Below, piece by piece: positions 1-64,000 of a DNA stretch of 64,000 nucleotides. Origin of the DNA: Candidatus Krumholzibacteriia bacterium. GTDB lineage: Bacteria; Krumholzibacteriota; Krumholzibacteriia; LZORAL124-64-63. The notes beneath the pieces were generated by a model that made no database searches, had not been told where the DNA came from, and worked only from the letters and a program-made list of their open reading frames with translations. The DNA is taken from positions 183,775-247,774 of the forward strand of contig CAWGRT010000008.1 of NCBI GenBank assembly GCA_963825035.1. The letters run 5' to 3'. Both the position numbers and the translations under genes were made by a program. Positions within the stretch are counted from its first letter, which is position 1. Each line of letters starts with the position of its first letter.

Positions 1-43
1 CGGACGGCGCAGGCGGCCGCCACCAGGCTCTTCTCGCGTTCGG

Positions 44-1233
44 TCACGGGGTGTCTCCCTTGGTCAGCGCGGGCAGGAAGCTCGCGCCCTTGCGGGGCGG
101 CCGGCAGCCGAAGAAGTCGGCCACCGTGGCGCCCAGGTCCATGAACCCCTCGCGCACGCCCAGGGGCACGCCGGGCTCGCGGCCCACCAGACGCGCCAGC
201 AGGGGCACCTGCTCCCGCGAGTGGTCGGTGCTGGGCGTGGTGGGGTCGTTGCCGTGGTCGGCGGTGATCAGCAGCAGCTCGCCCGCCGGCTGCCGGTCCA
301 GGAAGCCGCCCAGCCAGACGTCGAAGGCCTCCAGGCCGCCCTTCATCCCCTCGGGGTCGTTGCGGTGGCCCCACAGCATGTCGAAGTCCACGAGGTTCAG
401 CAGGATCAGCTCGGGCCCGTCGGCCGGCTGCGCGCACAGCTCGTCCAGCTTGGCCATGCCCTCGCCGTTGTTGTGCGAGGCGAAGGTCTCGTCGATGCCC
501 ACGCCCGCGTACAGGTCGTAGATCTTGCCGATGGAACGCACCTTGACCCCGGCCTCCTGGAGCACCGGCAGGATCAGCCCCGCCGGCGGCGGCACGGAGT
601 AGTCGTGGCGGTAGGGGGTGCGCTCGTAGGCGCCGCTGGGCCCGGTGAAGGGCCGGGCGATGACGCGGCTCACCCCGTGGGGCGGCACCAGCATCTCCCG
701 CGCCTTCTCGCACACCCGGTACAGCTCCGCCAGGGGGCAGACCGCATCGTGGGCGGCGATCTGGAAGACGCTGTCGGCCGAGGTGTAGACGATGAGCTTG
801 CGCGTGGCGATGTGCTCGTCCCCCAGCTCGGCGATGATGGCGGTGCCGCTGGCGGCCTTGTTGCCGAGAACGCCCCAGCCGGTGCGGCGGGTGAACTCGT
901 CGATCACCGCGGCCGGGAAGCCGTCGGGGTAGGTGGGGAAGGGCTCGGCGGTGACCAGGCCCATCAGCTCCCAGTGGCCGGTGGTGGAGTCCTTGCCCGC
1001 GGAGACCTCCTGCAGGCGACCCCACGCGGCCAGGGGCGCGTCGGCGGGGTCCGCTCCCGGCAGGGGATGGATGTTGCCCAGGCCGAGGGAGGCCAGGTGG
1101 GGGACGTGCAGGCCGCCCACCGCGGCGGCCAGGTTGCCCAGGGTGTCGCTGCCGGCGTCGCCGTAGCGGTCCGCGTCGGGAGCCCCGCCCACGCCGACGC
1201 CGTCGAGCACGATGAGGATGGCGCGTGCCATGA
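44..1233 (-). CDS. deoB: Phosphopentomutase. Reads intact (~396 aa) from [11 protein letters not shown] to the stop at 44.
   Basis: The translation carries the alkaline-phosphatase-like phosphopentomutase signature ([32 protein letters not shown]). Start ATG at 1231-1233. Confidence 0.85.
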
Positions 1234-1365
1234 TGTCTCTCCTTGTCCTCCGCGCGCCGGGGTCCACCGGGCGCAACGGAATCCTCCAAGGGTAGTTGCG
1301 CCCCCCTGCCCCCGTCAACACAGCTTCCGCTTGCCTGGCGTCGGGCGCGGCTTACAATAGCGCCC

Positions 1366-2770
1366 ATGAGCGGAGACCTCTTCAACCCCGAGAACCCCGA
1401 GCCGGAGCGCGAGCCCGCGCCCGGCGCGGCCGACGCGCCCGCGTCCGCCGCGCCTTTGGCCGACCGCATGCGCCCGCGCAGCCTGGACGAGGTGGTGGGC
1501 CAGGACGAGTTGCTGGGACCGCGGGGGCCCCTGCGCCTGCTGCTGGAGGCGGACAGCCTGCCCTCGCTGCTGCTGTGGGGCCCGCCCGGTTGCGGCAAGA
1601 CGACCCTGGCGCGCCTGGCGGCCAGGCACACCCGCGCGCGGTTCCTCGAGTACAGCGCCGTGGCGGTGGGCTCCAAGGAGTTGAAGGGCGTCATGGCCGA
1701 AGCCGCCAAGCTGAAGCGCGCCGTCGGCACCCGCACCATCCTCTTCCTGGACGAGATCCATCGCTTCAACAAGGCCCAGCAGGACGCCCTGCTGCCCTGG
1801 GTGGAGCGGGGCGACGTGACCCTGATCGGGGCCACCACCGAGAACCCCAGCTTCGAGGTGAACAGCGCGCTGCATCTCGCGCACGCGGCTGTTCGTGCTC
1901 AAGGCCCTGGACCCGGCGGCGGTGCGCGTCCTGCTGGAGCGCGCCCTGGCCGGGGAGCGCGGACTGGCCGGCGCCCTGGACCTGACCGGCGACGCCCTGG
2001 ACGCCCTGGCCGTGGCCAGCGAGGGCGACGCCCGCGCGGCCCTGGGGCAGCTCGAGACCCTCGCCGCGGCGATGGCGGCGGGCGCGGTGCCCGAGGCGGC
2101 CGACGGCCCCCTGGACACGGACGCGGTGGCCCGGGTGCTGGCCAGCCGCGCGGTGCGCTTCGACAAGGCCGGCGAGGAGCACTTCAACCTCATCAGCGCC
2201 CTGCACAAGAGCCTGCGCAACAGCGACGTGCAGGCCGCGGTGTACTGGCTGGTGCGCATGCTCGAAGGCGGCGAGGACCCCCTCTACCTGGCGCGGCGCC
2301 TGGTGCGGTTCGCCAGCGAGGACATCGGCCTGGCCGAGCCCCAGGCCCTGGTCCAGGCCCTGGCCGCCCGGGATGCGGTCCACTTCATCGGCATGCCCGA
2401 GGGTCGGCTGGCCCTGCTGCAGGCGACGGTGTACCTGGCCCTCTCGCCCAAGAGCAACGCCCTGTACCGGGCGGGCGCCCAGGCCGAGGCCGAGGTGCGG
2501 CGCGGCGCCAGCCCGCCGGTGCCCATGCACCTGCGCAACGCCCCCACGCGCCTGATGAAGGACCTGGGCATGGGCGACGGCTACGTCTACGCCCCGGACA
2601 CCCGCGAGGGCATCGCGCGCATGGACTGCCTGCCCCCCGGCCTGGCGGGCCGGCAGTTCTACGACCCGCGCGGCCGCGGTTTCGAACGGGAGCTGAAGGA
2701 CCGCCTCGACAAGCTCCGCAACTGGCACGCCCGGCGGGGAGACCCCTCCGCCGGGGACGGGAACGAGTGA
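1366..2770 (+). CDS. rarA: Replication-associated recombination protein A (AAA+ ATPase RarA/MgsA). Carries a single-base frameshift near 1873.
   Basis: N-terminal half is in frame 1 ([43 protein letters not shown]). C-terminal half is in frame 2 ([12 protein letters not shown] to the end, ORF 1895..2770). Around 1870-1876, ctgcatctcgcg would read as the canonical ctgctctcgcg (NSALLSRTR) without the extra 'a'. Confidence 0.85.
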
Positions 2771-2793
2771 CACACGAGTCCGGGAGGACCTGC

Positions 2794-3784
2794 ATGAAAC
2801 GTATCGGAGTGCTGACCGGCGGCGGCGACTCGGCCGGCATGAACCCCGCGGTGCGCGCGGTGGTGCGCACGGCCTGGCACCACGGCGCCGAGGTCATCGG
2901 CATCCGCCGCGGCTGGCGCGGCCTGGCCGAGGGGGCCTTCGAGACCATGACGCCCGGTTCGGTCAGCGGCATCCTGCACCAGGGCGGCACCATCCTGCGC
3001 ACCTTCCGCTACCCGGAATTCGCCACGCCCGAGGGCACGGCGCCGGTGGCCCGCAGCCTGAAGAAGATGAAGCTGGACGGCCTGGTGGTGATCGGCGGCG
3101 ACGGCAGCTTCCGCGGCGCGTCGAAGCTGCAGCGCGAGTTCGGCCTGCCCTGCATCGGCGTGCCGGCGACCATCGACAACGACATCCCCGGCACCGACAT
3201 GTCCATCGGCTTCGACACGGCCCTGAACATCGCCATCGACGCCGTGGACAAGATCCGCGATACCGCCACCAGCCACGGGCGCATCTTCGTGATCGAGGTC
3301 ATGGGGCGCGAGTACGGCCTGCTGGCCGCGCAGACGGCCATCGCCTCGGGCGCCGAGGAGGTGCTGCTGCCGGAGATCCCCTACAACCTGGACGAGGTCT
3401 GCCGACGCATCACCGCCGGCTACGACCGGGGCAAGCAGCACGCCATCATCATCGTGGCCGAAGGCGCCGGCAAGGCCAGCCACGTGACCTTCGAGATCCG
3501 CGAGCGGCTGCAGCGGGACGTGCGCATGGCGGTGCTGGGGCACATCCAGCGGGGCGGCTCGCCCTCGGGCTACGACCGCATCCTGGCCTCGCGCCTGGGC
3601 CACCGGGCGACGGAGCTGCTGTTCGCCGGCGAGTCGGGCGTGATGGTGGGCATCGTGGCCAACAAGTTCAAGACCACGTCCCTGGACAAGAAGGGCCGGA
3701 TGTCGGCCAAGGCGGTGCTGCGCGACGCGGCCAGGAGATCCTGGCCTGAGGGAGATCCTCGGCCTGAACGGAATCCCGACCTGA
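2794..3784 (+). CDS. pfkA: ATP-dependent 6-phosphofructokinase. The C-terminal end is ambiguous: candidate stops at 3747 or 3782 in other frames, while the frame-1 ORF runs spuriously on to 3975.
   Basis: [42 protein letters not shown] and HIQRGGSPS are classic PfkA motifs. ATG at 2794. The low-complexity tail after RDAARR suggests an indel near 3720-3750. Confidence 0.8.
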
Positions 3785-3804
3785 CCGCGGCCGCGCGCCG
3801 GACG

Positions 3805-3834
3805 CGAACGGGCTCCCCGCGGGGAGCCCGTTCG
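3805..3834. terminator. GC-rich perfect hairpin (cgaacgggctcc..ggagcccgttcg) between the convergent pfkA and lipoprotein genes. Likely a bidirectional terminator with no U-tract.
   Basis: Inverted repeat read directly from the sequence. It sits between two convergent gene ends. Confidence 0.45.
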
Positions 3835-3862
3835 CTGTGTCGGTCGTCGCGGCGGTGCCGCG

Positions 3863-4768
3863 CTACTCGTTCCGCGCTGCCCTTCGACGTAGGTGTTGGC
3901 GTACTGGAACCAGTTCACCCGCATCGTGCCCACCACGTGGCCCAGACCTCGTACTCCATCTTGCGCGCGGTGTAGTCTTCGTCAGGGACAGCACCGTGAA
4001 CGCGCCGATCAGGGGCAGGTCCTTGGCCTTGAGCAGCTCCAGCATCCACTCGGCGCCGGGGGTCAGGTCCGACCATGCTGCAGGGAGCACTCGTCGCCCA
4101 CCGCGTACCAGGCGTAGTCCTCGGGGCCCGGGTTCGCCTTGGCGCTGTCGGGCAGGTCGATCCGCGGCACGTAGACGAAGTTCGCGAAGGCGCTCTTGAT
4201 CGTCTTGACGGGATCGCCCTCGTTCTCGGGCAGGAAGGTGGCGCTTGGCCTCGTCGATGTCCTTGCGGTTCCAGCCGATCTCCGGCAGCGGCGCGCCCGG
4301 CATCTCGTTGTCGATGGCGCCCGAGCGCAGCAGCGCCGGCAGCACGTAGTCCTTGGGCGTGGGCAGGCTGTCGGCGACCACCACGCCGTTCTGCTTGATG
4401 CGGCGCAGCACCAGGTGCGTGGGCTGGGGCGTGAAGGTCTTCTGGACGCCCAGCAGGGTCGCCGCGTCGAGGCTCCGGTAGCGGTTCTCCAGGTCGTCGC
4501 CCACCAGGAATTCGAGGAGGTTCTTGTCGTTGCCGCGGCCGCGGATGATGGCGACGTTGCCCTGCACGTAGTCGAACTCCGGCGCGTCGATCTCGAACAG
4601 GAAGTTGGTGCTCAGGGTGTCGCCGCAGATGACCCGGCGCAGGGAGTCGTAGACGTAGGGGTCCACCTCTTTCTTGCCGCCGCAGCCGGTCAGGCCGACC
4701 AGGGTCACGGCCAGCAGGCCGAGCAGGATGACGGGAACCCAGCGACGCAGGGTAGACACACCGAACAT
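3863..4768 (-). CDS. Lipoprotein of unknown function. Has a signal peptide with lipobox LTGC and at least 3-4 single-base frameshifts (~4243, ~4068, ~3990, ~3945).
   Basis: N-terminus [31 protein letters not shown]. Protein-like segments continue in shifted frames: [45 protein letters not shown], then [31 protein letters not shown], then [15 protein letters not shown]. Confidence 0.55.
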
Positions 4769-4986
4769 GAACGAACCTCCCAATTGGTACATGCCCTCGC
4801 CCCGCCGGTGGGATGCAGGGCGGCGATCGACGGAACACCGGGCCGGACCGGGTGATCCTAGGCCCGGCGCCAGGCAAGGTCAACGAATGACTCGCCGTCT
4901 CAACCCCATGAAATTGGGGCATAGCTCGGCATAAAAAGCAAATGCATTCGCGCCGGCGGCGGCGCGCTGTCCGGGCGGACCGGCGT

Positions 4987-5690
4987 TCACAGCCGGGGCA
5001 GGTGGCGCACGGCGGCCAGCACGGCGCGCGGCGCCTTCGATCCCGCCCTCCCAGAGGGACTGGAAGATCTGCCAGTGGCCCGGCATCAGGACGCCCGCCG
5101 AGGAGAACAGGCGCGAGAACCGCGCCCGGCGCCGGCCCTGGCGGATAGCCGGGCAGGCCCGCCCGCTGCAGGCGGCCGTCCACGCACCACGTCCCAGGCC
5201 GCGGCGAAGGCCTCGGCCAGGGCCGCGGGGATCAGGTTCCGGCACCACCCGTCCGTCGAGGAGGTCGCCGGCCAGGGCGAGCTGGTGGTGGAGGAACGCG
5301 TTGGTCTCGGCCGGCGAGAAGCGCGCGTCGACGAAGGGCTCCTCGTCCCGGGGCGCGGCGACCTGCTCCCAGACCGCGCGGCCCGGCTCGACCGCGCCCG
5401 CGGCCCGGATCGCAGAAGGCGGCCGGCGCGCAGTAGAGGGTCAGCACCGGGGCCGACCGCGCCGGGACCGCCCGGGTCCAGGCGCAGCCAGCCGTCGTCG
5501 CCGTCGGGCAGGTCGTCGCAGCAGACGACCACCGCCGACAGGGCATCCCTCAGCTCCAGGTGGCGCAGGGCCGCCAGGGCCCGGGGCGCCACCAGTTCGG
5601 CCAGCTCGGGCGCGCAGGCCAGGCAGCGCACCTCCGGTCCGGGGTTGCCGTCGCGGTCGTCCACGGGATCAGGCCCCGACCACCATGGCC
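4987..5690 (-). CDS. Hypothetical protein, possibly nucleotidyltransferase-like or DUF2064-like. Frameshifted; the start is uncertain and overlaps the end of the lyase gene.
   Basis: Protein-like segments across three frames: CLACAPELAELVAPRALAALRHLELRDALSAVVVCCDDLPDGDDGWLRLDPGG; AVWEQVAAPRDEEPFVDARFSPAETNAFLHHQLALAGDLLDGRVVP; MPGHWQIFQSLWEGGIEGAA..AVLAAVRHLPRL, then the stop at 4987. Confidence 0.35.
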
Positions 5691-5699
5691 GCCGCCCGT

Positions 5700-7073
5700 G
5701 ACCGGCTTCAGGCGCACGGTGAAGTGCCGCAGCTGCGGCGGCTGCCAGACGATCTCCAGGCCGCGCAGGCGTTCGGCCATGCGCCACCACGTCGGCGCAG
5801 CACTCGGCCACGTAGTCCAGCTGGGTGTGGGTGTAGACCCGCCGCGGCACCGCCAGGCGCACCAGCTCGTTGGCCGGGTGCACCAGCTCCCCCGTGTCGG
5901 GATCCTTGTGCTCGAACATCAGGCTGCCGATCTCCACCGCCCGCACGCCGCCCTCCAGGTACAGGGCCGCGGTGAAGACCTGGGCCGGGAACTGGGACGG
6001 CGGGATGTGGGGCAGCGCCGCCTTGGCGTCGAGGTAGACGGCGTGGCCGCCGGTGGGGTGCAGGTAGGGCACCCCCAGCTCGTCCAGGCGTCGGCCGAGG
6101 CGCGCCACCTGGCCGATGCGGTAGTCCAGGTAGTCCTGGTCCAGCACTTCGTGCAGCCCCTGGGCGATGGCCGCCAGGTCGCGCCCCGCCAGGCCGCCGT
6201 AGGTGGGGAAGCCCTCCCGCAGGATCAGCAGGTTCGTGACGTTCTGGGCCCACTCGTCGTCGTCCAGGCAGACGAAGCCGCCGATGTTGGCCAGCCCGTC
6301 CTTCTTGGCGCTCATGGTGCAGCCGTCGCCGTGGGAGAACATCTCCTGGGCGATGGACTTGATGCTGCGGTCGCGCGTACCCGGCCTCGCGCTGCTGGAT
6401 GAACCAGGCGTTCTCGGCGAAACGGCAGGCGTCGAAGATCAGGCGCTTGCCCCGGGCGTGCGCGAACTCGGACACGGCCTTGATGTTGCCCATGGACACC
6501 GGCTGGCCGCCGCCGCTGTTGTTGGTGATCGTCAGCATCACGAAGGGGATGCGGTCGGCGCCGTACTTCTCGAACGCGGCGGCGAGCTTGCCCAGGTCCA
6601 TGTCGCCCTTGAACGGCGCGTCCAGGCGCGGGTCCAGGCCCTCGGCGCCGATGCAGTCCAGTGCGATGGCGCCCCGGAACTCGACGTTGGCGCGGGTGGT
6701 GTCGAAGTGGATGTTGTTGGGCACCACGTCGCCCTCGTTCGACCACGGCCGTGAAGAGCAGCCCCTCGGCGGCGCGGCCCTGGTGGGCGGGGATGACGTG
6801 CTTGTAGCCGAAGAGTTCGCGGATGGTGTCGCGGAACCCCAGGAACGAGGTGCTGCAGGCGTAGGCCTCGTCGCCGGTCATCAGCGCGCCCCACTGCAGG
6901 TCGCTCATGGCGCTGGTGCCGCTGTCGGTCAGCAGGTCCACGTAGATGGCCGCGGACGGGATCTTGAAGATGTTGTAGCCCGCCTCTTCCAGCAGGCGGG
7001 CGCGCTCCTCGCGGCTGACCCGGCGGATCCTCTCGACGACCTTGATCCGGTAGGGCTCGAACGGCAGTTCCAT
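5700..7073 (-). CDS. tpl: Tyrosine phenol-lyase / tryptophanase family beta-eliminating lyase. Has at least 3 frameshifts (~6745, ~6370, ~5700).
   Basis: MELPFEPYRIKVVE..AHQGRAAEGLLFTAVV, then VVPNNIHFDTTRANVEFRG..FKGDMDLGKL..NNSGGGQPVSMGNIKAV..FDACRFAENAWFIQQREAGYA, then SIKSIAQEMFSHGDGCTMSAKKDGLANIGGF..FPTYGGLAGRD..EIGSLMF, then AERLRGLEIVWQPPQLRHFTVRLKPV. This matches Citrobacter TPL closely. Confidence 0.8.
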
Positions 7074-7203
7074 GGCAGGGCTCCTCGCGCGCTGCGGGTG
7101 GTGGGCCGGCCGCAGCGGGCCCCGGTCCGTGGCGTCCCCGCAAAACTAGCCCGCCGGGGTGCGGCGAACAAGGTCCGCGTGGGCGGCCGCGGCGGCGGTG
7201 GGT

Positions 7204-10124
7204 TCAGGCCTCGGCCAGGGGGGAACGGTCCTGATACAGGACCAGTGCCGCGTCGGTGAGGCGGGAGAGGATCCGGTAGTGCTGGCGCGGGTCCTCGCCC
7301 CCCAGGCACAGGTACACGCCGCCGGCCACGGGCACGCCGGGAGCCCGCGTCGCCGGGGCCAGGCGGACGAAGGGACGGTCGGGCGCCGGGTCGGGCAGGC
7401 CCAGGTCGCCGGCGAGGGTGGTCCACCACGCCTGCCACAGGGCATCGTCCGGCAGTTCGGCCAGGGTGCGCCCGCCCCACTCCGCCAGCAGGGCGTCCAG
7501 GCGACGTCGCGCCGCCGGCAGGACGAGCGCCGGCGCGGCGTCCGGCTGCCGCAGCAGCAGTGCGGCCAGGTCCGCCAGGGTCGTCCCGCGGGGATCGGGC
7601 AGCGGCGCCGGCGGCCAGGGCGCCCCGGCGGCACGGCCCGGGGCCAGGCGTGCCAGGATGCCGTCGGCCGCGGCCGGCGGCGGCCCGGCGGGCGCCGCGG
7701 CCGCGTCTTCCTTCGATTCGTCGGCGGCGGTCGATTCCCCCGCGGCGGCGCCGTCCCGGCGCCATGCGCCCGCGGCGGCCAGCACGTCGGCGGCGGCCGC
7801 CAACAGGTCGCAGGGACCCGGCAGGGCCAGCCGATCGAGGCTCTCCTCGTCCACCGCCAGCCAGCCGTGGTTCCGCAGGGCGGCCGCCAGGTAGTCCAGA
7901 TCCGAGGTCAGGGGCGCGATCACCCGCAGGCGCGTCGGCAGCAGACCGTCGCTGCGGGCGGTGAGGATGCGGGCCACGCCCTGGTCCAGGTTGGCCGCGT
8001 ACTCGGCCACGACCTCGCCCCGCTCGCGGCGTCGCGGACGATTGGGCCCGGCCAGGGGCTCGGGCACCAGGTTGCGCACCTGCTCCCAGAGGCGCCGTGC
8101 CTGGTCGCTGCTGCTCCTCCAGCGCCAGCACGTCGCTGGTGCGCGGCGTGGTCAGGAAGAGGTTTTCCCAGGACTCGACCCCGGCCGCCGGGTCCACGCT
8201 CATGAGCAGGCGCCGGCCCCGGCCGTGCTGGGCGATGCGGTAGCGCACCTCCGGTGCGAAGCGTTGGATCTCCAGCATCACCACCACGTCGTCCCGGCCC
8301 GGAGAACCGGTTCCGGCCGGCGGCGGCGCTGCGGCGGGTTCGGGCAGGTCGCCTTCGTCGGTCAGGCGCAGGTCCAGAGCCAGCCCCGCGCCAAGGGCGG
8401 CGCGCGCGGCCGCCGCAGCCGCGGCGACGTCGGGGCAGTACACGGTCACGTCGCCCGGGTCGTCGCCCCGCGCCGCGGCCCGGGCCAGCCCGGCCATCGT
8501 GCTCGCCAGGCGGCCCGATCCGGCCAGGCCCCGCAGCACCAGGAAGGCGGGCTCCGCCGTCTCGCCGCCGAGGCGGGCCGTCCGGTCGACGGCCTCCGCC
8601 GCCGCGGTGCCGCCGTGGTTCCCCTGCCCGAAGAGGGCGCGCAGGCCGCCGCCGCCGACGTCCCGGTCCGCGTCCGGGGGCGTCGGCCGGCCGCCGAGAG
8701 CGCCGGCCAGGGTCCAGGCCTCGTGCCGCGTCCGCACCGTCGCGCTGTCAGCGAGGGTCAGCAGGTCCACCAGCGGCAGGGTCTCGTCTCCTGCCGGGCC
8801 GAACCAGCGCCAGAAGCCCAGGGCCGTCCCGAGGTCCAGGAACGTCTGCTCGTCCGGACGCAGTTCGACCAGGCCCGTGTCCACGAGGAAACCGCCGCCG
8901 GTCTCCACCGCCGCGCCCATCACGTCCTTGATCCGGCGCCGGAACAGGTCCACGTCGGCCTGCAGCGCCGCCAGCACCTGATCCAGGGGCCGGGTCGGTC
9001 CCGCCAGCCGCCGGGTGGAGGCCAGGGTGCCGCGGGGCGCCGCATAGACCAGGCCCGCGGTGCCGACGCCGCCGCCCAGGAGCCAGGTGTCCGCATCCTG
9101 CAGGGCTCCCGCGTCGGCCCGGGCGGGCGGCTGGGCCAGGTCGATCCACGTGCGTCCGCCCGCCGGCGTGCGCCCCAGCCACAGGGGCAGGAAGAGTCCG
9201 AGGGTCTCCCCCAGGCGATCCAGCCGGCCTTCCAGTTCGGCAAAGCGGGCCGGGATGAGCAGGGCGTGGCTGCGGGCACGTCCGTCGCGGTCGCCTGGGG
9301 CGTCGTCACCCGCGGCGGAAAGGGGATCGCCGGCCAGGCGCGCCGCCCAGCGGAGCACCCGCACCGCAGCCACCACCTGGGACGCGGCCAGGCCCGCCTG
9401 GACCGCCAGCTGCGACGCCGACACCAGTTCCCCGTCCAGGTCGGGCGACGCGCGGTCGGGAGCCGCCGCCTCCCGCCGTTCCTCCAGCAGGGGCCGCAGC
9501 CGGCCCAGCAGCCGGCGCAGTCGGGCCACCAGCGTGGCCGCCCGCAGGGCGCCGGTTTCCCCGGCCTCGACTGCGGCCGGCGGACCGTTCACCGTGACGC
9601 CCGTGGCCTCCGCCAGGAAATCGCGCCAGGGACCGGGCAGATCCCGCGCCTGCAGCACGACGGCCGGCGCCTCCAGGCGCAGCACCGCCCGCAGGGCCGC
9701 AGCCCGCACCTGGGCACGTCCCGCGGCCGGCGGGCAGCCAGGCGGGCAGGTCCGGCACCAGCACCAGCCGGGGCCGGTGGCGCGCCGTGTAGGCGGCGAC
9801 GCTGCCGTCCAGCAGATCCTCCGGCCGGACCCAGAGCACGGGCGCCGGCGCCCGGGTCCGGGCGGGCCAGGTGGAGCAGCCGGCCGCCCCGCAGCGGGCG
9901 ACGAGTTCGGCCGCGGCAGCCCAGCCCCGGGGGGCGACCACCAGGATCCAGGCGTCGAGCCGGCCCCGCTCCCAGGCGGCCTCGGCGCCGGCGAGCAAGG
10001 CGTCAGCAGACAGGCCGGATGCGCCCACTTCCAGCCGGGCACCCGTCGCGGGCCAGGCCACCGTCGCCGCATCCGCCGGTTGGTGCTCGCCCCGGGCCGC
10101 CAGCCACGCCGCAACCTCCGCCAC
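7204..10124 (-). CDS. Large uncharacterised protein of ~970 aa, frameshifted. It contains a degenerate SF1-helicase-like C-terminal motif and a Walker-A-like GLAGSGR with K replaced by R.
   Basis: GTG start at 10124 (VAEVAAWLAARGEHQ). Long protein-like run FLVDTGLVELRPDEQTFLDLGTALGFWRWFGP...FLVLRGLAGSGRLAST...DDVVVMLEIQRFAPEV..RLLMSVDPAAGVESWENLFLTTPRTSDVLALEE. After a frame change it continues VVAEYAANLDQGVARILTARSDG...GVYLCLGGEDPRQHYRILSRLTDAALVLYQDRSPLAEA to the stop at 7204. K is almost absent. Confidence 0.5.
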
Positions 10125-10259
10125 CAGGGACGGCGCCAGGCGCCGGCGGGCTTCGCCGCTGGTCTCGGGCAGGTCGAAGCAGCGGGCCCGCCCCCGGCGG
10201 CGAGCGCCGCTGCGGGTTCACCGCTCCAGGTTGCCGGCGCGGGCGCGGTTTCCGGTTGG

Positions 10260-13206
10260 TCACCGTCGTGCGCCGGCCGTCGCGCAGCAGCCGCCACCAG
10301 CGCGGATCGAGCACCTCGACCGCGCTCCAGCCTCCGGCCAGGTAGGCGGCCAGTTCCAGGCCGGCCCGGCGGACGATCTCGTCCACGCGGCCGGCCCGTT
10401 CCGCGTCCGCCGCCCGCCAGTCCGCGGCGTCCGGTCCGGCCGGGGCGGGCAGCTCACGTTGCAGCGCCGCCAGCTCCGGCACCACGAGCACGGCCGCGGT
10501 CCCCGCCGGGGGACCGGTCCCCGCGTCCTCCAGCAGATCCCACGAATCGGTGGGCACGGCGAAGCGCCCGTCCCGCGCCGCGCGCCAGAAGGCCCGCGCC
10601 GTCGCGCCGTCCGGCACGGCCACCAGGCGCCGCGGCCCGTCGGCCGCCGTCTCGACCACGTGGGCCAGGGCGGCGGCCAGGGCTTCGGCCCCCAGCCGGC
10701 GGCCGCCCGGGACCGGCGCCCCGGTCGGCCAGGGCCAGGCCGCGGCGTGCGCAGGTCGGTCAGGGCCAGGCGGTAGGTGGGCCCGTAGGGCGCCGAGCCA
10801 GCGGCCGAGGAGATCCTCCAGGTCCTCGCGGCACCACACCGCCCCCGTCAGCAGGGACAGGTGACGGCGCCCCCGCTGCAGCAGACCGTCGTGGCGGGTC
10901 GGCAGTCCGGCTTCGCCGGCCGCGGCCAGGCGGGCGTGCACCGCGGCGGCGTCCAGGAACACCCACGAGGCGTCGCTGCCCTCGAAGACGCCCCACAGGG
11001 CATCCAGCCGGGCCGGGTCCCGGGGCAGCTGGTCCACGTGTCCGGCCACGAAGCCGGCCTTGCGGGCCCGCTGGCCGAACTGGGCGCCCCAGCCGTCGCC
11101 GCCGTCGCCGCCGGCCAGGGAGGGTTCCTCCCGGGGCAGGTCAGCCACGCTCGCAGCGTAGCGGTCGTACAGGGGGAACGCCCCGGCGTGCCAGGGGCGC
11201 ACGGCCCGGAAATCCAGCAGGTCGCCGTTGTGGGTGGAGACCACCCGCGTCCAGTGGAACACCGCCAGCAATCCCTCCGCCGGATCGTCGGGAGCCGACC
11301 GCGTGCGGACCAGGTCGTCGAGTCGCGCCAGGGCCGCGTCGAGACGGTGGACCAACCCGTCGTGGGGAATCACCGTCACCGGGCCCACCACGTCCGCCGC
11401 GGCCGGAGCCAGCTCGGCCAGGCGGCCCATCCGGTCCAGCACCACCCGCCAGCGGGAGCGTCCCGCGCCCCAGGCTGCCAGCACCGCGGCCGGATCGCCG
11501 GTGGTGACCACCGCCACGTCGTTGCGGCCCAGGTCGGGATGGGACGTGGCCGCGGTCTCGGCCGCCCCCGCGCCACGGCCGGGCCGGGCGAAGGGATCCG
11601 GCCGCGTCCAGAGCAGGGGCACGGTCCAGGGCGCGAAGGAGGCGTCCATGGCCCGGGCCGCCTCGTCCCCCACCGTCAGCAACCGGTGGAGCACGCCTGC
11701 CGCCGCGTCGCCCCGGCCGGCCAGGGCCAGCAGTCCGGCCCGCAGGGACGGATCGCCCTGGGCCACCCGGGTGCGCAGGGCCAGCACCGCCAGCCCCGCC
11801 AGCAGGGCGCGCCCCAGGCCGGTGTCGGCCCGGGGATCGGTGGCCCAGTCGTCGGCGGGCCGCAGGTCCGGCGGGCCCAGTTCGCGCCGCCAGCCGGCTC
11901 GCCACGGCCCCCGTTCGCCCGCCGCCAGGCGGCGCAGGGTCGCCTCGTCCAGCCCGCTCCGGGGCAGGTCGGGCTCGGCCAGGGCTTCCACGAAGGAGCC
12001 CACGGGCCAGGCCGCCGGCGCCTCGTCCCAACAGTCGCCCACCGCGGCGAGGGTGGCCACGTCACGGGCCACGATGCGGTCGCCGCAGGGTTCGAGGAAG
12101 AGGTCGAGGGCGGAAGGGTCGTTCCCGGGGGTCCAGCGGGCGAGGTCGCGCGGTTCGGCGCCCCACCAGAAGACCACCGTCACCGTGCCGTCGCCCCCCA
12201 GGGCGGCGCTGGCCCAGGCCGCCGGCACGGCCCCGGCCCCGGGTTCGGGCCGGCGGAACTCGATGCGCGCCACGGCCGTGCCGTACCGGCCCGCCTGCTC
12301 GCTGCCCGCGGCCAGCCCCGCCGACTGCAGGGCGCCGAGGGCCTCCTCGTAGCGGGGGACGGGGAAGTGGGCCGCGTCCACGTTGGCCAGCAGCTCGAGG
12401 GTGCGGACCCGGGCCTCGTCGGCCCGCGGGCCCGGCTCGGGGTTGGTCTGCAGGTAGGCCCGGTACAGGCGCACGCTGGCCTCGGCGTCTCCCTGCAGAC
12501 GGTCGGCGGTCACGGCCTCGAGCCACGCCCGCTCCTCGGCCAGTCGGCCCGACGAACCGAAGTAGCGGGGTTGCAGGAGCTGCAGCACCGCGGCCGCCCA
12601 CTCCCGCGCCGGCCCCGAGCCCCGTTCCAGGCGCCCCTGGTCCAGGAAGATCTCCAGGAGGTCGCCGCCCCGGCGGGCCAGCCAGAGACGATCCTCCTCG
12701 GTCAGGGGCACGTCGTGCCGGATCAGCCGCACGTCGAAGACCCGGGCGGTGCGGGCGGCGGTGCGGAACAGCCCCTTCAGGAGAGGGACGGCCGAGGCGA
12801 ATTCCTCCGGGAACAGGCGGCTGCGCACCACCAGGAAGAGGGCCGTCTCGAGCACGGGCTGATTGGCCTCGGCGTCGTCCTCGGGGCGCAGTTCGGCCAG
12901 GCGCACGCCGTCGCGGACGGCGCGCTCGCCGGCGGTCAGGAAATCGCCGCGGAAGGTGGTGGCGCGCCGCTCCCAGCGCCCCGCCGCAGCCGCCGCGTCC
13001 TCGGGCGGATGCCGCCCCCGCAGCAGGCGGCGCAGGCCGTCCGCCAGGCTCTCGGTCAGGAAGACGCGGCCGGGCGAGCCGTCCCGCCGCTGCTCGGCCG
13101 CCAGGTACAGGCCCTCGGCCGCCGGGAGGTCGCCCCGACCCAGGGCGCCCTCGGCGTCGTCCAGCAGGTGCCAGTAGCTGCGATCCTTCGTCCGGTCGTA
13201 CTCCAT
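10260..13206 (-). CDS. Large uncharacterised protein of ~980 aa with a TPR-like N-terminus. No recognisable catalytic motifs. The C-terminal end is uncertain and may be frameshifted into the next gene.
   Basis: ORF 10003..13206 begins MEYDRTKDRSYWHLLDDAEGALGRGDLPAAEGLYLAAEQ. Sustained protein-like composition includes VFHWTRVVSTHNGDLLDFRAVRPWHAGAFPLYDRYAAS and WVFLDAAAVHARLAAAGEAG. The frame-1 tail after RRTTVT turns low-complexity. Confidence 0.5.
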
Positions 13207-13270
13207 GGACGGAATCTAGCACGGAGGCCCGGGGCACCGGAAGCCGAAACGAGACCCGCCGCCGGCGGGA

Positions 13271-16200
13271 TCACCGGGTCAGGACGATCCGCGTGGTGTC
13301 GCTGCGTCCGCCGCTGCGCACCACGGCCAGGTAGGTGCCCGCGGCCATGATCCGGCCGTCGCCGCCGCGACCGTCCCAGAGCAACCCGTCCACCGTCCCC
13401 GCGGCCAGGGTGCGCACGCGCCGCCCCCGCAGGTCGTAGATGGTCACCTGCACCGGCACGTCGCCGCCGCCGGCCAGGCGGAAGCGGAAGCGCCCCGCCC
13501 CCGGGTTGGGAAACACCGTCAACCGCGACGCCGCCGTCACCGGCGGCGCCGCACTGACGGGCGTGTCCACGGGATAGGCGGCACTGTTGCGGCCGTCCCG
13601 CCGGGCGGAGGGCCAGCGGGCCACGGTGGCCGCCGCCACGGGGATGGGCGTGGCCGCCAGGAACTCGTCCAGCACATCCACCCGCAGCAGGGTGCCGTCG
13701 CTGCGGGGCACCAGGACCGTACCGGCGCTGCCGGTGGGCATGGCGTCCGGGCCACCCTGTTCCCGCGGCAGCCAGGAGGCCAGGGGCCGGCCGCCGGGAT
13801 CGGGCACGTACCAGGCCGCGACACCGCCCGGGATCGACGTCACCCCGGAGATCACCTCGGTCCAGTGGAAGCTGGCCAGGACCGCCGGTTCGGTGCCCGT
13901 GCCCCCCAGGATGTTCCAGGTCAAGGGCGTCGGCAGGCGGTGGCTGTCCAGCACCAGGCGGCCCTCGTCGGTGCTGGCGCGGATCTCCAGGCCGGGGCAG
14001 ATCTCGGCCCAGGCCGTGCCGTCCGGGCGCAGCACGCCCCGCGCCAGTTCCCAGGCGGCTCGGGATCCGGTGGCGCCGTTGGCCGCCAGCCCCAGCACCG
14101 ACACGCCCAGTTCGCCGGTGCCGTAGCGGCCCGTCACCACCGCCGGCCCCACGGCCACCCAGGGCCCGCCGCCCGGGCTGGCCAGGGCCGTGCCGTCGCC
14201 GACGGCCGGCGCGCCGTCGGCACCCAGCACCCGCATGGTCACCAGCCCGCCGGCCGCGTCGCGGGCGGGCAGCACCACCTCCAGGCCGCCGTCGCCGTCC
14301 AGGTCCACCAGGATCGGCGGGCTGGTCAGGGCCAGACCCAGGTCCCGGGGCCACCCGGGACGATCGGCCAGGTCCTCGTCCAGGGCGCACACGTGGCCGT
14401 CGGCGAAGGCCACCACCAGGGATTCGTCGCCGCCGGGCGTCAGGGCGCCCGCCGCCGGCGCCAGCGGCGCGGCGTGGCCGAGGCCGCGTTGCTGCCGCAA
14501 CACGCCGCCCGCCGCCCACGCCCGCGCCAGACCGGTGCCGTCCACGCTCACGACCCGCCGTTCCGTGGGTCCGGCGATGCCCACCGGTGTGGACAGGGGC
14601 ACGTTGAAGGCGAAGCTGAAGGTGGTGCGGGAACCGTCGGGCGCGAAGAAATAGGCCGCTCCGTAGTCGGTGGTGGCCACGATCTCGTCCCCCGCCTGCC
14701 CGTCCAGGTCCCAGACGAGGGGTTCGCGCCAGGCCGCCGTCGGCGGACACCGGCGGGAACAGGTAGACCGGCCAGCCCGGGCGGATCGTGCCGTCGGCCT
14801 CCAGGACGGTGATCGCGCGCGCGGCGTCGTCCACCGCCACCAGCGACGGCACCACCAGCGACGTCCGCAGGTCCGGCCCCAGGCTGCCCACGTTGGGGCT
14901 GCCGGTCAGGCGCCCCGGCAGTTCGTACCGGAAGCCCTGGGCGGCGAACCCGTCGGCCTCGCGCAGGCGCAGCGTGACCGTTCCGGAACCCGTCTTGCGC
15001 TTGACCGCCAGGAAAAGCCAGTGGGAAGCGGTCGGGTGCACGTACACGAACTCCGAGACGCCTGCGCCGGCCGCATCCCGGTGTACGGACACGTCGTCGA
15101 GGCCGCTGATGCGTCCCGCCGGATCGACCACATCCAGCATGACATCCAGGCCCGGCGCCGGCACGGCCTCCACCAGGTAGCGCACGCCGGCGATGGTGTC
15201 CAGGCGCCGGGCCGCCACCGGGCGCACGAAGTCGGCGGACAGGGTGTCCAGCTGGTCGGCCCCGGGCAGCAGGGGCAGGCAGGCGGCGCGGACCGCCGCG
15301 TCGATGCGCAGCAGGCCCCAGCCCTGCTGCGCGTCCGGTCCGTTCCAGGCCGGCAGCGGGGTCGTCCCCAACCCGTCGGCGGTCTCGGCGGTGGCGACGG
15401 GCTCGGCGGTGGCGGTCAGCAGCACCCCCCGGGTCAGGGCCGCCGTCCGATCGGCCGGCAGATCCACGCCGCGGGTGCGCAACGCCTCGTCCAGCAGCGC
15501 CACCGCGCCCACGGTGTGGGCCGCGGCCATGCTCGTCCCCCAGCGGGGCGAGTAGGTGTCGTTGGGGTCGTTGTCGGCGGCCGTCACCCGGCCGGCGTCG
15601 GCCAGCAGCCCGCCGGCGGGCGCCACCAGGTCCGGCTTGCCCTGGCCGGGCACGCCGCGTCCGCTGAAGGCGGCCACGGCACCCGCGTCGTCGACACCGC
15701 CGGCCGTCAGCACGAAGGGCAGGCGGGCGGGGTAGCCGGGGCCGGCGGGATCGTCGCCCTGGTTGCCCATGGCCGCCACCACCGTCACGCCCTCGTCCAC
15801 CAGGCGGCCCAGGGCCAGGCTGGTGCCCGCCTCGCTGTCCCAGTTGACCGCCACCAGCACGCTGCGCACGCGGTAGGTCTCGCGGTTCTCCAGCACCCAG
15901 GCGCAGGCGGCGAGGAAGTCGCCCGCCCAGGCATGCCAGGTCTGGTCGAAGTCGTAGAACTTGACGACGGTCAGGCGCAGGGCCGGGGCCATGCCGGCGT
16001 AGGCCGCGTCCAGGTGGCCGCTGCCCGCGGCCACCGACGCCAGGGCCGTGCCGTGCCAGTGGTAGTCCCAGGGTCCCTGGGCCAAGGGGAAGTCGTCGGT
16101 GACGTCGGTCCAGCCCACGACCTTGTAGCCCGCGTAGAGGGGCCAGCCGGCGTCGGCCGGGTACCAGTCGCCGGCGTCCCCCACCGCGGGCGGCGGTCCG

Positions 16201-16952
16201 TCCGCGTCGTCGTCGTCCCGGTCCCCCAGGTCGCCGTGGGCCGTGTCGCAGCCCGAGTCGAGGATGGCCACGGTGCCTGACCAGTCCCGGCCCAGGCTCC
16301 AGCCGCGTTCCCGCACCCGCGCCACGCCGGCCATGGCCTGCTGGGGCGTCACCGCCGGCACGCCGTCCCGGTCGAGCATGAGGCGGCCGCCGCCGGCGCG
16401 CGCCAGCACCGTCGCCAACCCGGTGGCGTCGCAGGAAAGGACCGCGGTGTCGAAGGCGTCGATCCGGTGCAGGACGGCCACGCCGCCGGGAGCCGCCTTG
16501 GCCGCGCCGTCCACGGCGCCGGCGGGCGGAGAGAACCACAGCAGGCGCACGCGGCCGGCGGCCCACGGTCCCCCCTGGTCCGCCAGGGCCTTGGGCACCG
16601 TCGCCGGCTCGTCGGCCAGGGCGCCGGCCTTGGCGGCCCGGCGCGGCCCGGCCGTCGCGGCCTCCCGCAGGGCCGTCCAGGCGGACTCGCCCCGGGACCA
16701 GGCGTCCAGCAGGTCTTCCACGCCGTTGCCGTCGCGGTCGAGGGTGGCGGCGAAGATCGCCGCGGAATCGTCCGAGGGAGAAGGGTAACCCGCGGCCGCC
16801 GACCTGACCGAGGTCGCCATCGCCAGGATGAGGGCGAGGCCGATGCCGACCGTCAAGGCCGGCCGACAGGTGGCGCCGGCGCGAGGGACCGGGCGATCTT
16901 TGGGATGACCGCTGGTCGGAAGCCGGGCGCAGTCTGTGCAGGTCGCGGACAT
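13271..16952 (-). CDS. Secreted subtilisin-like (S8) serine peptidase of ~1225 aa with a type IX secretion C-terminal sorting domain. One frameshift near 14700.
   Basis: Signal peptide LTVGIGLALILAMATSVRSAAA. Catalytic triad context AILDSGCDTAHGDL, HGTALASVAAG, GTSMAAAHTVGA. The frame switches at PPVSADGG / WDLDGQAGDEIVATTDYGAAYFFAPDGS. The C-terminus TVFPNPGAGRFRFRL..VQVTIYDLRGRRVRTL..GTYLAVVRSGG is a Por/T9SS sorting domain. Confidence 0.8.
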
Positions 16953-17159
16953 GGTGGGCTCCTCCGGAACACCTGTCGCCGCAGCCAGTCACCCTCACCG
17001 GCAGGTGACGACCGGCGACGACCACGTGACGCAACCGCGCGGCCGGGGTTACGATCCTTCGCGGGACGCGCCTGTCGGGGAGCCGGGGTAGCTTGCGCGG
17101 GCGCCCGCCGGGACCGGATGAAATTACGGAGCCGCCGCGACCCCCGCAACACGGTGCGC

Positions 17160-17523
17160 TCAGAACGCGCCCGGGAAGTGCCGCAGCCGGCAGCCGCGGC
17201 CGTCGCCTCCATGCTCGACGGCCACCACGTCGCACCGGCAGCCCGCGGGCGCCGCGCCGGGATGCTCGGCCAGCCAGCGGCGGGCCAGGCGCCGCAGGAG
17301 GGCCTGCTGACGGCCGCCCACCCAGGCCTCGGGCCGGTCCAGGGCGCCGACGCCCCGGGTCTTGACCTCCACGAACACCACCAGCCCGTCGCCGTTCCAT
17401 CACCAGGTCCAGCTCGCCCCCCGGCCGGCGCCAGCGCCGGTCCAGCACCCGGTAGCCGCATGAGGCGAGGAAGGCGGCGGCCAGCGCCTCGCCGGCCTCG
17501 CCCAGGTCGTGCCGCGCACCCAT
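17160..17523 (-). CDS. yraN: YraN/UPF0102 family endonuclease. Frameshift near 17390.
   Basis: MGARHDLGEAGEALAAAFLASCGYRVLDRRWRRPGGELDLVMER, then LVVFVEVKTRGVGALDRPEAW...CRCDVVAVEH, in a second frame. Confidence 0.7.
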
Positions 17524-17584
17524 GGCGCCGTCCCGTCCGGGAGGAGGTTGTCGCCGACAGCCCAGGAAGAAACGGGCCGGATCG

Positions 17585-18214
17585 TCAGAAGAGGCGGCCC
17601 TGGTCCAGCTCGACCAGGGGCTTGTAGGTGAGGCGGTGCAGAGGGCAGGGTCCCAGGCGCTGCAGGGCCTCCCGGTGGGTGGCCGCGCCGTAGCCCTTGT
17701 GGGCGGCGAAGCCGTAGCCCGGATGGTGGCGTTCCCAGGCGGTCATGATGCGGTCGCGGAAGACCTTGGCCAGGACCGAGGCCGCGGCCACGGCGGCGCT
17801 GGTGCCGTCGCCCCGCACCAGGCACTCGGCGGGTACCGGCAGGTCGGGCAGGCGGTTGCCGTCCACCAGCACCAGGTCCGGCACCGGACGCAAGCGCGCC
17901 ACCGCGCGGACCATGGCCCGCAGGGTGGCGCGCAGGATGTCGGTGGCGTCGATCTCGCCGGCCGAGACGGCGCAGGCGCCCCAGGCCAGGGCCCCGGCGC
18001 GGATCTCGCCGGCCAGGCGCTCGCGCCGCCGGGCCGTCAGCTTCTTGCTGTCGTCCAGGCCCGCGGGGCACCAGTCCGGCGGCAGCACCACGGCCGCCGC
18101 CACCACCGGCCCCGCCCAGGAGCCCCGCCCGGCCTCGTCGACGCCCGCCAGCACGAGGCGGCCGGCGTCCGACTTGGACCGGTCGAAACGGGCGAGGGCG
18201 CCGGCGGTGTCCAC
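17585..18214 (-). CDS. rnhB: Ribonuclease HII. Reads intact.
   Basis: LAGVDEAGRGSWAGPVVAAAVVL..DDSKKL..LVDGN..HKGYGAATH. Confidence 0.85.
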   Translation of the reverse strand: MDTAGALARFDRSKSDAGRLVLAGVDEAGRGSWAGPVVAAAVVLPPDWCPAGLDDSKKLTARRRERLAGEIRAGALAWGACAVSAGEIDATDILRATLRAMVRAVARLRPVPDLVLVDGNRLPDLPVPAECLVRGDGTSAAVAAASVLAKVFRDRIMTAWERHHPGYGFAAHKGYGAATHREALQRLGPCPLHRLTYKPLVELDQGRLF

Positions 18215-18218
18215 CGCG

Positions 18219-18566
18219 CTAGCGGCGGGCTTCGCGGATCCGCGCCTTGCGGCCGGTGCGGCCGCGCAGGTAGTAGAGCTTGGCGCGGCGGATGCGGCCC
18301 CTCTTGGTCACCGTGATGCCCTCGAGATTGGGGGACTCCACGGGGAAGATGCGCTCCACGCCGATGCCGCCGGAGATCTTGCGCACGGTGATGGTGCGCT
18401 CGAGGCCGGTGCCCTGCTCGGCGATGACGGCGCCGACGAAGTTCTGGATCCGGGTCTTGGCGCCCTCGGTGATCCGCACGGCGATGCTCACGGTGTCGCC
18501 GATGTTGAACTCGGGAAGATCGCCGCGCAGGCCTTCCTGCCGCATGGTCTCGACGGTGTTCATCTC
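18219..18566 (-). CDS. rplS: 50S ribosomal protein L19.
   Basis: [66 protein letters not shown]. Confidence 0.88.
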
Positions 18567-18676
18567 TGCCTCCAGTTCTGCCGGGGGTCGGGAGCTCGCG
18601 CTCGCGCGTCGCATCCGGCGTCCTCACCGCCCCGGAACCCCCCGGGACGTCCTGTTGTCGATCTCGTGCGGCGCCC

Positions 18677-19405
18677 TCAGGCGCCGTCGTCGGTTCCGGC
18701 CAGCTCGGGCCGGCGTTCCCGCGTGCGTCGGTCGGCCTGCTCGCGGCGCCACGCCTCGATGTTGGCGTGGTGGCCCGAGAGCAGGATCTCCGGTACCGCC
18801 AGGCCCCGGTACGCGGGCGGCTTGGTGTACCACGGACAGTCCAGCCCGCCGCCGCGCTCGACCGTGAAGCTGTCGTTGGCCGCCGAGTCCTCGTTGTGCA
18901 GCGCCCCTTCGAGGCGCCGCACCACCGCGTCGGCGATGACCAGGGCCGGCAGCTCGCCTCCGGAGAGGACGAAGTCGCCGAGGCTGATCTCGCGGGTGAC
19001 CACCAGCTCGCGGACCCGCTCGTCCACGCCCTTGTAGTGGCCGCAGACGAGGATCAGCTCGCCCGCGTTCTCCAGCTCCGCCAGCAGGTCCAGGGTCAGG
19101 GCCTCGTCGAAGGTCTCGCCCTGGGGCGTGGTCAGGATGACGGTGGCGTCCTCCCGCGCCCGGCTGGCCTCGACCGCCTCGACCACCGGCGGCGCCATCA
19201 TGATCATGCCCGCGCCGCCCCCGTAGGCCGTGTCGTCCACGGTGCGGTGCCTGTCCACGGCGAAGTCGCGGATGTCCACGACGTCGTAGCGGACCAGTCC
19301 GGCCCGCTCGGCGCGGCCGGGGATGCTGGTGGCCAGCACCGTCCTGACCATCTCCGGGAAGAGGGTCAGGATGCGGATGACCGGCGCCTCAGGTGCGGTG
19401 GACAT
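18677..19405 (-). CDS. trmD: tRNA (guanine37-N1)-methyltransferase. Reads intact.
   Basis: [10 protein letters not shown]...[62 protein letters not shown]. Confidence 0.88.
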
Positions 19406-19912
19406 CGAGCAGTCCTTCCGGCGGGTCGATCACCAGGTCGCCGTCGAGGCCGTCGTCCGGCCGCAGGATGGGCGCGACGGCGGGGATCAGGATCTCCCCC
19501 GACGTCGTCGGGCACCACCAGCAGCAGCTGGGTCCCGGCCCGCCGCACCTCGTCCACCGTGCCCACCACGTCGCCCGACGCGGTGACCACGCGGCGTCCC
19601 AGGTAGCGGAAGGCCAGGCCGCCCGCCGGCCGCGGGAAATCCGGGTCCAGGTAGCGGGCGCGCAGGAAGCCCAGCTCCCGGCCCAACGAGCCGTTCGGCA
19701 CCGTCGCGGTCGTCGCTGCCCTCGGGCCGCAGGGCGACGCAGCCGCCGCCAGCGGGCCGGTGGCCGTGCAGCCGCGCCGGCGTGCCGTCCGCCCACACCA
19801 GGAAGTCCGAGTCCAGCAGGGGCTCGTGGAAATCGAGCAGCGGGTAGAGTTTGACCTCTCCCTTGAGCCCGACCGCCTTGACGATCTCCCCGATGGCCAC
19901 GAACGCGTCCAT
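19389..19912 (-). CDS. rimM: 16S rRNA processing protein RimM. Two frameshifts.
   Basis: [31 protein letters not shown], then [58 protein letters not shown], then [32 protein letters not shown], across three frames. Confidence 0.8.
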
Positions 19913-19916
19913 GCCG

Positions 19917-20192
19917 CTACTCGACGATCTCGAGCCCGATGCGCTGGTCCGTGCGGGCGCTGACCGCCGCCAGCAGGACCCGCAGGGCGCGGGCGGTCTG
20001 CCCGCCCTTGCCGATCACCTTGCCCAGGTCCTCGTCGTTGACCTTCACCCGGTAGACGTCCCGGCCCTCGCGGCGCGCGATGTCCACGGTCACGTCGTCG
20101 GGATGCTCGACGAGGTTGACCACCACGTAGGAGATGAGTTCGAGCACCCGCTCCTGGCCGATGGTCAGCTCGTCCTCGTGCTCCGGCGTCAC
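19917..20192 (-). CDS. KH-domain RNA-binding protein (YlqC/UPF0109).
   Basis: RVLELISYVVVNLVEHPDDVTVDIARREGRDVYRVKVNDEDLGKVIGKGGQTARALRVLLAAVSA. Confidence 0.8.
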   Translation of the reverse strand: MTPEHEDELTIGQERVLELISYVVVNLVEHPDDVTVDIARREGRDVYRVKVNDEDLGKVIGKGGQTARALRVLLAAVSARTDQRIGLEIVE

Positions 20193-20802
20193 CTGCTCGG
20201 GAAGCCGTCCCGTTCTCCGGTGCCCCGCTCAGGTTGGTCCTTGGCCTCGGCTGCGGGCGCGTCGGCGGCGGCGTCGGCGGCGACCTCGGCGCCCTCGGCG
20301 GCTTCGCCCTCGGCGGCCGCGGGTTCGGCGGCGGCGGCGGCGGCGGCCGCGGCTTCGGCGGCCGCGGCGGCCTCGGCCTCGGCGACCTTCGCCTTGGCCT
20401 CGGCCTCGCGCTTGTCGCGGTCGTCCCGCTCGGCCTGGCGACGGGCGGCGGCGGCGTCAGCCTGGCTCTGCTTGCGGCCGGCGGCGGCCTCGCGCCACTC
20501 GGTCCATCTTCGCATCGACCTCGGCCCTCGTCCAGGCCCTGCTTGACGAGGGAGAACTTGTAGAGCACGCCCTCGGCGCGCAACAGGCTGCGGGCGGTCT
20601 CGCTCACGGTGGCGCCCTTGCCCAGCCAGTTGAGGATCTCGTCGGTGTGCAGGTCCACTTCGGCCGGCTCGGCGAAGGGGTTGTAGTAGCCGAGGTTCGC
20701 CAGGTAGGCGCCGTCACGGCGCTTGCGGCTGTCCAGGACCACGAGGCGGTAGAAGGGACGCTTCTTGCGGCCCATGCGGGTCAGTCGGATCGTCGTAGCC
20801 AC
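20189..20802 (-). CDS. rpsP: 30S ribosomal protein S16 with a long Ala/Glu/Lys-rich C-terminal tail. Frameshift near 20510.
   Basis: MATTIRLTRMGRKKRPFYRLVVLDSRKRRDGAYLANLGYYNPFA..VLYKFSLVKQGLDEG. A second frame then carries ...REAEAKAKVAEAEAAAAAEAAAAA... to the stop. Confidence 0.85.
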
Positions 20803-20883
20803 GTATCAACCTCCACTGTCGTGGTATCGCGCCGGGCACCATGCCCGACGCGCGTGCCCGGCCCCGCGGGGCCGGCTGTGCGG

Positions 20884-22225
20884 TCAACCGCCCAGGACGC
20901 GGCGGCCGAACTCCTGGAGTCCGCCGGCGGCGTTGATCTGCTTCATCATCCGCCGCATGTCCCGGTACTGCTTCAGCAGCTTGTTGACCTGCGAGACGTT
21001 CGTCCCGCTGCCGCGGGCAATGCGCTTGCGCCGCGAACCGTTGATGATGTCGGGCCGGCGCCGCTCCTGCAGCGTCATCGAGTTGATGATCGCCTCGACG
21101 CGGGCCAGCTGGCCGTCGTCCACCTTGGCCTTGTCCAGCACGCCGGTGTTCATGCCCGGCAGCATGCCCAGGACGCCCTTCAGGGAACCCATCCGCTTCA
21201 TCTGCCGGATCTGCCGGTGGAAGTCCTCCAGGGTGAACTGTCCGTCGGCGAAGCGGGAGGCCAGCTCCTCCGCCTCGCCCATGTCCATCTTCTCCTCGGC
21301 CTGCTCGATCAGGGTGAGCACGTCGCCCATGCCCAGGATGCGGCCGGCCATGCGCTCGGGGTGGAAGACCTCCAGGTCCTCCAGCTTCTCGCCCACGCCG
21401 CACAGCTTGACCGGGCGGCCGGTCACCTCCAGCACGCTGAGGGCGGCGCCGCCGCGGGCGTCGCCGTCCAGCTTGGTCAGCACGGCGCCGTCGAAGTCCA
21501 GGCGCTCGGCGAAGGTCGTTGGCGATGTTCACGGCCTCCTGGCCGGTCATCGCGTCCAGCACCAGCAGCTTCTCGTCCATCGGCACGGTCTTGACGATGG
21601 ACTCGAGCTCGCTCATGAGCTCGTCGTCGATGTGCAGGCGGCCCGCGGTGTCGACGATCAGCACGTCGCACTTGTTGTCGCGGGCGCGGCGCTGGCCCAG
21701 CTTGACGATCTGCGCGGCGTTGCGGCGCTCGCGGTCGCTGTGCACCGGCACGCCGATGCGTCGCCGATCACGTGCAGCTGGTCGATGGCGGCGGGACGGT
21801 AGATGTCCGCCGCCACCAGCATGGGGCTGCGCCCCTCGTTCTTCAGCTTCAGCGCCAGCTTGCCGCAGAAGGTGGTCTTGCCCGAGCCCTGCAGGCCCAT
21901 GACCATGACCGTCGCGGGATCCTTGCCCCCGGTCGGCAGGTTCAGCTCGGCCGCCTGGCCGCCCAGCAGCTCGGTCAGCTCGTCGTGGACGATCTTGCAC
22001 CACCTGCTGCGCCGGCGTGAGGCTGCCCAGCACCTCCTGGCCCAGGGCCTGCTCGCCGATGGAGGACACCAGCTTCTTGGCCACGCCGTAGTTGACGTCG
22101 GCCTCGAGCAGGGCCATGCGCACCTCGCGCAGGGCCTCCTTGATGTTGTCCTCGGTCAGACGCTCGCTGCCGGCCAGCTTCTTCATGGCCTGGTCGAGGC
22201 GTCTGGTCAGGTCCTGGAACACGGG
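20884..22225 (-). CDS. ffh: Signal recognition particle protein Ffh. At least 3 frameshifts.
   Basis: GTG start; [48 protein letters not shown]-domain [45 protein letters not shown]-domain [16 protein letters not shown]...[14 protein letters not shown]...[17 protein letters not shown]. Confidence 0.88.
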
Positions 22226-22628
22226 CTCTTTCCTTCTCCATCCCGCGGCACGGACACGCCGCCCGCGGTAAGAACCGCGCGCACAACAACACGACGGCGG
22301 ACCCATGGCCCGCCATCCGTTGCGCGCAGGACGGGAAAACTAACATTTTGCGGGGGTTTTTGGCAAGAAGTCGCCGACGGGCGGCCGCCGCCGCGGGTCC
22401 GGCCCTCCGGCGCGAACGGCCCGCGCGGGGCCTGCCGTTCGCGGCCCCCCGGGGGGCACCGCCCACCCAACCTGCACAATGGCAAAGCGTTGCATACTCA
22501 GCGGTTCCGATCGCCCGCCGCGCGGGCGGCGGCCCGCGCCCCTCCGCGACCTATCATGGGGCTTTCCGGTCAGCCACTCACCGGCCGCCCGGCCGTCGAT
22601 CTTCAGGGAGGATCCCGTGTACATCGCC

Positions 22629-22919
22629 ATGAACCGCTTCCGCATCGCGCCCGGGCGCGAGGACGTCTTCGAGAACATCTGGCGCGAGCGCAACTCGTAC
22701 CTGGACACGGTGCCCGGCTTCAAGGAGTTCCACCTGCTGCGGGGCGCCCCCGGCGAGGAGTTCACCATGTTCGTGTCCCACTCGGTGTGGGCGTCGCAGG
22801 CGGCCTTCACGGCCTGGACCGATTCCGACGCCTTCCGCCAGGCCCACGGCCAGGCGCGTTCGCCCGAGGGCACGATGCTGGGGCATCCCCAGTTCGAGGG
22901 CTACGAGGTGGTGCTGTAA
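22629..22919 (+). CDS. Antibiotic-biosynthesis-monooxygenase (ABM)-like small protein.
   Basis: ATG at 22629. MNRFRIAPGREDVFENIWRERNSYLDTVPGFKEFHLLRGAPGEEFTMFVSHSVWASQAAFTAWTDSDAFRQAH; TAA at 22917. The 5' extension in the ORF track is probably leader sequence. Confidence 0.6.
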   Translation: MNRFRIAPGREDVFENIWRERNSYLDTVPGFKEFHLLRGAPGEEFTMFVSHSVWASQAAFTAWTDSDAFRQAHGQARSPEGTMLGHPQFEGYEVVL

Positions 22920-22925
22920 CAGTCG

Positions 22926-23550
22926 CTACCGATAGAGGGCCTTGACGCCGCCCCAGGTGGACGGCGCGTCGGGCACGACGCCCTCCCAGGAGACCAGCCC
23001 CTCGACCGGGCCGAGTTGAGGATGGAGCCAGTAGACGAAGTCCCGGTTCAGTTGGGGCTTCTGGACGCACTGCCGGACGATCCGCACCTGCATCACCTCG
23101 AACGTGCCCGCCGGCACGGTGACGGTGGCCGGCCCGACGACTGTGCCGATGACCGTCACCGGCACCGGGTCTTCGTAGCCCCACAGCGCCGTGGTCATCG
23201 TGTCGGACCGCCAGGTCTTGCCGGCAGTCAAGGGGAAGTCGAGCAGCAGGTAGGGCGGGTCGAAGTAGGTGATGTCCGGGTCGGGACAGGCGCTGCAGCC
23301 GCCACCCTCCTCGGCCTTGAGGACGTCGCCGCCTTCGGTCACCGCGAACCGTTCGAAGCTTGAGAACCAGAATGTCCCGCTCCCGGTGACGTGGGCCCTC
23401 GTGAACGACACCGGCCCGCCCCCGATGGTCACCTCGCCCGACGTGTACTCGAACACCGGTCCGGCGTCGGAAGGGAAGTACGTGACCGCGGCCGCGGAGC
23501 CGGCCATCAGCATCACGCTCAACGGGACATACAGGAACCGGCGGCTCATG
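22926..23550 (-). CDS. Secreted hypothetical protein of ~205 aa with a signal peptide.
   Basis: MSRRFLYVPLSVMLMAGSAAAVTYFP...FDPPYLLLDFPLTAGKTWRSDTMTTALWGYEDPVPVTVIGTVVGPATVTVPAGTFEVMQVRIVRQ. No family recognised. Confidence 0.55.
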
Positions 23551-23619
23551 GCGGACTCCCGGTGGGAACCATAGGCATCGCGATATCCAGGATAGTCTAC
23601 CGTCTGCCGGGACCCGGCG

Positions 23620-24265
23620 TCAATCCACCCCGCCCCGCAGCGCCGCGATCCGCGCCGCCCGGTCCTCGGCCCCGAACAGCCAGCTGCCCGAGACCAGGAT
23701 GTCCGCCCCCGCCTCGCGGCAGGTGCGGCCGGTGTCGGCGTTGATGCCGCCGTCCACGCTGATGAGGTAGTCGCCGGCGCCCTCGGCGCGGCGCCGGGCC
23801 AGGGTCGGCGATCTTCTCCACCCCGGCGTCGTTGAACGCCTGCCCGCCGAAGCCCGGCTGCACCGTCATCACCAGCACCAGGTCCACCTGGTCCAGCCAC
23901 GGCGTCACCGCGGCCAGGTCGGTGCCCGGGTTCAGCGAGATGCCCCGCCGCAGGCCCAGGTCGCCGATGCGGGCCAGGGTCTCCCGCAGCGGCGCGTCGC
24001 TCTCGGTGTGGATGGTCAGCGCGTCCACCCCCGCGGCGGCGAACGGCTCCAGGTACTGCTCGGGATTGGTGAGCATGAGGTGGGCGTCCAGGGGCAGGTC
24101 CGTCACCCGGCGGATGGCCTTGCCCACCGCCGGCCCGATGGTCAGGTTCGGCACGAAGTGGCCGTCCATCACGTCCAGGTGCAGCAGGTCGCAGCCCGCC
24201 GCGGTCATGGACGCGATGTCGTCGGCCAGGTGGGCGAAGTCCGACGACAGCAGGGACGGCGCCGA
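23620..24265 (-). CDS. rpe: Ribulose-phosphate 3-epimerase. Frameshift near 23800; the start codon is unclear.
   Basis: PSLLSSDFAHLADDIASMTAAGCDLLHLDVMDGHFVPNLTIGPAVGKAI...VMTVQPGFGGQAFNDAGVEKIA, then LARRRAEGAGDYLISVDGGINADTGRTCREAGADILVSGSWLFGAEDRAARIAALRGG in a second frame. Confidence 0.82.
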
Positions 24266-24279
24266 CCCAGGCCGTGCCG

Positions 24280-25009
24280 TCAGCGGGACGAGGCAACCAG
24301 CTCAAGACGGTCTCCCTTCGCGATGCGGTGGCCGGCGGGCGGATCCTGTTCGATGACCGTGTTGGGCGCCACGCGCCCCGGTGCGCTCGAAGCGCACCGG
24401 CCCCAGCACGAAGCCCGCCGCGGCGATGGCCTGGCGCGCCCGGTACATGGGCACCCCCACCAGGTTGGGCATGCGCAGCAGCTGGGCCGGCGCCGGCTCG
24501 GCCACCACCAGGTCCACCGGCGGCACCCTTGTAGGTCTCGGTGCCCTCGATCGGGATTCTGGTAGGCCACCACCGGCTCGGTGACCCCGGACGCGGCGGA
24601 TGCGCAGGACCCGGCCCAGGCGGTAGTTCTCGCGCTGCAGGGTGATCTCGGCCTGGCGCAGGGACAGGCCCGCCAGCCGCGGCAGCGCGCCGGCAGGCGG
24701 ACCGCTGCTGGTGATCACGCTGACCAGGCGCCCGCCCCGCACCCGCGCGTCCGGCGGCGGCAGCTGGTCCAGGATCAGGCCCTCGGCCACGGTGGGATGG
24801 GGCCGCTGCCGGGCCACCGCCACCTCCAGCCCCATGGGCTGCAGCTGCTTGATGGCCTGGCCCAGGGTCTCGCCCCGCACGTCGGGCATGACCACCACCT
24901 CGTTGTGGTGGACGATGGCCGGGATCACCAGGAAGTTGATCCCCAACACGGCGGCGCCCCCCGCGACGACGAGGGCGGCCAGCAGCAGCAGGAATTTCCA
25001 GAGTTTCAC
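24280..25009 (-). CDS. PASTA-domain membrane protein with three PASTA repeats. Frameshifted.
   Basis: MKLWKFLLLLAALVVAGGAAVLGINF..VVMPDVRGETLGQAIKQLQPMGLEV..LPRLAGLSLRQAEITLQRENYRLG..MPNLVGVPMYRARQAIAAAGFVLGPV...VAPNTVIEQDPPAGHRIAKGDRLELVASSR. Confidence 0.65.
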
Positions 25010-25036
25010 CGGGCACGCGTCCTTTGTCGGTCGGCG

Positions 25037-26411
25037 TCAGGCCGTGCGGCGCAGCCGCGCCGCGAAGAAGCCGTCCCCCGCGGGGCGTCCGGGCAGCCAG
25101 GTGCGGCGCCAGGTCCCGTCGGCGTGGGGCAGCGGGGTCAAGGGTAAGCCGGAGGCCAGCAGCCTGTCCAGCACCTGCTCGTTCTCCTCGGGTTCCAGGC
25201 TGCAGGTGGCGTACCACAGGACACCGCCGGGACGCAGGAGTTCCGCAGCCTGCCGCGCCAGCTCGCCGAGCAGGCGCCCGTTGGCCGCCGGGGCGCCCTT
25301 CCCCAGGTGCAGCCGCGCGTCCGGGTGGTGACGCAGGACGCCCGTGCCGGAGCAGGGGCCGTCCAGGAGCACCGCGGCGAAGGCGCCGGGGGCGAAGGGC
25401 GGCGCCGTCCCGTCGGCCGCCACCAGCGCGGTCGGCCGCCCGCCCACCGCGGCCGTCGCCGCCTGCAGCAGGCGCAGGCGCGGGGCCTTCAGGTCGGCGG
25501 CCGACCAGCAGGTCGTGCCCGGGCAGGGCCGCGGCCAGTCGGCGGGTCTTGCCGCCGGGAGCCGCGCACAGGTCCAGCACCGGACCGGCGGGCGAACCGG
25601 CATCCTCCAGCAGCCAGGTGGTGGCCCGCTGCACGTTGGGGTCCTGCACCAGCAGGTCGGGGAACCGGGCCAGCAGGTCGGCGATGGCCGCCCGGTCCGG
25701 CCGCCCGTCGCAGACCAGGATGCGCCGATCGTCGTCCGCCGGGGTCACCGGGCAACCGGCCGCGACCAGGTCGGCGGCCGCGGCGTCGGGATCGGCCGGT
25801 GCCAGGACCCGGAAGGCCGGCGGGGCCGGGCGATTGTTCCAGGCCAGGATGGCGGCGGTGTCCTCGGCGCCGAAGCGGCGCAGCCAGCGGTCCACCAGCC
25901 AGCGGGGGTGGGCGTGCCAGGCGGCCAGCCAGGCCGGGCTGCCCTCGGCCAGGTCGGCGAAGGCCCCGCGCAGGCGCGCCTCGCGGCCGGCGGCGTCCAC
26001 GGTGTCGTCGGGGCGCAGTTCACGCCGCGCCGCCTGCAGCAGGCCGTTGACGAACCCCACCAGCCGGGGCGCGCCGGCGGCGCGGCACAGTTCGCCCGCC
26101 TGGTGCACGGCCGCGTAGGGCGGCACCTGGTCCAGGGCCACCAGCTGATGGAAAGCCAGGCGCAGCACCGCCAGCAGGCGCGGATCGGTGGGCGCCTTGC
26201 GGCGGGCGTAGCGCGCGATCAGGTGGTCGTAGCGCCGCTGCCACTGGAGCGTGCCGCGCACCAGTTCGGCCAGGAAGGCCCGGTCGCGGGGGTCGGCGCC
26301 GGCGGCCCGCAGGTCGTCCAGGGCTCCGTCCAGCAGCAGGTCCAGGGAGCCGCCGTCGTCCACCTGCAGCAGCAGGTCCAGGGCCCGGCGGCGGACGGGA
26401 TCGGCCTTCAC
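25037..26411 (-). CDS. rsmB: 16S rRNA (cytosine967-C5)-methyltransferase RsmB/Sun. Frameshift near 25600.
   Basis: NusB-like N-terminus (RRRALDLLLQVDDGGSLD..FLAELVRGTLQWQRRYDHLI). MTase core DLCAAPGGKT. C-terminus FAAVLLDGPCSGTGVLRHHPDARL..GGVLWYATCSLEPEENEQV. The GTG start at 26411 overlaps the fmt stop (GTGA). Confidence 0.82.
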
Positions 26412-27343
26412 GAGCGCAGCACGTCCCCGGGCACGATGGCGAAGCCCCGCAGGAAGGCGGCCACCGGCAGGGGCTTCTTCCCCGGCACCTGCAGGCCCGT
26501 CAGCAGGACCGCGCCCTCGCCGCAGGCCACGACCACGCCGTCGTCGCCGCAGGACAGCACGGTCCCCGGCGTGCGGCCGGTCGTGTGCATGGTGCAGGGG
26601 CGCGCCTCGGTGACCTTCAGGAGTTGCTCGCCCAGGTAGGTGTTGGTCCCGGGCCAGGGGGCCAGGGCCCGGATCTGGTTGTGGACCGTGACGCAGTGGC
26701 GGTCCCAACGCACCGCCGAGAGGGTGCGGGTCAGCTTGGGGGCGTAGACGGCTCCGTCGTCGGTCTGGGGCCGGGGCACCACCTGGTCGTTGCCCAGGCG
26801 GCGCAGGGTGTGGATGAGCAGGTCGGCCCCCTGGCCCGCCAGCCGGTCCAGGAGTTCGCCCGCCGTGTCCTCCGGACCGATGCCCACGCTGCGTTCGGCC
26901 AGCACCGGGCCCGTGTCGACGCCCTCGTCCATGCGCATGATCGTCACGCCCGTCCAGCTGTCCCCGTGCATGACGGCGTATTGCACCGGCGAGACGCCGC
27001 GCCAGCGGGGCAGCAGACTGGCGTGGACGTTGATGCAGCCGTAGGGCGGGCCCGAGAGCAGAGGCTCGCGCAGGATGTGGCCGAAGGCCACCACCACCAC
27101 CGCGTCGGGCTGCTCGGCCAGCACCGCCGCGGTCACCGCCTTGCGGTCGCCCTTGCCGAAGTCGATGACCGGCAGGCCGTGGCCCTGCGCGGCGGCCTTG
27201 ACCGCCGTGGGCAGCAGCTTGCGGCCGCGGCCGGCGCCGCGGTCGGGCTGGGTCACCACCAGGCGCACGTCGAAGCGGGCCTCCACCAGGGCGTCCAGCG
27301 ACGGCACGGCGAAGTCCGGCGAACCCATGAACACGATGCGCAT
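26408..27343 (-). CDS. fmt: Methionyl-tRNA formyltransferase. Reads intact (312 aa).
   Basis: MRIVFMGSPDFAVPSLDALVEARFDVRLVVTQPDR..GCINVHASLLPRWRGVSPVQYAVMHGDSWTGVTIMRMDEGVDTGPVL. Confidence 0.9.
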   Translation of the reverse strand: MRIVFMGSPDFAVPSLDALVEARFDVRLVVTQPDRGAGRGRKLLPTAVKAAAQGHGLPVIDFGKGDRKAVTAAVLAEQPDAVVVVAFGHILREPLLSGPPYGCINVHASLLPRWRGVSPVQYAVMHGDSWTGVTIMRMDEGVDTGPVLAERSVGIGPEDTAGELLDRLAGQGADLLIHTLRRLGNDQVVPRPQTDDGAVYAPKLTRTLSAVRWDRHCVTVHNQIRALAPWPGTNTYLGEQLLKVTEARPCTMHTTGRTPGTVLSCGDDGVVVACGEGAVLLTGLQVPGKKPLPVAAFLRGFAIVPGDVLRS

Positions 27344-27345
27344 CG

Positions 27346-27882
27346 TCAATCCCCCCTCCCGGCGAACAGGGCCCGCAGCCGCAGCCAGAGCAGGCGCGGC
27401 AGCAGGGTCAGGCGCCGGGCACGCCCCACCCGGTCGATGAACAGCACGCCGTCCAGGTGGTCCACCTCGTGCTGCACGATGCGGGCCACCAGGCCCTCGT
27501 CGCGCAGCGTCCGGGTGCCGCCGTCGGCGGTCTCCCAGCGGATCTCCGCACCGCGGGCCCGCACCACCTTCATGTAGAGGCCCGGGAAGGAGAGGCAACC
27601 CTCCTCGAAGGGCTCCCGCGGGCCGAAGGTGCCGCTGACCACCGGGTTGATCAGGTCGAGCCGCTGCTTGCCCGCCGGCTGCTGCGGGTCGCGCACCACC
27701 ACCAGGCGCAGGTCGCAGCCCAGTTGGGGTGCCGCCAGCCCCACGCCGCCCTCGTCCCGCAGGCGTCGCCACATGGCGTCCAGCAGGTCGCGGGTCCCGG
27801 GGTCGGCCGCAGCCGCCGGCGCCGCCCGCCGACGCAGGCAGCGGCTGCCGTAGAGGCGGATCCGCGGCGGGGCAGCGGCCAA
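27346..27882 (-). CDS. def: Peptide deformylase. Reads intact.
   Basis: GVGLAAPQLG..LINPVV..EGCLSFPG..RIVQHEVDHLDGVLFIDR. Confidence 0.88.
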   Translation of the reverse strand: MAAAPPRIRLYGSRCLRRRAAPAAAADPGTRDLLDAMWRRLRDEGGVGLAAPQLGCDLRLVVVRDPQQPAGKQRLDLINPVVSGTFGPREPFEEGCLSFPGLYMKVVRARGAEIRWETADGGTRTLRDEGLVARIVQHEVDHLDGVLFIDRVGRARRLTLLPRLLWLRLRALFAGRGD

Positions 27883-27886
27883 GCGA

Positions 27887-28200
27887 CTATTCCTCGGGCA
27901 CGACGCCGCTGATGGCGGCCTTGCTGATCTCCACCTTCACGTTGTCGGCGATGGTGGCCACCACCCGGTCCCCCTTGACGTCGCTCACGATGGCGAAGAG
28001 GCCGCCGCTGGTGACGATCCGGTCGCCCCGCTTGAGGGCCTCGATCATGGCCTTGCGCTGGTCCTGCTGCTTCTTCTGGGGGCGGATGATCATGAACCAG
28101 AAGACCGCGAAGATCAGGATGATGGGCAGGAACTGATCAGGCCGGAACCGGCGCCGCCGCCCTCGGCGGGCGGGGAGGCCATGGCGAGGAAGGTCAGCAT
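27887..28200 (-). CDS. yajC: Preprotein translocase subunit YajC. One frameshift in the N-terminal region.
   Basis: ATG at 28200 preceded by GGAGAG. MLTFLAMASPP... then FLPIILIFAVFWFMIIRPQKKQQDQRKAMIEALKRGDRIVTSGGLFAIVSDVKGDRVVATIADNVKVEISKAAI. Confidence 0.8.
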
Positions 28201-28284
28201 GCGTCTCTCCTTGCAGGGGCGCTGGCCGGATCGCCTGCGGCGGCCGGGCCCCTCGTGTCGAAACTCGCGGGCTACCAAGATGCA

Positions 28285-29530
28285 TCAAGGCCGCGGTGCA
28301 GGCAAGCCCCGGCGCCTCAGCACTGCCCCGGCGGCGCACGTCCTCCAGGCGGCGCCGTTCGCCCTCGCGTCCAGCGGCCGGCCACCGCCCGGGCGTAGGC
28401 CGCGAAGCGATCCGGCGGCGATGGCCGCGCGGATGCCCGCCATCAGTTCCTGGTAGAAGTGCAGGTTGTGGATGGTGGCCAGGGTCGGCCCCAGGATCTC
28501 GCGGGCCTGGAACAGGTGGCGGAGGTAGCGGCGGCGAGTGGCGGGCGCACACGGGGCAGCCGCACTCCGGCGTCCAGGGGCGCCGGGTCCTCGGCGTACT
28601 CCTGGTTCTTGACCACCAGCCGACCGTCGCGGGTCAGCACCGTGCCGGTGCGGGCCATGCGCGTGGGCAGCACGCAGTCGAACATGTCCACGCCGGCGGC
28701 CACCGCGGCCAGGATGTCGTCGGGAAAGCCCACGCCCATCAGGTAGCGCGGCCGGTCGTCCGGCAGCAGGCCCGCCGCCAGTTCGGTCATCTCGCGCATG
28801 GCCGCGGTCGGCTCGCCCACCGAGAGGCCGCCGATGGCGTAGCCCGGCAGGTCGCAGGCCGTGACCTCGGCCGCCGAGCGCCGGCGCAGGGCCTCGTCGA
28901 CGCCCCCCTGCATGATGCCGAAGAGCACGCGCTCCCAGCCGTCGCGTTCGGTGCGCCCGCCGAAGACGTCCCGGCAGCGGCCCAGCCAGGCGGTGGTGCG
29001 GGCCACCGCCCGCTCCACCTCGCGTCGGTCGGCCCCGTAGGGTGCGCACTGGTCGAAGGCCATGACGATGTCCGAGCCCAGGGCCAGCTGCACCGCCATG
29101 CTCAGCTCGGGGCTGAAGAAGTGGCGGCTGCCGTCCAGGTGGGAGCGGAACTCGACACCGTCGTCGCCGACCTTGTTCAGCTCGCCCAGGGAGAAGACCT
29201 GGAAGCCCGCACTGTCGGTGAGCAGGGCGCCGTCCCAGCCCTGGAAACGGTGCAGGCCCCCGGCCCGGGCGATCAGTTCGTGGCCCGGCCGCAGGTACAG
29301 GTGGTAGGTGTTGCCCAGGATCAGGCGCGAGCCCGTGGCCCACACCTGCTCGAAGGTGGCGGCCTTGACCGAGCCCACCGTGCCCACGGGCATGAAGACG
29401 GGCGTGTCGACCGCGCCGTGGCCGGTGACCAGGCGGCCGCAGCGGGCGCGCCGTCTCCGTGGACCGGGCGCCGACCGTGAAGGCGAAGGGGGTGTCCAGG
29501 GCCGGGTTCGCTCACCGTGGCGTCTCCTCG
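28285..29530 (-). CDS. tgt: Queuine tRNA-ribosyltransferase. At least 2 frameshifts; the start is approximate.
   Basis: [49 protein letters not shown]...[10 protein letters not shown]...[64 protein letters not shown], then [40 protein letters not shown]. Confidence 0.82.
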
Positions 29531-30702
29531 CAGGCCCGGCAGGGCCAGCATGCAGTCGCCGTAGCTGTAGAAGCGCAGCCGCTGCGCCACGGCGTGGTCG
29601 TAGGTCTGGCGCCAGGCCGGGTCGCCCACCACCGCCGCCACCAGCATCAGCAGCGACGAGTCGGGCAGGTGGAAGTTGGTCAACAGGCCGTCGGCCCCGG
29701 TGACGGCGTCCGGCGGCGCCACGAACAGGCGCGTGGTGCCCTGCACCTCCCAGTGTCCGTCCCGGCGCTCGGCGCCGCCGGTGAAGACCGGGCGGCCGGC
29801 TGCCGACGGCACCGCCGGGCCACGCGCGATGGTCGGGGCCGCCGGCGGCCGGCAGCCCCAGGCGGGCCACCGTCTCCAGCACCCGCAGGCTGGTGGTGCC
29901 CACGGCGATCACGCGGCCGCCGGCGGCGCGGGTCGCCGCCACCGCCGCCGCGGTGGCGCAGGGCAAGGTGAAGGCCTCCGCGTGCAGGCGCCGCGCGGCG
30001 ATCTGGTCCGCCGACGGGGGCTGGAAAGTGCCCGGCCCCACGTGCAGGCGCACGCGGGCCGTGCCGATCCCGGCCGCGGCCAGCCGGTCCAGGACCGCCG
30101 CCGAGAAATGCAGGCCGGCCGTGGGCGCGGCCACCGAGCGCTCGGCCTCCGGGTCGGCGCGCCGCGTACACCGTCTGGTAGCGCTCGCGGTCGGCGGCGG
30201 CCCGCCGGTCGTCCGGCGGTCGCGCCGGATGTACGGCGGCAGGGGCATGACCCCGTGGCGCTCGGCCAGGAGCGCCGGGATCCTCGGCGGCGGTGACCGT
30301 CACCAGGCCGTCCTCGTCCCGGCCGACCACGGCCAGTCCGGGCCCTTCGCCCGCGCCGGGGATCTCCACCCGCAGTTCCAGCCCCGCCCGCAGGCGGCGG
30401 GCCGGGCGCGCCATGGCCAGCCACGTCCGCGGCGCCGCGGCCGGCTGCACCAGCAGGATCTCCACCTGGCCGCCCGTGTCGGCCCGGCGGGTGAAGAGCC
30501 GCGCCGGCAGCACCCGGCTCTCGTTCAGCACCAGCAGGTCGCCCGGTGCGCAGCAGCGAGCGGCAGGTCGCGGAAGACCCGCTCCCCCACCGGCCCGCGG
30601 CCCGGCGCCACCAGCAGCAGGCGCGCGTCGCCGCGGCGGGCCGCCGGTTCCTGGGCGATCAGCTCCTGGGGCAGATCGAAATGGTAGGCGGTGTCGGTCA
30701 CG
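29530..30702 (-). CDS. queA: S-adenosylmethionine:tRNA ribosyltransferase-isomerase. Frameshifted; the C-terminal boundary with tgt is unresolved.
   Basis: GTG start at 30702 ([19 protein letters not shown]). [25 protein letters not shown]; ERYQTVYA; [35 protein letters not shown]; [12 protein letters not shown]. Confidence 0.78.
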
Positions 30703-30802
30703 GCACTCCGGCGGCGGGCCCGGAGGCCCCGGTTCGCGGTTGACGGGTGCCGTCAAACTAAGCGCCGCGACCGGGGCCGCCAAGAGCCAAACCGCTTCGC
30801 CG

Positions 30803-31173
30803 TCAGCGGAACAGGGCGAGGATGGCGCTCCAGGTGGTCGACTCGTTGGGCACGGTGCCGTGGTCGCCGGCGCTGCCGGGCAGGGTGCAGTCGAGCAGGA
30901 TCTCCTGCCCGTTGGTGTAGCCGTCGCCGTCCGAGTCGAGGCTCTCGATGGCGGGGCCGTTGCTGTTGCGGATGTCGTTGCCGTAGGCGTTGCGCGACGG
31001 CACGGAGGTGTGGCACAGGGTGCAGTTGTTGGCCGCGGCGACCAGGGTGCTGCAGGCGTCGGGGTAGGCGTTCAGCCACGCGTTGCGGTAGGTGCTGGTG
31101 GCATCGGCGCCGCGGGGCGCGACCATGAGCATGCAGCCTGCGAGGGCGACAGCGGCAAGGTGAGTCCGTTTCA
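30803..31173 (-). CDS. Small secreted c-type cytochrome-like protein. Has a signal peptide, a single CXXCH heme motif and an Asp-rich DSDGDGYTNGQE loop.
   Basis: ATG at 31173 preceded by AGGAGG. MKRTHLAAVALAGCMLMVAPRGADA...LVAAANNCTLCHTSVPSRNAYGNDIR...LDSDGDGYTNGQEILLDCTLPGSAGDHG. A promoter-like AT-rich island lies upstream. Confidence 0.6.
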
Positions 31174-31238
31174 TGACCGATTCCTCCTGAAGGTGGCCGG
31201 GCGTTGCCCGGTGGATGCTTCGCCGCTGCCCGGCAGCA

Positions 31239-31276
31239 CAAGTCATACCATACGCATGTGATCTTGTTATGGCAAA
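31239..31276 (-). promoter_or_regulatory. Sigma70-like promoter for the cytochrome-like gene (minus-strand reading TTGCCA-17 bp-TATGGT).
   Basis: AT-rich island in a 70% GC context, ~70 bp upstream of the ATG at 31173. The reverse complement reads TTGCCATAACAAGATCACATGCGTATGGT. Confidence 0.45.
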
Positions 31277-31298
31277 AACAATTTCGCGGATATGAAAC

Positions 31299-32322
31299 GT
31301 CAGAGGAGGGCGCCCTGGGCCCGCCGGCCCCGGGCGCGGGCGGTTCCAGCCCCAGGTGGGTCCAGGCGTGGGCGGTGGCCTCCCGGCCCCGGGGCGTGCG
31401 TTTGAGCAGCCCGGCCTGGATCAGGAAGGGCTCCACCATGTCCTCGAGGGTGTCGGACTCCTCGCCCAGGGAGACGGCCAGGTTCTGGATGCCCACCGGC
31501 CCGCCGGCGAAGTGCTCGATCACCACCTGCAGGTAGCGCCGGTCCAGGGGCTCGAGGCCCAGGGCGTCCACGCCCAGGCGGGTGAGGCCGCGGTCGGCCA
31601 CGACGCCGTCGATGACGCCGGCGCCCTCCACCTGGGCGAAGTCCCGCACCCGCCGCAGCAGGCGGTTGGCCGCCCGGGGCGTGCCGCGGCTGCGCCGGGC
31701 GATCTCCACGGCGCCCGTGTCGTCCAGGCCGATGCCCAGGATGCCCGCCGAGCGCTTGACGATGACCGCCAGCTCCTCGGCCGGGTAGAAGTCCAGGTGG
31801 CAGACGATGCCGAAGCGGCTGCGCAGGGCCGGGGTGATCAGGCCCGCGCGGGTGGTGGCGCCGATCAGGGTGAAGGGCTCGAGCTGCAGGTTGAAGTGCC
31901 GCGCGTTGGGCCCCTTGTCGATGATCAGCTCCACCCGCCAGTCCTCCATGGCCGGGTAGAGGTGCTCCTCGATGACGCGCCCCAGGCGGTGGATCTCGTC
32001 GATGAAGACGGCGCGCTTCTCCACCTGCTCGCTCAGCAGGGCGATCAGCTCGGCGGCGTTGCTGAAGGCCGGGCCGCTGGTCAGGCGGATCTCCAGGCCC
32101 ATCTCCGCGGCCAGGATCTGGCTGAGGGTGGTCTTGCCCAGGCCCGGAGGCCCGTGCAGCAGCACGTGGTCCAGCACCTCGCCGCGCTGGCGCGCCGCGG
32201 CGATGAAGACCCGCAGGTTCTCCTTGATGGCCTCCTGGCCGACGAAGTCGTCCAGGGGCGGGGCCGCAGGGTGCGGTCCAGCTCGCCGTCGGGCTCCTGC
32301 TCGCGGGGGTCGGTCAGCCTCT
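31299..32322 (-). CDS. ruvB: Holliday junction branch migration ATPase RuvB. Frameshifts near the N-terminus and C-terminus.
   Basis: GTG at 32322. [26 protein letters not shown]; [26 protein letters not shown]...FIDEIHRL...[40 protein letters not shown]. Confidence 0.85.
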
Positions 32323-32366
32323 GGTCGTCCACCGGGATCCTTCCCGCGGCCCGCGGGCCGCTGGTC

Positions 32367-32968
32367 TCACAGCACGCGCAGGGCGGCGCGCACCCAGCGC
32401 TCGGTCTGTCCGCTCGACGTCCGGGTCGGCCTCCCGGGCCTTCAGCAGGGCCGCCTCGGCCCGCGCCGGCGGCAGGCCCATGGCTCCCAGCACCGCCAGG
32501 GCATCGCCCAGGCCGGCCCCGCCGCCGCGTGCGGCGTCGCCGCCGGCGGCACGCCGGCGCCCAGTGCCGCCGGGCACCCGCTGGCCCAGCTCCACCACCA
32601 GGCGGGCGGCGCTCTTCTTGCCGATGCCCGGCAGCTTGGCCAGGGACTTCTCGTCGCCGGTGCGCAGGTAGCGGGCGACCTCCGCCGGCGCGGCCGCCGA
32701 CAGCATGCCCAGGGCCACCTTGGGCCCCACGCCCGGACACGGAGATCAGCAGGCGGAACATGGCGCGTTCGTCCGGGTCGGGAAAGCCGTACAGGGACCA
32801 GGCGTCCTCCCGCACCGCCAGGTGGGTCCACAGGCGCACCGCCTCCCCCGGCGCGGGCAGCCGCTCCGCGCCCAGGGCCGACACGTGCACGTCCAGGCCC
32901 AGGCCGCCCACCGAGACCACCGCCTCGGTGCCGCCGGAGACCAGGATGCCGTCCACGAAGGCGATCAT
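32367..32968 (-). CDS. ruvA: Holliday junction DNA helicase subunit RuvA. About 2 frameshifts.
   Basis: [30 protein letters not shown]...[20 protein letters not shown], then [48 protein letters not shown]...[19 protein letters not shown] to the stop at 32367. Confidence 0.82.
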
Positions 32969-33066
32969 CGTCGTCGGGTCCTTTCGGGTGCATGGCCGCG
33001 GGCATTATGGCCCATGGCGGCGGGGGCGCCAGCGGCGATCGGACGCCGGCGGCCGGCGGGCGCCGC

Positions 33067-33543
33067 TCAGCCGAACCGGCGGCCGGCGCGGCCCGCGTGG
33101 GCCAGGGCCACGGCCAGGGCGTCGCTCTGGTCCAGGGGCGGCTCGGTCTTCAGGCGCAGCAGGCGCATGACCATGAAGCGCACCTGCTCCTTGGCCGCGG
33201 CGCCGTTGCCGGTCAGGGCCTGCTTGATCTCCCGGGGCGCGTACTCGGCCACGGGCAGGCCGGCGGCGGCGCCCGCCAGCAGGATGACGCCGCGGGCGTG
33301 GCCCAGGATCAGCGAGCTGCGGGGGTTCTTGGCGTTGAACAGGTCCTCGACGGCCATGGCGTCGGGCTCGTGGGCGGCGATCACCTCCGCCAGCTGCGCG
33401 TGGATGGCCAGCAGGCGCTCGGGCAGGGACGCCGTCCGGCCGGCGCGGATCACGCCGCCGGCCAGCATGCGGGCGACCGGCCCGGTGGCGATCACCCCGT
33501 AGCCGGTCGCGTGGGATCCGGGATCCACTCCCAGGACGATCAC
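33067..33543 (-). CDS. ruvC: Crossover junction endodeoxyribonuclease RuvC.
   Basis: [19 protein letters not shown]...[58 protein letters not shown]. Confidence 0.85.
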
Positions 33544-33560
33544 TGCGGGCCCGCCGTCGC

Positions 33561-34316
33561 TCAGAGCTTCTCCTCGATCTCCGGCCATCAGCGCGTCGTC
33601 GATGTCGAAGTTGGCCGACACCCGCGTCACGTCGTCCAGGTCGTCCATGTGGGTGATCATCTTCATGAGGCTCAGGGCGTCGCTCTCCTCCACCTTGACG
33701 TAGGTGTTGGGGATCATCGCCAGCTCGGCCTCGCCACCGGCAGGCCGGCCTCGCGCAGGGCGTCGGCCACCGCGTGCAGATCGGCCATGGCGGTGGTGAC
33801 GGAGATGACCCCGTCCTCCTCCTCCACGTCCTCGGCGCCCGCCTCGATGGCCGCCTCCATGACCGTGTCCAGGTTCGACTCCGCCGCGTCGAGCTGGATC
33901 AGTCCCTTGCGGTCGAAGATGAAGGAGACGCAGCCGTTGGCGCCCAGGTTGCCGTTGTACTTGGTGAAGACGTGCCGCACCTCGGCGGTGGTGCGGTTCT
34001 TGTTGTCGGTGGCGCACTCCACCACGACCGCCACGCCGCCGGGGCCGTAGCCCTCGTAGTTGATCTCCTCGATGATCACGCCATCGAGCTCGCCCGTGCC
34101 GCGCTTGATCGCCTTCTCGACCGTATCGTTGGGCATGTTGTTGCCCCGGGCGTTGGTCACCGCCGCGCGCAGGCGGGGGTTGGCGTTGGGGTCGCCCGCC
34201 CCCCTGCCGCGCGGCGATCGTCAACTCGCGGATGAGCCTCGTGAACACCTTGGCCCGCTTGGCGTCCTGCGCGCCCTTGCGGTGCTTGATGTTCGCCCAT
34301 TTCGAATGACCGGACA
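33561..34316 (-). CDS. yebC: YebC/PmpR-family probable transcriptional regulator. About 2 frameshifts.
   Basis: [41 protein letters not shown]; [62 protein letters not shown]; [45 protein letters not shown], then EIEEKL after an indel. Confidence 0.85.
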
Positions 34317-34328
34317 TCGGCGGATCTC

Positions 34329-36408
34329 CTACTCGTCGTCGGTCCTGTGCTTCTTGTACTCGTCCACCAGCCGGGACTGGACGTCGCCCGGAACCTCGGC
34401 GTAGTGGGAGAACTCCATGGTGAACGTGCCCGTGCCCTGGGTGATGGACCGCAGGCTCGTGGCGTACTGGTACAGCTCGTCCTCGGGGATGTTGGCGGTG
34501 ACCACCTGGTACGGCCCGTCGGCGTCGCTGCCCTGGATGGCGCCGCGCCGGGTGGAGATGTCGCCCATCACGTCGCCCATGTAGGCCTGGGGGACGACGA
34601 TGCGCACCTTCATGACCGGTTCGAGCAGGACCGGGCGCAGCTTGGCCGCGTCCTCCTCGACGGCGTGCTTCAGGGCGATGCGCGCGGCGGCCTTGAAGGC
34701 GGCCTCGCTCGAGTCCACGTTGTGGTACGAGCCGAAGAACAGCGCGCACCTGACGTCGACCATCTCGTAGCCGGCGATCAGGCCGTGGGCCAGGGTCTCG
34801 CGGCAGCCCTTCTCCACGGCGGGGATGAACTTGTTGGGCACGACGCCGCCGACGATCTCGTCGGCGAACTCGAAGCCCGAGCCGCGCGGCAGCGGCTCGA
34901 TGCGCAGGTGGACGTCGCCGAACTGGCCGCGCCCGCCGGTCTGCTTCTTGTGGCGGCCCTGCTTCTCGGTGGTGCCGCGGATGGTCTCCTTGAAGGCGAT
35001 GCGCGGCCGGCTGCGCTCGACCTCGACGCCCGTCTGGCGCTTGAGCTTCTCCAGGATGAAGCCGGTGTGCATCTCGCCCTGGGTGGCCAGCAGGGTCTGG
35101 GACAGGTTGGCCTGGTGCCTCACCTCGAAGGTGGGGTCCTCCTCGTGGATCTTGGTCAGGCCGGCGGCCATCTTGTCCTCGTCGCCGCTGGTGGCCGGCC
35201 GGATGGCGTCGGCGCTGGTGGGCACCGGGTAGTCGATGGGCGGCAGGGCGATGTCCACGCCCGAGCAGAGGGTCATGCCGGTGTGGGTGTTCTTGAGCTT
35301 GGCCGCCACGACGATGTCGCCGGCCGTGGCCGTGTCGATCTTCTCCTTCTGCTTGCCGATGGCCGCGCTCAACTGGCCGATGCGCTCGTTGTTGCGGCCG
35401 TCGCTGCAGTCCACGGTGTCGCCCGAGCTGATGGAGCCGCTGAAGACCCGCAGCCAGGTGACGTCGCCGCCCTGGGCCTCGTACTGGCGCTTGAAGGCGA
35501 AGGCCACCACCGGGCCGTCCGCGCCGGGGGTGAAGGAGGTCGCGGTGTCGGTGCCCGGCCTTGACGCCCTTCAGCTCGGAGCGGGTGCGGGAGTTGGCGC
35601 TGGGCATCAGGTGCACCACCGAGCGCAGCAGGGCGGTCACGCCCACCTCGCTGTCGGCCGCGGTCAGGAAGACCGGGTAGACGGTGCCCTCGGCCGTGCC
35701 CTTCTTCAGGCCGGCGATGATGTCCTCGCGGGAGAGGGTCATCTCCTCCAGGTACTTCTCGGTCAGGGCGTCGTCGGCGCTGGCGGCGGCGTCGAGGAGC
35801 TGCTCGCGCGCCGCCTCGACCTGGTCGGCCATGTCCCCGGGGATGTCCACCTCGACGGCCTTGTCGCCGTCGAACTGGAAGGCCTTCATCTCGATCAGGT
35901 CGACGACGCCCTTGAAGTCCTCGCCGATGCCGATGGGCAGCTGGCAGGGGGCCACGCCGGAGACGCGGTCGCTGAGTCCGGCCAGCGTGCCGGCGAAGTC
36001 CGCGTGCTCCTTGTTCATGCGGTTGATCACGATGAAGGTGGGCAGCGCGGTCTTGCGCAGGTGGTTCCAGAGGTTCTCCGAGGCCACCTCGAAGCCGCCG
36101 TCGGCCTTGACGACGAACAGCACGCCCTCGACCACGCGCAGGGCCGCGTAGACGTCGCCCCGGAAGTCGTCCACGCCCGGGGTGTCGATGATGTTGATCT
36201 TCGCGCCCCCGAACTCGGTCCAGGCCAGGCTGCCGCTGATGGTCTGCTTGCGTTCGATCTCCTCCTCCAGGTAGTCGAAGACCGAGGAGCCGTCGTCGAC
36301 GTTTCCGCGCCGGCCCACCTTGCCCGTGACGTGGAGCATGGCGTCGGCGAGGCTGGTCTTGCCGACCCCGTGGGGTGCGACCAGGGCCACGTTGCGGATC
36401 TTGTCCAT
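34329..36408 (-). CDS. Elongation factor G paralogue (EF-G-like translational GTPase, ~690 aa). One frameshift near 35560.
   Basis: [53 protein letters not shown], then domains II-V ([15 protein letters not shown]..; [21 protein letters not shown]; [35 protein letters not shown]) in a second frame. Confidence 0.78.
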
Positions 36409-36602
36409 CGGGTAGGTCTTCAACGGTCATCCTCCCAGTTCGAAGGGGCTGGAGGCAGCGCGTCCGGTCCCGGCGCCGCGCCGGAGTGCGCGCGGGGACC
36501 CGTCGCCGGGGAGCCGGCGGCAGGATACCGGAAACGCAGAGGGATACGACCGGCGGAAGGAAGGCGAAGCCCCCTGCCGGCGGCCGGATTTCGCGACGAA
36601 CG

Positions 36603-36636
36603 GCAATGTTAATAGCCCGCAATATGCGTGTCAACA
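36603..36636 (-). promoter_or_regulatory. Sigma70-like promoter (minus-strand TTGACA-17-TAACAT) for the EF-G-like gene, leaving a ~200-nt leader.
   Basis: AT-rich island. The reverse complement reads TTGACACGCATATTGCGGGCTATTAACAT. Confidence 0.4.
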
Positions 36637-36667
36637 GACCCCGGTGGGAATCGCGGGGGGAAAGTTC

Positions 36668-36696
36668 TGGACACCCCGCAGGCGGCTCATTAATGT
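36668..36696 (+). promoter_or_regulatory. Sigma70-like promoter (TGGACA-17-TAATGT) for the plus-strand OMP gene.
   Basis: tggacaccccgcaggcggctcattaatgt sits ~120 nt upstream of the ATG at 36814. Confidence 0.4.
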
Positions 36697-36813
36697 TATC
36701 CGGGTCTCGGATCCGGCCCTTCCGGCCGTCCCATGACCGTTGCAGCCCCACCACATACGAGCCGTCAGGCGACCGACGCGGCCCCGGGCCCGTGTCCGGC
36801 CGAGGTGATTCGA

Positions 36814-37730
36814 TGAAGCTCAGCACAGCTCTGTCCCTGGTGCCGACCCTGCTGCTGGTCCTCGGCGGCGCGGCCGCCTCCGCGCAGGACGCGCCCGGCC
36901 CCGCGCCGACCGCCGCCGACAGCGCGGAGGTCGAGGCGGCCGAGGACGCCCTCGACTACGCCGACTACACGGTCAAGGCCTACAGCCTGAGCGTGTTCCG
37001 CGGCAACTTCTCGGGCGCGACCTACCTGGACCTGCACGAGCGCGCTCCCAAGACCGAGGTCTCCATCGGCGTCGGCGACAACCTCGGCGCCGGCCGACGT
37101 GCGGGGCTACGACGGCCACTACCTGGCCGTGGCCCGGGCCATCGGGCGACGGCAAGCTGCTCTACGACGCGGTGCAGAAGGAGATCAAGTCGGGTCCGGC
37201 CTACGGCGCCCGCATCGGCGTCTACATCTCCGACGATTTCCACCTGGACATCGTCGGCGCCTACGCCAAGGGCAAGGCCGTCACACGTCCATGCTCTACG
37301 TCGGGGCGACCCGGCCCGACGCAGGACCTGGTCCAGAACACCCGCTACGTGGTGGACGAGGACCCCGGCTTCGCCGTGTACAAGCGGCGGGCTGGCCCTG
37401 AACTACGACGCCCGGCCCGCCACCTTCCTGGGCCTGGTACCGCGCATCGGCTTCGGCATCGGCGGCATCATCAACCGCTTCACGGTGCTCGAGGACAACA
37501 CCTCGCTTGTACCTCGAGGGCAGGCTCGGCCTGACCCGGCACTTCGGTGACCGGTTGGGCCTCGTCGCTCCAGGCGGACGTGGTGAACTTCGCCTTCCAG
37601 GTCGAGGAGCTGGGCTACCCAACATGGTCAACTACGCCACCTTCAGCGTGGGCGTCAGCTGGTTCATCGACGTGCTGCCCGAGGCCGTGCGGGCCAGGCA
37701 CGTGGCCGACCGCGAGGCCGAGGAGAATAG
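36814..37730 (+). CDS. Outer-membrane beta-barrel protein (OmpA-like beta-barrel domain type). At least 4 frameshifts; the C-terminal end is uncertain.
   Basis: Signal peptide MKLSTALSLVPTLLLVLGGAAASAQ. Beta-strand-like segments across frames: YTVKAYSLSVFRGNFSG; ARIGVYISDDFHLDIVGAYAKGKAV; GLALNYDARPATFLGLVPRIGFGIGGIINRF; YLEGRLGLTRHFGDRLGLV; MVNYATFSVGVSWFI. Confidence 0.6.
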
Positions 37731-37771
37731 GCCGGCGACAGCGGCAGGGCGCCGCCGCGCCGAGACGGACA

Positions 37772-37810
37772 AACAAAAACCGCCGGGGTCTCAACCCCGG
37801 CGGTTTTCTC
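37772..37810. terminator. Bidirectional rho-independent terminator (A-tract, GC stem aaccgccgggg/ccccggcggtt, T-tract).
   Basis: aaacaaaaaccgccggggtctcaaccccggcggttttctctt lies between the convergent OMP and histone-like genes. Confidence 0.8.
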
Positions 37811-37842
37811 TTGGCCACGGTCCCCCGTGCGAGGGCCCGCAG

Positions 37843-38182
37843 CTACTTCTTCTTGGCCGCGGTCTTCTTGGCGGCCTTCTTCTTCGTCGCCTTCTTGGCG
37901 ACCTTCTTCTTGGCGGCCTTCTTGGCGACCTTCTTCTTGGCAGCCTTCTTGGCGACCTTCTTCTTGGCGGCCTTCTTGGCGACCTTCTTCTTGGCGGCCT
38001 TCTTGGCGACCTTCTTCTTGGCGGCCTTCTTGGCGACCTTCTTCTTGGCGGCCTTCTTGGCAACCTTCTTCTTGGTCGGCTTCTTCTTGGCGAGCCTTCT
38101 TGGCGACCTTCTTCTTGGTCGCCTTCTTCTTGGTCGTCTTCTTGGCGGTAGCAGCCGCCGTCAAGACTTTCCTCTCCTCCAT
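37843..38182 (-). CDS. Lys/Ala-rich histone H1-like / AlgP-like DNA-binding protein (~113 aa) built from tandem KKKVAKKAA repeats. One frameshift.
   Basis: ATG at 38182 with GAGG RBS. MEERKVLTAAATAKKTTKKKATKKKVAKKA, then about 8 copies of AAKKKVAKK, encoded by the 27-bp unit aagaagaaggtcgccaagaaggccgcc; stop at 37843. Confidence 0.6.
37846..38135. repeat. About 10 tandem copies of a 27-bp unit (cttcttcttggcggccttcttggcgac and variants). The repeat is in-frame coding for the Lys/Ala-rich protein.
   Basis: Direct reading of the sequence; the period is 27 bp. Confidence 0.85.
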
Positions 38183-38310
38183 ACCGGACCTCGCTTGTTG
38201 AGAGTTCCTGCGTCCGCCCGACTCCCGCACCCTTGGGACCATCGAGCAAGACCTCCTGTCACGGACGTTGCTTTCGCCTCGTTTGGCGTCAGGCTGCCAG
38301 CGGAAGCAAC

Positions 38311-38345
38311 GACATTATTTCGACCGCTCAGAAAATGTGTCAACA
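38311..38345 (-). promoter_or_regulatory. Strong sigma70-like promoter (TTGACA...ATAAT) for the histone-like gene.
   Basis: The reverse complement reads TTGACACATTTTCTGAGCGGTCGAAATAATGTCG, ~130 nt upstream of the ATG. Confidence 0.45.
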
Positions 38346-38384
38346 AAAAAAGGGAACCGTCGGCGACGGTTCCCTCTTTTTTTT
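38345..38384. terminator. Bidirectional rho-independent terminator immediately downstream of tRNA-Leu.
   Basis: aaaaaaagggaaccgtcggcgacggttccctctttttttt. Confidence 0.8.
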
Positions 38385-38469
38385 GGTGCCCGGGGCGGGA
38401 TTCGAACCCGCACGGCTTGTGGCCACTACCCCCTCAAGATAGCGTGTCTACCAGTTTCACCACCCGGGC
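38384..38469 (-). tRNA. tRNA-Leu (anticodon GAG), a class II tRNA with a long variable arm, including the encoded CCA.
   Basis: The reverse complement GCCCGGGTGGTGAAACTGGTAGACACGCTATCTTGAGGGGGTAGTGGCCACAAGCCGTGCGGGTTCGAATCCCGCCCCGGGCACCA folds as a cloverleaf with anticodon loop CTTGAGG. Confidence 0.85.
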
Positions 38470-38475
38470 CCGCGA

Positions 38476-38896
38476 CTAATTGCCGCCGCCGTCGCCGCCG
38501 CCGCCCGCCGGACTGCGTCGTCTGCGCCGGCGTCTCCGCGGGACCTGGCCGGGACGTCGGCCGGCAGCTGCGCGGGCGCCTGCTGCGTCGGCAGGTCGAG
38601 CTCGCCCTTGCGCGCGGCCTCGCCGATGATGCTCTGTGGCGGACCCGGCGGCCTCGCCCGCGTTGTCGGTGACGAAGAGCAGGAAGCTCGTCACGAAGAA
38701 GGCGGCCGCCAGCCAGATGGTCGGCCTTGTGCAGCAGCGTGGTCATGCCGCGGGAGCCGAGCAGCTGCTGGGGCGCCCCGCCGGCGCCGCCGAAGGCGCC
38801 GGCCAGGCCGCCGCCCTTGCTCGACTGCAGCAGCACCACCGCGCTCAGGACCAGGGCGACCAGGACATGGATGACGATCAAAAGCGTATGCAGCAT
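38476..38896 (-). CDS. secG: Preprotein translocase subunit SecG. About 2 frameshifts.
   Basis: MLHTLLIVIHVLVALVLSAVVLLQSSKGGGLAGAFGG..QQLLGSRGMTTLLHK, then IWLAAAFFVTSFLLFVTDNAGEAAG. The secG-tRNA-Leu order resembles E. coli secG-leuU. Confidence 0.8.
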
Positions 38897-39020
38897 GAGT
38901 CCAACTCCCGCAGGCGTCACCAATCACACGGATCACCGGTCCGACGGGGCCGGACCGGTGAGGGACGGGAAATCTAACATCCGGCCGCACGGCTGTCAAA
39001 CCGCCTGCGGCCGCGCGGGC

Positions 39021-40230
<1,210 letters not shown>

Positions 40231-40320
40231 GGTCCACCATCCGTGTCTGCGGTTGCGCGCCCGCACGGGGCGCCGCGGCATGGCGCCGCCGGACCATGTT
40301 AGGAGGGCCCCCGGGGTGTG

Positions 40321-41052
40321 TCAACCGGACCCGACGCGCACGCCCAGGGCCAGCGCCGCCACCGGAGCCCGGCCCGCCGCGGCCAGGGCCCGCGCCGCCT
40401 CGGCGAGGGTGGCGCCCGAGGTGACGATGTCGTCCACCAGCACCAGCCGGCCCCTCCGCAGCGGCGCGCACGGGTCGGCGCGGCAGCAGCCGGCCAGGTT
40501 GCGCCGCCGCGCCGTCGTCCGCCGCGAGCCGCGCCTGCTGGGCCGTGGCCCGCACCGCGCCGCAGGGCCCGGCACCCAGGTCCCGCCCGGCGTCGCCGGC
40601 CAGCAGCCGCGCCAGCAGTTCGGCCTGGTTGAAGCCGCGCTGCCGCCGCCGGCGGCGGTGCAGGGGCACCGGCACCAGCACCGCCGGCGCGCCCAGGCCC
40701 CGCGGCCAGGGCGCGGGCCGCCGGCGCCAGCAGCGCGGCCAGGGGCCAGGCCAGCCCCCGCAGCCCGTGGTACTTCCACGGCGCCGACGACGGCCACCAG
40801 GTCGGCGCCGGTGGCGCGCGCCGCCCACACGGCGGGACAGCCGTCGCGCGGGCCGGCGCCTCACGGCCGGCCCCTGGTCCAGGGCGGCGCGCGCAGGGCC
40901 GGCACAGGTGGGGCGCGTCCAGGGACGCAGCCCCGGCACGACCGCACCGCGGTCGCACCAGGGGCGCTCGGTGCGGCCGGCACCGCAGCGGACGCAGCGT
41001 TCCGGCGCCGCCAGGTCCAGCAGCGCCGTCAGGGGTGCGAGGAGGGACGGCA
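40321..41052 (-). CDS. comF: ComF-family phosphoribosyltransferase (competence protein F-like). Frameshifted.
   Basis: GTG start after GGAAAGG. PSLLAPLTALLDLAAPERCVRCGAG (zinc-finger-like CxxC); VPVPLHRRRRRQRGFNQAELLAR; LVLVDDIVTSGATLAEAARALAAAG. Confidence 0.7.
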
Positions 41053-41085
41053 CGGCGGCCGCCTTTCCGGGAGGCGGGATCGGGA

Positions 41086-41964
41086 TCAGAACAGGGCGGA
41101 GCGCATGGCGGTCCAGGGCACCGGCGGCCCGAACCACCAGGCGAAGGACAGCCCCCCCTGCATCATCAGCACGGGCAGACCGTCGCTGTCGCGCACCCCC
41201 AGCGGCAGGGACTCGGCGGGTCGTTGGTCGCCGTAGCGCAGGTCCAGCAGCAGAGCGTGCTGTGCCCCGGCGGCCACCGGCAGGTAGGGGACGCAGGGCA
41301 CGCCACCGGCCAGGCAGCACACCCAGACCGTGGGCACCAGGGGCGGCGCCTCGCCTTCGGTCTCCAGGGGCAGCACCGCCACCCGCTCGCCCAGGCCGCG
41401 ACTCTTCAGCCAGGCGGCCGCGCGCTCGCGCCCGGCCGCCGAGCGGTTGCGCAGCTCCAGCTGCGGCACCTCCCAGCGCAGCAGGGCGTCCAGGCCCGCG
41501 CGGCCCGAGCCGCCGGCACCCAGGACCACGCCCCGCAGGGGCGGCGTCTCCCCCTGCCAGGCCTGGGTCAGCACCGCCAGCACGCCGCCGCTGTCGGTGT
41601 TGTGCCCCAACCAGCGCCCGTCCTCCACCTTCACCGTGTTGACGGCGCCCAGGTCCCGCGCCTGATCGGTGCGGCCGTCGCAGAGGGCGGCCACCGCCTC
41701 CTTGTGGGGCGCGGTGACGTTGAACCCCGCCAGCAGGCCGTCGCGGGTCTCCCGCTTCAGCGCCGCCAGGTCGGCGGCCGCCACCTGCAGGGCCACGTAC
41801 TCGTGGGGCAACTCGCGGTCGTCCAGGGCGGCGTTCTGCATGGCCGGCGAAAGGGAGTGGCCGATGGGATCGCCCACCACGGCGTAGAACGGCTGGTCCG
41901 GCCGCCAGGGCTCACCGCCTCGCCGCCACCCGCCGCGGCCGTAGGTCACCACGTCCGGGTTCAC
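41086..41964 (-). CDS. aroE: Shikimate dehydrogenase. The N-terminal start is uncertain.
   Basis: FYAVVGDPIGHSLSPAMQNAA..GFNVTAPHKEAVAALCD..GAVNTVKVEDGRWLGHNTDSGG..VVLGAGGSGRA. Confidence 0.8.
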   Translation of the reverse strand: MNPDVVTYGRGGWRRGGEPWRPDQPFYAVVGDPIGHSLSPAMQNAALDDRELPHEYVALQVAAADLAALKRETRDGLLAGFNVTAPHKEAVAALCDGRTDQARDLGAVNTVKVEDGRWLGHNTDSGGVLAVLTQAWQGETPPLRGVVLGAGGSGRAGLDALLRWEVPQLELRNRSAAGRERAAAWLKSRGLGERVAVLPLETEGEAPPLVPTVWVCCLAGGVPCVPYLPVAAGAQHALLLDLRYGDQRPAESLPLGVRDSDGLPVLMMQGGLSFAWWFGPPVPWTAMRSALF

Positions 41965-42729
41965 GTCGGCGCCCCCGTCCGCCGGCGCCGTTCGGCCCGC
42001 ACCAGCACCACGGTCCCGGCCAGGATCATGCCCACGCTGATCCACTGGTTGTTGGTCCAGCCCAGGGCCATGATCTGGTGCGGACCGTAGTAGCGGGTGA
42101 AGTCCACCAGGAAGCGCGCCACCCCGTACAGCACCAGGAAGCGCCCGAAGGTGGCCCCCCGGGGCGATCGCCAACGCTCCAGGAGCAGCAGCAGGCCGAA
42201 GATGGCGAAGCCCCCCGCCGAACTGAACAGCTGCGACGGGAACACCGCCGCCGGACCGTACTGCAGCCAGGCCGGCGACCCCGGCGGGAAGTGCACGCCC
42301 AGGCCGGTGCTGCACTCGCGGCCGAAGCAGCAGCCCGCCAGGAAGCAGCCGATGCGCGTGATGCCGATGCCCAGGACCACCCCGGGCGCGAAGATGTCCG
42401 CGATCACCAGGAACGGGATGCCGCGCCGCCGCGCCTGCCACCACACGGTGACGATCGCCAGCAGGACGCCGCCGTACAGGGTCAGCCCCCCGTCCCAGAT
42501 GAAGAAGGCCCGGTACCAGGGGTGGAAGGTGCCCAGGTGGGTCATCACGTAGAACAGGCGCACGCCGATCAGGCTGGACACCAGCACGCCGAACACCAGG
42601 TCCAGGATGGGCTCGGCGCGGGATGCCGTGGGGCCGCGCCCGCCGCACGCTCAGCCACATGCCCAGGGCGAAGCTGACGGCCAGCAGCAGGCCGTAGCTC
42701 TTGATGATGCCGAAGAGTTCCGGATGCAT
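41961..42729 (-). CDS. lgt: Prolipoprotein diacylglyceryl transferase. One frameshift.
   Basis: MHPELFGIIKSYGLLLAVSFALGMWL..; FGVLVSSLIGVRLFYVMTHLG..FFIWDGGLTLYGGVLLAIV..GIGITRIGCFLAGCCFGRE. Confidence 0.85.
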
Positions 42730-42762
42730 GATGCCTTTCCCGGGGCGACGCGGGCGCCCGCC

Positions 42763-44025
42763 TCAGTCGTCGAAGGTGCGCGAACTGACGTTCAGGAGCA
42801 GCCCCAGCATGACCGAGCTCGCCAGCAGGTTCGAGCCGCCGTAGCTGAGCAGCGGCAGGGGCAGCCCCGTCACCGGCAGCAGCCCCGTGGTGATGGCCAC
42901 GTTCACCACGACATGGAACGTGAAGTAGCAGACCACGCCCACGGCCAGGAAGCTGGCGAAGGGCCGCCGGGCCGCCTCGGCGTGGCGGATGCCCTGCAGC
43001 ACGATCACCGCGAACAGGACCAGGATGACCACGGCCCCGAAGAAGCCCAGCTCCTCGCCCACCACCGAGAAGATGAAGTCGGTGTGCCGCTCCGGCAGGA
43101 AGGCCAGCCCCTTCTGGGTGCCCTGCAGGTAGTGGGTCCCGAACAGCCCGCCCGAGCCGATGGCCACCTTCGACTGGATGGCCTGGTAGGCGGTGCCGTA
43201 CTCGTCCTTGCTCGGGTCGAAGAACGTGAAGATGCGGTCCTGCTGGTACGGCTTCAGCCGCTCCCAGAAGAAGGGGATGCCCACCCCCGTGGCCACGTTC
43301 AGGGCCAGCAGCGAGACCCGCGCCACCACGCCCAGCCGCGCCAGGTACAGCACCCCCACCACCAGCAGCAGGTACACGCCCCAGGGCCAGGGCTGTTGCA
43401 CGATGGATTCGGAGTAGAACATGATCACCGCGCTCAGGGCCGCGCTGGCCGCCCCCACCAGCAGGATGCCGGGCATGCCGTACCAGAAGATCATGCCCAC
43501 CCACACCGCCAGGAAGACCAGGCTCGTGCCCAGGTCCGGCTCCCGCAGCACCAGCACCATGGGCACCATCATCAGCACGAACGAGAGCACGGTCGTGCCC
43601 AGGCTGCGTCCGTCGCCGCCGCGTCCCAGCAGGTTGGCCGTCAGCAGCACCACCGCGACCTTGGCCAGCTCCGCCGGCTGCAGCCGCGCCGGTCCCAGGG
43701 CCAGCCAGCGCCGGGCGCCGCCGATTCGCGGTCCCACCACCAGCACCAGGGCCAAGAGCAGCACCACCCCCAGGTAGATGGGCAGCGAGGCGTGCTCCAG
43801 GTAGCGCAGGGGCAGCCGCGCCGCGATCAGCAGCGCCACCCAACTGACCACCAGCCAGGCCGCCTGCCGCCAGAACACCGACTTGGCCAGGCCGGGGTCG
43901 GGCTGCTCGTAGGGGCCGCGGATCGGCTCGGTCACCGACCACAGCACCGCCAGGCTGGCCAGGCACAGCAGGAACCACGCCAGGAAGATGCGCTTGTCGC
44001 CCGGCGGCACCAGCAGGCTGATCAC
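42763..44025 (-). CDS. rodA: SEDS-family peptidoglycan glycosyltransferase RodA (rod shape). Reads intact.
   Basis: GTG after GGAGGTG. ISLLVPPGDKRIF...LPERHTDFIFSVVGEELGFFGAVV..LLSYGGSNLLASSVMLGLLLNVS. The start overlaps the mrdA stop (GTGA). Confidence 0.85.
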   Translation of the reverse strand: MISLLVPPGDKRIFLAWFLLCLASLAVLWSVTEPIRGPYEQPDPGLAKSVFWRQAAWLVVSWVALLIAARLPLRYLEHASLPIYLGVVLLLALVLVVGPRIGGARRWLALGPARLQPAELAKVAVVLLTANLLGRGGDGRSLGTTVLSFVLMMVPMVLVLREPDLGTSLVFLAVWVGMIFWYGMPGILLVGAASAALSAVIMFYSESIVQQPWPWGVYLLLVVGVLYLARLGVVARVSLLALNVATGVGIPFFWERLKPYQQDRIFTFFDPSKDEYGTAYQAIQSKVAIGSGGLFGTHYLQGTQKGLAFLPERHTDFIFSVVGEELGFFGAVVILVLFAVIVLQGIRHAEAARRPFASFLAVGVVCYFTFHVVVNVAITTGLLPVTGLPLPLLSYGGSNLLASSVMLGLLLNVSSRTFDD

Positions 44026-45812
44026 GGCAGCACCTCCAACCCCAGCTCGTCCTTCATGCGGAAATACTCCTCCAGCCACTGGCGCGCCACGGGCGCGGCC
44101 TCGGCGCTGCCCGACCCGGCGTTCTCCAGGATCACGGCGATGGCCACCTCCGGCTTGTCGGCCGGGGCGAAGGCCATGAACCAGGCGTGGTCCTCGCCGT
44201 GGGGATTCTGGGCGGTGCCGGTCTTGCCGGCCACCGGCACGTCCTCCAGCCCGGCGCCGTGGCCGGTGCCCGAGGCCACCACCGTGCGCAGGGCCTCCCG
44301 CGCCCAGCGCAGGTTCGCCGCCGAGAAGGGCAGCGGCGGCGGCGGCGTCCGTTCCGGCGCCGGATCGATCACGAAGACCGGGTCGGGCATGGTCCCGGCC
44401 GAGGCCAGGCGTCCCGCCAGCACGGCCATCTGCAGGGGCGTGACCAGCAGCTCGCCCTGGCCGATGGCGTTGTTCAGCAGCACGCCCCGGGTCCAGCCGC
44501 TTCTTGCCGAAGCGCTTGTCGTACCAGGCCGGGTCCGGCACGTTCCCTTCGACCTCCTCGGGGAAGATGCTGGTGCAGCGCCGTCCCAGGCCGAAGGCCC
44601 GCGCCGCCCAGGCGAGCTGGTCGATGTCCAGGCGCAGGCCCAGCTGGTAGTAGTAGGTGTCGCAGGACTGCGCCATGGCCTCCATGTGGTCCAGCGAGCC
44701 GTGGCCGCCGCGCTTCCAGCAGCGGAAGTAGCGGTCGCCGAACATCAGCCCGCCGTTGCAGGGCTCGAGCACGCTGTGGGGCCCCACCAGATCCAGTTGC
44801 AGGCCGGCCAGCGAGGTGACCGGCTTGTAGCAGCGAGCCCGGCGGGTAGGTGGCCTGGACGATGCGGTTGAAGAAGGGCTTGGCCGGGTCGTCGGCCAGG
44901 CGGTTCCAGTCCTCGGACGAGATGCTCGACCGTCAACAGGTTCGGATCGAAGGAGGGCATGCGAGACCGCCGCCAGCACCTGCGCCCGTGCGCACGTCCA
45001 GCGCCACGGCGCAGGCGGGCCGGTTGCCGAGGGCCTCGGCCAGCTGCGCCTGCAGGGGCAGGCGAGATGGACGAGGGTCACGTCCTGGCCCGGGCACCAC
45101 GTCGCGCAGCCACACGGGCTCGCGCCCGACGATGCGCCCGGTGGCGTTGACCTCCTCCAGCTTGATGCCGTTCTGCGCCGCGCAGGCGGTCCTCCATGGC
45201 GGCCTCCACGCCCTGCTTGCCCGACCTGGTCCCCCAGGCGGTAGCCGAAGGCGTCGCCGGTGGTGTCCAGGTCCGCCTGGCCGACCTCGCCCACGTAGCC
45301 CACCACGTGGGCCAGCAGGTCGCCGTAGGCGTAGCGCCGCCGCGCCCGCGCCTCCACCCGCACGTCCGGCAGCTGCCGCCCCCGTTCCTCGACCGCGGCG
45401 ATCTGGGGCATGCCCGCGTTGGGCACCAGCACCAGCGCGGCCGCGCCGCCGCTCCTTCTGCTGCTCCAGTCGCGCCAGGGTCTCGTCGCGGGGCAGGTCG
45501 AACCAGGCCATCAGCCGCGCCAGGGTCGAGTCGGGTCCCGCGTCGGTCAGGGCGGAGCGGGGCACGGTGATGTCGGCGATGAACATGTTGTCGGCGAGGA
45601 CGGCGCCGTGGCGGTCGAGGATGCGGCCCCGGGGCGCCCGCACGCGGAAGCGGTCCTGCCGGTTGCGCAGGGCCTTGCCCTGGTAGTAGGCGTGCCGCGG
45701 CACGGTCATGACGAAGAGGTTGACGACCAGCACCAGGAGCGCCGCGGTCACCACCACCCGGAGCACCCGGCTGCGGAGGTAGAGGTCGCGGTTCGACGTC
45801 CACGTCAGTCCT
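44022..45812 (-). CDS. mrdA: Penicillin-binding protein 2 (peptidoglycan D,D-transpeptidase). Frameshifted; the start is approximate.
   Basis: N-terminus SNRDLYLRSRVLRVVVTAALLVLVVNLF..RGRILDRHGAVLADN. Transpeptidase C-terminus KTGTAQNPHGEDHAWFMAFAPADKPEVAIAVILENAGSGSAEAAPVARQWLEEYF. Confidence 0.8.
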
Positions 45813-46300
45813 CCCGGCCGAGGATGCCGAGGAATCCCGCGAGGCGGATCACCGGCACCCCCACCAGCGCCGTGTACAGGGCCACCGGCAGGGTCTGGGT
45901 GAAGAGGGGCGTGAGGAAGGCGTCGTCGCTCATGCGGCTCTGCACCAGCAGGAAGACGATGTCGTGGGCCACCACCGCCAGGACCAGGACCATGGCCTCG
46001 ACCACGGGCATGCCGTAGACCAGGCGCCCGCGCAGGCGCCCCACCAGGAAGCCCAGCCCCGTCTTGCAGAGGGCGTGCAGGCCCAGCAGGTTCGGATTGG
46101 CCAGGTCCTGCACCAGGCCCAGCACGAAGCCGCCGACGGTGGCCGGCGCCGCGCCGGCGGCCAGCCCCAGCAGGACCAGGGCGATGATCGAGAAGTCGGG
46201 CGCGATGCCGCGGATGTCGATCAACGGGGCCGATCAGCGTGTCGCCGAGGAAGGCCACCAGCACCCAGAGCCACGGTGATGCGCGACGAAATCCCCTCAC
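45805..46300 (-). CDS. mreD: Rod shape-determining protein MreD. One frameshift.
   Basis: The GTG at 46300 overlaps the mreC stop. MRGFRRASPWLWVLVAFLGDTLIGP, then IDIRGIAPDFSIIALVLLGLAAG...LPVALYTALVGVPVIRLAGF. Confidence 0.7.
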
Positions 46301-47145
46301 CGGCGGCCCTCCGTCCGCTCGGCGGCGAAAGGCGTGACCACGAACACCGTCTCGTTGTAGTCGAAGGAGGCCGCCGGCTTGACCTCGATGCCCTTGAAGA
46401 TCTGGTCGGTGGGCGTGTCCACGCGGCTGACGCGTGCCCACGGGGAAGCCCCGCGGCGTGGCGTCGCCGGCGGCCGGGTCGTCCGCCGTCGCGTCCCACC
46501 TCGGCGATGCCCGAGGTGATGATCACGTCCCCCACGCGCACGTCCTCGTCGCGGCCCACCATCTCCACCACGTAGCTGTCGGCCCGCGGCCGCAGGATGC
46601 CCAGCAGCCCGGTGCGCTCGAACTCCACGCCCAGGGCGAAGTCCGGCGCGGTCAGCAGTTCGACCCAGGCCTCGCGGTCGTTGATCACCGTGCGCAGCCG
46701 GCCCAGGTAGCCCGCCCGCGAGATCACCGGCAGCCAGGGATGCCAGTCCACCGGCACCAGGCTCTCGATCTTGATCATGGTGGCGAAGCGGCCGCGCTCG
46801 CGCATGACCACGCGGCAGGGCACCAGGTCGCCGTCGTAGCCCGGCTCCAGCGCGGGTCCGGCCATGCGCAGGGCGTCGCGCTGCATGCGGTCGGCGGCGG
46901 CGGCCTGCATCTCCAGCTGCACCACGCCGCTCCTGCAGCCAGGCGTTCTCCTCGTGGACGCGGCTGACGTCCTCGCCGAAGTTGCGCACCGACCAGTAGG
47001 GGCCGGTGATCACCGCGCCCAGGCGGTCGGCCACGAGGATGCGGGTGTCGCGGGGCAGGACCAGCAGGGTCACCGACAGGGCCAGGCAGACCGCGAGGAC
47101 GAGCGTCTCGCGGTCCAGGGGCAGGTTCGGCGAGCGCGTCTGCAT
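46297..47145 (-). CDS. mreC: Rod shape-determining protein MreC. About 3 frameshifts.
   Basis: MQTRSPNLPLDRETLVLAVCLALSVTLLVL..; LEMQAAAADRMQRDALRMAGP...VVEMVGRDEDVRVGDVIITSGIAEV; VSRVDTPTDQIFKGIEVKPAASFDYNETVFVV. Confidence 0.78.
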   Translation of the reverse strand: MQTRSPNLPLDRETLVLAVCLALSVTLLVLPRDTRILVADRLGAVITGPYWSVRNFGEDVSRVHEENAWLQERRGAAGDAGRRRRPHAARRPAHGRTRAGAGLRRRPGALPRGHARARPLRHHDQDREPGAGGLASLAAGDLAGGLPGPAAHGDQRPRGLGRTADRAGLRPGRGVRAHRAAGHPAAAGRQLRGGDGGPRRGRARGGRDHHLGHRRGGTRRRTTRPPATPRRGASPWARVSRVDTPTDQIFKGIEVKPAASFDYNETVFVVTPFAAERTEGRR

Positions 47146-47149
47146 GGGA

Positions 47150-48185
47150 TCAGGACCGCCCGCCCTTCATGATCACGGGCCGGTAGCGCTCGAAGTCGTC
47201 GAGGATCTTGCCGGTGCCCAGGACCACGCAGAAGAGGGGATCGTCCATGACGTTGATGGGCAGGTCGGTCTGCTCGCGCAGCAGCTCGGGCAGGCCCTTC
47301 AGCAGGGCGCCGCCGCCGGTCAGCACGATGCCCCGGTCCTTGATGTCCGCGGCCAGCTCGGGCGGCGTCTGTTCCAGGGACTGCTTCAGGGCGTCGCAGA
47401 TGGCCTGGATCGGCTCCTGCAGGGCCTCGCGGATCTCCACCGAGGAGATCTTCAGGGTCTTGGGCACGCCCGACACCTGGTACAGGCCCTTGACCTCCAT
47501 CTCGCGCTCCTCGCCGTGCTTGTGGGCCGAGCCGATGGTCTTCTTGATGTTCTCCGCGGTCTGGTCGCCGATCAGCAGGTTGTGGTTCTTCTTCACGTAG
47601 TTGACGATGGCCTCGTCCAGCTCGTCGCCGCCCACGCGGATGGAGGTGTCGCAGACGATGCCGTTCAGCGCGATCACCGCGATCTCGCTGGTGCCGCCGC
47701 CGATGTCGATGATCATGTTGCCCGAGGGCTGGTCCACCGGCAGCCCCACGCCGATGGCCGCGGCCATGGGCTCGGCCACCAGGAAGACTTCCCGCGCGCC
47801 GGCGTGCTTGGCGCTGTCCCGCACCGCGCGCTTCTCCACCTCGGTGATGCCCGACGGCACGCAGATCACGATGCGCGGCGCGATGAAGTGGCGCTTCTTC
47901 TGCGCCATCTTGATGAACTCGCGCAGCATGTACTCGGTGACCTCGAAGTCGGCGATCACGCCGTCCTTCATGGGCCGGATCGCGGCGATGCCCTCGGGGG
48001 TCTTGCCGAGCATGGCCTTGGCATCGGCGCCCACCGCGTACACCTTGCCCGTGCTCTTGTCCAGGGCCACCACCGACGGCTGGTTGAGCACGATGCCCTT
48101 GCCCTTGATGTAGACGAGGGTGTTGGCCGTGCCCAGATCGATCGCGATGTCGTTGGTGAACATCCCCTGCAGGCGCTTGAGCATG
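47150..48185 (-). CDS. mreB: Rod shape-determining actin homologue MreB. Reads intact (~345 aa).
   Basis: ATG after GGAAGGA. MLKRLQGMFTNDIAIDLGTANTLVYIKGKGIVLNQPSVVA..MIIDIGGGTSEIAVIALNGIV...GIVLTGGGALLKGL. Confidence 0.92.
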
Positions 48186-48217
48186 TTTCCGAATCCTTCC
48201 GGAGGTGGCGGCCGTCT

Positions 48218-48935
48218 CAGGCGCCGGGTTGCCGACGGCCAGCCGTATTCCCTGATGCTGACGATCTCGGCGGCCCCGACCACGAGGTGGTCCAGCAGCG
48301 CGATGCCCAGCAGCTCGCCGCAGCGGTCCAGCCGCGCGGTGAGCTCGAGGTCGTCCCCGCTGGGCTCCGCGCAGCCCGAGGGGTGGTTGTGGGCCACGAT
48401 CACCGCCGCCGCCCGCATGGCCACCGCCGGCCGGAACACCTCGCGCGGATGCACCAGCGACGCGTTCAGCGAGCCCACGGAGACCGTCTCGACGTCCGTG
48501 ACCCTGTGCCTCGTATCGAGATAAAGCGCGAGGAACCGCTCCCTGTCAAGACCGCGAAATTCGCGGCGCAGCAGGGGGTGGCAGTCCTCGGGCCGCCGCA
48601 CCGCCGGCCCGTGGGCCGGGCCGGCCTCGGCCGCCCGCTGCCCCAGTTCCAGGGCCGCCAGCAGGCGGCCGCCCCGCACCGGGCCCACGCCCGGCAGGCG
48701 GCGCAGCACGCGCCGGCCGCTCCAGGGCCAGGCGGGCCAGCCCGCCGCCCTGCGCAAGCAGGTTGCGGGCCGTCGCTCCCGGCCGCGGGCCGTCCCGGCC
48801 CCAGCACCCAGGCCAGCAGCTCCCAGTCCGCCAGGGCCCCGGCCCCCAGGCGGCGCAGACGCTCGCCGCCGGGCCCGCCCCGACCCGCCGGGCTCGGGCC
48901 CGGCTCCGCCCTGGGTTATGTCGTTTGGAATCCAA
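48218..48935 (-). CDS. radC: DNA repair protein RadC (JAB/MPN domain, UPF0758). Frameshifted; the N-terminus is approximate.
   Basis: FLALYLDTRHRVTDVETVSVGSLNASLVHPREVFRPAVAMRAAAVIVAHNHPSGCAEPSGDDLELTARLDRCGELLGIALLDHLVVG. Confidence 0.75.
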
Positions 48936-49121
48936 GGCAATTCACCTGTCCCGGGAGGCGTGTGCACAGTAACAGACGGGGTCCGGCGAACGGCGACGTA
49001 TTTGCCGGAACCGCGGCGCCGCGCGGCTCGTTCTTGTGGCCGGACCGCGCCCTCCGCTACCATGGGCCCGTACCGCGCGCGCCGGAGCCGCCGGCGCAGG
49101 TCCGCCAGCAAGGATGGAGCC

Positions 49122-50400
49122 ATGCCTGCCCAGTCCGCCGCCACCCCGCCCCCGGTCCTGGTCCGCAAGTACGGCGGCTCGAGCCTGGCCACGGTCGACC
49201 GCATCCGCGCCGTGGCCGCCGACCTGCGCGCCGCCCGCGACGCCGGCTTCGCCGTCGTCGTGGTGGTCAGCGCCATGGGCCGCACCACCGACGAGTTGGC
49301 CGACCTGGCCCGGCAGGCCTCGCCCGCGCCGCCCCGGCGCGAGCTGGACATGCTGCTGTCGGTGGGCGAGCGCATCACCATGAGCCTGCTCTCCATGGCC
49401 CTGGACGACGCCGGCTGCCCCGCCATCAGCTTCACCGGCAGCCAGTGCGGCATCATCACCGACACCAGCCACACCGACGCCCGCATCCTCGAGGTGCGGG
49501 GCGACCGGGTGCGCGACGTCCCTGGCCCGGGGCTACACCGTGGTGGTGGCCGGCTTCCAGGGCGTCAGCCGCGAGAAGGAGATCACCACCCTCGGCCGCG
49601 GCGGCAGCGACACCACGGCCGTGGCGCTGGCCGCGGCCCTGGGCGCGGTGCGCTGCGAGATCCTCAAGGACGTCGACGGGGTGATGACCGCGGACCCGGG
49701 CCAGGTGCCCGACGCCCGGCCGCCACGAGCAGCTGAGCTGGGAGCAGATGCGCGACCTGGCCGCCTCCGGCTGCGGCGTCGTCCACCTGCGGGCCGTGGA
49801 GTACGCCGAGCAGCACCGCGTGCCCCTGGTGGTGCGCTCCAGCTTCCACGACGGCCCGGGCACGGTGATCGGCCCCGGCGCCGCCGCCGCCCCGGCGGGC
49901 CGGCGACCCGTGCCCGTGCCCCCGACGGCGGCCTGCGACCGGGACGTCGCGCTACCGTCCGCTGGTGATGCACGTGCGGCGCGGACGCGGCCCGCCTGCG
50001 CCTGGCCACGGCCGACCCGGCCGAAGGCATGCGCCTGCGGGACGCGGTGCTGGGCTGCTGGGATCCCGCCGGCGCGGTGGCCGAGTGGCTGGACGCCGGG
50101 GCCGGACTTCCGCTGGGAGGTGGTGGCCGCGGCCGCGGCCCTGGCGCCGGTGCGCGAGGTCCTGGCGGCCCTGGCGCCGGCGGCCGTGGCCTGGGAGGAC
50201 GGGCTGACCTGCGTCAGCCTGGCCGGGGGCCGGCCCGATTCCTGGCTGGAGGTGCAGCGCCACGTGGCGGGCCTGCTGGCGGGGCTGGACACGCCGCCCT
50301 GGCGCCTGCGCGCCGACGGCAGCGCCCTGCGGATCCTCTTCAGCGGCGAGCTGACGCCGGCGGCGCCGCCCGCCCTGCACGCGGCGCTGGTTCGAGATTG
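49122..50400 (+). CDS. lysC: Aspartate kinase. About 3 frameshifts.
   Basis: ATG at 49122. [23 protein letters not shown]...[39 protein letters not shown]; [52 protein letters not shown]; the ACT region ends [24 protein letters not shown] at the TGA at 50398. Confidence 0.82.
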
Positions 50401-50429
50401 AATTCCCGGTGCAGGAAGTGCCGCCAGCC

Positions 50430-51603
50430 GCCCCGGGGCAGGCGGTGGGCGGCCTCGGCCAGGAACCGGCGCGCCCGGGCCCGGATCGGCCAGCTTGCCG
50501 TGCAGCAGCACGATCACCCGCACCAGGGCCCGGTGCCCCTCCGGGTGGTCGGGGATAGCTCCAGAACAGGCTCTCGTAGGCGTCCAGGGCCCCGGCGTCG
50601 TCTCCCAGCTTCTCCCGCCAGTAGGCCACGCGCGCCAGCTCGTCGGGCCGGAACACGCGGCTGCCGGGTCCGCGGTCCACCTCGCGGTACACGTCCAGGG
50701 CCCCGGTCACGTCGCCGCGTTCGCGCTGCAGGCGGTTGAAGACCCGGCGGTAGTCCTCGCCCGCCGCGGCGTGCTGGCCGGCCAGGGCGCGGGCGCGGGC
50801 CAGCTCCAGGCGGCCTTCCTCGTCGTCCGGCTGCAGTTCCAGGTACTCGAGCCAGGCGCCGACGGCCGCGTGCACGTTGCCGTGCCGGGCGTAGCGCCGG
50901 GCCGCCGCCGCCCGCGACTCGGCGCGGGCCTCCTTGAACTGGCCCATGGCCAGCCCCAGGAACAGCCCCATGGCGAAGCCGCCGAAGTGGGCCCCGAACG
51001 ACGTGCCGCTGCCGGTCTCGCCGGCCACCGCCGCCTGCACCACCTGCAGCACGAGCCACAGGCCCACGGCCGCCACCACGGGCACCTCGGAGCGGCCCGG
51101 CCCGGTTCTGCCCGCCCAGGGGCGCGAAGACCCACCAGCCCACCTGCACCCGCGCGTCGTAGAAGCGCACCAGGCTGAAGGCCAGCATGCCGGCGATGGC
51201 GCCGCTGGCCCCCAGCACGCCCATGCCCCCCTGGCCCAGCCAGCCCATCATCGAGACCACGCCGTGCAGGGTGTTGCCCGCCGCCCCCATCAGCAGCAGG
51301 TAGACCAGGAAGCGCAGCCCGCCCAGGCGCGACTCCAGGGGCGGCGCGAAGACGTGGAAGTAGACCAGGTTCCCCAGCAGGTGCAGCCAGCTCACGTGCA
51401 GGAAGATGGCCGTGATCACCGTCCAGGGCGCCTCGTTGCCCGGGCACGAAGACCAGCTGCCAGGGGCGGATCGGACCCAGGTCCGGCGCGTAGTGCAGCC
51501 AGAGGAAGGCCAGGACCATCAGCACCTCGAGGGCGCGCGAAACCACGGGCAGGCCGCGGCGCGGCCGGTCCAGCCCGAGGGGGTAGAAATAGAAGAAGTA
51601 CAT
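50430..51603 (-). CDS. Rhomboid-family intramembrane serine protease with a C-terminal TPR-like extension. About 3 frameshifts; the end is uncertain.
   Basis: MYFFYFYPLGLDRP...; ITAIFLHVSWLHLLGNLVYFHVFAPPLE..GASGAIAGMLAF (GxSG active site); then GAHFGGFAMGLFLGLAMG... and a soluble helical repeat region (AWLEYLELQPDDEEGRLELARARAL..YRRVFNRL). Confidence 0.7.
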
Positions 51604-51709
51604 GCGCCGCCCCCGGCCCCGGGCCCTGCGGCCCGGTTCCGTGCCCGTGGATGTCGATGATCGTCCGGGAAGTTATCGGCAGGGGGGCGGGAAACTTGAC
51701 CCCGCGGCG

Positions 51710-52411
51710 TCAGGCGCGGCCGGCGGCCAGGGAATCGTCGACGATGAGGCCGTCGTGCAGCCGCAGGACCCGCCGGCAGCGGGCGGCGATGTCCTCCTCG
51801 TGCGTCACGATCACCACCGTGTGACCCCGTTCGTTGAGGCCGCCGATGATGGCCATGATCTCGTCGCTGGTGACCGAGTCGAGGTTGCCCGTGGGCTCGT
51901 CCGCCAGGATCAGGGACGGGTTGGTGACCAGGGCCCGGGCGATGGCCACCCGCTGGCGCTGGCCGCCGGACAGCTCGTTGGGCCGGTGGTGGGCGCGGTC
52001 GGACAGCCCCACCGCCTCCAGGGCGCGGGCCGTGCGCTCGGCGCGCTCGGCGGCCCGCAGCCCGGCGTAGATCAGGGGCAGCTCGACGTTCTGGGCCGCC
52101 GTGTTGCGCGGCAGCAGGTTGAAGGTCTGGAAGACGAAGCCGATCTCCCGGTTGCGGATCTCCGCGAGCCGGTCGTCCCCGAAGGTGGAGACCTCGGTCC
52201 CGTTCAGCCGGTAGGATCCGCTGGAGGGCGTGTCCAGGCAGCCCAGCATGTTCATCAGGGTCGACTTGCCCGAGCCGCTCGACCCCATGATGGCCACGTA
52301 CTCGCCGGCCTCGATGTCCAGGTCGATGCCCCGCACCGCCGGCACCTCCTGGGTGCCGACCAGGTAGATCTTGTGGAGGTCCCGGACCTCGATGACGCGT
52401 CCCTCGGCCAT
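51710..52411 (-). CDS. ABC transporter ATP-binding protein (MacB/LolD-type ATPase). Reads intact.
   Basis: [12 protein letters not shown] (Walker A), [15 protein letters not shown] (signature), [11 protein letters not shown] (Walker B), VVIVTHEE. Confidence 0.88.
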
Positions 52412-52414
52412 GCC

Positions 52415-53863
52415 CTAGTTGCTCCGGGTCCAGGGACTGAGCTGACCGGTGGCGCGGCGCAGCTGGGCCTGGGCGATGAGGAAGTCGCACTTGGCCTGGA
52501 CCTCCTGGCCCCGGGCGTTGGCCAGGTTGGCCTGGGCCACGATGATGTCCAGGGTGGTGCCGGCGCCCACGCGGAAGCGCTCCTGGGCCAGCCGCACCTC
52601 CTCCTCGGCCTGGTCGATGGTCTCGCGGCTCACCTTGGCGCGCTCGCGGGCCTCCACCAGGGCGTTGTGCAGCTGGCGGATCTCCACCTGCGCGTTGAGG
52701 CGGGACTGCTCCAGCTGGTACTCGGCGATGCGGGCGTTGGCCTTGGCCTTGGCGCGGCCGGTCCAGGTCTGCAGGCGGTCGAAGACGTTCCAGGTGACGG
52801 CGTAGCCCCAGCTCGTGTTCTCGGAGACCTGCGCGCCGAACTTGTAGGGCGACTCGTTGTTGTAGCGGCTGTAGCGGACCGAGAGGTCGACCCGCGGCCA
52901 GATGCCGCTGGTGGCGGTGGTGACGTTCTTGCGGGCCGCCTCCACCTGGTACTCGCTGCTCTGCAGGTCCAGGCGCTGCTGCAGCGCCTCCTGGAAGAGT
53001 TCGCCCATCTCCGGCACGAAGAAGTCGGTGTCCAGCTCGGTGGCGTCCACCTTGAAGGTGGCGGCCAGGGGCCGGTTCATGGCGTAGGCCAGGTCGGCGA
53101 AGGCCTTCTTGACGCCGTTGTCGGCCACGACCACGTCCAGGCGGGTGTTCCCCAGCTGCACCCGCTGCTGCAGCACGTCGCTCTTGGCGGCGCTGCCCAG
53201 GCGGAAGTAGGTCTCGGTCTTCTCCAGCTCCTTGGCGGTCTGGTCGCGGGTCTCCTGGGCCACCTTGAGCAGTTCATTGGCCCGCAGCAGGTTGTAGTAG
53301 GCCATGACCACGTCCTGCACCACCAGTTCGCGGGTGTAGTCGCGGGTGGCATCGGCCGCGGCCAGGGAGTTCTTGGCCGCGCTGAGGCTGCTGAACTTGG
53401 AGAAGCCCGCGAACAGGTTGAGGCTCGCGTTGCCGCCCCAGTCCTTGTACTTGGTGTTGACGGTCTGGTCGGCGAGACCGGTGGGGGTCTGGGCCTGCAC
53501 CAGCCACAGGGTCAGGTCGCCCGCCGAGTCCTGGGTGTAGGTCGAATCCAGGCTCGTGTCGAACTGCTGGACGTCGAAGTCCGTGCGCTCGGACTTCTGC
53601 CAGTTGCGGGAAAGGGAGATGTCCGGCAGGAACGCGCCGTACGCGGACTTGACGTCCTGGGACGCCGCGCTGCGCTGCTCGTCGGAGATGGCCAGGCTGG
53701 GGCTGCTGCCCAGGGCGATGCCCACGCACTGGCTGAGGGTCAGCACCGGCAGGTCCTGCTCCGGGGCCGGCTGGTCCTGGGCGGCGGCGGGCAGCGCGGC
53801 GGCGGCGGCGAGGCAGAGGGCCGCGACCGCGAGCAGCGGTCGGGTCGAACGGATACGCATCAT
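52415..53863 (-). CDS. tolC: TolC-family outer-membrane efflux protein. Reads intact (482 aa) with a signal peptide.
   Basis: MMRIRSTRPLLAVAALCLAAAAALPAAAQ. Two outer-membrane-efflux-protein (OEP) repeats: YLPDISLS..; LVEARERAKVSRETIDQAEEEVRLAQERFRVGAGTTLDIIVAQANLANARGQ. Confidence 0.82.
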   Translation of the reverse strand: MMRIRSTRPLLAVAALCLAAAAALPAAAQDQPAPEQDLPVLTLSQCVGIALGSSPSLAISDEQRSAASQDVKSAYGAFLPDISLSRNWQKSERTDFDVQQFDTSLDSTYTQDSAGDLTLWLVQAQTPTGLADQTVNTKYKDWGGNASLNLFAGFSKFSSLSAAKNSLAAADATRDYTRELVVQDVVMAYYNLLRANELLKVAQETRDQTAKELEKTETYFRLGSAAKSDVLQQRVQLGNTRLDVVVADNGVKKAFADLAYAMNRPLAATFKVDATELDTDFFVPEMGELFQEALQQRLDLQSSEYQVEAARKNVTTATSGIWPRVDLSVRYSRYNNESPYKFGAQVSENTSWGYAVTWNVFDRLQTWTGRAKAKANARIAEYQLEQSRLNAQVEIRQLHNALVEARERAKVSRETIDQAEEEVRLAQERFRVGAGTTLDIIVAQANLANARGQEVQAKCDFLIAQAQLRRATGQLSPWTRSN

Positions 53864-54016
53864 CCTGGTCTCTCCCTGGTGGCTGAAGTCTCCCGCGGCC
53901 GGCGGCGAGCGGCGCCGGCGGCGCCGTCGATCATAGGCCGATACGCGCGGGGAATCTAACACGGAATTCGCATTCTCCGGAACGTTGGCGATTCGTACGG
54001 ATTCCCGGCCTCCCTG

Positions 54017-54063
54017 TTGCGCCGGATGCGCCGGATGCGCCGGTTGCGCCGGTTGCGCGCCGG
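54017..54063. repeat. Short tandem repeat, 5 copies of a 9-bp unit (tgcgccgga x2, tgcgccggt x2, a partial fifth), in the intergenic region upstream of tolC and downstream of tonB.
   Basis: Direct reading: ttgcgccggatgcgccggatgcgccggttgcgccggttgcgcgccgg. Confidence 0.7.
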
Positions 54064-54206
54064 ACCCGCGACCCCTACCCAACGCGCGGGGCGATTGTTC
54101 CCAGCGGCCGCCGCTTCCGGCGCGGCGACCGGAAACGCCGCGGGCCGCGTCTGCAAGGACGCGGCCCGCGCGGGAAAGGTTGCCTCGCGACCCGGCCGCG
54201 GCAGGA

Positions 54207-54857
54207 TCAGTTGAGGCGGAAGACGAACGGGACGGCCATCCACGCCTTCACCGGGATGTTGCGCTGCTTGCCCGGGAAGAAGGTCCAGCGGCGGGCGGCC
54301 TTCAGGGCCTCCCGGTCCAGCAGCGGGTGCACGCTCTGGATCACCTGGGCATCCTTGACCAGTCCGTCCGGCCCCACGAGCACCTTCACGATCACGGTGC
54401 CCTCCAGCTGCGAACGGCGCGCGATCTCCGGGTACTCGGCCTTGACCGGCACCTTCACCCGCGGGTTCTCCGACGAGGCCACGAAACCCTCGTCGCCCAG
54501 GGAATAGGTGGAGGTCGTCTGGCTGATGGCCGTGTCCAGGTCCATCAGGGTGTCGGCGATCTCCACGTCCTCGCTCACCTCGTCGTCCGGGGCGGCCTCG
54601 ATCACCTTGGGCGGCGGCGGGGCTTCCTGCGGCGGCGGCGGCAACTCGATGTCCTGGGTCTCGGGGATGTCGACGACCTCGAACTCCTCCTGCCGCAGCT
54701 TGTACGGGTGCGGCGTGTAGTTGGGCGAGAGGAGGAAGCCGAGCAGCGTCAGCAGGACGGCGATCAGCGCCGACCAGCGCAGGTACTTGTTGTACTTCGC
54801 CTTGAACTCTTCGTTCGCCGATAAAGGCAGTCCGTTGATCACCGGGACGGTCGCCAT
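54207..54857 (-). CDS. tonB: Energy transducer TonB. Reads intact.
   Basis: N-terminal TM segment; Pro-rich spacer PPPPQEAPPPPK; C-terminal TonB domain EGTVIVKVLVGPDGLVKDAQVIQSVHPLLDREALKAARRWTFFP. Confidence 0.82.
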   Translation of the reverse strand: MATVPVINGLPLSANEEFKAKYNKYLRWSALIAVLLTLLGFLLSPNYTPHPYKLRQEEFEVVDIPETQDIELPPPPQEAPPPPKVIEAAPDDEVSEDVEIADTLMDLDTAISQTTSTYSLGDEGFVASSENPRVKVPVKAEYPEIARRSQLEGTVIVKVLVGPDGLVKDAQVIQSVHPLLDREALKAARRWTFFPGKQRNIPVKAWMAVPFVFRLN

Positions 54858-54865
54858 GCCTGCTC

Positions 54866-55288
54866 CTAGAACTTGGCCCCGGGGTGGGACTCGATGTCGT
54901 TGTTGAAGAAGACGCGCACGGCGTTGACCTCCTTCAGCTCCTCCATCACGTCGCTCACCACCCCGTAATCGGTGTACGTGTCGGTCTTGAAGGCGACGAT
55001 CAATTGTGCGTTGTCGTTGATCTTCTGGCCGATGATGTCCCGCACGTTCCTCACCTTCACCAGCCGGTCGTCGATGGAGATCTGGCCGAGCCGGTTGATG
55101 TAGATGTTGGACACCAGCTCCCGGTTCACTTCCTCGCCGGCCTCCGCCCGCGGCAGCTCCACCGGCAGGCCCGTCTCCTCGCGGAAGATGGTCGTGACCA
55201 TGAAGAAGATCAGCAGCAGGAAGGCGATGTCGCCCATCGAAGAGGTCGGGATGAACGTTTCCTTCTTGGTGTTGCGATTGAAATCCAT
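54866..55288 (-). CDS. exbD: Biopolymer transport protein ExbD/TolR.
   Basis: MGDIAFLLLIFFMVTTIF...ISIDDRLV...AFKTDTYTDYGVVSDVMEELKEV. Confidence 0.82.
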   Translation of the reverse strand: MDFNRNTKKETFIPTSSMGDIAFLLLIFFMVTTIFREETGLPVELPRAEAGEEVNRELVSNIYINRLGQISIDDRLVKVRNVRDIIGQKINDNAQLIVAFKTDTYTDYGVVSDVMEELKEVNAVRVFFNNDIESHPGAKF

Positions 55289-55301
55289 CTCGTCCTCCTT
55301 C

Positions 55302-55721
55302 CTACCGTTCGGCGGTCTTCAGCGACACCTTGTTGGCGTTCGCCAGTCTCAGTTCGTCCAGGCACGCGACCATGCGGCCGTAGTCGGCGTCCGGGTGCAC
55401 CTTCAGCAGGACCACCAGCTTCGGGTTCGAGTCCAGCCGGTCCTCGATGGCGCGCTCGATGTGGTTGACCACGATCGGCTTGTTGTCCAGCGTGATCGAG
55501 TTGTCCGCGTGGACGAACAGCGTGGCGATGTTCTTCTCCGCCACCTTGACGACGTCGTCCAGTTCCTTCTGCTTGCCGGGCAGGACAAGGGTCAGGCCCT
55601 GCTCGGCCGCGAAGATCGTCGTGACGATGAAGAAGATCAGCAGGAGGAAGGCCACGTCGCTGGTGGAGGCCATGGGGATCTCCCCGAGCGCGCCCTTCTT
55701 CTTTTTCTTCATGAGGCCCAT
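55302..55721 (-). CDS. exbD: Biopolymer transport protein ExbD/TolR (second copy).
   Basis: TSDVAFLLLIFFIVTTIF..ITLDNKPIVVNHIERAI..LLKVHPDADYGRMVACLDELR. Confidence 0.82.
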   Translation of the reverse strand: MGLMKKKKKGALGEIPMASTSDVAFLLLIFFIVTTIFAAEQGLTLVLPGKQKELDDVVKVAEKNIATLFVHADNSITLDNKPIVVNHIERAIEDRLDSNPKLVVLLKVHPDADYGRMVACLDELRLANANKVSLKTAER

Positions 55722-55770
55722 CGATAGTCCATCCTCCCCGGCCCGGGGCCGGGACGTGCCAGGGTCGCGA

Positions 55771-56647
55771 CTAGCCCTTCAGGCGCTCCAGTTCCTCGAT
55801 CAGTTCCGCGCTGGTCTCCTCCATCTCGATGACGAAGCGGTCGATCGACGAGACGAAGTAGTTGTAGCCGATGGTCGCGGGAATGGCGACCACCAGGCCG
55901 GTGGCGGTGGTGATGAGGGCCTCGGAGATACCGCTGGCCACGAGCTTGGCGTTCACCTGCTCCGACGCGGCGATGGCCTCGAAGGCGTTGATCATACCCG
56001 ACACGGTGCCGAGGAAGCCGATCAGCGGGGCGATCGTGGTCACCGACGAGATCCAGATCAGGCCGCGCTCCAGGAAGGACATCTCGATGGTGCCCGCGGT
56101 GGCGATGGCCTTCTCCACGGCGTCGCGGCCCCTGTCCGCCTTCTGCAGGCCGGAGTAGAGGATGGCCGCGATCGGACCGCGCACCTTCTGGCATTCCTCG
56201 GCGGCCGCCTGGACACCGTCGTTGCGCAGCGTGGTGATCACCGTGCCGATCAGGCGCCGGGTGTTGACGCGCGCGCGGTTGAGGGTCCACAGGCGTTCGA
56301 TGAGGAAGACGAAGCCCGACCAGGGCCACGATCAGCAGCCACCACATGAACTGCCCGCCCTTGACGAACAGCTCACCGGCGCCGGTCTTGCCGAGGGGGG
56401 AGCGGTCCACGTAGCCCATCAGGCCGCCGACGGGCTGGATGATCTGGGGCACTTCCCGGAGGGAGTCCGACGCGGTCGACCCGAAGCCCAGCGAGTCGCT
56501 CGTGGCCTGGATCTTGGCGAACTTGTCGGCCGCCGAGTCAGCGGCGGGCTGATCCTGCGCCAGCACCGGGGCCGCCAGGATCAGTCCCAGCAGCCCGAGG
56601 GTGATGAACCCGAAAATGGCGCTTTTCAACGTACCGTGACGAGCCAT
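55771..56647 (-). CDS. exbB: MotA/TolQ/ExbB proton-channel protein. One frameshift near 56300.
   Basis: ATG after GGGAGAC. N-terminal signal-like region; then the MotA_ExbB core ISSVTTIAPLIGFLGTVSGMINAFEAIAAS..GISEALITTATGLVVAIPATIGYNYF. Confidence 0.82.
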
Positions 56648-56809
56648 TGTGCAAGTCTCCCTTTCCGAAATGGGACCCTTAAGAAGCTGGTGCCGGGAGC
56701 GGGCCGGGGCAGGTGGGGAGCCCAAGTTCCACTACCAGACGGGCCCAGTTGCGCCGGTTGCCCACGCACCGGCAGGGCCCTTGTTTCACCCGGTCGATGG
56801 AGTCTAGTC

Positions 56810-56848
56810 GTTGATATAATTAGTGCAGGAGGGGGTACCAAGTCAAAC
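56810..56848 (-). promoter_or_regulatory. AT-rich promoter island for the exbB-exbD-exbD-tonB operon (minus-strand TTGACT-17/18-TAATTA). It contains the palindrome-like motif TTGATATAATTAG, which could be a Fur-type operator.
   Basis: Sequence composition and motif spacing; lies ~170 nt upstream of the exbB ATG. Confidence 0.35.
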
Positions 56849-56911
56849 AGTTTCGGGCAGGTTGGGCATTTCCGCGCCGCCTCGCGCGCCCGTCCTTCCG
56901 ACACCCCGTAT

Positions 56912-58549
56912 TCACTCCTCGCCCTGGACCACGTTGGACGATTCCAGGTAGAACTGGCCGGTGCCCGTCCGGTCCACGAACAGGAACCGCTGCCCCATGC
57001 CGATGTGGGAGAAACGGCTCGGCCACAGGGGCTTGCCCCCGTTGTCGTACTCCCACAGCTCGAAGCCGAACAGGTGCGACGCCTTCTGCAGGGTGATGTC
57101 CCGCTGGTACTCCGCCCGCTGCGACGCGGCTGCCAGTCGGGCCGGTCGGCCCCGTTCGACGGCGCGGTGCTCACCCGGCCCTGGATTCTGCCGCGCTCCG
57201 CGTACACCTCGCGCTCGGGAGCGAAGCGGTTGAAGACGTTGATGCGGGCGTCGTCCTGGGCCCTGTAGTCGTTGGGCATGTGGGACCGCTTGATGTCGTC
57301 GGGCCTGCCCAGGGCCAGGAACACTTCGCCGCGGGGATCGGCGGCGCCGAACTCGTCGAAGCCCCCCAGGAACTGGCGGACGTAGGCCAGCCGGTACTGG
57401 AACTCCAGGTAGGCCTCGTTGATCGGGACTCTCCGGGTCCGGGTTGACGCTGGCCCAGTAGGCCTTGAGCATGTTCTCCTGTTCGGCCGCGCTCGACGCC
57501 AGGAAGCGCGTCCAGCTGCTTGCCGTGGAAGATGGTGCGCCCCTCCCCCCGCACCTGGGCGGGCCGCCGCGCCAGGGCGGCCAGGCGCCAGACCACGTCG
57601 AACTGCTGCACCGACCCCCGCCCCCGCCGGTCCAGGGGCGCCAGGCTCAGCAGGAACGACCCTTCGGGCAGGAGATTCACGTCCAGCTCGTAGAAGATGC
57701 CCGCCGGACGGCCGGCCGCCAGGGCGGCCCGGCCCACCTCGTCGAACTGGATGGTGTCGGTCACCGCGAAGTCCAGGTCGAGGCTGGACACCTTCACCTG
57801 CAGGCCCGACCGAATCGGCTTCCAGCGGCGATGCCGCCGACGGCGGGCCACACCGGCACGAAGATCTGCAGATGGTCCTGCTCCAGGCCGTAGCGACGGG
57901 ACGGGTGCATGTAGTCGTGCAGCCATGCCGGTGCCCCGGGCGTCCACGTTCTCGGGCCGCCAGCGCTGCAGGGGCGCCTGGGCCAGGTACAAGGGGTCGC
58001 CCACGGCCAGGCCGCGCGCCGGCCGCGGCCCGTCGTCCGCCGCCCAGGCGCCGGCGGCGGCGCTGACCTCGTTGTTCTTCCGGATGATGTTGAGCAGCCC
58101 CTCCTTGCGCTGGTTGAGGTCGTAGACCTCGCAGCGGATGCGACCGCTGCGGAACGGCACGTCCTCCAGGACCACGCCGAAGTTCTGGAAGAGGGTCGGG
58201 CTGGCGGCGTCGTTCGCGCTCAGCACCGGGGTCTTCACGGGCCGGCGTTCGGTGATCGACGTGGCCGTACGGATCCTCCAGCTCCACATCGACCCGCAGG
58301 CGTCCCTGCAGACCGCCCCCGGCTTCCGATGAAAGCCAGGTCGGCGTTGGCCACCTCCACCAGGACCAGCACGTCCAGGGTGCCTCGTCGCGCCAGCGGT
58401 TGACCACGTCGACGCCGCGGTGAAGTTCCCCCGCCCGTCCAGGGGACGCACGATGGCGGACCGAAGTCGCCGGCAACGGCGAGCGACACGGCGATGGCGG
58501 GCAGAGGATGCGCGCGCACTGCGGGAAAACGGCAGGAGATCCGTGCCAT
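56912..58549 (-). CDS. Secreted GWxTD-domain-like protein of unknown function. At least 4 frameshifts.
   Basis: Signal peptide MARISCRFPAVRAHPLPAIAVSLAVAG. Protein-like blocks LFQNFGVVLEDVPFRSGRIRCEVYDLNQRKEGLLNIIRK; INEAYLEFQYRLAYVRQFLGGFDEFGAADPRGEVFLALGRPDDIKR (resembles the GWxTDRG..YI..G.PD.I core); C-terminus FGFELWEYDNGGKPLWPSRFSHIGMGQRFLFVDRTGTGQFYLESSNV. Confidence 0.5.
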
Positions 58550-58666
58550 GACGGGGCCTTTGCTGCGGGTGTCGAACCGATCCCCCTCGACCGGCGCCGG
58601 CTTTGCCGGCTACCCTGATTCTAAGGAAATCGCGGCGGTCTTGGCCAGCGGGAAGGTCGGTTCCGG

Positions 58667-58698
58667 GAAAAAAGCCGCCCCGCGGGCAGGCGGGGCGG
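58667..58698 (-). terminator. Rho-independent terminator downstream of the PorV-like gene (stem gccgccccgc/gcggggcggc, then U-tract on the minus strand).
   Basis: aaaaaagccgccccgcgggcaggcggggcggc. Confidence 0.7.
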
Positions 58699-58734
58699 CT
58701 CGGGGCCAGGGCCGGATCTGGAGGATTCCGGACC

Positions 58735-59668
58735 TAGTAGACGACCGACACGGTGAAGCGGTGGACGTAGCCGAGGGCGTCCATGTCCACGGCGCTGTAG
58801 TCCGCCTGCAGCTTCGTGCTGGCGCCGGTCTTGATCGCCGCACCGAAACCGAAGGCCAGGCCGTCGGTGTCGTAGTTGATGTGGTAGCCGGCGCGGGCGA
58901 AGAACATCTCGTTCAGCGCCCACTCGAAGCCGGCGTTGGCGCGCTCGAGGTTGTCCGCCGGGTGCTGGAACTCGAGGGCGCAGCGTCAGCCGCTGGCGCT
59001 CGTTGCGCATGGCGTTGAAGCTGGTGCCCACCTTGAAGATCACCGGCAGCTTGGACTCGCGCTCGTCGAACGTGAACTTGCCGCCCAGGTTCTGGATGGT
59101 CATGCCCAGCTTCAGGTCCTTGATGCCGATCCGGTACATGATGCCGAAGTCCATGGCGCCCGTGTTCACGGCGACCTCGGCCAGCCCCATGTGCAGGTAG
59201 TTCAGGGTGATGCCCGCCGAGAACTTGTCGGTGAAGAACCGGGCGTAGCTCAGGCCGAACGTCGTCGTGCCCGAGTCGAAGGTCTCGCCGGTCCCCTCGG
59301 GGTTGTACGCGGTGCGCACCAGCTGCGGGTCCATCCAGAAGGACCGGACCGAAACCGCGAAGGTGCCCGGGATCGAACGCGGGTTGAAGGCCAGGATCGC
59401 GGTGCTCAGCTTGGTGTCCGCCGCCCACACCACGTGGTTGATGGAGACCTCGTTGCTGACCACGTTGACCAGGCCGCCCGCGATTCCAGAACACGGAGCT
59501 GGCATCGTCGGCCACGCCCGTGAACGCGGAGCCCATGCCCGTCGCGCGCGCGCTCACGCCGATCTTCAGTTCCTGACCCCCGAAGGTGCCGACCTTGGCG
59601 AAGCCGGCCCCGAAGGCCAGCCCCGGCAGGGCCAGGAGGATCGTGGTCAGAATCGCGATGCGTTTCAT
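58735..59668 (-). CDS. PorV/PorQ-like outer-membrane beta-barrel protein associated with type IX secretion (UPF0164-like). About 2 frameshifts.
   Basis: ATG after GGAGG. MKRIAILTTILLALPGLAFGAGFAKVGTFGGQELKIGVSARATGMGSAFTGVADDASSVFWN (the hallmark GxxARAxGMGxAFxAVADDASAxxWNP). Later strands ...DFGIMYRIGIKDLKLGMTIQNLGGKFTFDE..., ending VVY. Confidence 0.65.
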
Positions 59669-59730
59669 GGAAACCTCCAGATCCGTCCGCGGACGGAGTT
59701 GAGCGTATCTGCCCCTTCTGCCTCGCCTGC

Positions 59731-62616
59731 CTACCTGACCACCACGAACTTGCCGACGAAGTCTGCTGAAGCGGTCTGTCGTCCGACTGCACGGAATAGA
59801 GGTAGACTCCACTGACGATTTCCTGGCCGTTCCGGCTCATCAGGTTCCAGCTGACGTGCCCGGAACCCGGTCGTCCCGTCGTGCTCGATCGTCTGCACCA
59901 GGTCCCCCGCCACCGTGTAGATCTTGACGGTGTTGTGGGCCATGGGCAGGTTGGTGAACGTCACCCTGACGCCGGTGGGGTCGTCGCCGTTGGGGAACAG
60001 CTGCTGGTACTCCGCCAGCGCATCGCGGGTGGCGGGATTCGGATAGACGTAGATGTTCGTCCCGTCGGCGGCCCGCTGCTCGGCCGGTCTGCGCCTCGGT
60101 GCCCGGCTGGGTGTTGCCGAAGGACGATCCGGGGTCGCCCACCAGCCCCGGCCCGGCCGGGCCGGTGATCCCCCACTGGTTGCCCGCAGGCAGCAGCTCG
60201 TGGTCGGTCGACGTCACCGAGTAGAAGTAGATGAAGCCGTTGTGGATGTCGCGGTCCACGTACTCGTAGTACCGGGTGGCCCGCTTCTCCTCCACCTCGT
60301 TGGCCGGATCCGGCGCGCGGTAGGTCACGGCCCAGAAGGTGTCCAGGGCCGCGTCCTCGGTCTGCCAGTCCGCCAGCGCCACGTACTGCGTCCTTGAGCT
60401 GGCCGTCCTGGTTGAACATCGGCGGCCGCACCTGGCTGGTGTTGTGGGGCTCGGAGTCCACCACCTGCTGCATCGCCTCGGCCAGGCCCGCGTACTGGGG
60501 ATCGCTGAGGATCCGCGGCGTGTAGCGGATGCTCTCGAGGCCCGTGTTGGCGCCCAGGGGGATGGTGTCGTAGCACCGTGCCGCTGGGCACGTCGCGATG
60601 GGTGATGTAGTTGTTGATCAGGTCGTACTCGTCGATCAGCTGCCACAGGCCGCTCTCCGGGCCGTTGGCCAGGGACGAGCCGTAGGGGCGCTCCCAGTTG
60701 TCCGCGCGCCAGATGCGGTACGACTCGAAGTCGATCTTCTGCAGCCGGATGTCCTTGGCGTACTCGGGCGAGTCGTCCCAGAACACGTGGACCCGGCTGT
60801 CGGCCGACCACAGGCGCAGACCCGGCGGCGGCGGCGCCATGCCCACCAGCCAGTGGATCTGCGTATCCAGGCCGCCGACGCCCGTGCAGCCGATCTTGTT
60901 GCCGTTGGGCAGGTTGCACTGCCAGGTGCCGTCTTTCGAAATCCGCGGGGCCGCAGTACCGGCCCAGCTGGCGCGCACACTCGAAGCAGTTGTCCATGTT
61001 GAACATGGCGCAGGTCTTGCCGTCGTACTCGAAGCGGTCGTCCTCCGTCACGCGCTGCTGGCCCAGCAGCCACTGGGGGTCGACGCACGTGGTGTCCATG
61101 AAGTCCGGGGAACCAGGTGTCGAAGGGGTTGTCCTTGCCCGGCGACTCGAAGTCCTCGCGGCAGAGCAGGGTCTCGCGGCCGTTGATGCCCGGGTTGAAC
61201 TCGAGTCCGGACTCCGCCTGGACCGGTGCCGACGTCCTGCACCCAGACGCCGTACCAGGTCAGCGCGGCCTCGGCGCAGTTGGCCAGCAGGCCGGGGGTG
61301 CCGTCGGCCGTGCCCAGCCCCGGCCCCACGACCATGCCCACCTGGAAGCGCAGGCTCTCGTCCGGCGGAGGCTCACGAACGGGCCCGCCGAGACCAGGAA
61401 GCGGAAGTCCGCCTGCTTGCCCGGCGGGGTGTTGGCGTCCCAGTCCTCCGGCGCCGCGCTCAGCAGCTGGTAGCGCTCGTCGTCGTTGGTGGGGTCGCCG
61501 CCCTGCTCGAAGGCCGCGTTGCCCGAGAACGACTGGAACGTGCGCAGACCCACGTGCGGCGGGCGCCGTGCGTGCCGGTGGGGTCGATGTTGTGGCCCAG
61601 GAAGAGGATGCCGAAGTAGCCGTCGATGCGGCCGCTCTCGGCGGCGTCGTACATGTAGCCGACCTCGACCGGCACGAAGCTGCCGTCGGAGGCCGCGCAC
61701 CAGGCCGCGCCAGCTGCCGGCCATGTCGTCGTCGGCGATGCCGTCGGCCGCGCGGGGCCCGATGTCGCTGTCGGCGAAGAAGCCCAGGTAGACCCGCTCG
61801 ATGTCGGTGACGCCGACGTTCTTGATGGCGTACTCGAAGCCCACGAAGTCGTCGACCTGGTCGTTCTCCCACTGGTAGGTGCTCTGGACGATCTCCAGGT
61901 TCAGCGGCGTGTGGTCCGGGTTGTCCTCCTGGGCCAGCCGCGTGTTGTCGTACTGGGTCAGCACCATCATCTGGTTGCCGATCTGCCCGAAGTCCTCGTC
62001 GATCAGGCCGTCGTCGTCGTCGTCCTTGCCGTTGAGGGTCTCCTCGTCGATGCGCGGCGAGCCGTCGTCGTTGAAGTCGCCGTCGTCGTTGGGACTGGGC
62101 ATCGGGCGCCCGGCGGCCGCTGGCGTCGACGTTCCCCGGCGGCCGCATCAGCTTGGTGCCGATGGCCTCGTAGATGGTGGCCTCGACCTCGTCCAGGGGA
62201 TAGATCTCGCTGCTAGAAGCCGCCGGCCGGTGGACACCAGCCGCTCGCCCAGCACGACGCCGCCCACCCACAGGCCGGCGGCCCACAGGTACTCGTTGCC
62301 GGAGCCGGCGGGCCACTGGCAGGAGGGCGCGTCCGAGAAGGGCGTCGCCGATCGACGGCGCCGACCCGATCAGGCCCCAGTTGGTGATGTTGATCTGGAC
62401 CTCGCCCACGTTCATCACGTAGCTGCCGTCCAGGATGAAGGCGCCGCTGGGATTGTAGCCCATGTCGAGGACCGGATTGGGTCCGTGCATCACCGCCGCG
62501 GCCGGCGCGGCGAGGCTGGCCGTCAGCAGGAGCAGGCCCACAGCAGCGCCGCCCCGCGAGGGCGCCACCGCCGCTGCCTGGCCGCGTTGATACTCGATGG
62601 TCCTGTTCATCGCCAT
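59731..62616 (-). CDS. Large secreted type IX secretion cargo protein (~960 aa) with an Asp-rich Ca-binding-like region and a Por/T9SS C-terminal sorting domain. At least 6 frameshifts; function unknown.
   Basis: Signal peptide MAMNRTIEYQRGQAAAVAPSRGGAAVGLLLLTASLAAPAAA. D-rich block SPNDDGDFNDDGSPRIDEETLNGKDDDDDGLIDEDFGQ. Sorting domain YPNPA..VRVTFTNLPMAHNTVKIYTVAGDLVQTIEHDG..WNLMSRNGQEIVSGVYLYSVQSDD..GKFVVVR to the stop at 59731. Confidence 0.6.
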
Positions 62617-62663
62617 CCTTTCGGGCCGGACCCGGTCGCAGGGACCCGGCGCGCTTCGCCCCT

Positions 62664-64000
62664 CTAGAAGTAGTAGCCGAGCCCGATCCGGAACAGCCGG
62701 TGCTGGCCGAACGTCCGCGGATCGTAGAACGGGATGAATTCGTCGACGCCGTCGCCGTTGGCGTCCTGCAGCAGGGCCGCGCCGTACTTGCCCGTCTCCG
62801 TGAGGTAGGACATGCCCGGCGTAGCGCGCCCCGTTGATCATGCCCGGGCTGATGCCGCCGCCGCCCGGGTTGTTGGATGACGTCCTGGTTCAGCAGGTTG
62901 AAGCCCTGCAGCTGCAGGGACAGCCGCTTGCCGTAGAAGTTGATGTTGCGCTCGAACTGGATGTCCAGGGAGTAGGTCGCCGGCAGGCGCTCGCTGTTCT
63001 CCAGCATGGGGTCCTGCCGCTTGGCGAAACGGTCCACCGGCGTCCAGGGGAAGCCGCTGCCGTAGGAGAAGGTGAACGACGTGCGACCACACGCCCGGGC
63101 TCGGCCAGGCGCAGCAGCAGGTTCGCCGTGTGGCGCTGGTCCCAGGCCAGCGGCAGCTCCTGGTTCGGCAGGTAGGCCAGGCCCTCGGGGTTCGACCCGA
63201 AGGCCGTGTCCGAGGCCACGCCGTCGGCGAAGGAGTAGGTGTAGCTGAACATGAACTGGTAGTTGTCGCTGTAGCGCTTCTCCAGGGTCATCTCGATGCC
63301 GCGCGCCGAGGCGTAGGCCTTGTTGATGTAGCGCGCCAGCGTCTGGCCCGTCGGACGTGTCCGTCACCTGGGTGGACGCGATCAGGTCGTAGATGTCCTT
63401 GCTGTAGAGCGAGAACTGGCCGGCGATGTAGTCGGTGAACTGGTGCTTGATGCCGGCCGAGTACTGCACCGTGGTCATCGGCTGCAGGTTCGGGTTGCCC
63501 AGGATGCCCGCGTTGCCGACGGGATCCTGGCTGGCGAACAGGTACTCGCGGCTCGGGGAACTGCACGAAGCGGCCGTAGTGGAAGTGGAAGCCGTCGCGC
63601 TCGGTGATGGGGAAGGCGAAGCCGAGGCGCGGCTGGAACGCGGTCTTGTACTTCACCACGTTGGCGTCCACGTCCTCGTTGGCCAGGTCGATGGCCGCCG
63701 CGCTGCCCGGGGAGAACATGTCCCAGCGCAGGCCGTAGTTCACCACCATGCCCTCGTACTCCCAGCGGTCCTGGGCGTACCAGTAGCCCTCGGGGTTGTA
63801 GGTGTGGAAGACGTTGCGGTTCTGGCCCTGGGTCCACTCGCCGGTGAAGCGGCTCTGGCGCATGATGGCCGGCTGGATCAGGCGCGTAGCGCTCGAGGTC
63901 GTTGTAGCGCACGCCGAAGCCGGTCTCCACCAGGTGCCCGTCCCAGCGGTTGCTCACCAGCTCGAAGCCCAGGCTGTAGGTCCGGCTGTACTCCTCCTGG
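62664..64000 (-). CDS. TonB-dependent receptor, C-terminal portion only. The gene continues beyond the window edge. Frameshifted.
   Basis: Beta-barrel segments PRLGFAFPITERDGFHFHYGRFVQFP; QFSLYSKDIYDLIASTQV; MTLEKRYSDNYQFMFSYTYSFADG; TFSYGSGFPWTPV; LSLQLQGFNLLNQDV; terminal ...YYF to the stop at 62664. Confidence 0.7.

Follow-up and report, generated by a model that had tools for sequence, protein, structure and literature searches.

Gene-fragmenting indels are a known defect of long-read assemblies, in which they are assessed by IDEEL-type tests and corrected with tools such as Kastor or ARAMIS (PMC12007338, PMC9262707). In published ONT and PacBio assemblies, errors are biased toward deletions and linked to homopolymers, at which more than 70% of them lie (PMC12007338, PMC8574707, PMC9262707); where GC content is high, it is specifically G/C that is deleted (PMC12007338, PMC8574707). 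Polishing can also introduce errors: a Medaka model added hundreds to a Flye assembly, and these did not follow the homopolymer pattern of raw reads (PMC12392509).

The stretch of DNA analyzed here (the window, 64,000 nucleotides) resembles assemblies with long-read indel errors: its conserved genes are split by single-base indels on a very long metagenomic contig, the lesions are absent from relatives' assemblies, and correcting frames against references repairs them completely (PMC12007338, PMC9262707). It departs from the published long-read spectra in that 85% of its events are insertions, which lie off homopolymers and are patchy and dense (~250 per 100 kb). Pure insertions without accompanying mismatches, in a sequence that is otherwise accurate as regards substitutions, would fit errors introduced by a polisher, which offers a lead on the assumption that one was applied to this contig, although no insertion-dominated spectrum was described in the Medaka/Flye case (PMC12392509). 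The large share of frameshifted genes also recalls the reductive decay of Mycobacterium leprae and Sodalis. Unlike those genomes, the window has essential genes hit, lacks nonsense codons, multi-base deletions and insertion-sequence elements, is insertion-biased and retains codon-level constraint. Judged from sequence comparison, it is very probably an ordinary, functional chromosomal segment that carries spurious single-base sequencing or assembly errors and not mutations.

The window comprises housekeeping operons and a TonB/T9SS outer-membrane cluster from an uncultured Krumholzibacteria-class bacterium of about 72% GC. The best matches of Ffh, TolC, RodA and RplS come from genomes named Krumholzibacteria or Krumholzibacteriia, and protein matches and synteny together place the window in Krumholzibacteriota. 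Its gene order is common to GCA_050174015.1, GCA_046484505.1 and GCA_046766235.1. In the related contigs L001, L002, L087, L088, L089 and L091-L093 the order is likewise the same and each gene is a single ORF of normal length. Once frames are corrected, the window's proteins are 80-98% identical to those of relatives (RodA 96%, MreB 98%). A scan of genome contigs with RodA returned only distant relatives, the best at 67% identity.

Because the window is 67-79% GC, with all six frames open, frames were called from codon usage and homology and not from ORF length; for the same reason of GC content, a plain ORF listing was uninformative (293 ORFs of at least 80 amino acids over all six frames). 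Gapped tblastn blurs frames, and a frameshift-aware dynamic-programming aligner was used in its place, with intact proteins of syntenic relatives as references. This aligner recovered 35 of 35 simulated insertions and 35 of 35 simulated deletions. Across the whole window, it identified 144 one-base frameshifts in 56,764 nt of aligned coding DNA (1 per 394 nt), which break 36 of 53 genes overall and 28 of the 39 longer than 600 nt. The preliminary description had proposed that most genes above ~600 bp are broken by single-base indels, as we find, but its density of one per 600-800 bp was too low, the actual value being ~1 per 400 nt. Every event is exactly 1 nt, the smallest spacing is 10 nt, and there are no frameshifting indels of 2 nt or more.

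Frameshifts were also called by two approaches that make no use of homology or references. A codon-usage Viterbi path contained ~121 same-strand frame switches in the window; such a switch lies within 45 nt of 105 of the 144 events, and its direction is the same in 84 of 91 testable cases. The doubly supported events alone give a density of at least 1 per 540 nt. The other ~39 events have homology support only and are less certain; they fall where conservation is poor (the giant protein, hyp220, ComF, the OMP and the GWxTD N-terminus). A reference-free detector flagged 107 candidate frameshifts in the window, or 12-23 per 10 kb of coding DNA, and none in seven clean contigs of relatives (~109 kb).

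We then assigned sites gene by gene; the affected genes lie on the minus strand unless a plus strand is given. rarA (1321..2737, plus strand) is a single ORF in L091 and L093, whereas the window switches frame at 1873 owing to one extra base. This base had been described as an "a" near 1873; the position holds, and the base may be G, C or A at 1872-1874. The lipoprotein gene (3880..4817) has five events, not the four reported earlier: extra bases at 4802 and 4243 and missing bases at 4076, 3984 and 3946, the same with references L091, L093 and L098. A hypothetical 220-amino-acid gene (hyp220, 4990..5640) has about six extra bases, with lower confidence as reference identity is only 51%. The tpl/tnaA-like beta-eliminating lyase gene (5688..7076) has extra bases at 6737, 6373 and 5775 with two references, and by tblastn occupies three frames in the window versus one ORF in relatives. 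A conserved hypothetical gene of ~2,000 codons (7207..13215) is one ORF of 2011-2042 amino acids in L091, L092 and L093 and is spread over several frames in the window by ~8-9 extra bases; the sites common to both references are 8104, 9704-9728, 10185-10215 and 10739-10788, the remainder being uncertain. Single extra bases occur in the gene for an S8 peptidase with a T9SS-type C-terminus (13274..16820; at 14723) and in yraN (UPF0102; 17169..17511; at 17391).

The central housekeeping genes are similarly affected. Two extra bases each were found in rimM (19395..19924; 19693 and 19503), rpsP (20234..20802; 20523 and 20504) and rpe (23629..24296; 24263 and 23803). ffh (20887..22222) has extra bases at 21997 and 21520 and a missing base at 21758, sites that are identical with four references; as deposited it measures 1336 nt (3x445+1), and its corrected product covers 445/445 amino acids of P0001 with 411/445 residues (92%) identical and no amino-acid gaps. 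A PASTA-domain gene (24283..25009) has extra bases at 24592 and 24379 and a missing base at 24536, rsmB (25043..26411) has one extra base (25487), and yajC (27893..28197) has one missing base (28133). The 1175 nt of tgt (28328..29502) align to 390 amino acids without amino-acid gaps, the excess over 1170 being five extra bases (29448, 28571, 28534, 28413 and 28370). queA (29534..30689) has six events (extra bases at 30560, 30544, 30270, 30162 and 29792, and a missing base at 30220), and ruvB (31320..32329) lacks one base at 32256. In ruvA (32376..32968), extra bases at 32734, 32562 and 32412 and a missing base at 32512 were identified, the pair 32562/32512 with low confidence. yebC (33564..34317) has extra bases at 34197 and 33582 and a missing base at 33733. 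An EF-G-like GTPase gene (34332..36408) has a single extra base (35556), and the frame of its N-terminal part stays open for 1113 codons, to 33070, crossing yebC and ruvC.

Farther along, an outer-membrane protein (OMP) gene (36819..37707, plus strand) has about six events, called with lower confidence because of low reference identity, and secG (38496..38896) has extra bases at 38722 and 38637. pgk (39027..40230) has seven events rather than the four first reported, with missing bases at 39926, 39740 and 39307 and extra bases at 39850, 39448, 39384 and 39063; the Viterbi path shows six junctions. A comF-like phosphoribosyltransferase gene (40287..41044) has about seven events, again with lower confidence. 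The one extra base of lgt (41967..42729; at 42618-42621) is supported by three references and by DNA alignment to L087. The gene for PBP2 (mrdA, 44025..45778) has 11 extra and no missing bases (45436, 45222, 45176, 45094, 45072, 45062, 44983, 44961, 44927, 44833 and 44502): its 1754 nt equal 3x581+11, and 581/581 amino acids of the L087 protein are covered at 90% identity without amino-acid gaps. Every inserted base is visible in the DNA alignment of this region to L087 (92.4% identity). Extra bases also occur in mreD (45808..46300; 46231) and, with two references each, in mreC (46318..47148; 46926, 46490 and 46435), radC (48227..48912; 48780 and 48710), the aspartokinase gene lysC (49122..50398, plus strand; 49518, 49717, 49949, 49986 and 50110) and a Rhomboid/TPR gene (50343..51603; 51444, 51098, 50554 and 50481).

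At the end of the window, exbB/tolQ (55774..56647) has one extra base (56317), and a conserved hypothetical (GWxTD-like) gene of 541 codons (56915..58549) has about 11 events, those near the N-terminus (58260-58467) being less certain. The PorV-like outer-membrane protein gene (58737..59668) has extra bases at 59482 and 58983, and its corrected product is identical at 279/310 residues, gap-free. A T9SS-cargo-type gene of 970 codons (59734..62610) has about 15 events, where the earlier count was "6+", and 12 Viterbi junctions. The 3' part of a TonB-dependent receptor gene, which continues beyond the window (62667..64000), has six extra bases (63557, 63352, 63099, 63083, 62875 and 62823); corrected, it is gap-free and identical at 333/373 residues. 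Alignment to relatives showed that all genes named in the preliminary description do carry frameshifts; its counts for tpl (3), rimM (2) and ffh (3+) agree with those found here, and the involvement of essential or highly conserved genes (ffh, pgk, rpsP, ruvAB) was borne out.

If the indels were real mutations, the window would represent massive genome decay. They are truly in the deposited sequence, and 36 of 53 genes are broken; beyond this, the data speak against genuine pseudogenization, which we regard as very unlikely. The genes hit include the indispensable ffh, rpsP, secG, pgk, PBP2, lgt and ruvAB, and one-base corrections restore full-length conserved proteins even in those that are essential and single-copy (Ffh, PBP2, Tgt, Pgk, RpsP and SecG among others), at 80-96% identity to intact homologues; the 80-98% identity of corrected proteins to relatives, given above, likewise speaks against decay. 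The 56.8 kb of frame-corrected coding DNA contains no premature in-frame stops, versus 144 frameshifts, and the events are 1 nt only: neither longer deletions nor insertion-sequence elements occur. Genuine decay in bacteria favors deletions and is prone to slippage at homopolymers. Here, 122 events are insertions and 22 are deletions (~85%/15%, or ~5.5:1; p=5e-18), the reverse of that bias. Divergence from the 92.4%-identical relative is still mostly at third positions downstream of the "frameshifts": across the 11 in PBP2, mismatches to L087 number 34/23/85 at codon positions 1/2/3. Finally, the sites are unique to this contig, being absent from L087 and from other relatives' assemblies, and similar lesions lie elsewhere in one related contig (L006) and in none of several other assemblies of relatives. 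Comparison with a close relative had been suggested at the outset, and L087 has none of the 12 insertions within the span it covers. All tests possible without reads (essential genes, 1-nt events only, no stops, private sites) agree with the initial view of an artifact rather than pseudogenes.

The frame picks up again right after each site with conserved sequence, as first noticed, and past the shift sites frames remain open, the next stop being a median of 426 nt away. Both properties might be expected if the extra bases were real and were bypassed by programmed recoding (ribosomal +1/-1 frameshifting, transcriptional slippage or RNA editing), but the long open frames merely follow from the 72% GC content. 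An X XXY YYZ slippery heptamer within 9 nt was found at 0 of 144 sites, an upstream-frame stop within 6 nt also at 0 of 144, and the sites have no common motif. Relatives at 92% DNA identity do not share them, nor does L006, and the orthologues are single ORFs. We know of no bacterial system described as decoding over 100 sites of this kind, and consider recoding exceedingly improbable.

The spurious-error interpretation raises the question of what kind of error is involved. The preliminary description called the pattern typical of long-read or low-coverage assemblies; the insertion-dominated, patchy spectrum found here, off homopolymers, does not fit that label. Relative to sequence context the errors are placed almost randomly, and the inserted bases mirror genome composition. 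Insertions with any candidate placement adjoining an identical base make up 51%, compared to 55% in a simulation of random insertion and 89% in a simulation of homopolymer extension, and a homopolymer origin was therefore rejected; this also answers the earlier proposal to check whether events sit at homopolymers, which they do not. Homopolymer linkage with deletion bias, the classic signature of ONT, HiFi, 454 or Ion Torrent data, marks one subtype of indel artifact and is no requirement for an artifact in general. Unambiguous homopolymer placement was observed for 16%, versus 33% expected under random insertion. This mild shortage of homopolymer-adjacent insertions could, purely as speculation, point to a consensus built in run-length-compressed space. 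A cause in methylation or a sequence motif was likewise rejected, as no k-mer occurs at more than 27% of sites and no motif is enriched (the best, AGCG, reaches an uncorrected p=1e-4 among 103 tests). The insertions come without substitution errors, which is uncommon in a consensus that resembles raw reads.

The events are also clustered. Rich patches with up to 1 per 60-150 nt alternate with clean stretches of 2-5 kb, and the dispersion index is 2.2. The error-rich patches are at 3.9-7.1, 28.3-30.7, 36.8-41.0, 44.5-46.9, 48.7-51.4 and 56.3-64.0 kb, and the clean ones at 10.8-17.4, 25.5-28.1, 42.6-44.5 and 51.4-56.3 kb. Under a uniform rate, stretches of 4.9 and 3.9 kb free of events, as seen here, would be expected 0.002 and 0.02 times, respectively. 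The 4.9-kb patch (51444..56317) encodes an ABC ATPase, TolC, TonB, ExbD2 and ExbD1, all intact. Within it, the 1441 bp at positions 53782-55222 match an independently built Logan contig (ERR11594398_2316968, or L170, from run ERR11594398) at 100% identity. L170, the one independent sequence of the same organism that was found, came from an exact-protein match, which is possible only for intact genes, and is uninformative on the error-rich patches. Event density does not correlate with GC content (Spearman rho ~0, p=0.3-0.97).

Strong patchiness without a GC link, in a source metagenome with several related populations, might reflect a consensus into which several co-existing strains were merged, the error-rich patches being strain-variable regions. 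Strain mixtures, in contrast, give mainly substitutions and chimeric haplotypes and not pure 1-nt insertions, and mismatch density to L087 is not higher in insertion-rich bins. We therefore consider such a collapse unlikely; it is still an assembly artifact and differs from our main explanation in cause only.

The window faithfully reproduces one NCBI/ENA contig of 474,548 bp, on which its exact products are on record; this length is what a long-read assembly would be expected to give. Two frameshift-truncated products are present there, an N-terminal LysC of 204 amino acids (49122-49733) and a C-terminal Ffh of 199 amino acids, each a singleton cluster. The resemblance of the insertions to random, composition-matched ones might otherwise suggest copying or synthetic noise that corrupted the window after deposition, leaving the public record clean. 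This possibility is refuted by the exact sequences of these two products on record, is at odds with the similar signature of a public contig, and has a negligible probability.

That public contig, L006 (ENA ERZ25039603 contig_44668, 137 kb), is a relative with 37 insertions versus 3 deletions, at other positions. Its name follows the 'contig_N' pattern of Microflora Danica (MFD) MAG contigs, which is a hint at most, and neither ERZ25039603 nor ERR11594398 was found mentioned in any paper. The sites of L006 and those of the window show 3 near-coincidences versus roughly 4 expected by chance; a systematic, position-specific error was accordingly rejected.

Together, these results establish that the errors exist, sit in the public record, are absent from relatives and are not mutation-like. 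We infer that they are errors of consensus or polishing in a long-read assembly of low coverage; they would have arisen during the sequencing, consensus building or polishing of the 474,548-bp metagenomic contig, and the patches probably reflect read support or polishing success that varied from place to place. An under-documented mode of failure of long-read assembly or polishing on high-GC, low-coverage genomes (insertion-dominated, non-homopolymer and patchy) is much more likely than extra bases that are real and tolerated, or a collapsing lineage. Indeed, there is very little chance that the bases are decoded through site-unspecific RNA-level base removal or ribosomal bypass, or that the lineage died recently with insertion-only mutation.

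The errors themselves have no biological significance, as the genes are in reality ordinary and intact, and the annotation of the window is wrong unless frames are corrected. At 72% GC, wrong frames run on without a stop for hundreds of codons, so that gene callers will yield long chimeric products and not obvious fragments. The two frameshifted products, as singleton entries in a public protein collection, inflate counts of apparently novel families. Correction tools weighted toward homopolymers would probably overlook the majority of these errors, whose spectrum does not match the homopolymer/deletion model, and protein-guided frame correction or polishing with accurate reads is needed. L006 has the same defect, indicating that Krumholzibacteria genomes from such assemblies need a frame check before they are used in comparative or pseudogene analyses.

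At a GC content of 67–79%, the window holds long ORFs in abundance in every frame (293 of at least 80 amino acids), so ORF length is uninformative about which frame is coding. Frames were called with a third-position-GC frame plot and a seven-state codon-usage Viterbi model in which stop codons were forbidden, yielding ~51 same-strand coding blocks with ~121 same-strand frame switches inside them. Conceptual proteins from the joined Viterbi segments are free of stops and read as ordinary genes. In window order these encode DeoB, RarA, PfkA, a lipoprotein and a Tpl/TnaA-type lyase; a ~2,000-aa protein and an S8 peptidase; YraN, RnhB, RplS, TrmD, RimM, a KH protein, RpsP and Ffh; Rpe, a PASTA protein, RsmB, Fmt, Def, YajC, Tgt and QueA; RuvB, RuvA, RuvC, YebC and an EF-G-like GTPase; an outer-membrane protein, SecG, Pgk, ComF, AroE and Lgt; RodA, PBP2 (mrdA), MreD, MreC, MreB, RadC, LysC and a rhomboid protein; an ABC ATPase, TolC, TonB, two ExbD and ExbB; and finally a 541-aa protein, a PorV-like protein, a 970-aa type IX secretion-type cargo protein and a TonB-dependent receptor. 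Top database matches and common gene order place the organism in the Krumholzibacteria/-ia. The only RNA gene detected is an intact tRNA-Leu(GAG) (38384–38469, minus strand; 49.8 bits against Rfam RF00005), no further Rfam family reaching its gathering score in the window.

Three other loci deserve mention. The ~2,000-aa protein (7207–13215, minus strand) has no Pfam match on record; it has syntenic counterparts of ~47–50% identity in four contigs of relatives (L001, L091, L092 and L093), all with the S8 peptidase gene adjoining. A lysine/alanine-rich tandem-repeat ORF (37844–38149, minus strand; KKVAKKAAKKKVAKKAAKK...) resembles histone H1-like or DNA-binding proteins, and the corresponding 87-aa gene of a relative's contig (L088) gave no tblastn match in the window. 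Lastly, lysC (plus strand) and the rhomboid/TPR gene (minus strand) are convergent, their 3' ends overlapping by ~56 nt (50343–50398); because this overlap recurs in L088, L089 and L006 (~62–71 nt), it is a conserved arrangement, not an error.

To count frameshifts by homology, we used syntenic contigs of relatives, where every gene forms one normal-length ORF: L001 for the YebC-to-S8 region, L002 from the TonB-dependent receptor to the ABC ATPase, L088 and L089 from ABC/TolC to RuvA/Lgt, L087 (92.4% DNA identity to the window) for PBP2, RodA and Lgt, and L091–L093 and L098 for window positions 1–13.3 kb. A purpose-written protein-to-DNA aligner, which models an extra base as a one-base skip and a missing base as a two-base codon, recovered 35/35 insertions and 35/35 deletions in simulated errors, all with the correct type. 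Across 53 alignable genes it called 144 one-base frameshifts over 56,764 nt (one per 394 nt), a density ~1.5–2 times that of the preliminary description (one per 600–800 nt). Thirty-six of the 53 genes are broken, including 28 of the 39 longer than 600 nt, in agreement with the earlier statement that indels break most genes above ~600 bp; every gene then named does carry one or more events. The extra base in rarA, reported as an 'a' near 1873, is correctly sited; it is G, C or A at 1872–1874 and is not resolvable further.

For genes aligned with no amino-acid gaps, length alone confirms these calls. The 1336 nt of ffh (3×445+1) fit two insertions and one deletion, the 390 codons of tgt in 1175 nt fit five extra bases, and the 1754 nt of the PBP2 gene (3×581+11) fit eleven. 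After frame correction, Ffh aligns along its entire length (100%) with intact Ffh proteins of 445–449 aa, identities reaching 92%. The homology-independent Viterbi model switched frame within 45 nt of 105 of the 144 events, agreeing in direction in 84 of 91 testable cases, and its switches without a matching event fall at true gene boundaries; the ~39 events in weakly conserved stretches are supported by homology alone and are less secure. A reference-free detector found 107 candidates in the window (12–23 per 10 kb of coding DNA) and none in ~109 kb from seven clean relatives.

All testable evidence points to artefact rather than real mutation, as the preliminary description had argued. Frameshifts strike indispensable single-copy genes (ffh, rpsP, secG, pgk, mrdA and lgt), and the corrected frames contain no premature in-frame stop, against 144 frameshifts; two flagged stops proved to be natural gene ends. 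Every event is exactly one base in size, and extra bases outnumber missing ones 122:22 (p=5e-18), whereas genuine indels in bacteria are generally biased towards deletion. No site is shared with L087, which lacks all twelve insertions within its span; the sites are thus private to this contig, and another related contig, L006, bears its own set of such errors at different positions. Differences between the window's PBP2 gene and that of L087 fall 34/23/85 at codon positions 1/2/3 and mismatch density does not increase in insertion clusters, so the imprint of purifying selection is kept in the original frame across eleven PBP2 'frameshifts'. Programmed recoding is excluded: a search around the 144 sites turned up neither slippery heptamers (within 9 nt) nor stop codons (within 6 nt), and no motif common to them. 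We consider it very improbable that the indels are real; the pattern is not a biological feature.

The errors are, however, not the typical long-read kind first supposed. To look for homopolymers, as the preliminary description had proposed, for each insertion we enumerated every single-base removal that maximised the local protein score, and put simulations through the same procedure. Some optimal placement lay beside an identical base for 51% of insertions, compared with 55% for random composition-matched insertion and 89% for duplication of a neighbouring base; for all optimal placements the values were 16%, 33% and 55%. The A+T share of inserted bases was 0.23 (0.22 and 0.21 in the respective simulations; 0.32 with uniform base choice). 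When the DNA was aligned directly with L087, 11 of the 12 insertions were of a base unlike either neighbour, and 11 of 12 were of G or C. Missing bases, too, lie mostly outside runs. Published ONT assemblies show deletion-biased, homopolymer-linked errors (PMC12007338, PMC9262707), whereas the window has mostly random-looking insertions that are not homopolymer-linked; for high-GC genomes assembled from PacBio data at high coverage, the errors are specifically losses of G or C within homopolymers (PMC8574707). Polishers can introduce hundreds of new errors (PMC12392509), and may possibly be the source here.

The events are also patchy (index of dispersion per kb 2.2, p=4e-7; chi-square over genes, p=2e-9). 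Error-free stretches of 1.9–4.9 kb (51444–56317, 10788–14723, 25487–28133 and 42618–44502) are interspersed with patches where an error occurs every 60–250 nt, and PBP2 has ten insertions inside 600 nt. At a uniform rate, the expected number of stretches like the first two (4.9 and 3.9 kb) is 0.002 and 0.02, respectively. Coverage, polishing or strain mixture may underlie this alternation. Error density did not correlate with GC content in the window.

Exact look-ups placed the window's TonB, ExbD1, RplS and RodA on a single 474,548-bp NCBI/ENA contig, a length that, for an uncultured organism, suggests long reads. The same contig carries a 204-aa LysC N-terminus with an out-of-frame tail (49122–49733, plus strand) and a 199-aa Ffh C-terminal fragment (20887–21483, minus strand), each in a singleton 90% cluster. 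Since these truncated products are on record, the errors belong to the assembly as deposited, not to any later handling. A 1441-bp Logan contig (ERR11594398_2316968) is identical to 53782–55222 (1441/1441, no indels), and run ERR11594398 therefore contains the window's organism; this match lies in a clean patch and exact-protein look-ups find only intact genes, so it is uninformative about error-rich patches. A second affected contig, L006 (ENA ERZ25039603 contig_44668; 137,014 bp, 70% GC), comes from related Krumholzibacteria, its RodA being 87% identical to the window's. Positions 1–21095 show the same defect, with 37 frameshifts from an extra base and 3 from a missing one in ~19 kb, at sites independent of the window's (3 near-coincidences versus roughly 4 expected by chance). 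Its gene calls are fragmented or fused, with TolC split into 107 and 364 aa and ExbD joined to TonB (489 aa).

The window's indels matter in practice, not biologically. Because GC content is high, frameshifts produce long chimeric ORFs instead of short truncations: in the wrong frame the next stop lies a median of 426 nt away, and the start frame of ffh is open for 502–530 codons. With a single extra base at 35556, the start frame of the EF-G-like gene stays open for 1113 codons, through yebC into ruvC (33070–36408, minus strand). As wrong frames stay open, annotation will give chimeric proteins. Assembly errors are propagating as apparently unique proteins, and some such products are already in public protein collections.

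Follow-up and report, generated by a model that had tools for sequence, protein, structure and literature searches.

The closest described counterparts in fold are the SF1 helicases (UvrD/Rep/PcrA/HelD and Upf1/RecD), which are built on a tandem RecA-like 1A/2A core. AddB and RecC have a helicase-like fold with lost ATPase motifs, and their inactivated helicase domains scan single-stranded DNA for Chi (PMC3321194). Further analogues among the pseudohelicases are PriA of Deinococcus radiodurans, which functions without helicase activity (PMC4504706), and Utp25 (PMC9539457).

The window analysed here, a stretch of 64,000 nucleotides from a Candidatus Krumholzibacteriia bacterium, contains one chromosomal single-copy gene at positions 7204-13206. 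It encodes one polypeptide, referred to below as the giant protein. The tandem RecA-like fold is shared with the SF1 helicases, but an invariant Arg without a following Ser/Thr stands in place of the Walker-A Lys, motif II has lost its Asp, and no SF1 profile matches. In addition, the core is C-terminal in the 2,000-aa protein and is preceded by about 1,500 aa of other domains. The combination of a helicase-like fold and lost ATPase motifs is also found in AddB and RecC. In contrast to these, the giant protein has no adjacent AddA/RecB motor partner (the neighbours are an S8 peptidase or yraN, and Beta_elim_lyase), and neither a recognisable PD-(D/E)XK nuclease domain (no Pfam match) nor a recognisable Fe-S cluster; it ends with a 2A-like domain and shows no sequence relationship to them. 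AddB retains a Walker A with Lys, which is absent from the giant-protein family. A sequence relationship to PriA or Utp25 is likewise absent. Similarity to the SF2 helicases DinG/XPD is low, as the giant protein lacks a Walker A, a DEAH box and the four-Cys Fe-S motif, and Foldseek yields nothing at E<=1e-3. TPR scaffolds (LGN/Pins, YbgF, BamD, Rap/PlcR) differ in that the giant protein has no Pfam TPR repeat and reaches Foldseek E-values of only ~1e-2. RADAR, BREX, Hachiman and Gabija also comprise large proteins with helicase-like folds, whereas the giant protein is encoded by one gene at a fixed housekeeping locus, has no PADLOC match and is absent from plasmids and phages.

Domain layout and the C-terminal SF1-like core

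The two halves of the protein were modelled with AF2 (pLDDT 87.5 and 86.5; pTM 0.80 and 0.85), and the features are listed in Table 1. The TPR-like N-terminus (AEGLYLAAEQ) proposed in the first-pass annotation has fold support as a solenoid, with Foldseek E-values of only ~1e-2 and no matching Pfam TPR profile. Apart from these weak TPR matches, the N-terminal half gave no Foldseek match to the PDB at E<=1e-3. Many invariant residues lie in residues 321-555, e.g., in a WTxPLLWTRPDP motif. The following RecA-like pair has no P-loop, and "VVxTGxPxAV" occupies the position of motif I. Further downstream, the segment 9335-9430 is possibly helix-turn-helix-like. A comparison of the N-half RecA-like pair, the middle domains and the SF1 core by hhalign gave no internal duplication (all probabilities <1%). 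In a 45-sequence alignment, 63 columns of the 977-aa N-terminal half are invariant, many of them Trp, Arg, Gly, Asp or His.

Table 1 Features of the giant-protein locus (positions in the window; residues are those of the protein unless stated otherwise)
Feature	Position	Strand	Remarks
Terminator-like hairpin	13255..13269	-	between S8 peptidase stop and giant-gene ATG; consensus match only
Giant protein CDS	7204..13206	-	single coding sequence; ~1,980-2,000 aa once frames are corrected
Start and stop codons	ATG at 13206, stop 7204-7206	-	
Pieces of the gene	13206-10276, linker 10275-10194, 10217-9720, 9715-8105, 8103-7207	-	
TPR-like domain	12247..13206	-	residues 1-320; all-helical
Small beta sheet and helical region	11542..12246	-	residues 321-555; predicted secondary structure
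Pair of alpha/beta (RecA-like) domains	10276..11541	-	residues 556-977
Invariant H-N-G-D motif	11221-11232	-	within residues 556-977
Triple frame change	10696..10788	-	three close shifts; residues 807-837 of the naive translation out of frame
Frameshift linker	10194..10275	-	poorly conserved; at least 2 frame changes; supposed intergenic boundary of the first-pass annotation
Alpha/beta domain	9584..10043	-	residues ~59-210 of the C-half model; AF2 pLDDT 84-96
Strand-helix-helix segment ELVSASQLAVQAGLAASQVVAAVRVLRWAARL	9335..9430	-	secondary-structure pattern alone; conserved LRWAARLAGD motif
Mixed alpha/beta region	8684..9265	-	conserved motif ETGxGFLVxTGL
SF1 helicase-like core	7207..8605	-	1A, 2A and helical 2B-like insertion
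Walker-A-like loop GLAGSGRLAS	8501..8530	-	family consensus G-x-x-G-[ST]-G-R-[HL]-x-A
Motif-II-like VVVMLEIQRF	8258..8287	-	family consensus hhhM-C-E-x-Q-R-F
Motif-III-like LLM[ST]VDPAA and motif-IV-like LFLTTPR	8141..8209	-	order and spacing
Motif-V/VI-like segment GGVYLCLGGEDPRQHYRILSRLTDAALVLYQDRSPL	7216..7323	-	YLCLGxE...HY..L.R.TD at the very C-terminus; end of the 2A-like domain
Terminator-like hairpin	7149..7169	-	between giant-gene stop and lyase start (7073); consensus match only

The predicted C-terminal core shows the tandem RecA-like 1A/2A fold. Its Walker-A-like loop had been described as carrying Arg in place of Lys. This was confirmed, with Arg in 47/47 members and Ser/Thr in none of them at the following position; the accompanying idea of a degenerate ATPase encoded by a separate gene did not hold, as the core is part of one polypeptide. 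Both [AG]xxxxGK[ST] and a bare GK[ST] are absent throughout the window protein and the five full-length relatives checked. Near absence of Lys, also noticed at first pass, is real (5 of 1979 residues). Lys is nevertheless available to the family because the nearby position 561 is R21/K17, and the Walker-A-like Arg is retained even in relatives with 1.2-1.75% Lys. In motif II, Glu is found in 44/47 and Gln in 43/47 members, and the canonical Asp position is occupied by C30/L6/V4/I3/A2/M1 (47 members). The motif-III-like Asp and the motif-IV-like Thr are each present in 47/47 members, the motif-IV-like Arg in 40/47. At the C-terminus, C969, G971, E973 and H978 are invariant and R984 is found in 45/47; a motif-V-like G-x-E and a motif-VI-like Arg are thereby retained. 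From motif order and secondary structure we infer the assignment to SF1 motifs III to VI. RLLMSVDPAAG, previously taken for a C-terminal helicase motif, fits SF1 motif III (GDxxQ-like) better, since it directly follows VVVMLEIQRF. The catalytic signature of the helicase core is thus systematically altered yet strictly conserved.

Candidate function

The giant protein is, with a probability of about one half, a cytoplasmic, hydrolysis-impaired "pseudo-helicase" scaffold. It comprises an N-terminal TPR-like domain, a P-loop-less RecA-like pair, several alpha/beta domains with no assigned fold and a C-terminal SF1 core (UvrD/Rep/HelD/Upf1-like). The helicase-shaped modules would hold a ligand and not translocate along it, most probably single-stranded nucleic acid, and a nucleotide, hydrolysed slowly or not at all, would perhaps act as a switch. 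Partner proteins would be recruited through the TPR domain, and the role would lie in a housekeeping process and not in defence. This mode of action is modelled on the inactivated domains of AddB/RecC and on pseudohelicases such as D. radiodurans PriA. Binding to nucleic acid is suggested by the predicted folds. Every domain and the whole protein are acidic (median net charge -54, 44 members). Because all domains are acidic, the charge is uninformative or mildly negative for a DNA-binding surface and does not argue for a general one. Acidity is common among real helicases as well. The real activity could also reside in the ~40% of the protein with no assigned fold (residues 321-555, ~1036-1190 and ~1290-1490).

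A wider reading is tentative and on balance doubtful: the single-copy protein of ~2,000 aa may define its lineage, with two helicase-fold modules remodelled, under strong purifying selection, to Lys-less sites. It might then represent a class of ligand-sensing pseudo-helicase machines or a P-loop working with Arg, with a housekeeping role specific to Krumholzibacteria-type organisms, and the fold-unassigned 40% may hold folds not yet seen. If true, an uncultured bacterial lineage would have a large core protein that is strictly conserved and entirely without annotation. The family would also be a natural experiment on an SF1 core in which the Walker-A Lys and the motif-II Asp are replaced while other motif residues are conserved, a possible lineage marker, and a concrete target for biochemical and cryo-EM work.

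A platform for protein-protein assembly, without any nucleic-acid role, appears unlikely. TPR-like and fossil helicase folds would here serve as rigid modules, e.g., of an envelope, secretion or metabolic complex tied to one of the neighbours, the S8 peptidase or the beta-elimination lyase. The TPR-like N-terminus, the acidity of all domains and the absence of a canonical NTPase site are consistent with this, as is the neighbourhood, in which the giant gene is followed by the Beta_elim_lyase gene in 41/42 loci and preceded by the S8 peptidase gene in 27/34. However, the S8 peptidase is a dispensable neighbour, since some genomes have yraN or leuS directly upstream of the giant gene. By inspection, the N-terminus (MEYDRTKDRSYWHLLDD) contains no signal-peptide-like hydrophobic stretch. 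Moreover, the helicase-motif positions rank among the best-conserved residues, which would be unexpected in inert modules.

Less probable still is an active motor, i.e., a non-canonical SF1 ATPase/translocase acting as a DNA/RNA helicase or remodeller, with the invariant Arg in place of the Walker-A Lys and the metal ligand supplied by another residue or a partner. The retained SF1 Glu, Gln, Asp and Arg could leave the site catalytic, with Arg replacing Lys. Against this, no member has the P-loop Lys or the Ser/Thr after it, Cys or a hydrophobic residue replaces the Mg2+-binding Asp of motif II in 47/47 members, and the protein is undetected by any SF1 sequence profile. In P-loop NTPases, Walker-A Lys-to-Arg mutants usually bind nucleotide and hydrolyse it poorly.

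Gene unity and frame changes

The first-pass annotation had assigned 7204-13206 to two adjacent genes of ~1000 aa each. The region is instead one gene, in which conserved sequence spans the supposed boundary and whose relatives are single proteins. Minus-strand coding extends across 7204-13206 (third-position GC periodicity in a GC3 frame plot); the coding signal is real, and it is conserved in relatives. The quoted peptides AEGLYLAAEQ, VFHWTRVVSTHNGDLLDF..., GLAGSGRLAS and RLLMSVDPAAGVESWENLFLTTP were all found in the region. Full-length relatives cover all window pieces in order (tblastn) and traverse every junction as an uninterrupted protein of ~2,000 aa. Of the 100 clusters listed, about 80 are single proteins of 1,960-2,290 aa, the remainder being partial calls or shorter fragments. 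L013 has an intact ORF of 1,984 aa and L049 one of 2,031 aa, and two intact orthologues are P0167 (1,984 aa) and P0032 (1,979 aa). One relative with an intact 1,984-aa ORF is 73% identical to the giant protein of the window. There is no stop codon at ~10260; the frame is open to 10003, though the coding signal stops near 10276. GRARCFDLPE... lies upstream of the GTG at 10124 and carries the homology on in a different frame. Within the linker, RWWRLLRD, ..ATWSGEPAAALAAGG and GRARCFDLPE occupy three different frames (three-frame translation compared with P0167, P0032, P0048 and P0003).

At least 7 frame changes within 6 kb break the gene in the window. Two frameshifts had been placed at ~8150 and ~9900 and attributed to the assembly. 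Their existence was confirmed with true sites at 8104, within the SF1 helicase-like core, and at ~9716-9719, within the alpha/beta domain 9584-10043, and the list was incomplete. The true reading of the triple frame change is approximately ...WLGAPYGPTYRLALTDLRTP..LALADRG..VPGG (three-frame translation compared with P0032), and AF2 pLDDT falls below 50 exactly at the out-of-frame residues. All 16 resolved net frame changes (16/16) are in the same direction. The neighbouring ffh, rimM, lyase, S8 peptidase, yraN and MgsA genes are split likewise, and clusters at 90% identity contain intact copies from some assemblies and broken ones from others. Because the same one-direction frameshifts split ffh, rimM, the lyase and the S8 peptidase genes, the breaks are assembly indels, as first supposed. 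The number of frame changes could also point to a decaying pseudogene in this organism, which is very improbable given the same kind of shift in the essential neighbours ffh and rimM and given that, outside the shifts, 63-76% identity to the closest intact relatives P0032 and P0048 is kept, without in-frame stops and with GC3 maintained at ~0.9. Systematic indels in high-GC long contigs often reduce the public calls of this gene to fragments, which can be mistaken for multi-gene "systems".

Genomic setting and family distribution

Pfam and NCBIfam gave no assignment for the window pieces or the relatives, in agreement with the earlier description of a conserved protein without a family. Pfam searches with 11 members (E<=5) and with the window pieces plus four full-length relatives (E<=1) were empty. 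The SF1 profiles (Pfam UvrD-helicase, UvrD_C, AAA_19, AAA_30 and AAA_11/12) did not match. A profile search of PDB sequences gave 0 matches at E<=10, and when two full-length relatives and three window pieces were compared with PADLOC, no family matched at E<=1. The profile searches suggested at first pass thus found no characterised family in Pfam, NCBIfam, PADLOC or PDB sequences. Sub-threshold matches to FmrO (E 0.039), DZR_2 and PCP_red were the only ones in the Pfam, NCBIfam and PADLOC scans and are unusable. A profile of the N-terminal half gave only 80 matches among 1.84 billion representative proteins, and the stronger ones are nearly all full-length members or fragments. P0152 (Sulfatase) and P0163 (Hexapep) are weak hits of the exhaustive search; the matches are short and unrelated. 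An apparent YraN-giant fusion of 1,621 aa (P0130), resembling a Rosetta-stone protein, was rejected: it aligns only in patches and repeatedly leaves and re-enters the frame, which marks it as a read-through ORF of another frameshifted assembly. So far, the family is confined to Krumholzibacteria-type MAGs, and the giant protein is unmentioned in the listed titles and abstracts of the Krumholzibacteria literature.

In 58 species-level MAGs, the giant gene lies within a conserved housekeeping block and occurs once per genome. The block has the order ffh-rpsP-KH-rimM-trmD-rplS-rnhB-yraN-[S8]-giant-lyase and is found in relatives down to 38% identity; the remaining window is core chromosome. Since the block comprises unrelated housekeeping genes, synteny does not indicate a single pathway. 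A check for enrichment near defence islands had been proposed for the locus; its context is this housekeeping synteny instead of a variable or mobile one. The two-gene defence or repair module first proposed, a large partner with a degenerate ATPase, is scarcely credible, because the position in the housekeeping block is conserved, homologues on plasmids and phages were not found, PADLOC families do not match and the relatives are single proteins. The giant gene is flanked by terminator-like hairpins at 2 sites, compared with 0.6 expected in shuffles.

Extent of the giant gene

The minus-strand region 7204-13206 had been described in the first-pass annotation as two adjacent genes for proteins of about 1,000 aa, with a boundary at ~10260. 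In the third-position GC plot, coding is unbroken from 13206 to 7204, and the frame bearing the GC3 signal switches near 10200, 9700 and 8100 (G+C content of the window 68-79%). In the ORF listing, the upstream part is one 1,067-aa ORF (10003-13206) and the downstream part is spread over three ORFs that overlap and differ in frame. There is no stop codon at ~10260. The supposed boundary is a poorly conserved linker (10194-10275), in which RWWRLLRD, ..ATWSGEPAAALAAGG.. and GRARCFDLPE.. lie in three separate frames, each matching contiguous sequence of relatives. With the upstream part as homology query, relatives longer than the query (1,350-1,694 aa) were found, which extend into the "downstream protein". 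In tblastn, relatives covered 13206-10279, then 10211-9732 and then 9733-8321, each in a frame of its own, and the last junction (8104) is backed by the relatives' proteins P0010 and P0011 (...LFLTTPRTSDIVDL..QRRSARKLWSEIRRLVP..., found in window frame 1, then frame 0).

Of the 100 clusters listed with the family alignment, roughly 80 are single proteins of 1,960-2,290 aa, the others being shorter fragments or partial calls. The nearest full-length relative among the clusters listed is P0032 (1,979 aa, 67% identity). An uninterrupted single ORF is present in locus L013 (1,984 aa; N-half 73% identical; contig of 2.85 Mb) and in locus L049 (2,031 aa). Judged by these comparisons, the region is a single gene. 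The coding signal and the quoted peptides, all of which are present in the window, were confirmed, but not the division into two genes.

Predicted folds and ATPase motifs

AF2 models of both halves were built with 45-47 sequences. The N-half (977 aa; pLDDT 87.5, pTM 0.80) has the TPR-like N-terminus already recognized, and its structure matches were assigned, by secondary structure, to a predicted alpha/beta pair (residues 556-977), which contains no P-loop but is rich in invariant residues, among them H-N-G-D at 659-662. Its sole long low-confidence stretch is due to three further frame changes at 10696-10788. In the C-half (1,002 aa; pLDDT 86.5, pTM 0.85), motif order and secondary structure locate a putative SF1 helicase core to the final ~470 residues (window 7207-8605), with a helical 2B-like insertion interrupting the second RecA-like domain. 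Residues 321-555, ~1036-1190 and ~1290-1490 are confidently modelled, with folds left unassigned, and comparison of the modules by hhalign gave no sign of an internal duplication in the sequence. P0004, P0010 and P0099 carry a C-x-x-C element (CLDCG) ahead of the middle region's long helix (~9480-9560 equivalent), with a sub-threshold double-zinc-ribbon match in P0099; the window protein is without it.

The degenerate SF1-like ATPase proposed earlier holds. Neither the window protein nor any of five full-length relatives examined contains a canonical Walker A at any position. The P-loop consensus is G-x-x-G-[ST]-G-R-[HL], with Arg in 47/47 members and in none of them a following Ser/Thr. The window protein is, as noted before, nearly devoid of Lys (5 of 1,979 residues). 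Position 561 near the P-loop is variable (R21/K17) and the P-loop Arg is retained in relatives with 1.2-1.75% Lys; high G+C therefore does not account for it. Motif II reads hhhM-C-E-x-Q-R-F (Glu 44/47, Gln 43/47), its Asp position being Cys or hydrophobic in all 47. LLMSVDPAAG, previously likened to the SF1 C-terminal motif, directly follows motif II and is followed by LFLTTPR; this position fits motif III instead, and the Asp of the segment is present in 47/47 members. The C-terminus bears Y-L-C-L-G-x-E...H-Y...R-x-T-D with invariant C, G, E and H. At the sequence level, the family is thus shown to have lost the canonical Lys and Asp and to retain the other motif residues strictly.

The giant protein is most likely a pseudo-helicase, as we infer from these features. 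Its helicase-shaped modules would hold single-stranded nucleic acid and/or nucleotide without processive hydrolysis, and the TPR domain would dock partners. Precedents are AddB/RecC, where residues at helicase-motif positions in inactivated helicase domains recognize Chi (PMC3321194), and PriA of D. radiodurans, which does not hydrolyze ATP or unwind DNA but binds both DNA and DnaB (PMC4504706). Against the pseudo-helicase reading count the acidity of every domain and the 40% of the protein outside assigned folds. A pure protein scaffold is an unlikely alternative, though one to be taken seriously; an active motor based on the conserved P-loop Arg appears somewhat less probable still.

Frameshifts in the deposited assembly

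The breaks in the giant gene are, from alignment with relatives, attributable to assembly errors, in agreement with the earlier suggestion. Proteins of a relative's neighbouring genes, aligned to the window, are also split over several frames (see table). Sixteen net frame changes were resolved, 6 of them in the giant gene and 10 in neighbours, and every one has the direction that a single inserted base, or the loss of two, would give; the extra base of the 8104 shift is located in CGACCAGG. Since ffh, rimM and other neighbours share these changes, it is very improbable that the broken frames mark a pseudogene in the source organism. Furthermore, 90%-identity clusters mix fragmented calls from long ENA contigs with intact 1,984- or 2,024-aa proteins from other assemblies.

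Frameshifts are widespread and unidirectional over window 1462-22222. Such pervasive shifts leave gene calls fragmented or fused throughout the contig, as in the single long ORFs over PBP2 and RodA (42763-45510) and over RadC and MreB (47150-49564). An apparent fusion of YraN (UPF0102) to the giant protein in P0130 (1,621 aa, another assembly) was rejected as an artefact, produced by read-through in a high-GC contig with frameshifts and few stops; it is a warning for domain-fusion inference from such assemblies.

Features around the giant gene (window coordinates; frames, number in alignment with a relative's protein)
Feature	Position	Strand	Frames	Remarks
MgsA	1462-2737		2	
Two hypotheticals after lyase	3863-4792, ~5039-5690	minus		L001: 17772-19545
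Conserved hypothetical near giant gene			2	
Beta_elim_lyase	5700-7073		4	
Terminator-like hairpin	7149-7169	minus		directly after giant gene
Terminator-like hairpin	13255-13269	minus		directly before giant gene
S8 peptidase, gene	13271-16952	minus		~1,220 aa; C-terminal FlgD_ig-type domain; frameshift split at ~14700-14725
S8 peptidase, aligned	13277-16910		2	
yraN	17169-17457		2	
rimM	19398-19912		3	
ffh	20887-22222		2	

Family distribution and genomic surroundings

Pfam and NCBIfam models gave zero matches to every piece of the giant gene and PADLOC models none to two full-length relatives and three window pieces; the earlier lack of a family assignment stands. An exhaustive HMM search with the N-half profile returned only 80 matches at E<=1e-3 among 1.84 billion representative proteins. 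The stronger ones are nearly all full-length members or fragments; the few odd ones were rejected, being either chimeric ORFs or short matches without relation to the family. Scanning the GTDB species, each represented by a single genome, yielded 58 loci, all in MAGs, labelled Krumholzibacteria, Krumholzibacteriia, Krumholzibacteriota, "uncultured bacterium", "uncultured Fibrobacteraceae" (a third-party binning label) and, once, Gemmatimonadales. The family is unannotated and lineage-restricted, a variant among helicase-fold proteins and not a separate new system.

The gene order ffh - rpsP - KH - rimM - trmD - rplS - rnhB - yraN - [S8 peptidase with FlgD_ig] - giant gene - Beta_elim_lyase - two conserved hypotheticals is shared with relatives at 38-48% identity; PFK and RarA/MgsA follow on the opposite strand in the window and in relatives. 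Among the 58 loci, 41 of the 42 eligible ones have the lyase downstream; the S8 peptidase is upstream in 27 of 34 relatives' loci and absent from the other seven. yraN is immediately upstream in L042, L053 and L003, leuS in L002. Elsewhere the window contains core chromosomal genes (def, yebC, fusA, lgt, PBP2-rodA, radC-mreB). The surroundings are a conserved, non-mobile housekeeping block rather than an island. Conservation extends to the entire block and so does not tie the giant protein to any single neighbour. Searches of 72,556 plasmids and 50,697 phage records gave no match to the family. Together with the single proteins of relatives, this contradicts the two-gene defence module suggested by the first-pass annotation, the least probable reading.

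The family is unusually rich in Trp (2.7-3.9% overall, 58 residues in the window protein), with more than 20 invariant Trp columns. The adjoining gene encodes a tryptophanase/tyrosine-phenol-lyase-type enzyme, which is probably a coincidence. In nearly all relatives the lyase is succeeded by the two hypotheticals (~220 and ~295 aa, neither with a recorded Pfam family), which accompany the giant-lyase pair. Upstream of the ATG (13207-13230), no Shine-Dalgarno sequence is visible and a TAGATT hexamer lies 6 nt 5' of the start codon; in the source organism the giant gene may be transcribed separately, with almost no leader. Independent transcription is not general, since only ~30 nt separate the gene from its upstream neighbour in some relatives. 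The G+C content is 0.65-0.70 at 34000-40000 and 52000-64000, compared with 0.72-0.79 elsewhere in the window.

Follow-up and report, generated by a model that had tools for sequence, protein, structure and literature searches.

A conserved gene for an H1-tail-like Lys/Ala repeat protein, with a structured mRNA leader, in Krumholzibacteriota-like contigs

The locus and its product

The window, by which we mean the whole stretch of 64,000 nucleotides that was analysed, carries on its minus strand a short gene for a protein rich in lysine and alanine. The coding sequence occupies positions 37843 to 38182, stop codon included, and becomes readable throughout once a single extra C at 38092 is skipped. 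Its neighbours are pgk, secG, a tRNA-Leu gene and one convergent gene. The tRNA-Leu(GAG) gene (38384 to 38469, minus strand) is the conserved upstream neighbour and serves as a marker of the locus. It is followed by its own terminator hairpin (38351 to 38375), and the promoter of the Lys-rich gene directly adjoins the T-run of that terminator. The convergent gene downstream gave no match in a Pfam scan, and its open reading frame is broken up by indels.

The gene has a complete set of expression signals. Its sigma-70-type promoter (38314 to 38343, minus strand) consists of a -35 hexamer TTGACA at 38343 to 38338, an 18-nt spacer and a -10 hexamer AATAAT at 38319 to 38314. This arrangement matches the consensus at 11 of 12 positions, and the single site found compares with 0.0 expected in shuffled sequences. 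A Shine-Dalgarno motif GAGG, as read from the sequence (38189 to 38192, minus strand), lies 6 nt 5′ of the ATG, within the conserved block AAGCGAGGUCC. Beyond the stop codon stands an intrinsic terminator (37770 to 37803, minus strand), whose stem-loop (37803 to 37780) has the form CCGCCGGGG-UUGAGA-CCCCGGCGG and is followed by the U-run UUUUUGUUUG. The 3′ region from 37846 to 37770 folds with an energy of -49.7 kcal/mol (z = -5.8), and none of 200 shuffles was equally stable. Given the A-run on its other side, this terminator is potentially also usable by the convergent plus-strand gene. The original prediction had described a standalone gene with its own promoter and terminator; this description is borne out, the gene is conserved across about 30 independent loci, and the coordinates given were accurate throughout.

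Most of the coding sequence is a 27-bp tandem array (37859 to 38147, minus strand), for which TRF reports a period of 27, 10.6 copies, 87% matches and a score of 410. Both TRF and the translation thus recover the 27-bp repeat that had been noted in the minus-strand frame. The earlier estimate of about ten copies agrees with the TRF figure, although that count includes degenerate flanking units. With the extra C removed, the core of the array comprises six near-identical 27-nt units that encode AKKKVAKKA, three consecutive units being identical, with degenerate units on both sides. In the repaired protein, the string KKKVAKKAA occurs seven times and KKKVAKKA eight times.

From the ATG at 38182, the frame opens with the N-terminus MEERKVLTAAATAKK (MEERKVLTAAATAKKTTKKK; in longer form MEERKVLTAAATAKKTTKKKATKKKVAKKA), after which the lysine frame is lost. 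It resumes one base further on and runs to a TAG stop at 37845 to 37843. In a window with a GC content of 72%, third-position GC is 0.93 to 0.97 in the lysine frame, against 0.33 to 0.50 in the other two phases, which identifies the lysine frame as the coding frame. The AUG that begins the MEER sequence stands 6 nt downstream of GAGG, and no locus of the family described below has it out of frame. However, in the locus L009 the sequence GAGGAGAG is placed as a Shine-Dalgarno sequence for an AUG aligned with family codon 7-8, and most of the family carries UUG, CUG or AUG there. For these reasons the true N-terminus could be about seven residues shorter than annotated here.

The repaired protein has 112 residues, of which 57 are Lys (51%), 32 Ala (29%), 9 Val, 8 Thr and 1 Pro, giving a net charge of +56 and a pI of about 11.4. 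Approximately 12 non-repeat residues, with the pattern MEER..L.AA at the N-terminus, precede the AKKKVAKKA repeats. At E<=10, Pfam assigned the repaired 112-aa protein to no family and showed no globular domain in it. The sole match in an NCBIfam scan was NF038053 (hist_H1_lk_Burk), at 10.5 bits and E = 0.54 against a cut-off of 80. Searching a protein database with the repaired protein returned mostly the Lys/Ala tails of SWIB, BlaI-type repressors, L21 and other proteins, together with one true relative, P0009. We class the product as a new, lineage-specific, tail-only representative of the H1-like proteins with Lys/Ala repeats already known from bacteria; it falls outside every defined family.

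AF2 modelled the 82-residue repeat encoded in the window as one continuous helix with a pLDDT of 94, which agrees with the known helix propensity of Ala/Lys peptides. For a lone Lys/Ala repeat, such a helix has little bearing on the folding of the free protein and does not discriminate between functions. Polycations of this kind take RNA, ribosomes or polyphosphate as a partner no less readily than DNA.

A family behind tRNA-Leu(GAG)

The gene is genuine, single-copy and conserved, and it belongs to a family found in Krumholzibacteriota-like contigs. Synteny with pgk located it in four further loci (L003, L009, L002 and L110). A scan of the fetched loci for Lys-rich frames placed it directly after tRNA-Leu(GAG) in L003 and L009, and 4 kb farther on in L002. 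A DNA pattern drawn from the leader and start region, AGCGAGGTCC-N2-6-ATGGAGGAGAG, then retrieved 29 metagenome loci, and 28 of these encode an intact, in-frame N-terminus of the form MEE[RS]-x-x-[LM]-x-AA followed by Lys repeats only.

The 23 complete proteins of the family range from 61 to 162 aa (median 105), with a Lys fraction of 0.44 to 0.57. Across an alignment of 21 members, M1, E2, E3 and A10 are invariant, and R4 and A9 are at least 90% conserved. A scan of 21 family loci found tRNA-Leu(GAG) on the gene's strand and upstream of it in 19, and a promoter TTGACA-17/18-(A/G)ATA(A/C)T occupies the equivalent place in 26 of the 28 loci with enough upstream sequence. The window protein shares all of these features, having the N-terminus MEE[RS]-x2-3-[LM]-x-AA, a Lys content of at least 44%, the tRNA-Leu(GAG) site, the promoter and the leader hairpin.

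What varies is the repeat. Depending on the lineage, the repeat unit is a 5-aa KKKAT, KKKVA or KKKVV, a 9-aa KKKVAKKVA or KKKVAKKAA, or KKAKKKVA. The choice between the Lys codons AAG and AAA tracks genomic GC, with 56 AAG to 1 AAA in the window at a GC of 0.72, 64 to 26 at 0.54, and 21 to 27 at 0.42. Selection acts on the protein sequence, since its composition stays constant while the DNA repeat and the codons change with GC, and this argues for translation.

The lineage of these loci can be traced through their neighbours. The best matches of the repaired pgk product come from the uncultured FCB group, namely DOLZORAL124_64_63 (74%), MFD01299.bin.2.49 (72%), and Glo_17 and Bin_270 (both 68%); the next matches, from Chlorobi and others, stand at about 56%. 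We take DOLZORAL124_64_63 to be the dolphin-mouth 'Delphibacteria' genome. At the level of the gene itself, the closest relative is P0009, from a MAG that bears the label Candidatus Krumholzibacteriia. Delphibacteria have been placed within Krumholzibacteriota by GTDB (10.1101/2023.07.10.548433). Judged by these best hits, the window most likely belongs to Krumholzibacteriota.

The family is largely invisible to current annotation. An exact look-up of six family proteins in a collection of 15 billion proteins found none on record, because gene callers choose other start codons. In P0016, for example, the start was placed upstream, and the only NCBI entry of the family is described as a 'hypothetical protein, partial'. 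A profile search with the 21 aligned N-termini gave two matches, P0016 and P0017, and with so few it hardly shows the range of the family.

Assembly adds to the difficulty. Seven of the 30 metagenome contigs stop inside the repeat, and L110, the one ortholog annotated by NCBI, is chimeric at its contig end, within the repeat, and is thus useless for checking the 3′ end of the gene. The caution that was originally attached to the assembly of the repeat is accordingly justified in general. Protein length varies widely across the family as a whole. Among the closest pairs of loci, which are few and whose leaders are 93 to 98% identical, the proteins differ by 0 to 4 aa, and these pairs lend no support to the hypervariable repeat number that the original prediction considered likely.

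The conserved mRNA leader

Between promoter and AUG, all family loci have in common a conserved leader, which the original prediction does not mention. In the window it spans 38183 to 38313 on the minus strand, of which approximately 125 to 130 nt would be transcribed from a start placed at about 38307. In order, it comprises a 5′ stem-loop, a linker with an SD-like AGGAGGU, a hairpin that we call P4, the conserved tail AAGCGAGGUCC and the AUG. The 15 class-A leaders, including that of the window, show a mean column identity of 84%. Block AAGCGAGGUCC is present in the window, L002, L003 and L110, all of which were found without the block as a search pattern. The invariance of AGCGAGGTCC and ATGGAGGAGAG among L081-L109, by comparison, is so by construction, as these motifs were part of the search pattern.

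The 5′ stem-loop (38265 to 38313, minus strand) begins at approximately the inferred transcription start. It presents the apical loop AGCCUGAC on a closing stem CUGGC/GCCAG and an outer stem GCUUC/GAGGC, and it folds singly in all 15 class-A leaders. Its conservation is mostly one of sequence, with little covariation, and other classes of leader have a different 5′ hairpin.

P4 (38212 to 38252, minus strand) is the better supported element. Its outer stem pairs GUC-UUGCUCGA with UCGGGCG-GAC, its inner stem pairs UCCC with GGGA, and its apical loop is AAGGGUGC (38234 to 38227). In nearly all sequences this loop reads (A/C)(A/U)GGGUGC, with GGGUGC near-invariant, while the stems vary widely (UCCC/GGGA, CCCGC/GCGGG, CCUGC/GCAGG, ACUCC/GGAGU and others). 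The hairpin folds singly, with the motif at its apex, in 30 of 30 sequences. In an alignment of 32 sequences, fitted to a covariance model (R1) that was built from 15 sequences, 88% of cells are paired and 13 of the 14 pairs show compensatory change. The covariation score of 0.412 compares with 0.165 for column shuffles, none of 500 of which reached it, and with at most 0.084 when partners are slid. RNAalifold independently finds the P4 helix. Further, an analogous hairpin, CAGCC-AAGUGCGUA-GGCUG, occurs in L009, a GC-poor relative identified only through synteny.

The model R1 hits the window at this site only, at 114.9 bits, and hits this gene only among 939 kb of fetched loci. When the whole window was compared with Rfam at the gathering score, tRNA alone passed, with nothing in the leader; at E<=10, a search of 38100 to 38400 gave nothing in 38183 to 38313 and only noise on the terminator hairpin (38318 to 38400). 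The leader hairpin is thus a conserved RNA element that is supported by covariation among the aligned leaders and absent from Rfam. The support for structure in the leader is entirely comparative, because the whole window leader folded alone is no more stable than its shuffles (z = -0.13).

The stretch between hairpin and AUG folds weakly and inconsistently. A start-masking helix, CUCUC:GAGAG, proposed there by RNAalifold was rejected, as it shows no covariation and is broken in L082, L089 and L104. An SD-adjacent helix, GGA(U/A)C:GGUCC, does recur, yet it too is weak and inconsistent. A conserved upstream open reading frame in the leader was also discarded, its in-frame ATG at 38242 being found in the window alone. 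A search for a partner or ligand of the GGGUGC loop found none. Structured leaders with an invariant loop are typical of autoregulated RNA-binding proteins, such as ribosomal proteins.

Proposed function, alternatives and known counterparts

We propose that the gene encodes an H1-tail-like polycation that binds DNA non-specifically and is controlled through its leader, and that the frameshift in the window is an error. Taken as a whole, this is the explanation towards which we lean, with moderate confidence. Transcription would run from the near-consensus sigma-70 promoter, through the structured leader of approximately 130 nt, to the strong intrinsic terminator, and the Lys-rich protein would be made in large amounts. 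Its lysines would bind polyanions, chiefly chromosomal DNA, without sequence specificity, and the protein would probably turn helical upon binding. By neutralising the charge of the backbone, it may compact or bridge the nucleoid, as the C-terminal tail of H1 and chlamydial Hc2 do. Since such a polycation is potentially toxic, its translation is probably restrained post-transcriptionally via the conserved leader, in which the GGGUGC-loop hairpin may act as a recognition site, either for the Lys-rich protein or for a different factor acting in trans. Both the DNA binding and compaction, and the regulation through the leader, are what we infer by analogy with characterised systems.

The same gene and protein might instead serve another polyanion, whether polyphosphate granules, ribosomal or other RNA, or the mRNA leader of the gene itself. 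The protein would then space granules, chaperone RNA or act in association with ribosomes. We regard this as unlikely, although it is the alternative that we take most seriously. A structured leader with an invariant loop, supported by covariation, is what one would expect of a self-regulating RNA binder. In other bacteria, ribosomal protein L21 and several regulators carry Lys/Ala tails like that of the window, and AlgP, with a near-identical net charge of +55, sits on polyphosphate granules and is needed for their spacing (PMC9239181). However, nothing in the locus, with its neighbours pgk, secG, tRNA-Leu and the convergent gene, links it to ppk, PHA or a ribosomal operon. DNA is by far the most abundant polyanion at hand, and all characterised tails of this type bind DNA in vitro.

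A second alternative concerns the broken frame, which had been reported as a frameshift that interrupts the repeat. The extra C at 38092 (minus strand, context aaggctCgccaag) does stand in the sequence as given. It shifts the lysine frame by +1, and its removal restores a 112-codon open reading frame. Were it real, the gene would be a recently inactivated pseudogene or carry a slippage-type on/off switch; repeat-rich genes are classic substrates of slippage, and the site, gctCgcc, is not a homopolymer, the usual place of sequencing errors. We consider this improbable, because essential genes in the window have been hit as well. Reading the well-conserved protein of pgk (about 40250 to 39025) takes at least seven frame changes, and secG and a ComF-like gene show similar indel damage. 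L110, the contig of the closest annotated relative, has an intact 399-aa pgk whose DNA is 83% identical to that of the window. Against this reference, the window pgk has 15 one-nt insertions and 4 small deletions, and the alignment to L110 likewise scores the extra base at 38092 as one of the 1-nt insertions. At the indel rate of the window, one to four errors are expected in a gene of 340 nt.

The homologs point the same way. The N-terminal 29 to 30 aa in L103 and in L110/P0009 are identical to those of the window and in frame across the site of the extra base, and none of about 30 family members requires a shift of frame, at this site or elsewhere. In addition, unit slippage of a 27-bp repeat cannot yield a 1-nt phase switch, and the shifted frame, if translated, passes the terminator and ends at 37664. 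Given a window rich in single-base indels and some 30 homologous loci in frame, the extra C is very probably a sequencing or assembly error and not biology. The frameshift of the original prediction is therefore present in the given sequence, but as a feature it reflects the quality of the assembly rather than the biology of the gene.

It is more improbable still that the repeat is untranslated, whether as non-coding tandem DNA, as an artefact of assembly or as what is left of the tail of a larger broken gene. Low-complexity tandem DNA is open in all six phases here, and gene callers mostly miss or mis-start the gene, as the 15-billion-protein collection and P0016 illustrate. Against this, third-position GC reaches about 0.95 in the lysine frame alone, and Lys content is kept while repeat unit, length and codon choice vary with lineage and GC. 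Promoter, Shine-Dalgarno sequence, ATG and terminator flank exactly the lysine frame in about 30 loci, in all of which the gene stands alone. The idea that ribosomes join the two frames by a programmed +1 frameshift has a negligible chance of being correct, its sole point being the +1 offset between the two halves of the Lys protein, whereas a slippery or hungry-codon context is absent, the roughly 30 homologs need no shift anywhere, and the window-wide indel load is a simpler cause.

With a leader-controlled, DNA-binding polycation as the preferred reading, we speculate further that the leader may be a new cis-regulatory RNA, the GGGUGC hairpin serving as a binding site for the Lys-rich protein, or for a factor responsive to the state of the nucleoid or polyanions, with feedback on dose. 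This suggestion is tentative, and we would put it forward as a possibility rather than an expectation. If true, a whole candidate phylum would use a feedback loop to set the cellular amount of an H1-like chromatin polycation, and this hairpin would be the first RNA element dedicated to controlling an H1-like protein to be described in bacteria other than Chlamydia. The leader offers a concrete handle on how cells dose a polycation with a charge of +56.

Lys/Ala H1-like tails recur in bacteria, as in Hc2, BpH1, AlgP and HupB, but work on them has been confined to a few pathogens in culture. The present family represents a minimal form, essentially the tail alone, whose chromosomal position is kept constant by an uncultured FCB lineage (Krumholzibacteriota/Delphibacteria). 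The family, its fixed site behind tRNA-Leu(GAG), and a covariation-supported leader hairpin outside Rfam are the new elements here. Metagenomic surveys probably underestimate how many abundant nucleoid proteins of this kind exist, because both gene callers and short-read assemblers fail on them.

The original prediction likened the protein to the tails of eukaryotic H1, chlamydial Hc1, mycobacterial HupB and Pseudomonas AlgP. In composition the product does resemble the tails of H1, Hc2 and AlgP; in domains there is no likeness, as Pfam at E<=10 found in the repaired protein no match to the winged helix of Linker_histone (PF00538), to the Hc1 domain (PF07432) or to the HU/IHF domain of the HupB/MDP1 type (PF00216). 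Because the sequence is of low complexity, homology to H1, Hc2 or AlgP cannot be shown. The C-terminal domain of eukaryotic H1 resembles the window protein in its Lys and Ala, its some Thr, Val and Pro, and its charge density. Being disordered when free, helical on DNA and charge-neutralising are properties that the two would be expected to share. Unlike H1, the window protein has no winged helix and no nucleosomes to act upon, and H1 tails are not exact tandem repeats.

Among bacterial proteins, one close counterpart is chlamydial Hc2 (HctB), which condenses DNA. It is a DNA binder whose size differs according to its Lys-rich repeats (PMC2848022). Both Hc2 and the window protein consist almost wholly of short Lys-rich tandem repeats, with lengths that vary with the number of repeats, and the pentamers of Hc2 have a parallel in the 5-aa units KKKAT, KKKVA and KKKVV used by relatives of the window gene. 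However, the repeats of Hc2 form super-units of 36 aa. The unit in the window measures 9 aa (27 bp), and a 36-aa organisation is not seen. The window gene also belongs to the FCB group and not to Chlamydiota, its product begins with MEER..L.AA, a developmental cycle is not known for its hosts, and it has a conserved cis leader of which none has been described for hctB. Burkholderiales and Bordetella (BpH1) likewise have Lys/Ala repeat proteins that stand alone; these carry the annotation of H1-like DNA binders and have been noted to be Hc2-like (PMC2848022). At 10.5 against 80 bits, the window protein lies under the cut-off of the NF038053 family and is a non-member.

The tails of AlgP and PhaF are also basic Lys/Ala tandem repeats, with a charge of about +55 against +56 in the window. 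The KPAA tail of AlgP, with its net charge of +55, is DNA-binding, and mutations concentrate in its repeat region (PMC9239181). Unlike the window protein, which is tail-only and has a single Pro, AlgP and PhaF combine a 124-aa helical N-terminal domain with KPAA units (PMC9239181).

For the leader, the nearest counterparts are hctA with its sRNA IhtA, which represses hctA translation (PMC3469542, PMC4355289), and the leaders of ribosomal-protein genes. In each case, a very basic and potentially toxic nucleic-acid binder is encoded by an mRNA with conserved regulatory RNA features. They differ in mode: IhtA is a trans-acting sRNA that pairs at the start of hctA, whereas the window gene has a hairpin in cis, approximately 30 to 70 nt 5′ of its AUG, with a near-invariant loop.

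The tRNA-Leu(GAG) junction and the Lys-gene leader

The usual upstream neighbour of the Lys gene, the minus-strand ORF (38182..37843) encoding a Lys/Ala repeat protein, is a tRNA-Leu(GAG) gene. The terminator of this tRNA gene is a hairpin (38351..38375) followed by a T-run, which directly abuts the Lys-gene promoter at its -35 box; T-run and -35 box together lie within 38338..38350. Because this compact terminator-promoter junction is found again in most of the loci with Lys-gene homologs, the T-run may double as an AT-rich upstream promoter element for the Lys gene.

The conserved leader downstream of this promoter carries a perfect Shine-Dalgarno-like sequence, AGGAGGU (38253..38259), at the 5′ base of its P4 hairpin, ~70 nt upstream of the Lys-gene AUG. 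The motif is invariant in 15 aligned leaders, belonging to classes A and E, and is missing from the other leader classes. One possibility is that it serves as a ribosome standby site.

Variation among related loci

In locus L002, a ~3.9-kb insertion (7848..11744) separates the tRNA-Leu gene from the Lys-gene promoter, as seen by comparison with the near-identical locus L105. This insertion contains a long open frame on the opposite strand (1265 codons from stop to stop), which, read by eye, looks PAS/sensor-kinase-like. Contigs L001 (7869..8022) and L004 (7026..7254), from two genomes that rank among the closest in pgk, have a different, Cys/Pro-rich ORF after tRNA-Leu(GAG), and neither of these regions has a promoter or leader motif. 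Consequently, either some relatives lack the Lys gene at this site, or the two contigs are too short to extend to it.

On its other side, the Lys gene shares a potentially bidirectional terminator with a convergent plus-strand gene (36780..37700), which has a signal-peptide-like N-terminus (MKLSTALSLVPTLLLVLGGAAASAQ) and is broken up by frame changes. A Pfam search of this gene returned no match. L002 likewise has a convergent gene.

Indels and repeat assembly

Single-base indels are numerous in the window, as seen on the minus strand in secG (38500..38900) and in pgk and a ComF-like gene (39025..41100). At least seven frame changes are required to read pgk as the conserved protein, and it carries 15 one-nucleotide insertions relative to the intact pgk of contig L110; secG and the ComF-like gene have comparable single-base indels. 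Frameshift or pseudogene calls anywhere in the window are therefore to be distrusted. GC content reaches 81-85% across 40300..41000, a region overlapping the homolog of a 241-aa phosphoribosyltransferase/ComF-like ORF of L110, for which weak PF00156 and double zinc ribbon matches were found, and nothing stronger.

The repeat itself is a site of assembly problems in homologs, with 7 of 30 metagenome contigs terminating within it. The sole NCBI-annotated ortholog, P0009 of L110, has a chimeric 3′ end (3680..3808, encoding its C-terminus), in which ~50 aa of repeats are followed by unrelated sequence; where the contig stops, this sequence ends in an inverted CTTCTTCTT.

The repeat tail in other bacteria

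Near-identical KKKVAKKA-type tails occur in proteins of other bacteria (P0001, P0008, P0003 and P0012), where they are joined to SWIB domains, BlaI-type repressors and L21. Since they are found at either protein end, the tail is in effect a portable module.

Follow-up and report, generated by a model that had tools for sequence, protein, structure and literature searches.

Introduction

In Porphyromonas, PorU is anchored through PorV and PorZ through PorQ (Glew et al. 2017, PMC5562754). In a second arrangement, represented by SprB-SprF and PG1035-PorP, cargo with a type B C-terminal sorting domain (CTD) is encoded beside a cognate PorP/SprF-like barrel and anchored noncovalently (Gorasia et al. 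2022, PMC9143113). In the window, the 64,000-nucleotide stretch of Krumholzibacteriia DNA analyzed here, a gene that we call X shares with PorU-PorV and PorZ-PorQ the pairing of a CTD surface protein with a PorV/PorQ-family barrel thought to hold it, and with SprB-SprF and PG1035-PorP the principle of a CTD protein anchored by its own dedicated outer-membrane barrel. The X pair differs from the former in being embedded between a TonB-dependent receptor gene and a GWxTD gene, and in that we infer binding of X to the barrel. It differs from the latter in that the barrel belongs to the PorV/PorQ family (12.6 bits with the PorP/SprF model against a cutoff of 90.55) and in that the X CTD matches the type A model, whereas scores with the type B-like CHU_C are weak.

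TonB-dependent transporters that work with a surface partner include SusC-SusD, RagA-RagB, BtuB-BtuG, and TbpA-TbpB. The partners are lipoproteins; SusD has an alpha-helical, TPR-like fold, and BtuG is a propeller. The X locus resembles these systems in gene order (receptor, then partner), in the CarboxypepD_reg-like domain at the N terminus of the receptor, as in SusC and RagA, and in the extracellular capture or lid role that we propose for X. Unlike these partners, X would rely on a CTD and a PorV-like barrel for its display, and the GWxTD protein has no counterpart among them. Lacking a lipobox, mostly beta in its model, and without a SusD Pfam match, X is not a SusD/RagB-like protein, but a functional analogy is possible.

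Results

Integrity of the X reading frame

The preliminary description of this DNA presented X as a frameshifted reading frame of about 960 codons. In three-frame translation, the X coding signal hops between frames from an ATG at 62616 (MAMNRT...) or 62610 (MNRT...) to the last codon at 59734-59736 and the stop at 59731-59733 (Table 1). A frameshift-aware alignment with P0001, the closest homologue among the matches listed, had to allow for 16 indels of one base each, of which 14 were insertions and 2 were deletions, near 62346, 62222, 62212, 62106, 61688, 61569, 61366, 61221, 61106, 60934, 60588, 60389, 60082, 59868, 59774, and 59761. After correction, the frames joined into a single continuous protein of 957 residues without an in-frame stop, close to the length first proposed, and 231 of 232 family-invariant residues were retained. 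Fourteen of the 16 indels were single-base insertions outside homopolymers. Indels of the same type occurred in the receptor (7), GWxTD (12), PorV/PorQ-family (2), ExbB (1), and OEP (1) genes; their density in the receptor and GWxTD genes (7 per 1.3 kb and 12 per 1.6 kb, respectively) was similar to that in X, and they were sparser in the other three.

Because indels of this kind also occur in neighboring genes, we attribute the X frameshifts to sequence errors, and the corrected sequence indicates that the gene is real and intact, with frameshifts arising from assembly or sequencing rather than decay. Sixteen frame disruptions within 2.9 kb might suggest a decaying pseudogene with genuine frameshifts, but this is hardly credible for a gene with an error-like indel profile shared with its neighbors, no stop in its corrected frame, and nearly every invariant residue in place. 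Frameshifting as a biological property of X therefore falls away. The apparent pseudogene is an assembly artifact, and the part of the window checked here, about 52 to 64 kb, needs polishing before gene calling.

Table 1. Features of the X locus (window coordinates; aa, residues of the encoded protein)
Feature	Position	Strand	Remarks
Gene X (stop included)	59731..62616	minus	957-aa secreted CTD-bearing protein; 16 single-base indels disrupt its frame in the window
X signal peptide and start region (aa 1-~40)	62488..62616	minus	Sequence reading and AlphaFold2 helix
N-terminal ~400-aa beta-sandwich module (P0001 aa 56-455)	61234..62442	minus	AlphaFold2 pLDDT mostly >90
Asp-rich block (aa ~172-206)	61983..62105	minus	Two DxDxDG-type putative Ca2+ loops
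Cys-rich subdomain (aa ~456-590)	60832..61233	minus	Sequence and AlphaFold2
FN3-like beta-sandwich with helical insertion (aa ~591-835)	60095..60831	minus	PPPPGLRLW...YRIWRAD...YFYSVTS
Type IX-style CTD (aa 848-954)	59734..60057	minus	YPNPA...GKFVVVR
TonB-dependent receptor, C-terminal ~440 aa, cut by window end	62664..64000	minus	Ends ...GLGYYF*
PorV/PorQ-family outer-membrane barrel gene, 310 aa	58734..59668	minus	62 bp downstream of X
Terminator-like hairpin and T-run directly after the PorV/PorQ-family stop codon	58675..58693	minus	Consensus match only
GWxTD-domain protein gene, ~545 aa, fourth in module	56912..58549	minus	12 indels
ExbB, ExbD, ExbD, and TonB genes	54207..56419	minus	87-94% identical to L001 proteins

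Domain architecture of X

The AlphaFold2 model of X (pLDDT 91, pTM 0.86) places, in order, a signal peptide, a beta-sandwich of about 400 residues (the N-module), a Cys-rich subdomain, an FN3-like domain, and a type IX-style CTD. As read from the sequence, the N terminus has a charged n-region, an 18-residue hydrophobic core (AAVGLLLLTASLAAPAAA), and an AxA-like site and lacks a lipobox Cys; the model has a helix at residues 18-31 followed by a low-confidence or disordered linker. Both agree with the signal peptide in the preliminary description and identify a predicted Sec signal peptide without a lipobox, as in type A CTD cargo.

The N-module had no Pfam or NCBIfam match in 54 diverse members and no PDB sequence match. 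It defines a large unannotated domain family, a DxDxDG-loop beta-sandwich that is the part common to most of 4763 representative clusters (50% identity). The center of X, which the preliminary description had found unrecognizable, indeed went unmatched over about 800 residues in Pfam, NCBIfam, and the PDB sequences, and the structure prediction and Foldseek search that the description had called for returned no clear match to a known enzyme family. The only recurrent likeness at the fold level was to the N-terminal beta-supersandwiches of GH116, GH65, GH94, and GH63 enzymes and of dextran dextrinase, a weak one in the Foldseek search of the PDB (E ~1e-4, TM ~0.2). The superposition covers about 190 residues and is given without query coordinates; judged from its length, it most likely involves the N-module. 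X was rejected as a member of these GH families, as it has no (alpha/alpha)6 domain, no large helical domain, no GH Pfam match, and no sequence similarity to them. Searches with Pfam, NCBIfam, PDB sequences, and Foldseek against the PDB all failed to reveal a catalytic fold. Across diverse members, His230, Arg375, and several Asp residues of the N-module are nearly invariant and could form an active site.

DxDxDG calcium-binding loops, reportedly treated by Rigden and Galperin, occur in thrombospondin type 3 repeats, dockerins, and EF-hand-like sites. The acidic block of X (DDGDFNDDGSPRIDEETLNGKDDDDDGLIDEDFGQ) contains two consecutive, family-invariant motifs of the form D-x-[DN]-x-[DN]-G...D/E, which a motif scan delimited as DFNDDG..DEE and DDDDDGLIDED. 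In 101 diverse N-modules, conservation at their Asp/Glu positions ranges from 88 to 100%, and the block lacks regular secondary structure in the model (pLDDT 81-92). The loops probably bind Ca2+ and would hold the N-module together. The acidic block is thus present as first described, but its proposed likeness to thrombospondin type 3 or dockerin loops extends to the motif level only: the TSP_3 and Dockerin models had no match at E<=1 in X or 54 relatives, and no EF-hand model passed. The loops also differ from those repeats in being inserted in a large beta-sandwich, with no repeat array or cohesin-binding module, and we rejected X as a thrombospondin type 3 or dockerin protein.

The Cys-rich subdomain, predicted to be rich in disulfides, contains seven family-invariant cysteines (eight at >=90% conservation) and is the most variable part of X, with a mean pairwise column identity of 0.54. 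The FN3-like region was assigned from AlphaFold2 secondary structure, and Foldseek matches include the FN3 arrays of fibronectin and the insulin receptor.

The C-terminal sorting domain of the preliminary description was recovered by both sequence and structure searches. X scored 23.8 bits with TIGR04183 (cutoff 23), P0001 (21.7) and P0003 (19.5) fell just below, and Pfam Por_Secre_tail was below its cutoff in X. Among 54 diverse relatives, 39 matched TIGR04183 (best E 2.3e-10), 13 matched PF18962, and 46 matched the PorZ C terminus; matches of X to sequence models also include the PorZ and PorU C termini. The best Foldseek match of the X model was the PorZ CTD (5m11, E 4.4e-6, 26% identity over 113 columns), with PorU also among the top matches. 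By fold clearly, and by sequence at the borderline, the X CTD is predicted to belong to the type A class of type IX. The CTD is also the most conserved X domain in the syntenic family (mean pairwise identity of 0.79 versus 0.70 for the N-module). Since the PorZ C-terminus match is common to the whole N-module family, it is in itself no proof of CTD retention.

Neither PorZ nor PorU accounts for X as a whole. With the PorZ model (NF052228, cutoff 260 bits), scores were 31-35 bits and covered model positions ~665-757 only, and X has no beta-propellers (PorZ has two); with the PorU model (NF033707, cutoff 420 bits), scores were 19-21 bits at C-terminal positions only, with no Peptidase_C25 and a TM of 0.08 to 6za2. 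The window contains a second CTD-bearing gene, which is subtilisin-like.

The X family

X matched 552 database proteins, a homology far beyond chance as judged from the alignments. The 120 of these listed are ~820-980 residues long, 60-77% identical to X, and aligned over 85-100% of the query; Krumholzibacteria proteins of about 950 residues share 77% identity with X along its entire length. Paralogues, including those 60% identical to X, usually occur as tandem pairs without a receptor or PorV-like gene nearby. The N-module and CTD recur in many paralogues per genome, of varied lengths. In a family of 620-residue paralogues, CTD identity is about 0.5, and the sole locus examined (L086) has no PorV-like neighbor. 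Because paralogue pairs stand without them, the X family does not need receptor or PorV-like partners in cis.

Gene neighborhood and conserved order

As the preliminary description had proposed, X lies between a receptor gene upstream and a PorV/PorQ-family gene downstream, and this order is conserved. The receptor fragment in the window is 94% identical to the receptor of the related locus L001, which has CarboxypepD_reg and Plug domains and a TonB_dep_Rec barrel. The receptor had no SusC/RagA model match at E<=0.1, and no solved TonB-dependent transporter was found by sequence; one homologue weakly matches the OMP_b-brl_4 barrel model. The PorV/PorQ-family protein is 93% identical to that of L001, which scored 173.4 bits with NF033709 (cutoff 90) and matched F. 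johnsoniae PorV (6h3i_F, E 3.6e-5) but remained under the equivalog cutoffs for PorV (64.9 versus 250) and PorQ (74.9 versus 220). The barrel is therefore a family member that cannot be assigned as an orthologue of either PorV or PorQ. The hairpin behind its gene is a possible end of a receptor-X-barrel transcript; terminator-like sites in the region equal chance in number, and none lies between X and the barrel gene. The GWxTD protein scored 42.7 bits with TIGR04514, and its AlphaFold2 model of Ig-like sandwiches and a helical domain had no informative PDB match. The energizing genes of L001 match Pfam MotA_ExbB, ExbD, and TonB_C. Housekeeping genes near the module in the window include pgk, secG, and mreBCD. 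No type IX core gene (SprA/Sov, PorK/L/M/N, or PorU) was recognized by eye among the minus-strand open reading frames of the window and part of those on the plus strand, or in the fetched loci, which span a tiny part of each genome.

In related genomes, homologues do lie beside TonB-dependent receptors: about 57 of 79 Krumholzibacteriota loci keep the order receptor, X, PorV/PorQ-family barrel, and GWxTD, usually followed by ExbB-ExbD-ExbD-TonB and in the longest form by OEP. The loci of five distant N-module proteins (~30-45% identical; P0152 and P0229 are labeled Eisenbacteria) keep the order X, PorV-like barrel, and GWxTD. Upstream of X, a complete receptor gene is present in three of the five, a cut 841-residue gene is present in the fourth, and the contig begins at X in the fifth. 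Eisenbacteria-type loci have gap, pgk, tpi, and secG directly downstream of the module; in L001 and L004, the receptor gene is immediately preceded by genes for an Opp-like permease and ATPase, a linkage missing from the Eisenbacteria type. The locus is not a variable, PUL-like one; we found a fixed four-gene module, usually with ExbBD-TonB, among housekeeping genes. Conservation of this order strongly supports the proposed link of X to the receptor and to the PorV-like gene.

In mirror-tree comparisons of 27 genomes, controlled for ExbB, TonB, and OEP, the partial correlation of the N-module with the receptor was 0.60, and that of the CTD with the PorV/PorQ-family barrel was 0.54 versus 0.07 for the FN3-like domain; shared phylogeny inflates these values, which are suggestive only.

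Discussion

Flanked by an import receptor and a probable tethering barrel, X probably forms the portion of a conserved uptake machine that faces outward. We propose, with a confidence a little below even and partly by analogy, that X is exported by a CTD route, retained at the cell surface through the barrel encoded beside it, and employed as an extracellular capture subunit of the receptor. X would pass the inner membrane via Sec and the outer membrane via a CTD-dependent, type IX-like route and would remain on the surface with its unusually conserved CTD docked to the PorV/PorQ-like barrel. Its N-module would then pair with the neighboring receptor as a ligand-capturing or lid subunit, a binding rather than an enzymatic role, and import through the receptor would be powered by the adjacent ExbBD-TonB. 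This model gives the GWxTD partner no explanation.

A surface-displayed type IX cargo enzyme that cuts a polymer for import by the receptor, such as a new type of peptidase or a polysaccharide lyase or hydrolase that depends on Ca2+, appears unlikely, and so does its extension in Krumholzibacteriota, in which the upstream oligopeptide-type ABC permease would carry the pieces across the inner membrane. The near-invariant N-module residues, the fold likeness to sandwiches that accompany GH catalytic domains, the Opp-like genes of L001 and L004, the subtilisin-like CTD gene in the window, and the many paralogues of varied lengths, typical of degradative cargo, would all suit such an enzyme. However, none of our searches found a catalytic domain or motif, the GH-like matches have low TM scores, and the beta-sandwich of those GH enzymes is itself noncatalytic. 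Moreover, Opp linkage is not shared by Eisenbacteria-type loci, and 55-80% conservation across the phylum in a fixed, housekeeping-like module is unusual for a substrate-specific degradative enzyme.

X and its barrel might instead be sorting machinery, a counterpart in this lineage of PorZ-PorQ or PorU-PorV that processes or anchors other CTD cargo, as the match of its CTD to the PorZ and PorU C termini, the adjacency of a PorV/PorQ-family gene, the single highly conserved syntenic copy per genome, and the strong conservation of the CTD would allow. We consider this quite improbable: X is neither PorZ nor PorU by score or fold, an N-module and CTD found in many paralogues per genome would be unusual for a machine component, and the invariant linkage to the receptor and GWxTD would be left unexplained. 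The same low probability attaches to X and its paralogues as Ca2+-dependent subunits of a surface coat or S-layer anchored by the CTD pathway, with the syntenic copy surrounding the receptor. TfsA and TfsB of Tannerella are tandem-encoded S-layer proteins anchored via the CTD pathway, and the X family likewise typically occurs as tandem pairs, has expanded in the lineage, and comprises large, beta-rich proteins in which a CTD accompanies conserved putative Ca2+ loops. Against a coat, the one S-layer structure matched by Foldseek (7ptp, rmsd 28 Å, probability 0.66) is not a meaningful hit, and the fixed order with the receptor, barrel, and GWxTD would have no explanation.

A very improbable alternative has the TonB-dependent barrel working outward, exporting or anchoring X, its dedicated cargo, together with the PorV-like barrel and GWxTD and replacing or supplementing a SprA translocon, much as a TonB-dependent barrel, Oar, has been proposed in PopC secretion by Myxococcus. 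The fixed tetrad adjoins its own ExbBD-TonB motor, the receptor is divergent, and type IX core genes were seen in none of the fetched loci, each a tiny part of its genome, but a plugged barrel of 22 strands is too narrow for a folded 100-kDa protein, and other genes for proteins with this CTD, paralogues of X, lie nowhere near such a receptor.

Returning to X as a capture subunit, a wider claim, rather unlikely at present, is that the tetrad is an undescribed outer-membrane machine of Krumholzibacteriota and Eisenbacteria, either a TonB-dependent transporter with a CTD-exported lid on a PorV-like tether in place of a SusD-type lipoprotein or, more boldly, a TonB-powered device for CTD proteins that works without SprA and PorKLMN. 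If the capture model is true, some candidate phyla would have a new construction for the surface partner of a TonB transporter, with a CTD on a PorV/PorQ-like barrel replacing the lipoprotein anchor of the SusD, RagB, and BtuG proteins of Bacteroidota, and type IX sorting and TonB-dependent uptake, which are usually studied apart, would become linked. The four-gene module offers a concrete, conserved target for complex structure prediction and metaproteomics.

Reading frame and sequence errors

Minus-strand coding signal in the window, whose G+C content is 72%, switches among all three frames across the gene for X, the secreted protein under study. The frames were first joined by eye, giving a protein of 957 aa, and then by frameshift-aware protein-to-DNA dynamic-programming alignment against P0001, the closest database homologue of X; this alignment replaced plain tblastn stitching, in which HSPs extended through wrong frames. 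No in-frame stop remained in X after correction against P0001, and the corrected protein was 77% identical to that homologue from first residue through last. The preliminary description was thus correct in that indel correction yields one continuous open reading frame containing the N-terminal leader, the acidic block, and the C-terminal YPNPA...GKFVVVR domain.

The frameshifts had also been presented as a feature of X. Frameshift-aware alignment placed single-base indels in several neighbouring genes as well, and among the genes checked in window 52000-64000 such indels were nearly all insertions, not linked to homopolymers, and unevenly dense. Corrected neighbours were 70-94% identical to their orthologues at L001, a homologous genome locus used as reference, and had no internal stops except one stop codon in the alignment of OEP, a downstream neighbour gene. 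Of 232 columns invariant in 59 homologues, corrected X retained 231, and the sole altered column adjoins one of its deletions. This profile, mostly insertions outside homopolymers, points to uncorrected long-read consensus error. Since neighbouring genes are also hit, nearly all invariant columns are kept, and the profile is error-like, it is very unlikely that X is a true pseudogene with genuine frameshifts; judged by these alignments, the frameshifts are errors, not decay.

Features of X, its neighbours, paralogous loci and the rest of the window (window coordinates unless a locus is named; residue numbers of domains are those of P0001)
Feature	Size or residues	Coordinates	Strand	Single-base indels
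X	957 aa	59731-62616	minus	16 (14 insertions, 2 deletions)
Signal peptide and flexible linker	aa 1-55	62488-62616 (signal peptide)	minus	
Beta-sandwich N-module	aa 56-455	61234-62442	minus	
Cys-rich subdomain	aa 456-590	60832-61233	minus	
FN3-like sandwich with helical insert	aa 591-835	60095-60831	minus	
C-terminal domain (CTD)	aa 848-954	59734-60057	minus	
Receptor fragment				7 (insertions only)
PorV/PorQ-family barrel gene				2
GWxTD gene		56912-58549	minus	12
exbB				1
OEP gene				1
exbD (two copies), tonB, ABC ATPase				0
Terminator-like hairpin and T-run; sigma-70-like site		58618-58693 (hairpin 58675-58693)	minus	
L005/L006 tandem pair	946 + 952 aa	L005 10001-12841 and 13290-16148		
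L092 tandem pair	924 + 919 aa	L092 7064-12760		
L093 tandem pair	944 + 944 aa	L093 2915-8534		
Gene with subtilisin-like motifs		~13277-16950	minus	
Lys/Ala-rich ORF		37846-38185	minus	
Ala/Arg/Leu-rich ORF(s)		~7200-13200	minus	
Core housekeeping genes		~34000-52000	minus	

Protein family

The family of X is large, unannotated, and expanded within the lineage. Searching 5.8 billion proteins gave 552 matches; the 120 listed were ~820-980 aa long, 60-77% identical, and named "hypothetical protein", nearly all were full length, and the organism, where stated, was nearly always Krumholzibacteria or Krumholzibacteriota. Among genomes sampled at one per species, 79 loci were found; the phylum, where named, was nearly always Krumholzibacteriota, many titles saying merely "bacterium" or "uncultured Fibrobacteraceae". 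The window is not the same sequence as any fetched MAG, the nearest matches (L007 and L070) reaching ~85% nucleotide identity.

Searching 1.84 billion cluster representatives with a profile returned 4763 clusters at E<=1e-3 (1707 at <=1e-10, 337 at <=1e-30), most of them matching profile positions ~20-448 alone, the N-module, with protein lengths of 500-1200 aa. Some paralogues are shorter (~620 and ~540 aa); they consist of the N-module and the CTD and carry a Krumholzibacteria label wherever named, one of them sharing its MAG with the closest named orthologue; two distant family members are labelled Eisenbacteria. No relevant paper came up in literature searches on GWxTD or on type IX secretion (T9SS) in Krumholzibacteria(-ota) or Eisenbacteria, and these searches gave no description of the family or its gene module.

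Conserved gene neighbourhood

The strongest evidence on X is its genomic context. In clean contigs, an Opp-like ABC permease is followed by a TonB-dependent receptor of ~1000 aa (CarboxypepD_reg, Plug, and barrel), X, a PorV/PorQ-family barrel of 310 aa (173 bits on NF033709, whose cutoff is 90, with scores under the PorV and PorQ equivalog cutoffs), a GWxTD protein of ~545 aa, ExbB, two ExbDs and TonB, and then OEP, an ABC ATPase, and a rhomboid protein. By tblastn, the tetrad of receptor, X, barrel, and GWxTD protein kept this order in about 57 of the 79 loci, and the ExbB-TonB-OEP genes came next wherever the contig was long enough. Two MAG contigs (L021 and L024) have a variant order, PorV/Q-X-GWxTD, with the barrel upstream of X. 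The remaining ~17 loci hold paralogues, 39-67% identical, without tetrad neighbours; those examined are head-to-tail tandem pairs of like length in unrelated contexts. Their context was rejected as a functional clue, the cobW/SBP/ABC cluster at L005 not being repeated in L092 or L093.

In other lineages, Eisenbacteria among them, distant N-module proteins (835-1210 aa, ~30-45% identical) also have a PorV-like gene and then a GWxTD gene downstream. Upstream of five such proteins, we found a complete receptor at three loci, a cut 841-aa gene at one, and the start of the contig at the fifth. At three of the five (L089, L090, and L091), the glycolysis genes gap and/or pgk lie directly downstream, joined at two by tpi and secG. 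The conserved unit is the tetrad, not the Opp genes or the immediate TonB cluster. In the gene call of P0247, a representative protein of 834 aa, an OppF-like C-terminus (ABC_tran/oligo_HPY) is fused to an N-module, which is either a mis-call over adjacent genes or a sign that, at this locus, the Opp ATPase gene directly adjoins an X-like gene and the receptor is missing from between the two.

The preliminary description was largely right in linking a CTD cargo to a receptor and a PorV-like gene. Its comparison with a PUL did not hold, given a module that is constant throughout the phylum and lies among core genes. In the window, 47 bp separate the receptor from X and 62 bp separate X from the barrel gene. 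The sole nearby terminator-like hairpin lies just past the barrel stop, and a sigma-70-like site lies upstream of the GWxTD start; these sites hint weakly that receptor-X-PorV/Q and GWxTD-exbBD-tonB may be separate transcripts, the overall site count being at chance level.

Other features of the window

Subtilisin-like motifs (ILDSGCD, HGTALAS, and GTSMAAAH) were recognised by eye in one large gene; it also has a repeat-rich region with DLDGDGG-type motifs, resembling FG-GAP/VCBS repeats, and an apparent C-terminal sorting domain (RLTVFPNPGAG...), which would make it a second CTD-bearing cargo of this genome. The Lys/Ala-rich ORF consists of (KKKVAKKAA)n repeats and resembles histone H1-like or AlgP-like basic proteins. 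At least one very large, heavily frameshifted Ala/Arg/Leu-rich ORF contained no domain recognisable by eye. The housekeeping genes, also read by eye, are OEP, ABC ATPase, rhomboid, radC, mreB-mreC-mreD-PBP2-rodA, lgt, aroE, pgk, secG, an EF-G-like GTPase, ruvCAB, queA, tgt, yajC, def, fmt, rsmB, and rpe; no type IX core genes were recognised by eye on this strand of that region.

Architecture and co-variation of X

AlphaFold2 modelled P0001 from a 135-sequence alignment with a mean pLDDT of 91 and a pTM of 0.86, and domain boundaries were set from secondary structure, confidence, and conservation. The Asp-rich block (residues 166-206) is without regular secondary structure, yet has a pLDDT of 81-92. 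Its acidic residues are conserved at 88-100% over 101 diverse N-modules, indicating that the block is integral to the fold. Within the block lie two D-x-[DN]-x-[DN]-G motifs, and, going by the DxDxDG motif class, it presumably binds Ca2+. Other near-invariant N-module residues in diverse members are His230, Asp218/292/318/372/397, and Arg375.

In the syntenic family, mean pairwise column identity was highest for the CTD (0.79), followed by the N-module (0.70), FN3 (0.61), and Cys-rich (0.54) regions. Among the 620-aa paralogues, CTD identity was ~0.5, no higher than that of the N-module, and L086, the one locus of that family examined, had no PorV-like neighbour. Such conservation is not required of a signal that is cleaved after a single reading but would be expected of a domain that remains on a conserved partner, suggesting that the CTD of X may stay bound. 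Mirror-tree partial correlations over 27 genomes, controlled for ExbB, TonB, and OEP distances, were 0.60 for the N-module with the receptor, 0.54 for the CTD with either the barrel or the receptor, 0.35 for the N-module with the barrel, and 0.07 for FN3 with the barrel. These values, inflated by shared ancestry, are suggestive only and would fit CTD-barrel and N-module-receptor contacts. As a precedent, PorV and PorQ of P. gingivalis hold PorU and PorZ on the surface (PMC5562754).

The reading we favour, tentatively, is that X would be exported via the CTD route, tethered by the co-encoded PorV/PorQ-like barrel, and act outside the cell within a TonB-dependent uptake complex, as its Ca2+-stabilised capture or lid subunit. 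Against this stands the existence of paralogues without receptor and barrel partners.

Alternative roles

An enzyme processing a substrate that feeds the receptor is an unlikely alternative to the capture or lid subunit. Foldseek against the PDB, the sole structural library, ranked GH116, GH65, GH94, GH63, and dextran-dextrinase entries third (E ~1e-4, TMq ~0.2), followed by FN3 arrays; query coordinates were not reported, and it is most probably the beta-supersandwich at the N-terminus of these enzymes that underlies the GH matches. Pfam, NCBIfam, the PDB profile, and Foldseek detected no catalytic domain in X. Residues 1-850 had no Pfam or NCBIfam match in stitched X, close homologues, or 54 diverse relatives, no model recurred on the N-module of those relatives, and a profile of 59 sequences run against PDB sequences gave zero matches even at E<=10.

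A lineage-specific, PorZ/PorU-like sorting component is more doubtful still. The best Foldseek match was the PorZ CTD (E 4.4e-6, 26% identity over 113 columns), and the second was PorU, poorly superposed. Pfam and NCBIfam matches to X were confined to the C-terminus (FlgD_ig, 20 bits; TIGR04183, 23.8 bits against a cutoff of 23; and the C-termini of the models for PorZ and PorU); 39 of the 54 relatives matched TIGR04183 and 46 matched the PorZ C-terminus. Orthology to PorU or PorZ is ruled out by domain content. We consider a subunit of a Ca2+-dependent surface coat equally doubtful.

Least probable among these roles, the tetrad might be a TonB-dependent export device working outward.

The GWxTD protein, whose gene invariably comes fourth in the module, was modelled to look for a sortase-like or enzyme fold. 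The AlphaFold2 model, built from P0279 (pLDDT 85), has Ig-like sandwiches at the N-terminus and, after them, a helical GWxTD domain at the C-terminus; that domain had no match in the PDB, and the only matches of the model were Ig-like tandem ones, to the beta-barrels of transglutaminases. GWxTD distances co-vary most with the barrel (partial correlation, 0.68).

The tetrad joins two known themes, a TonB-dependent transporter with a surface partner and a CTD protein with a dedicated anchoring barrel, and would be of high interest if it is truly a self-contained machine.
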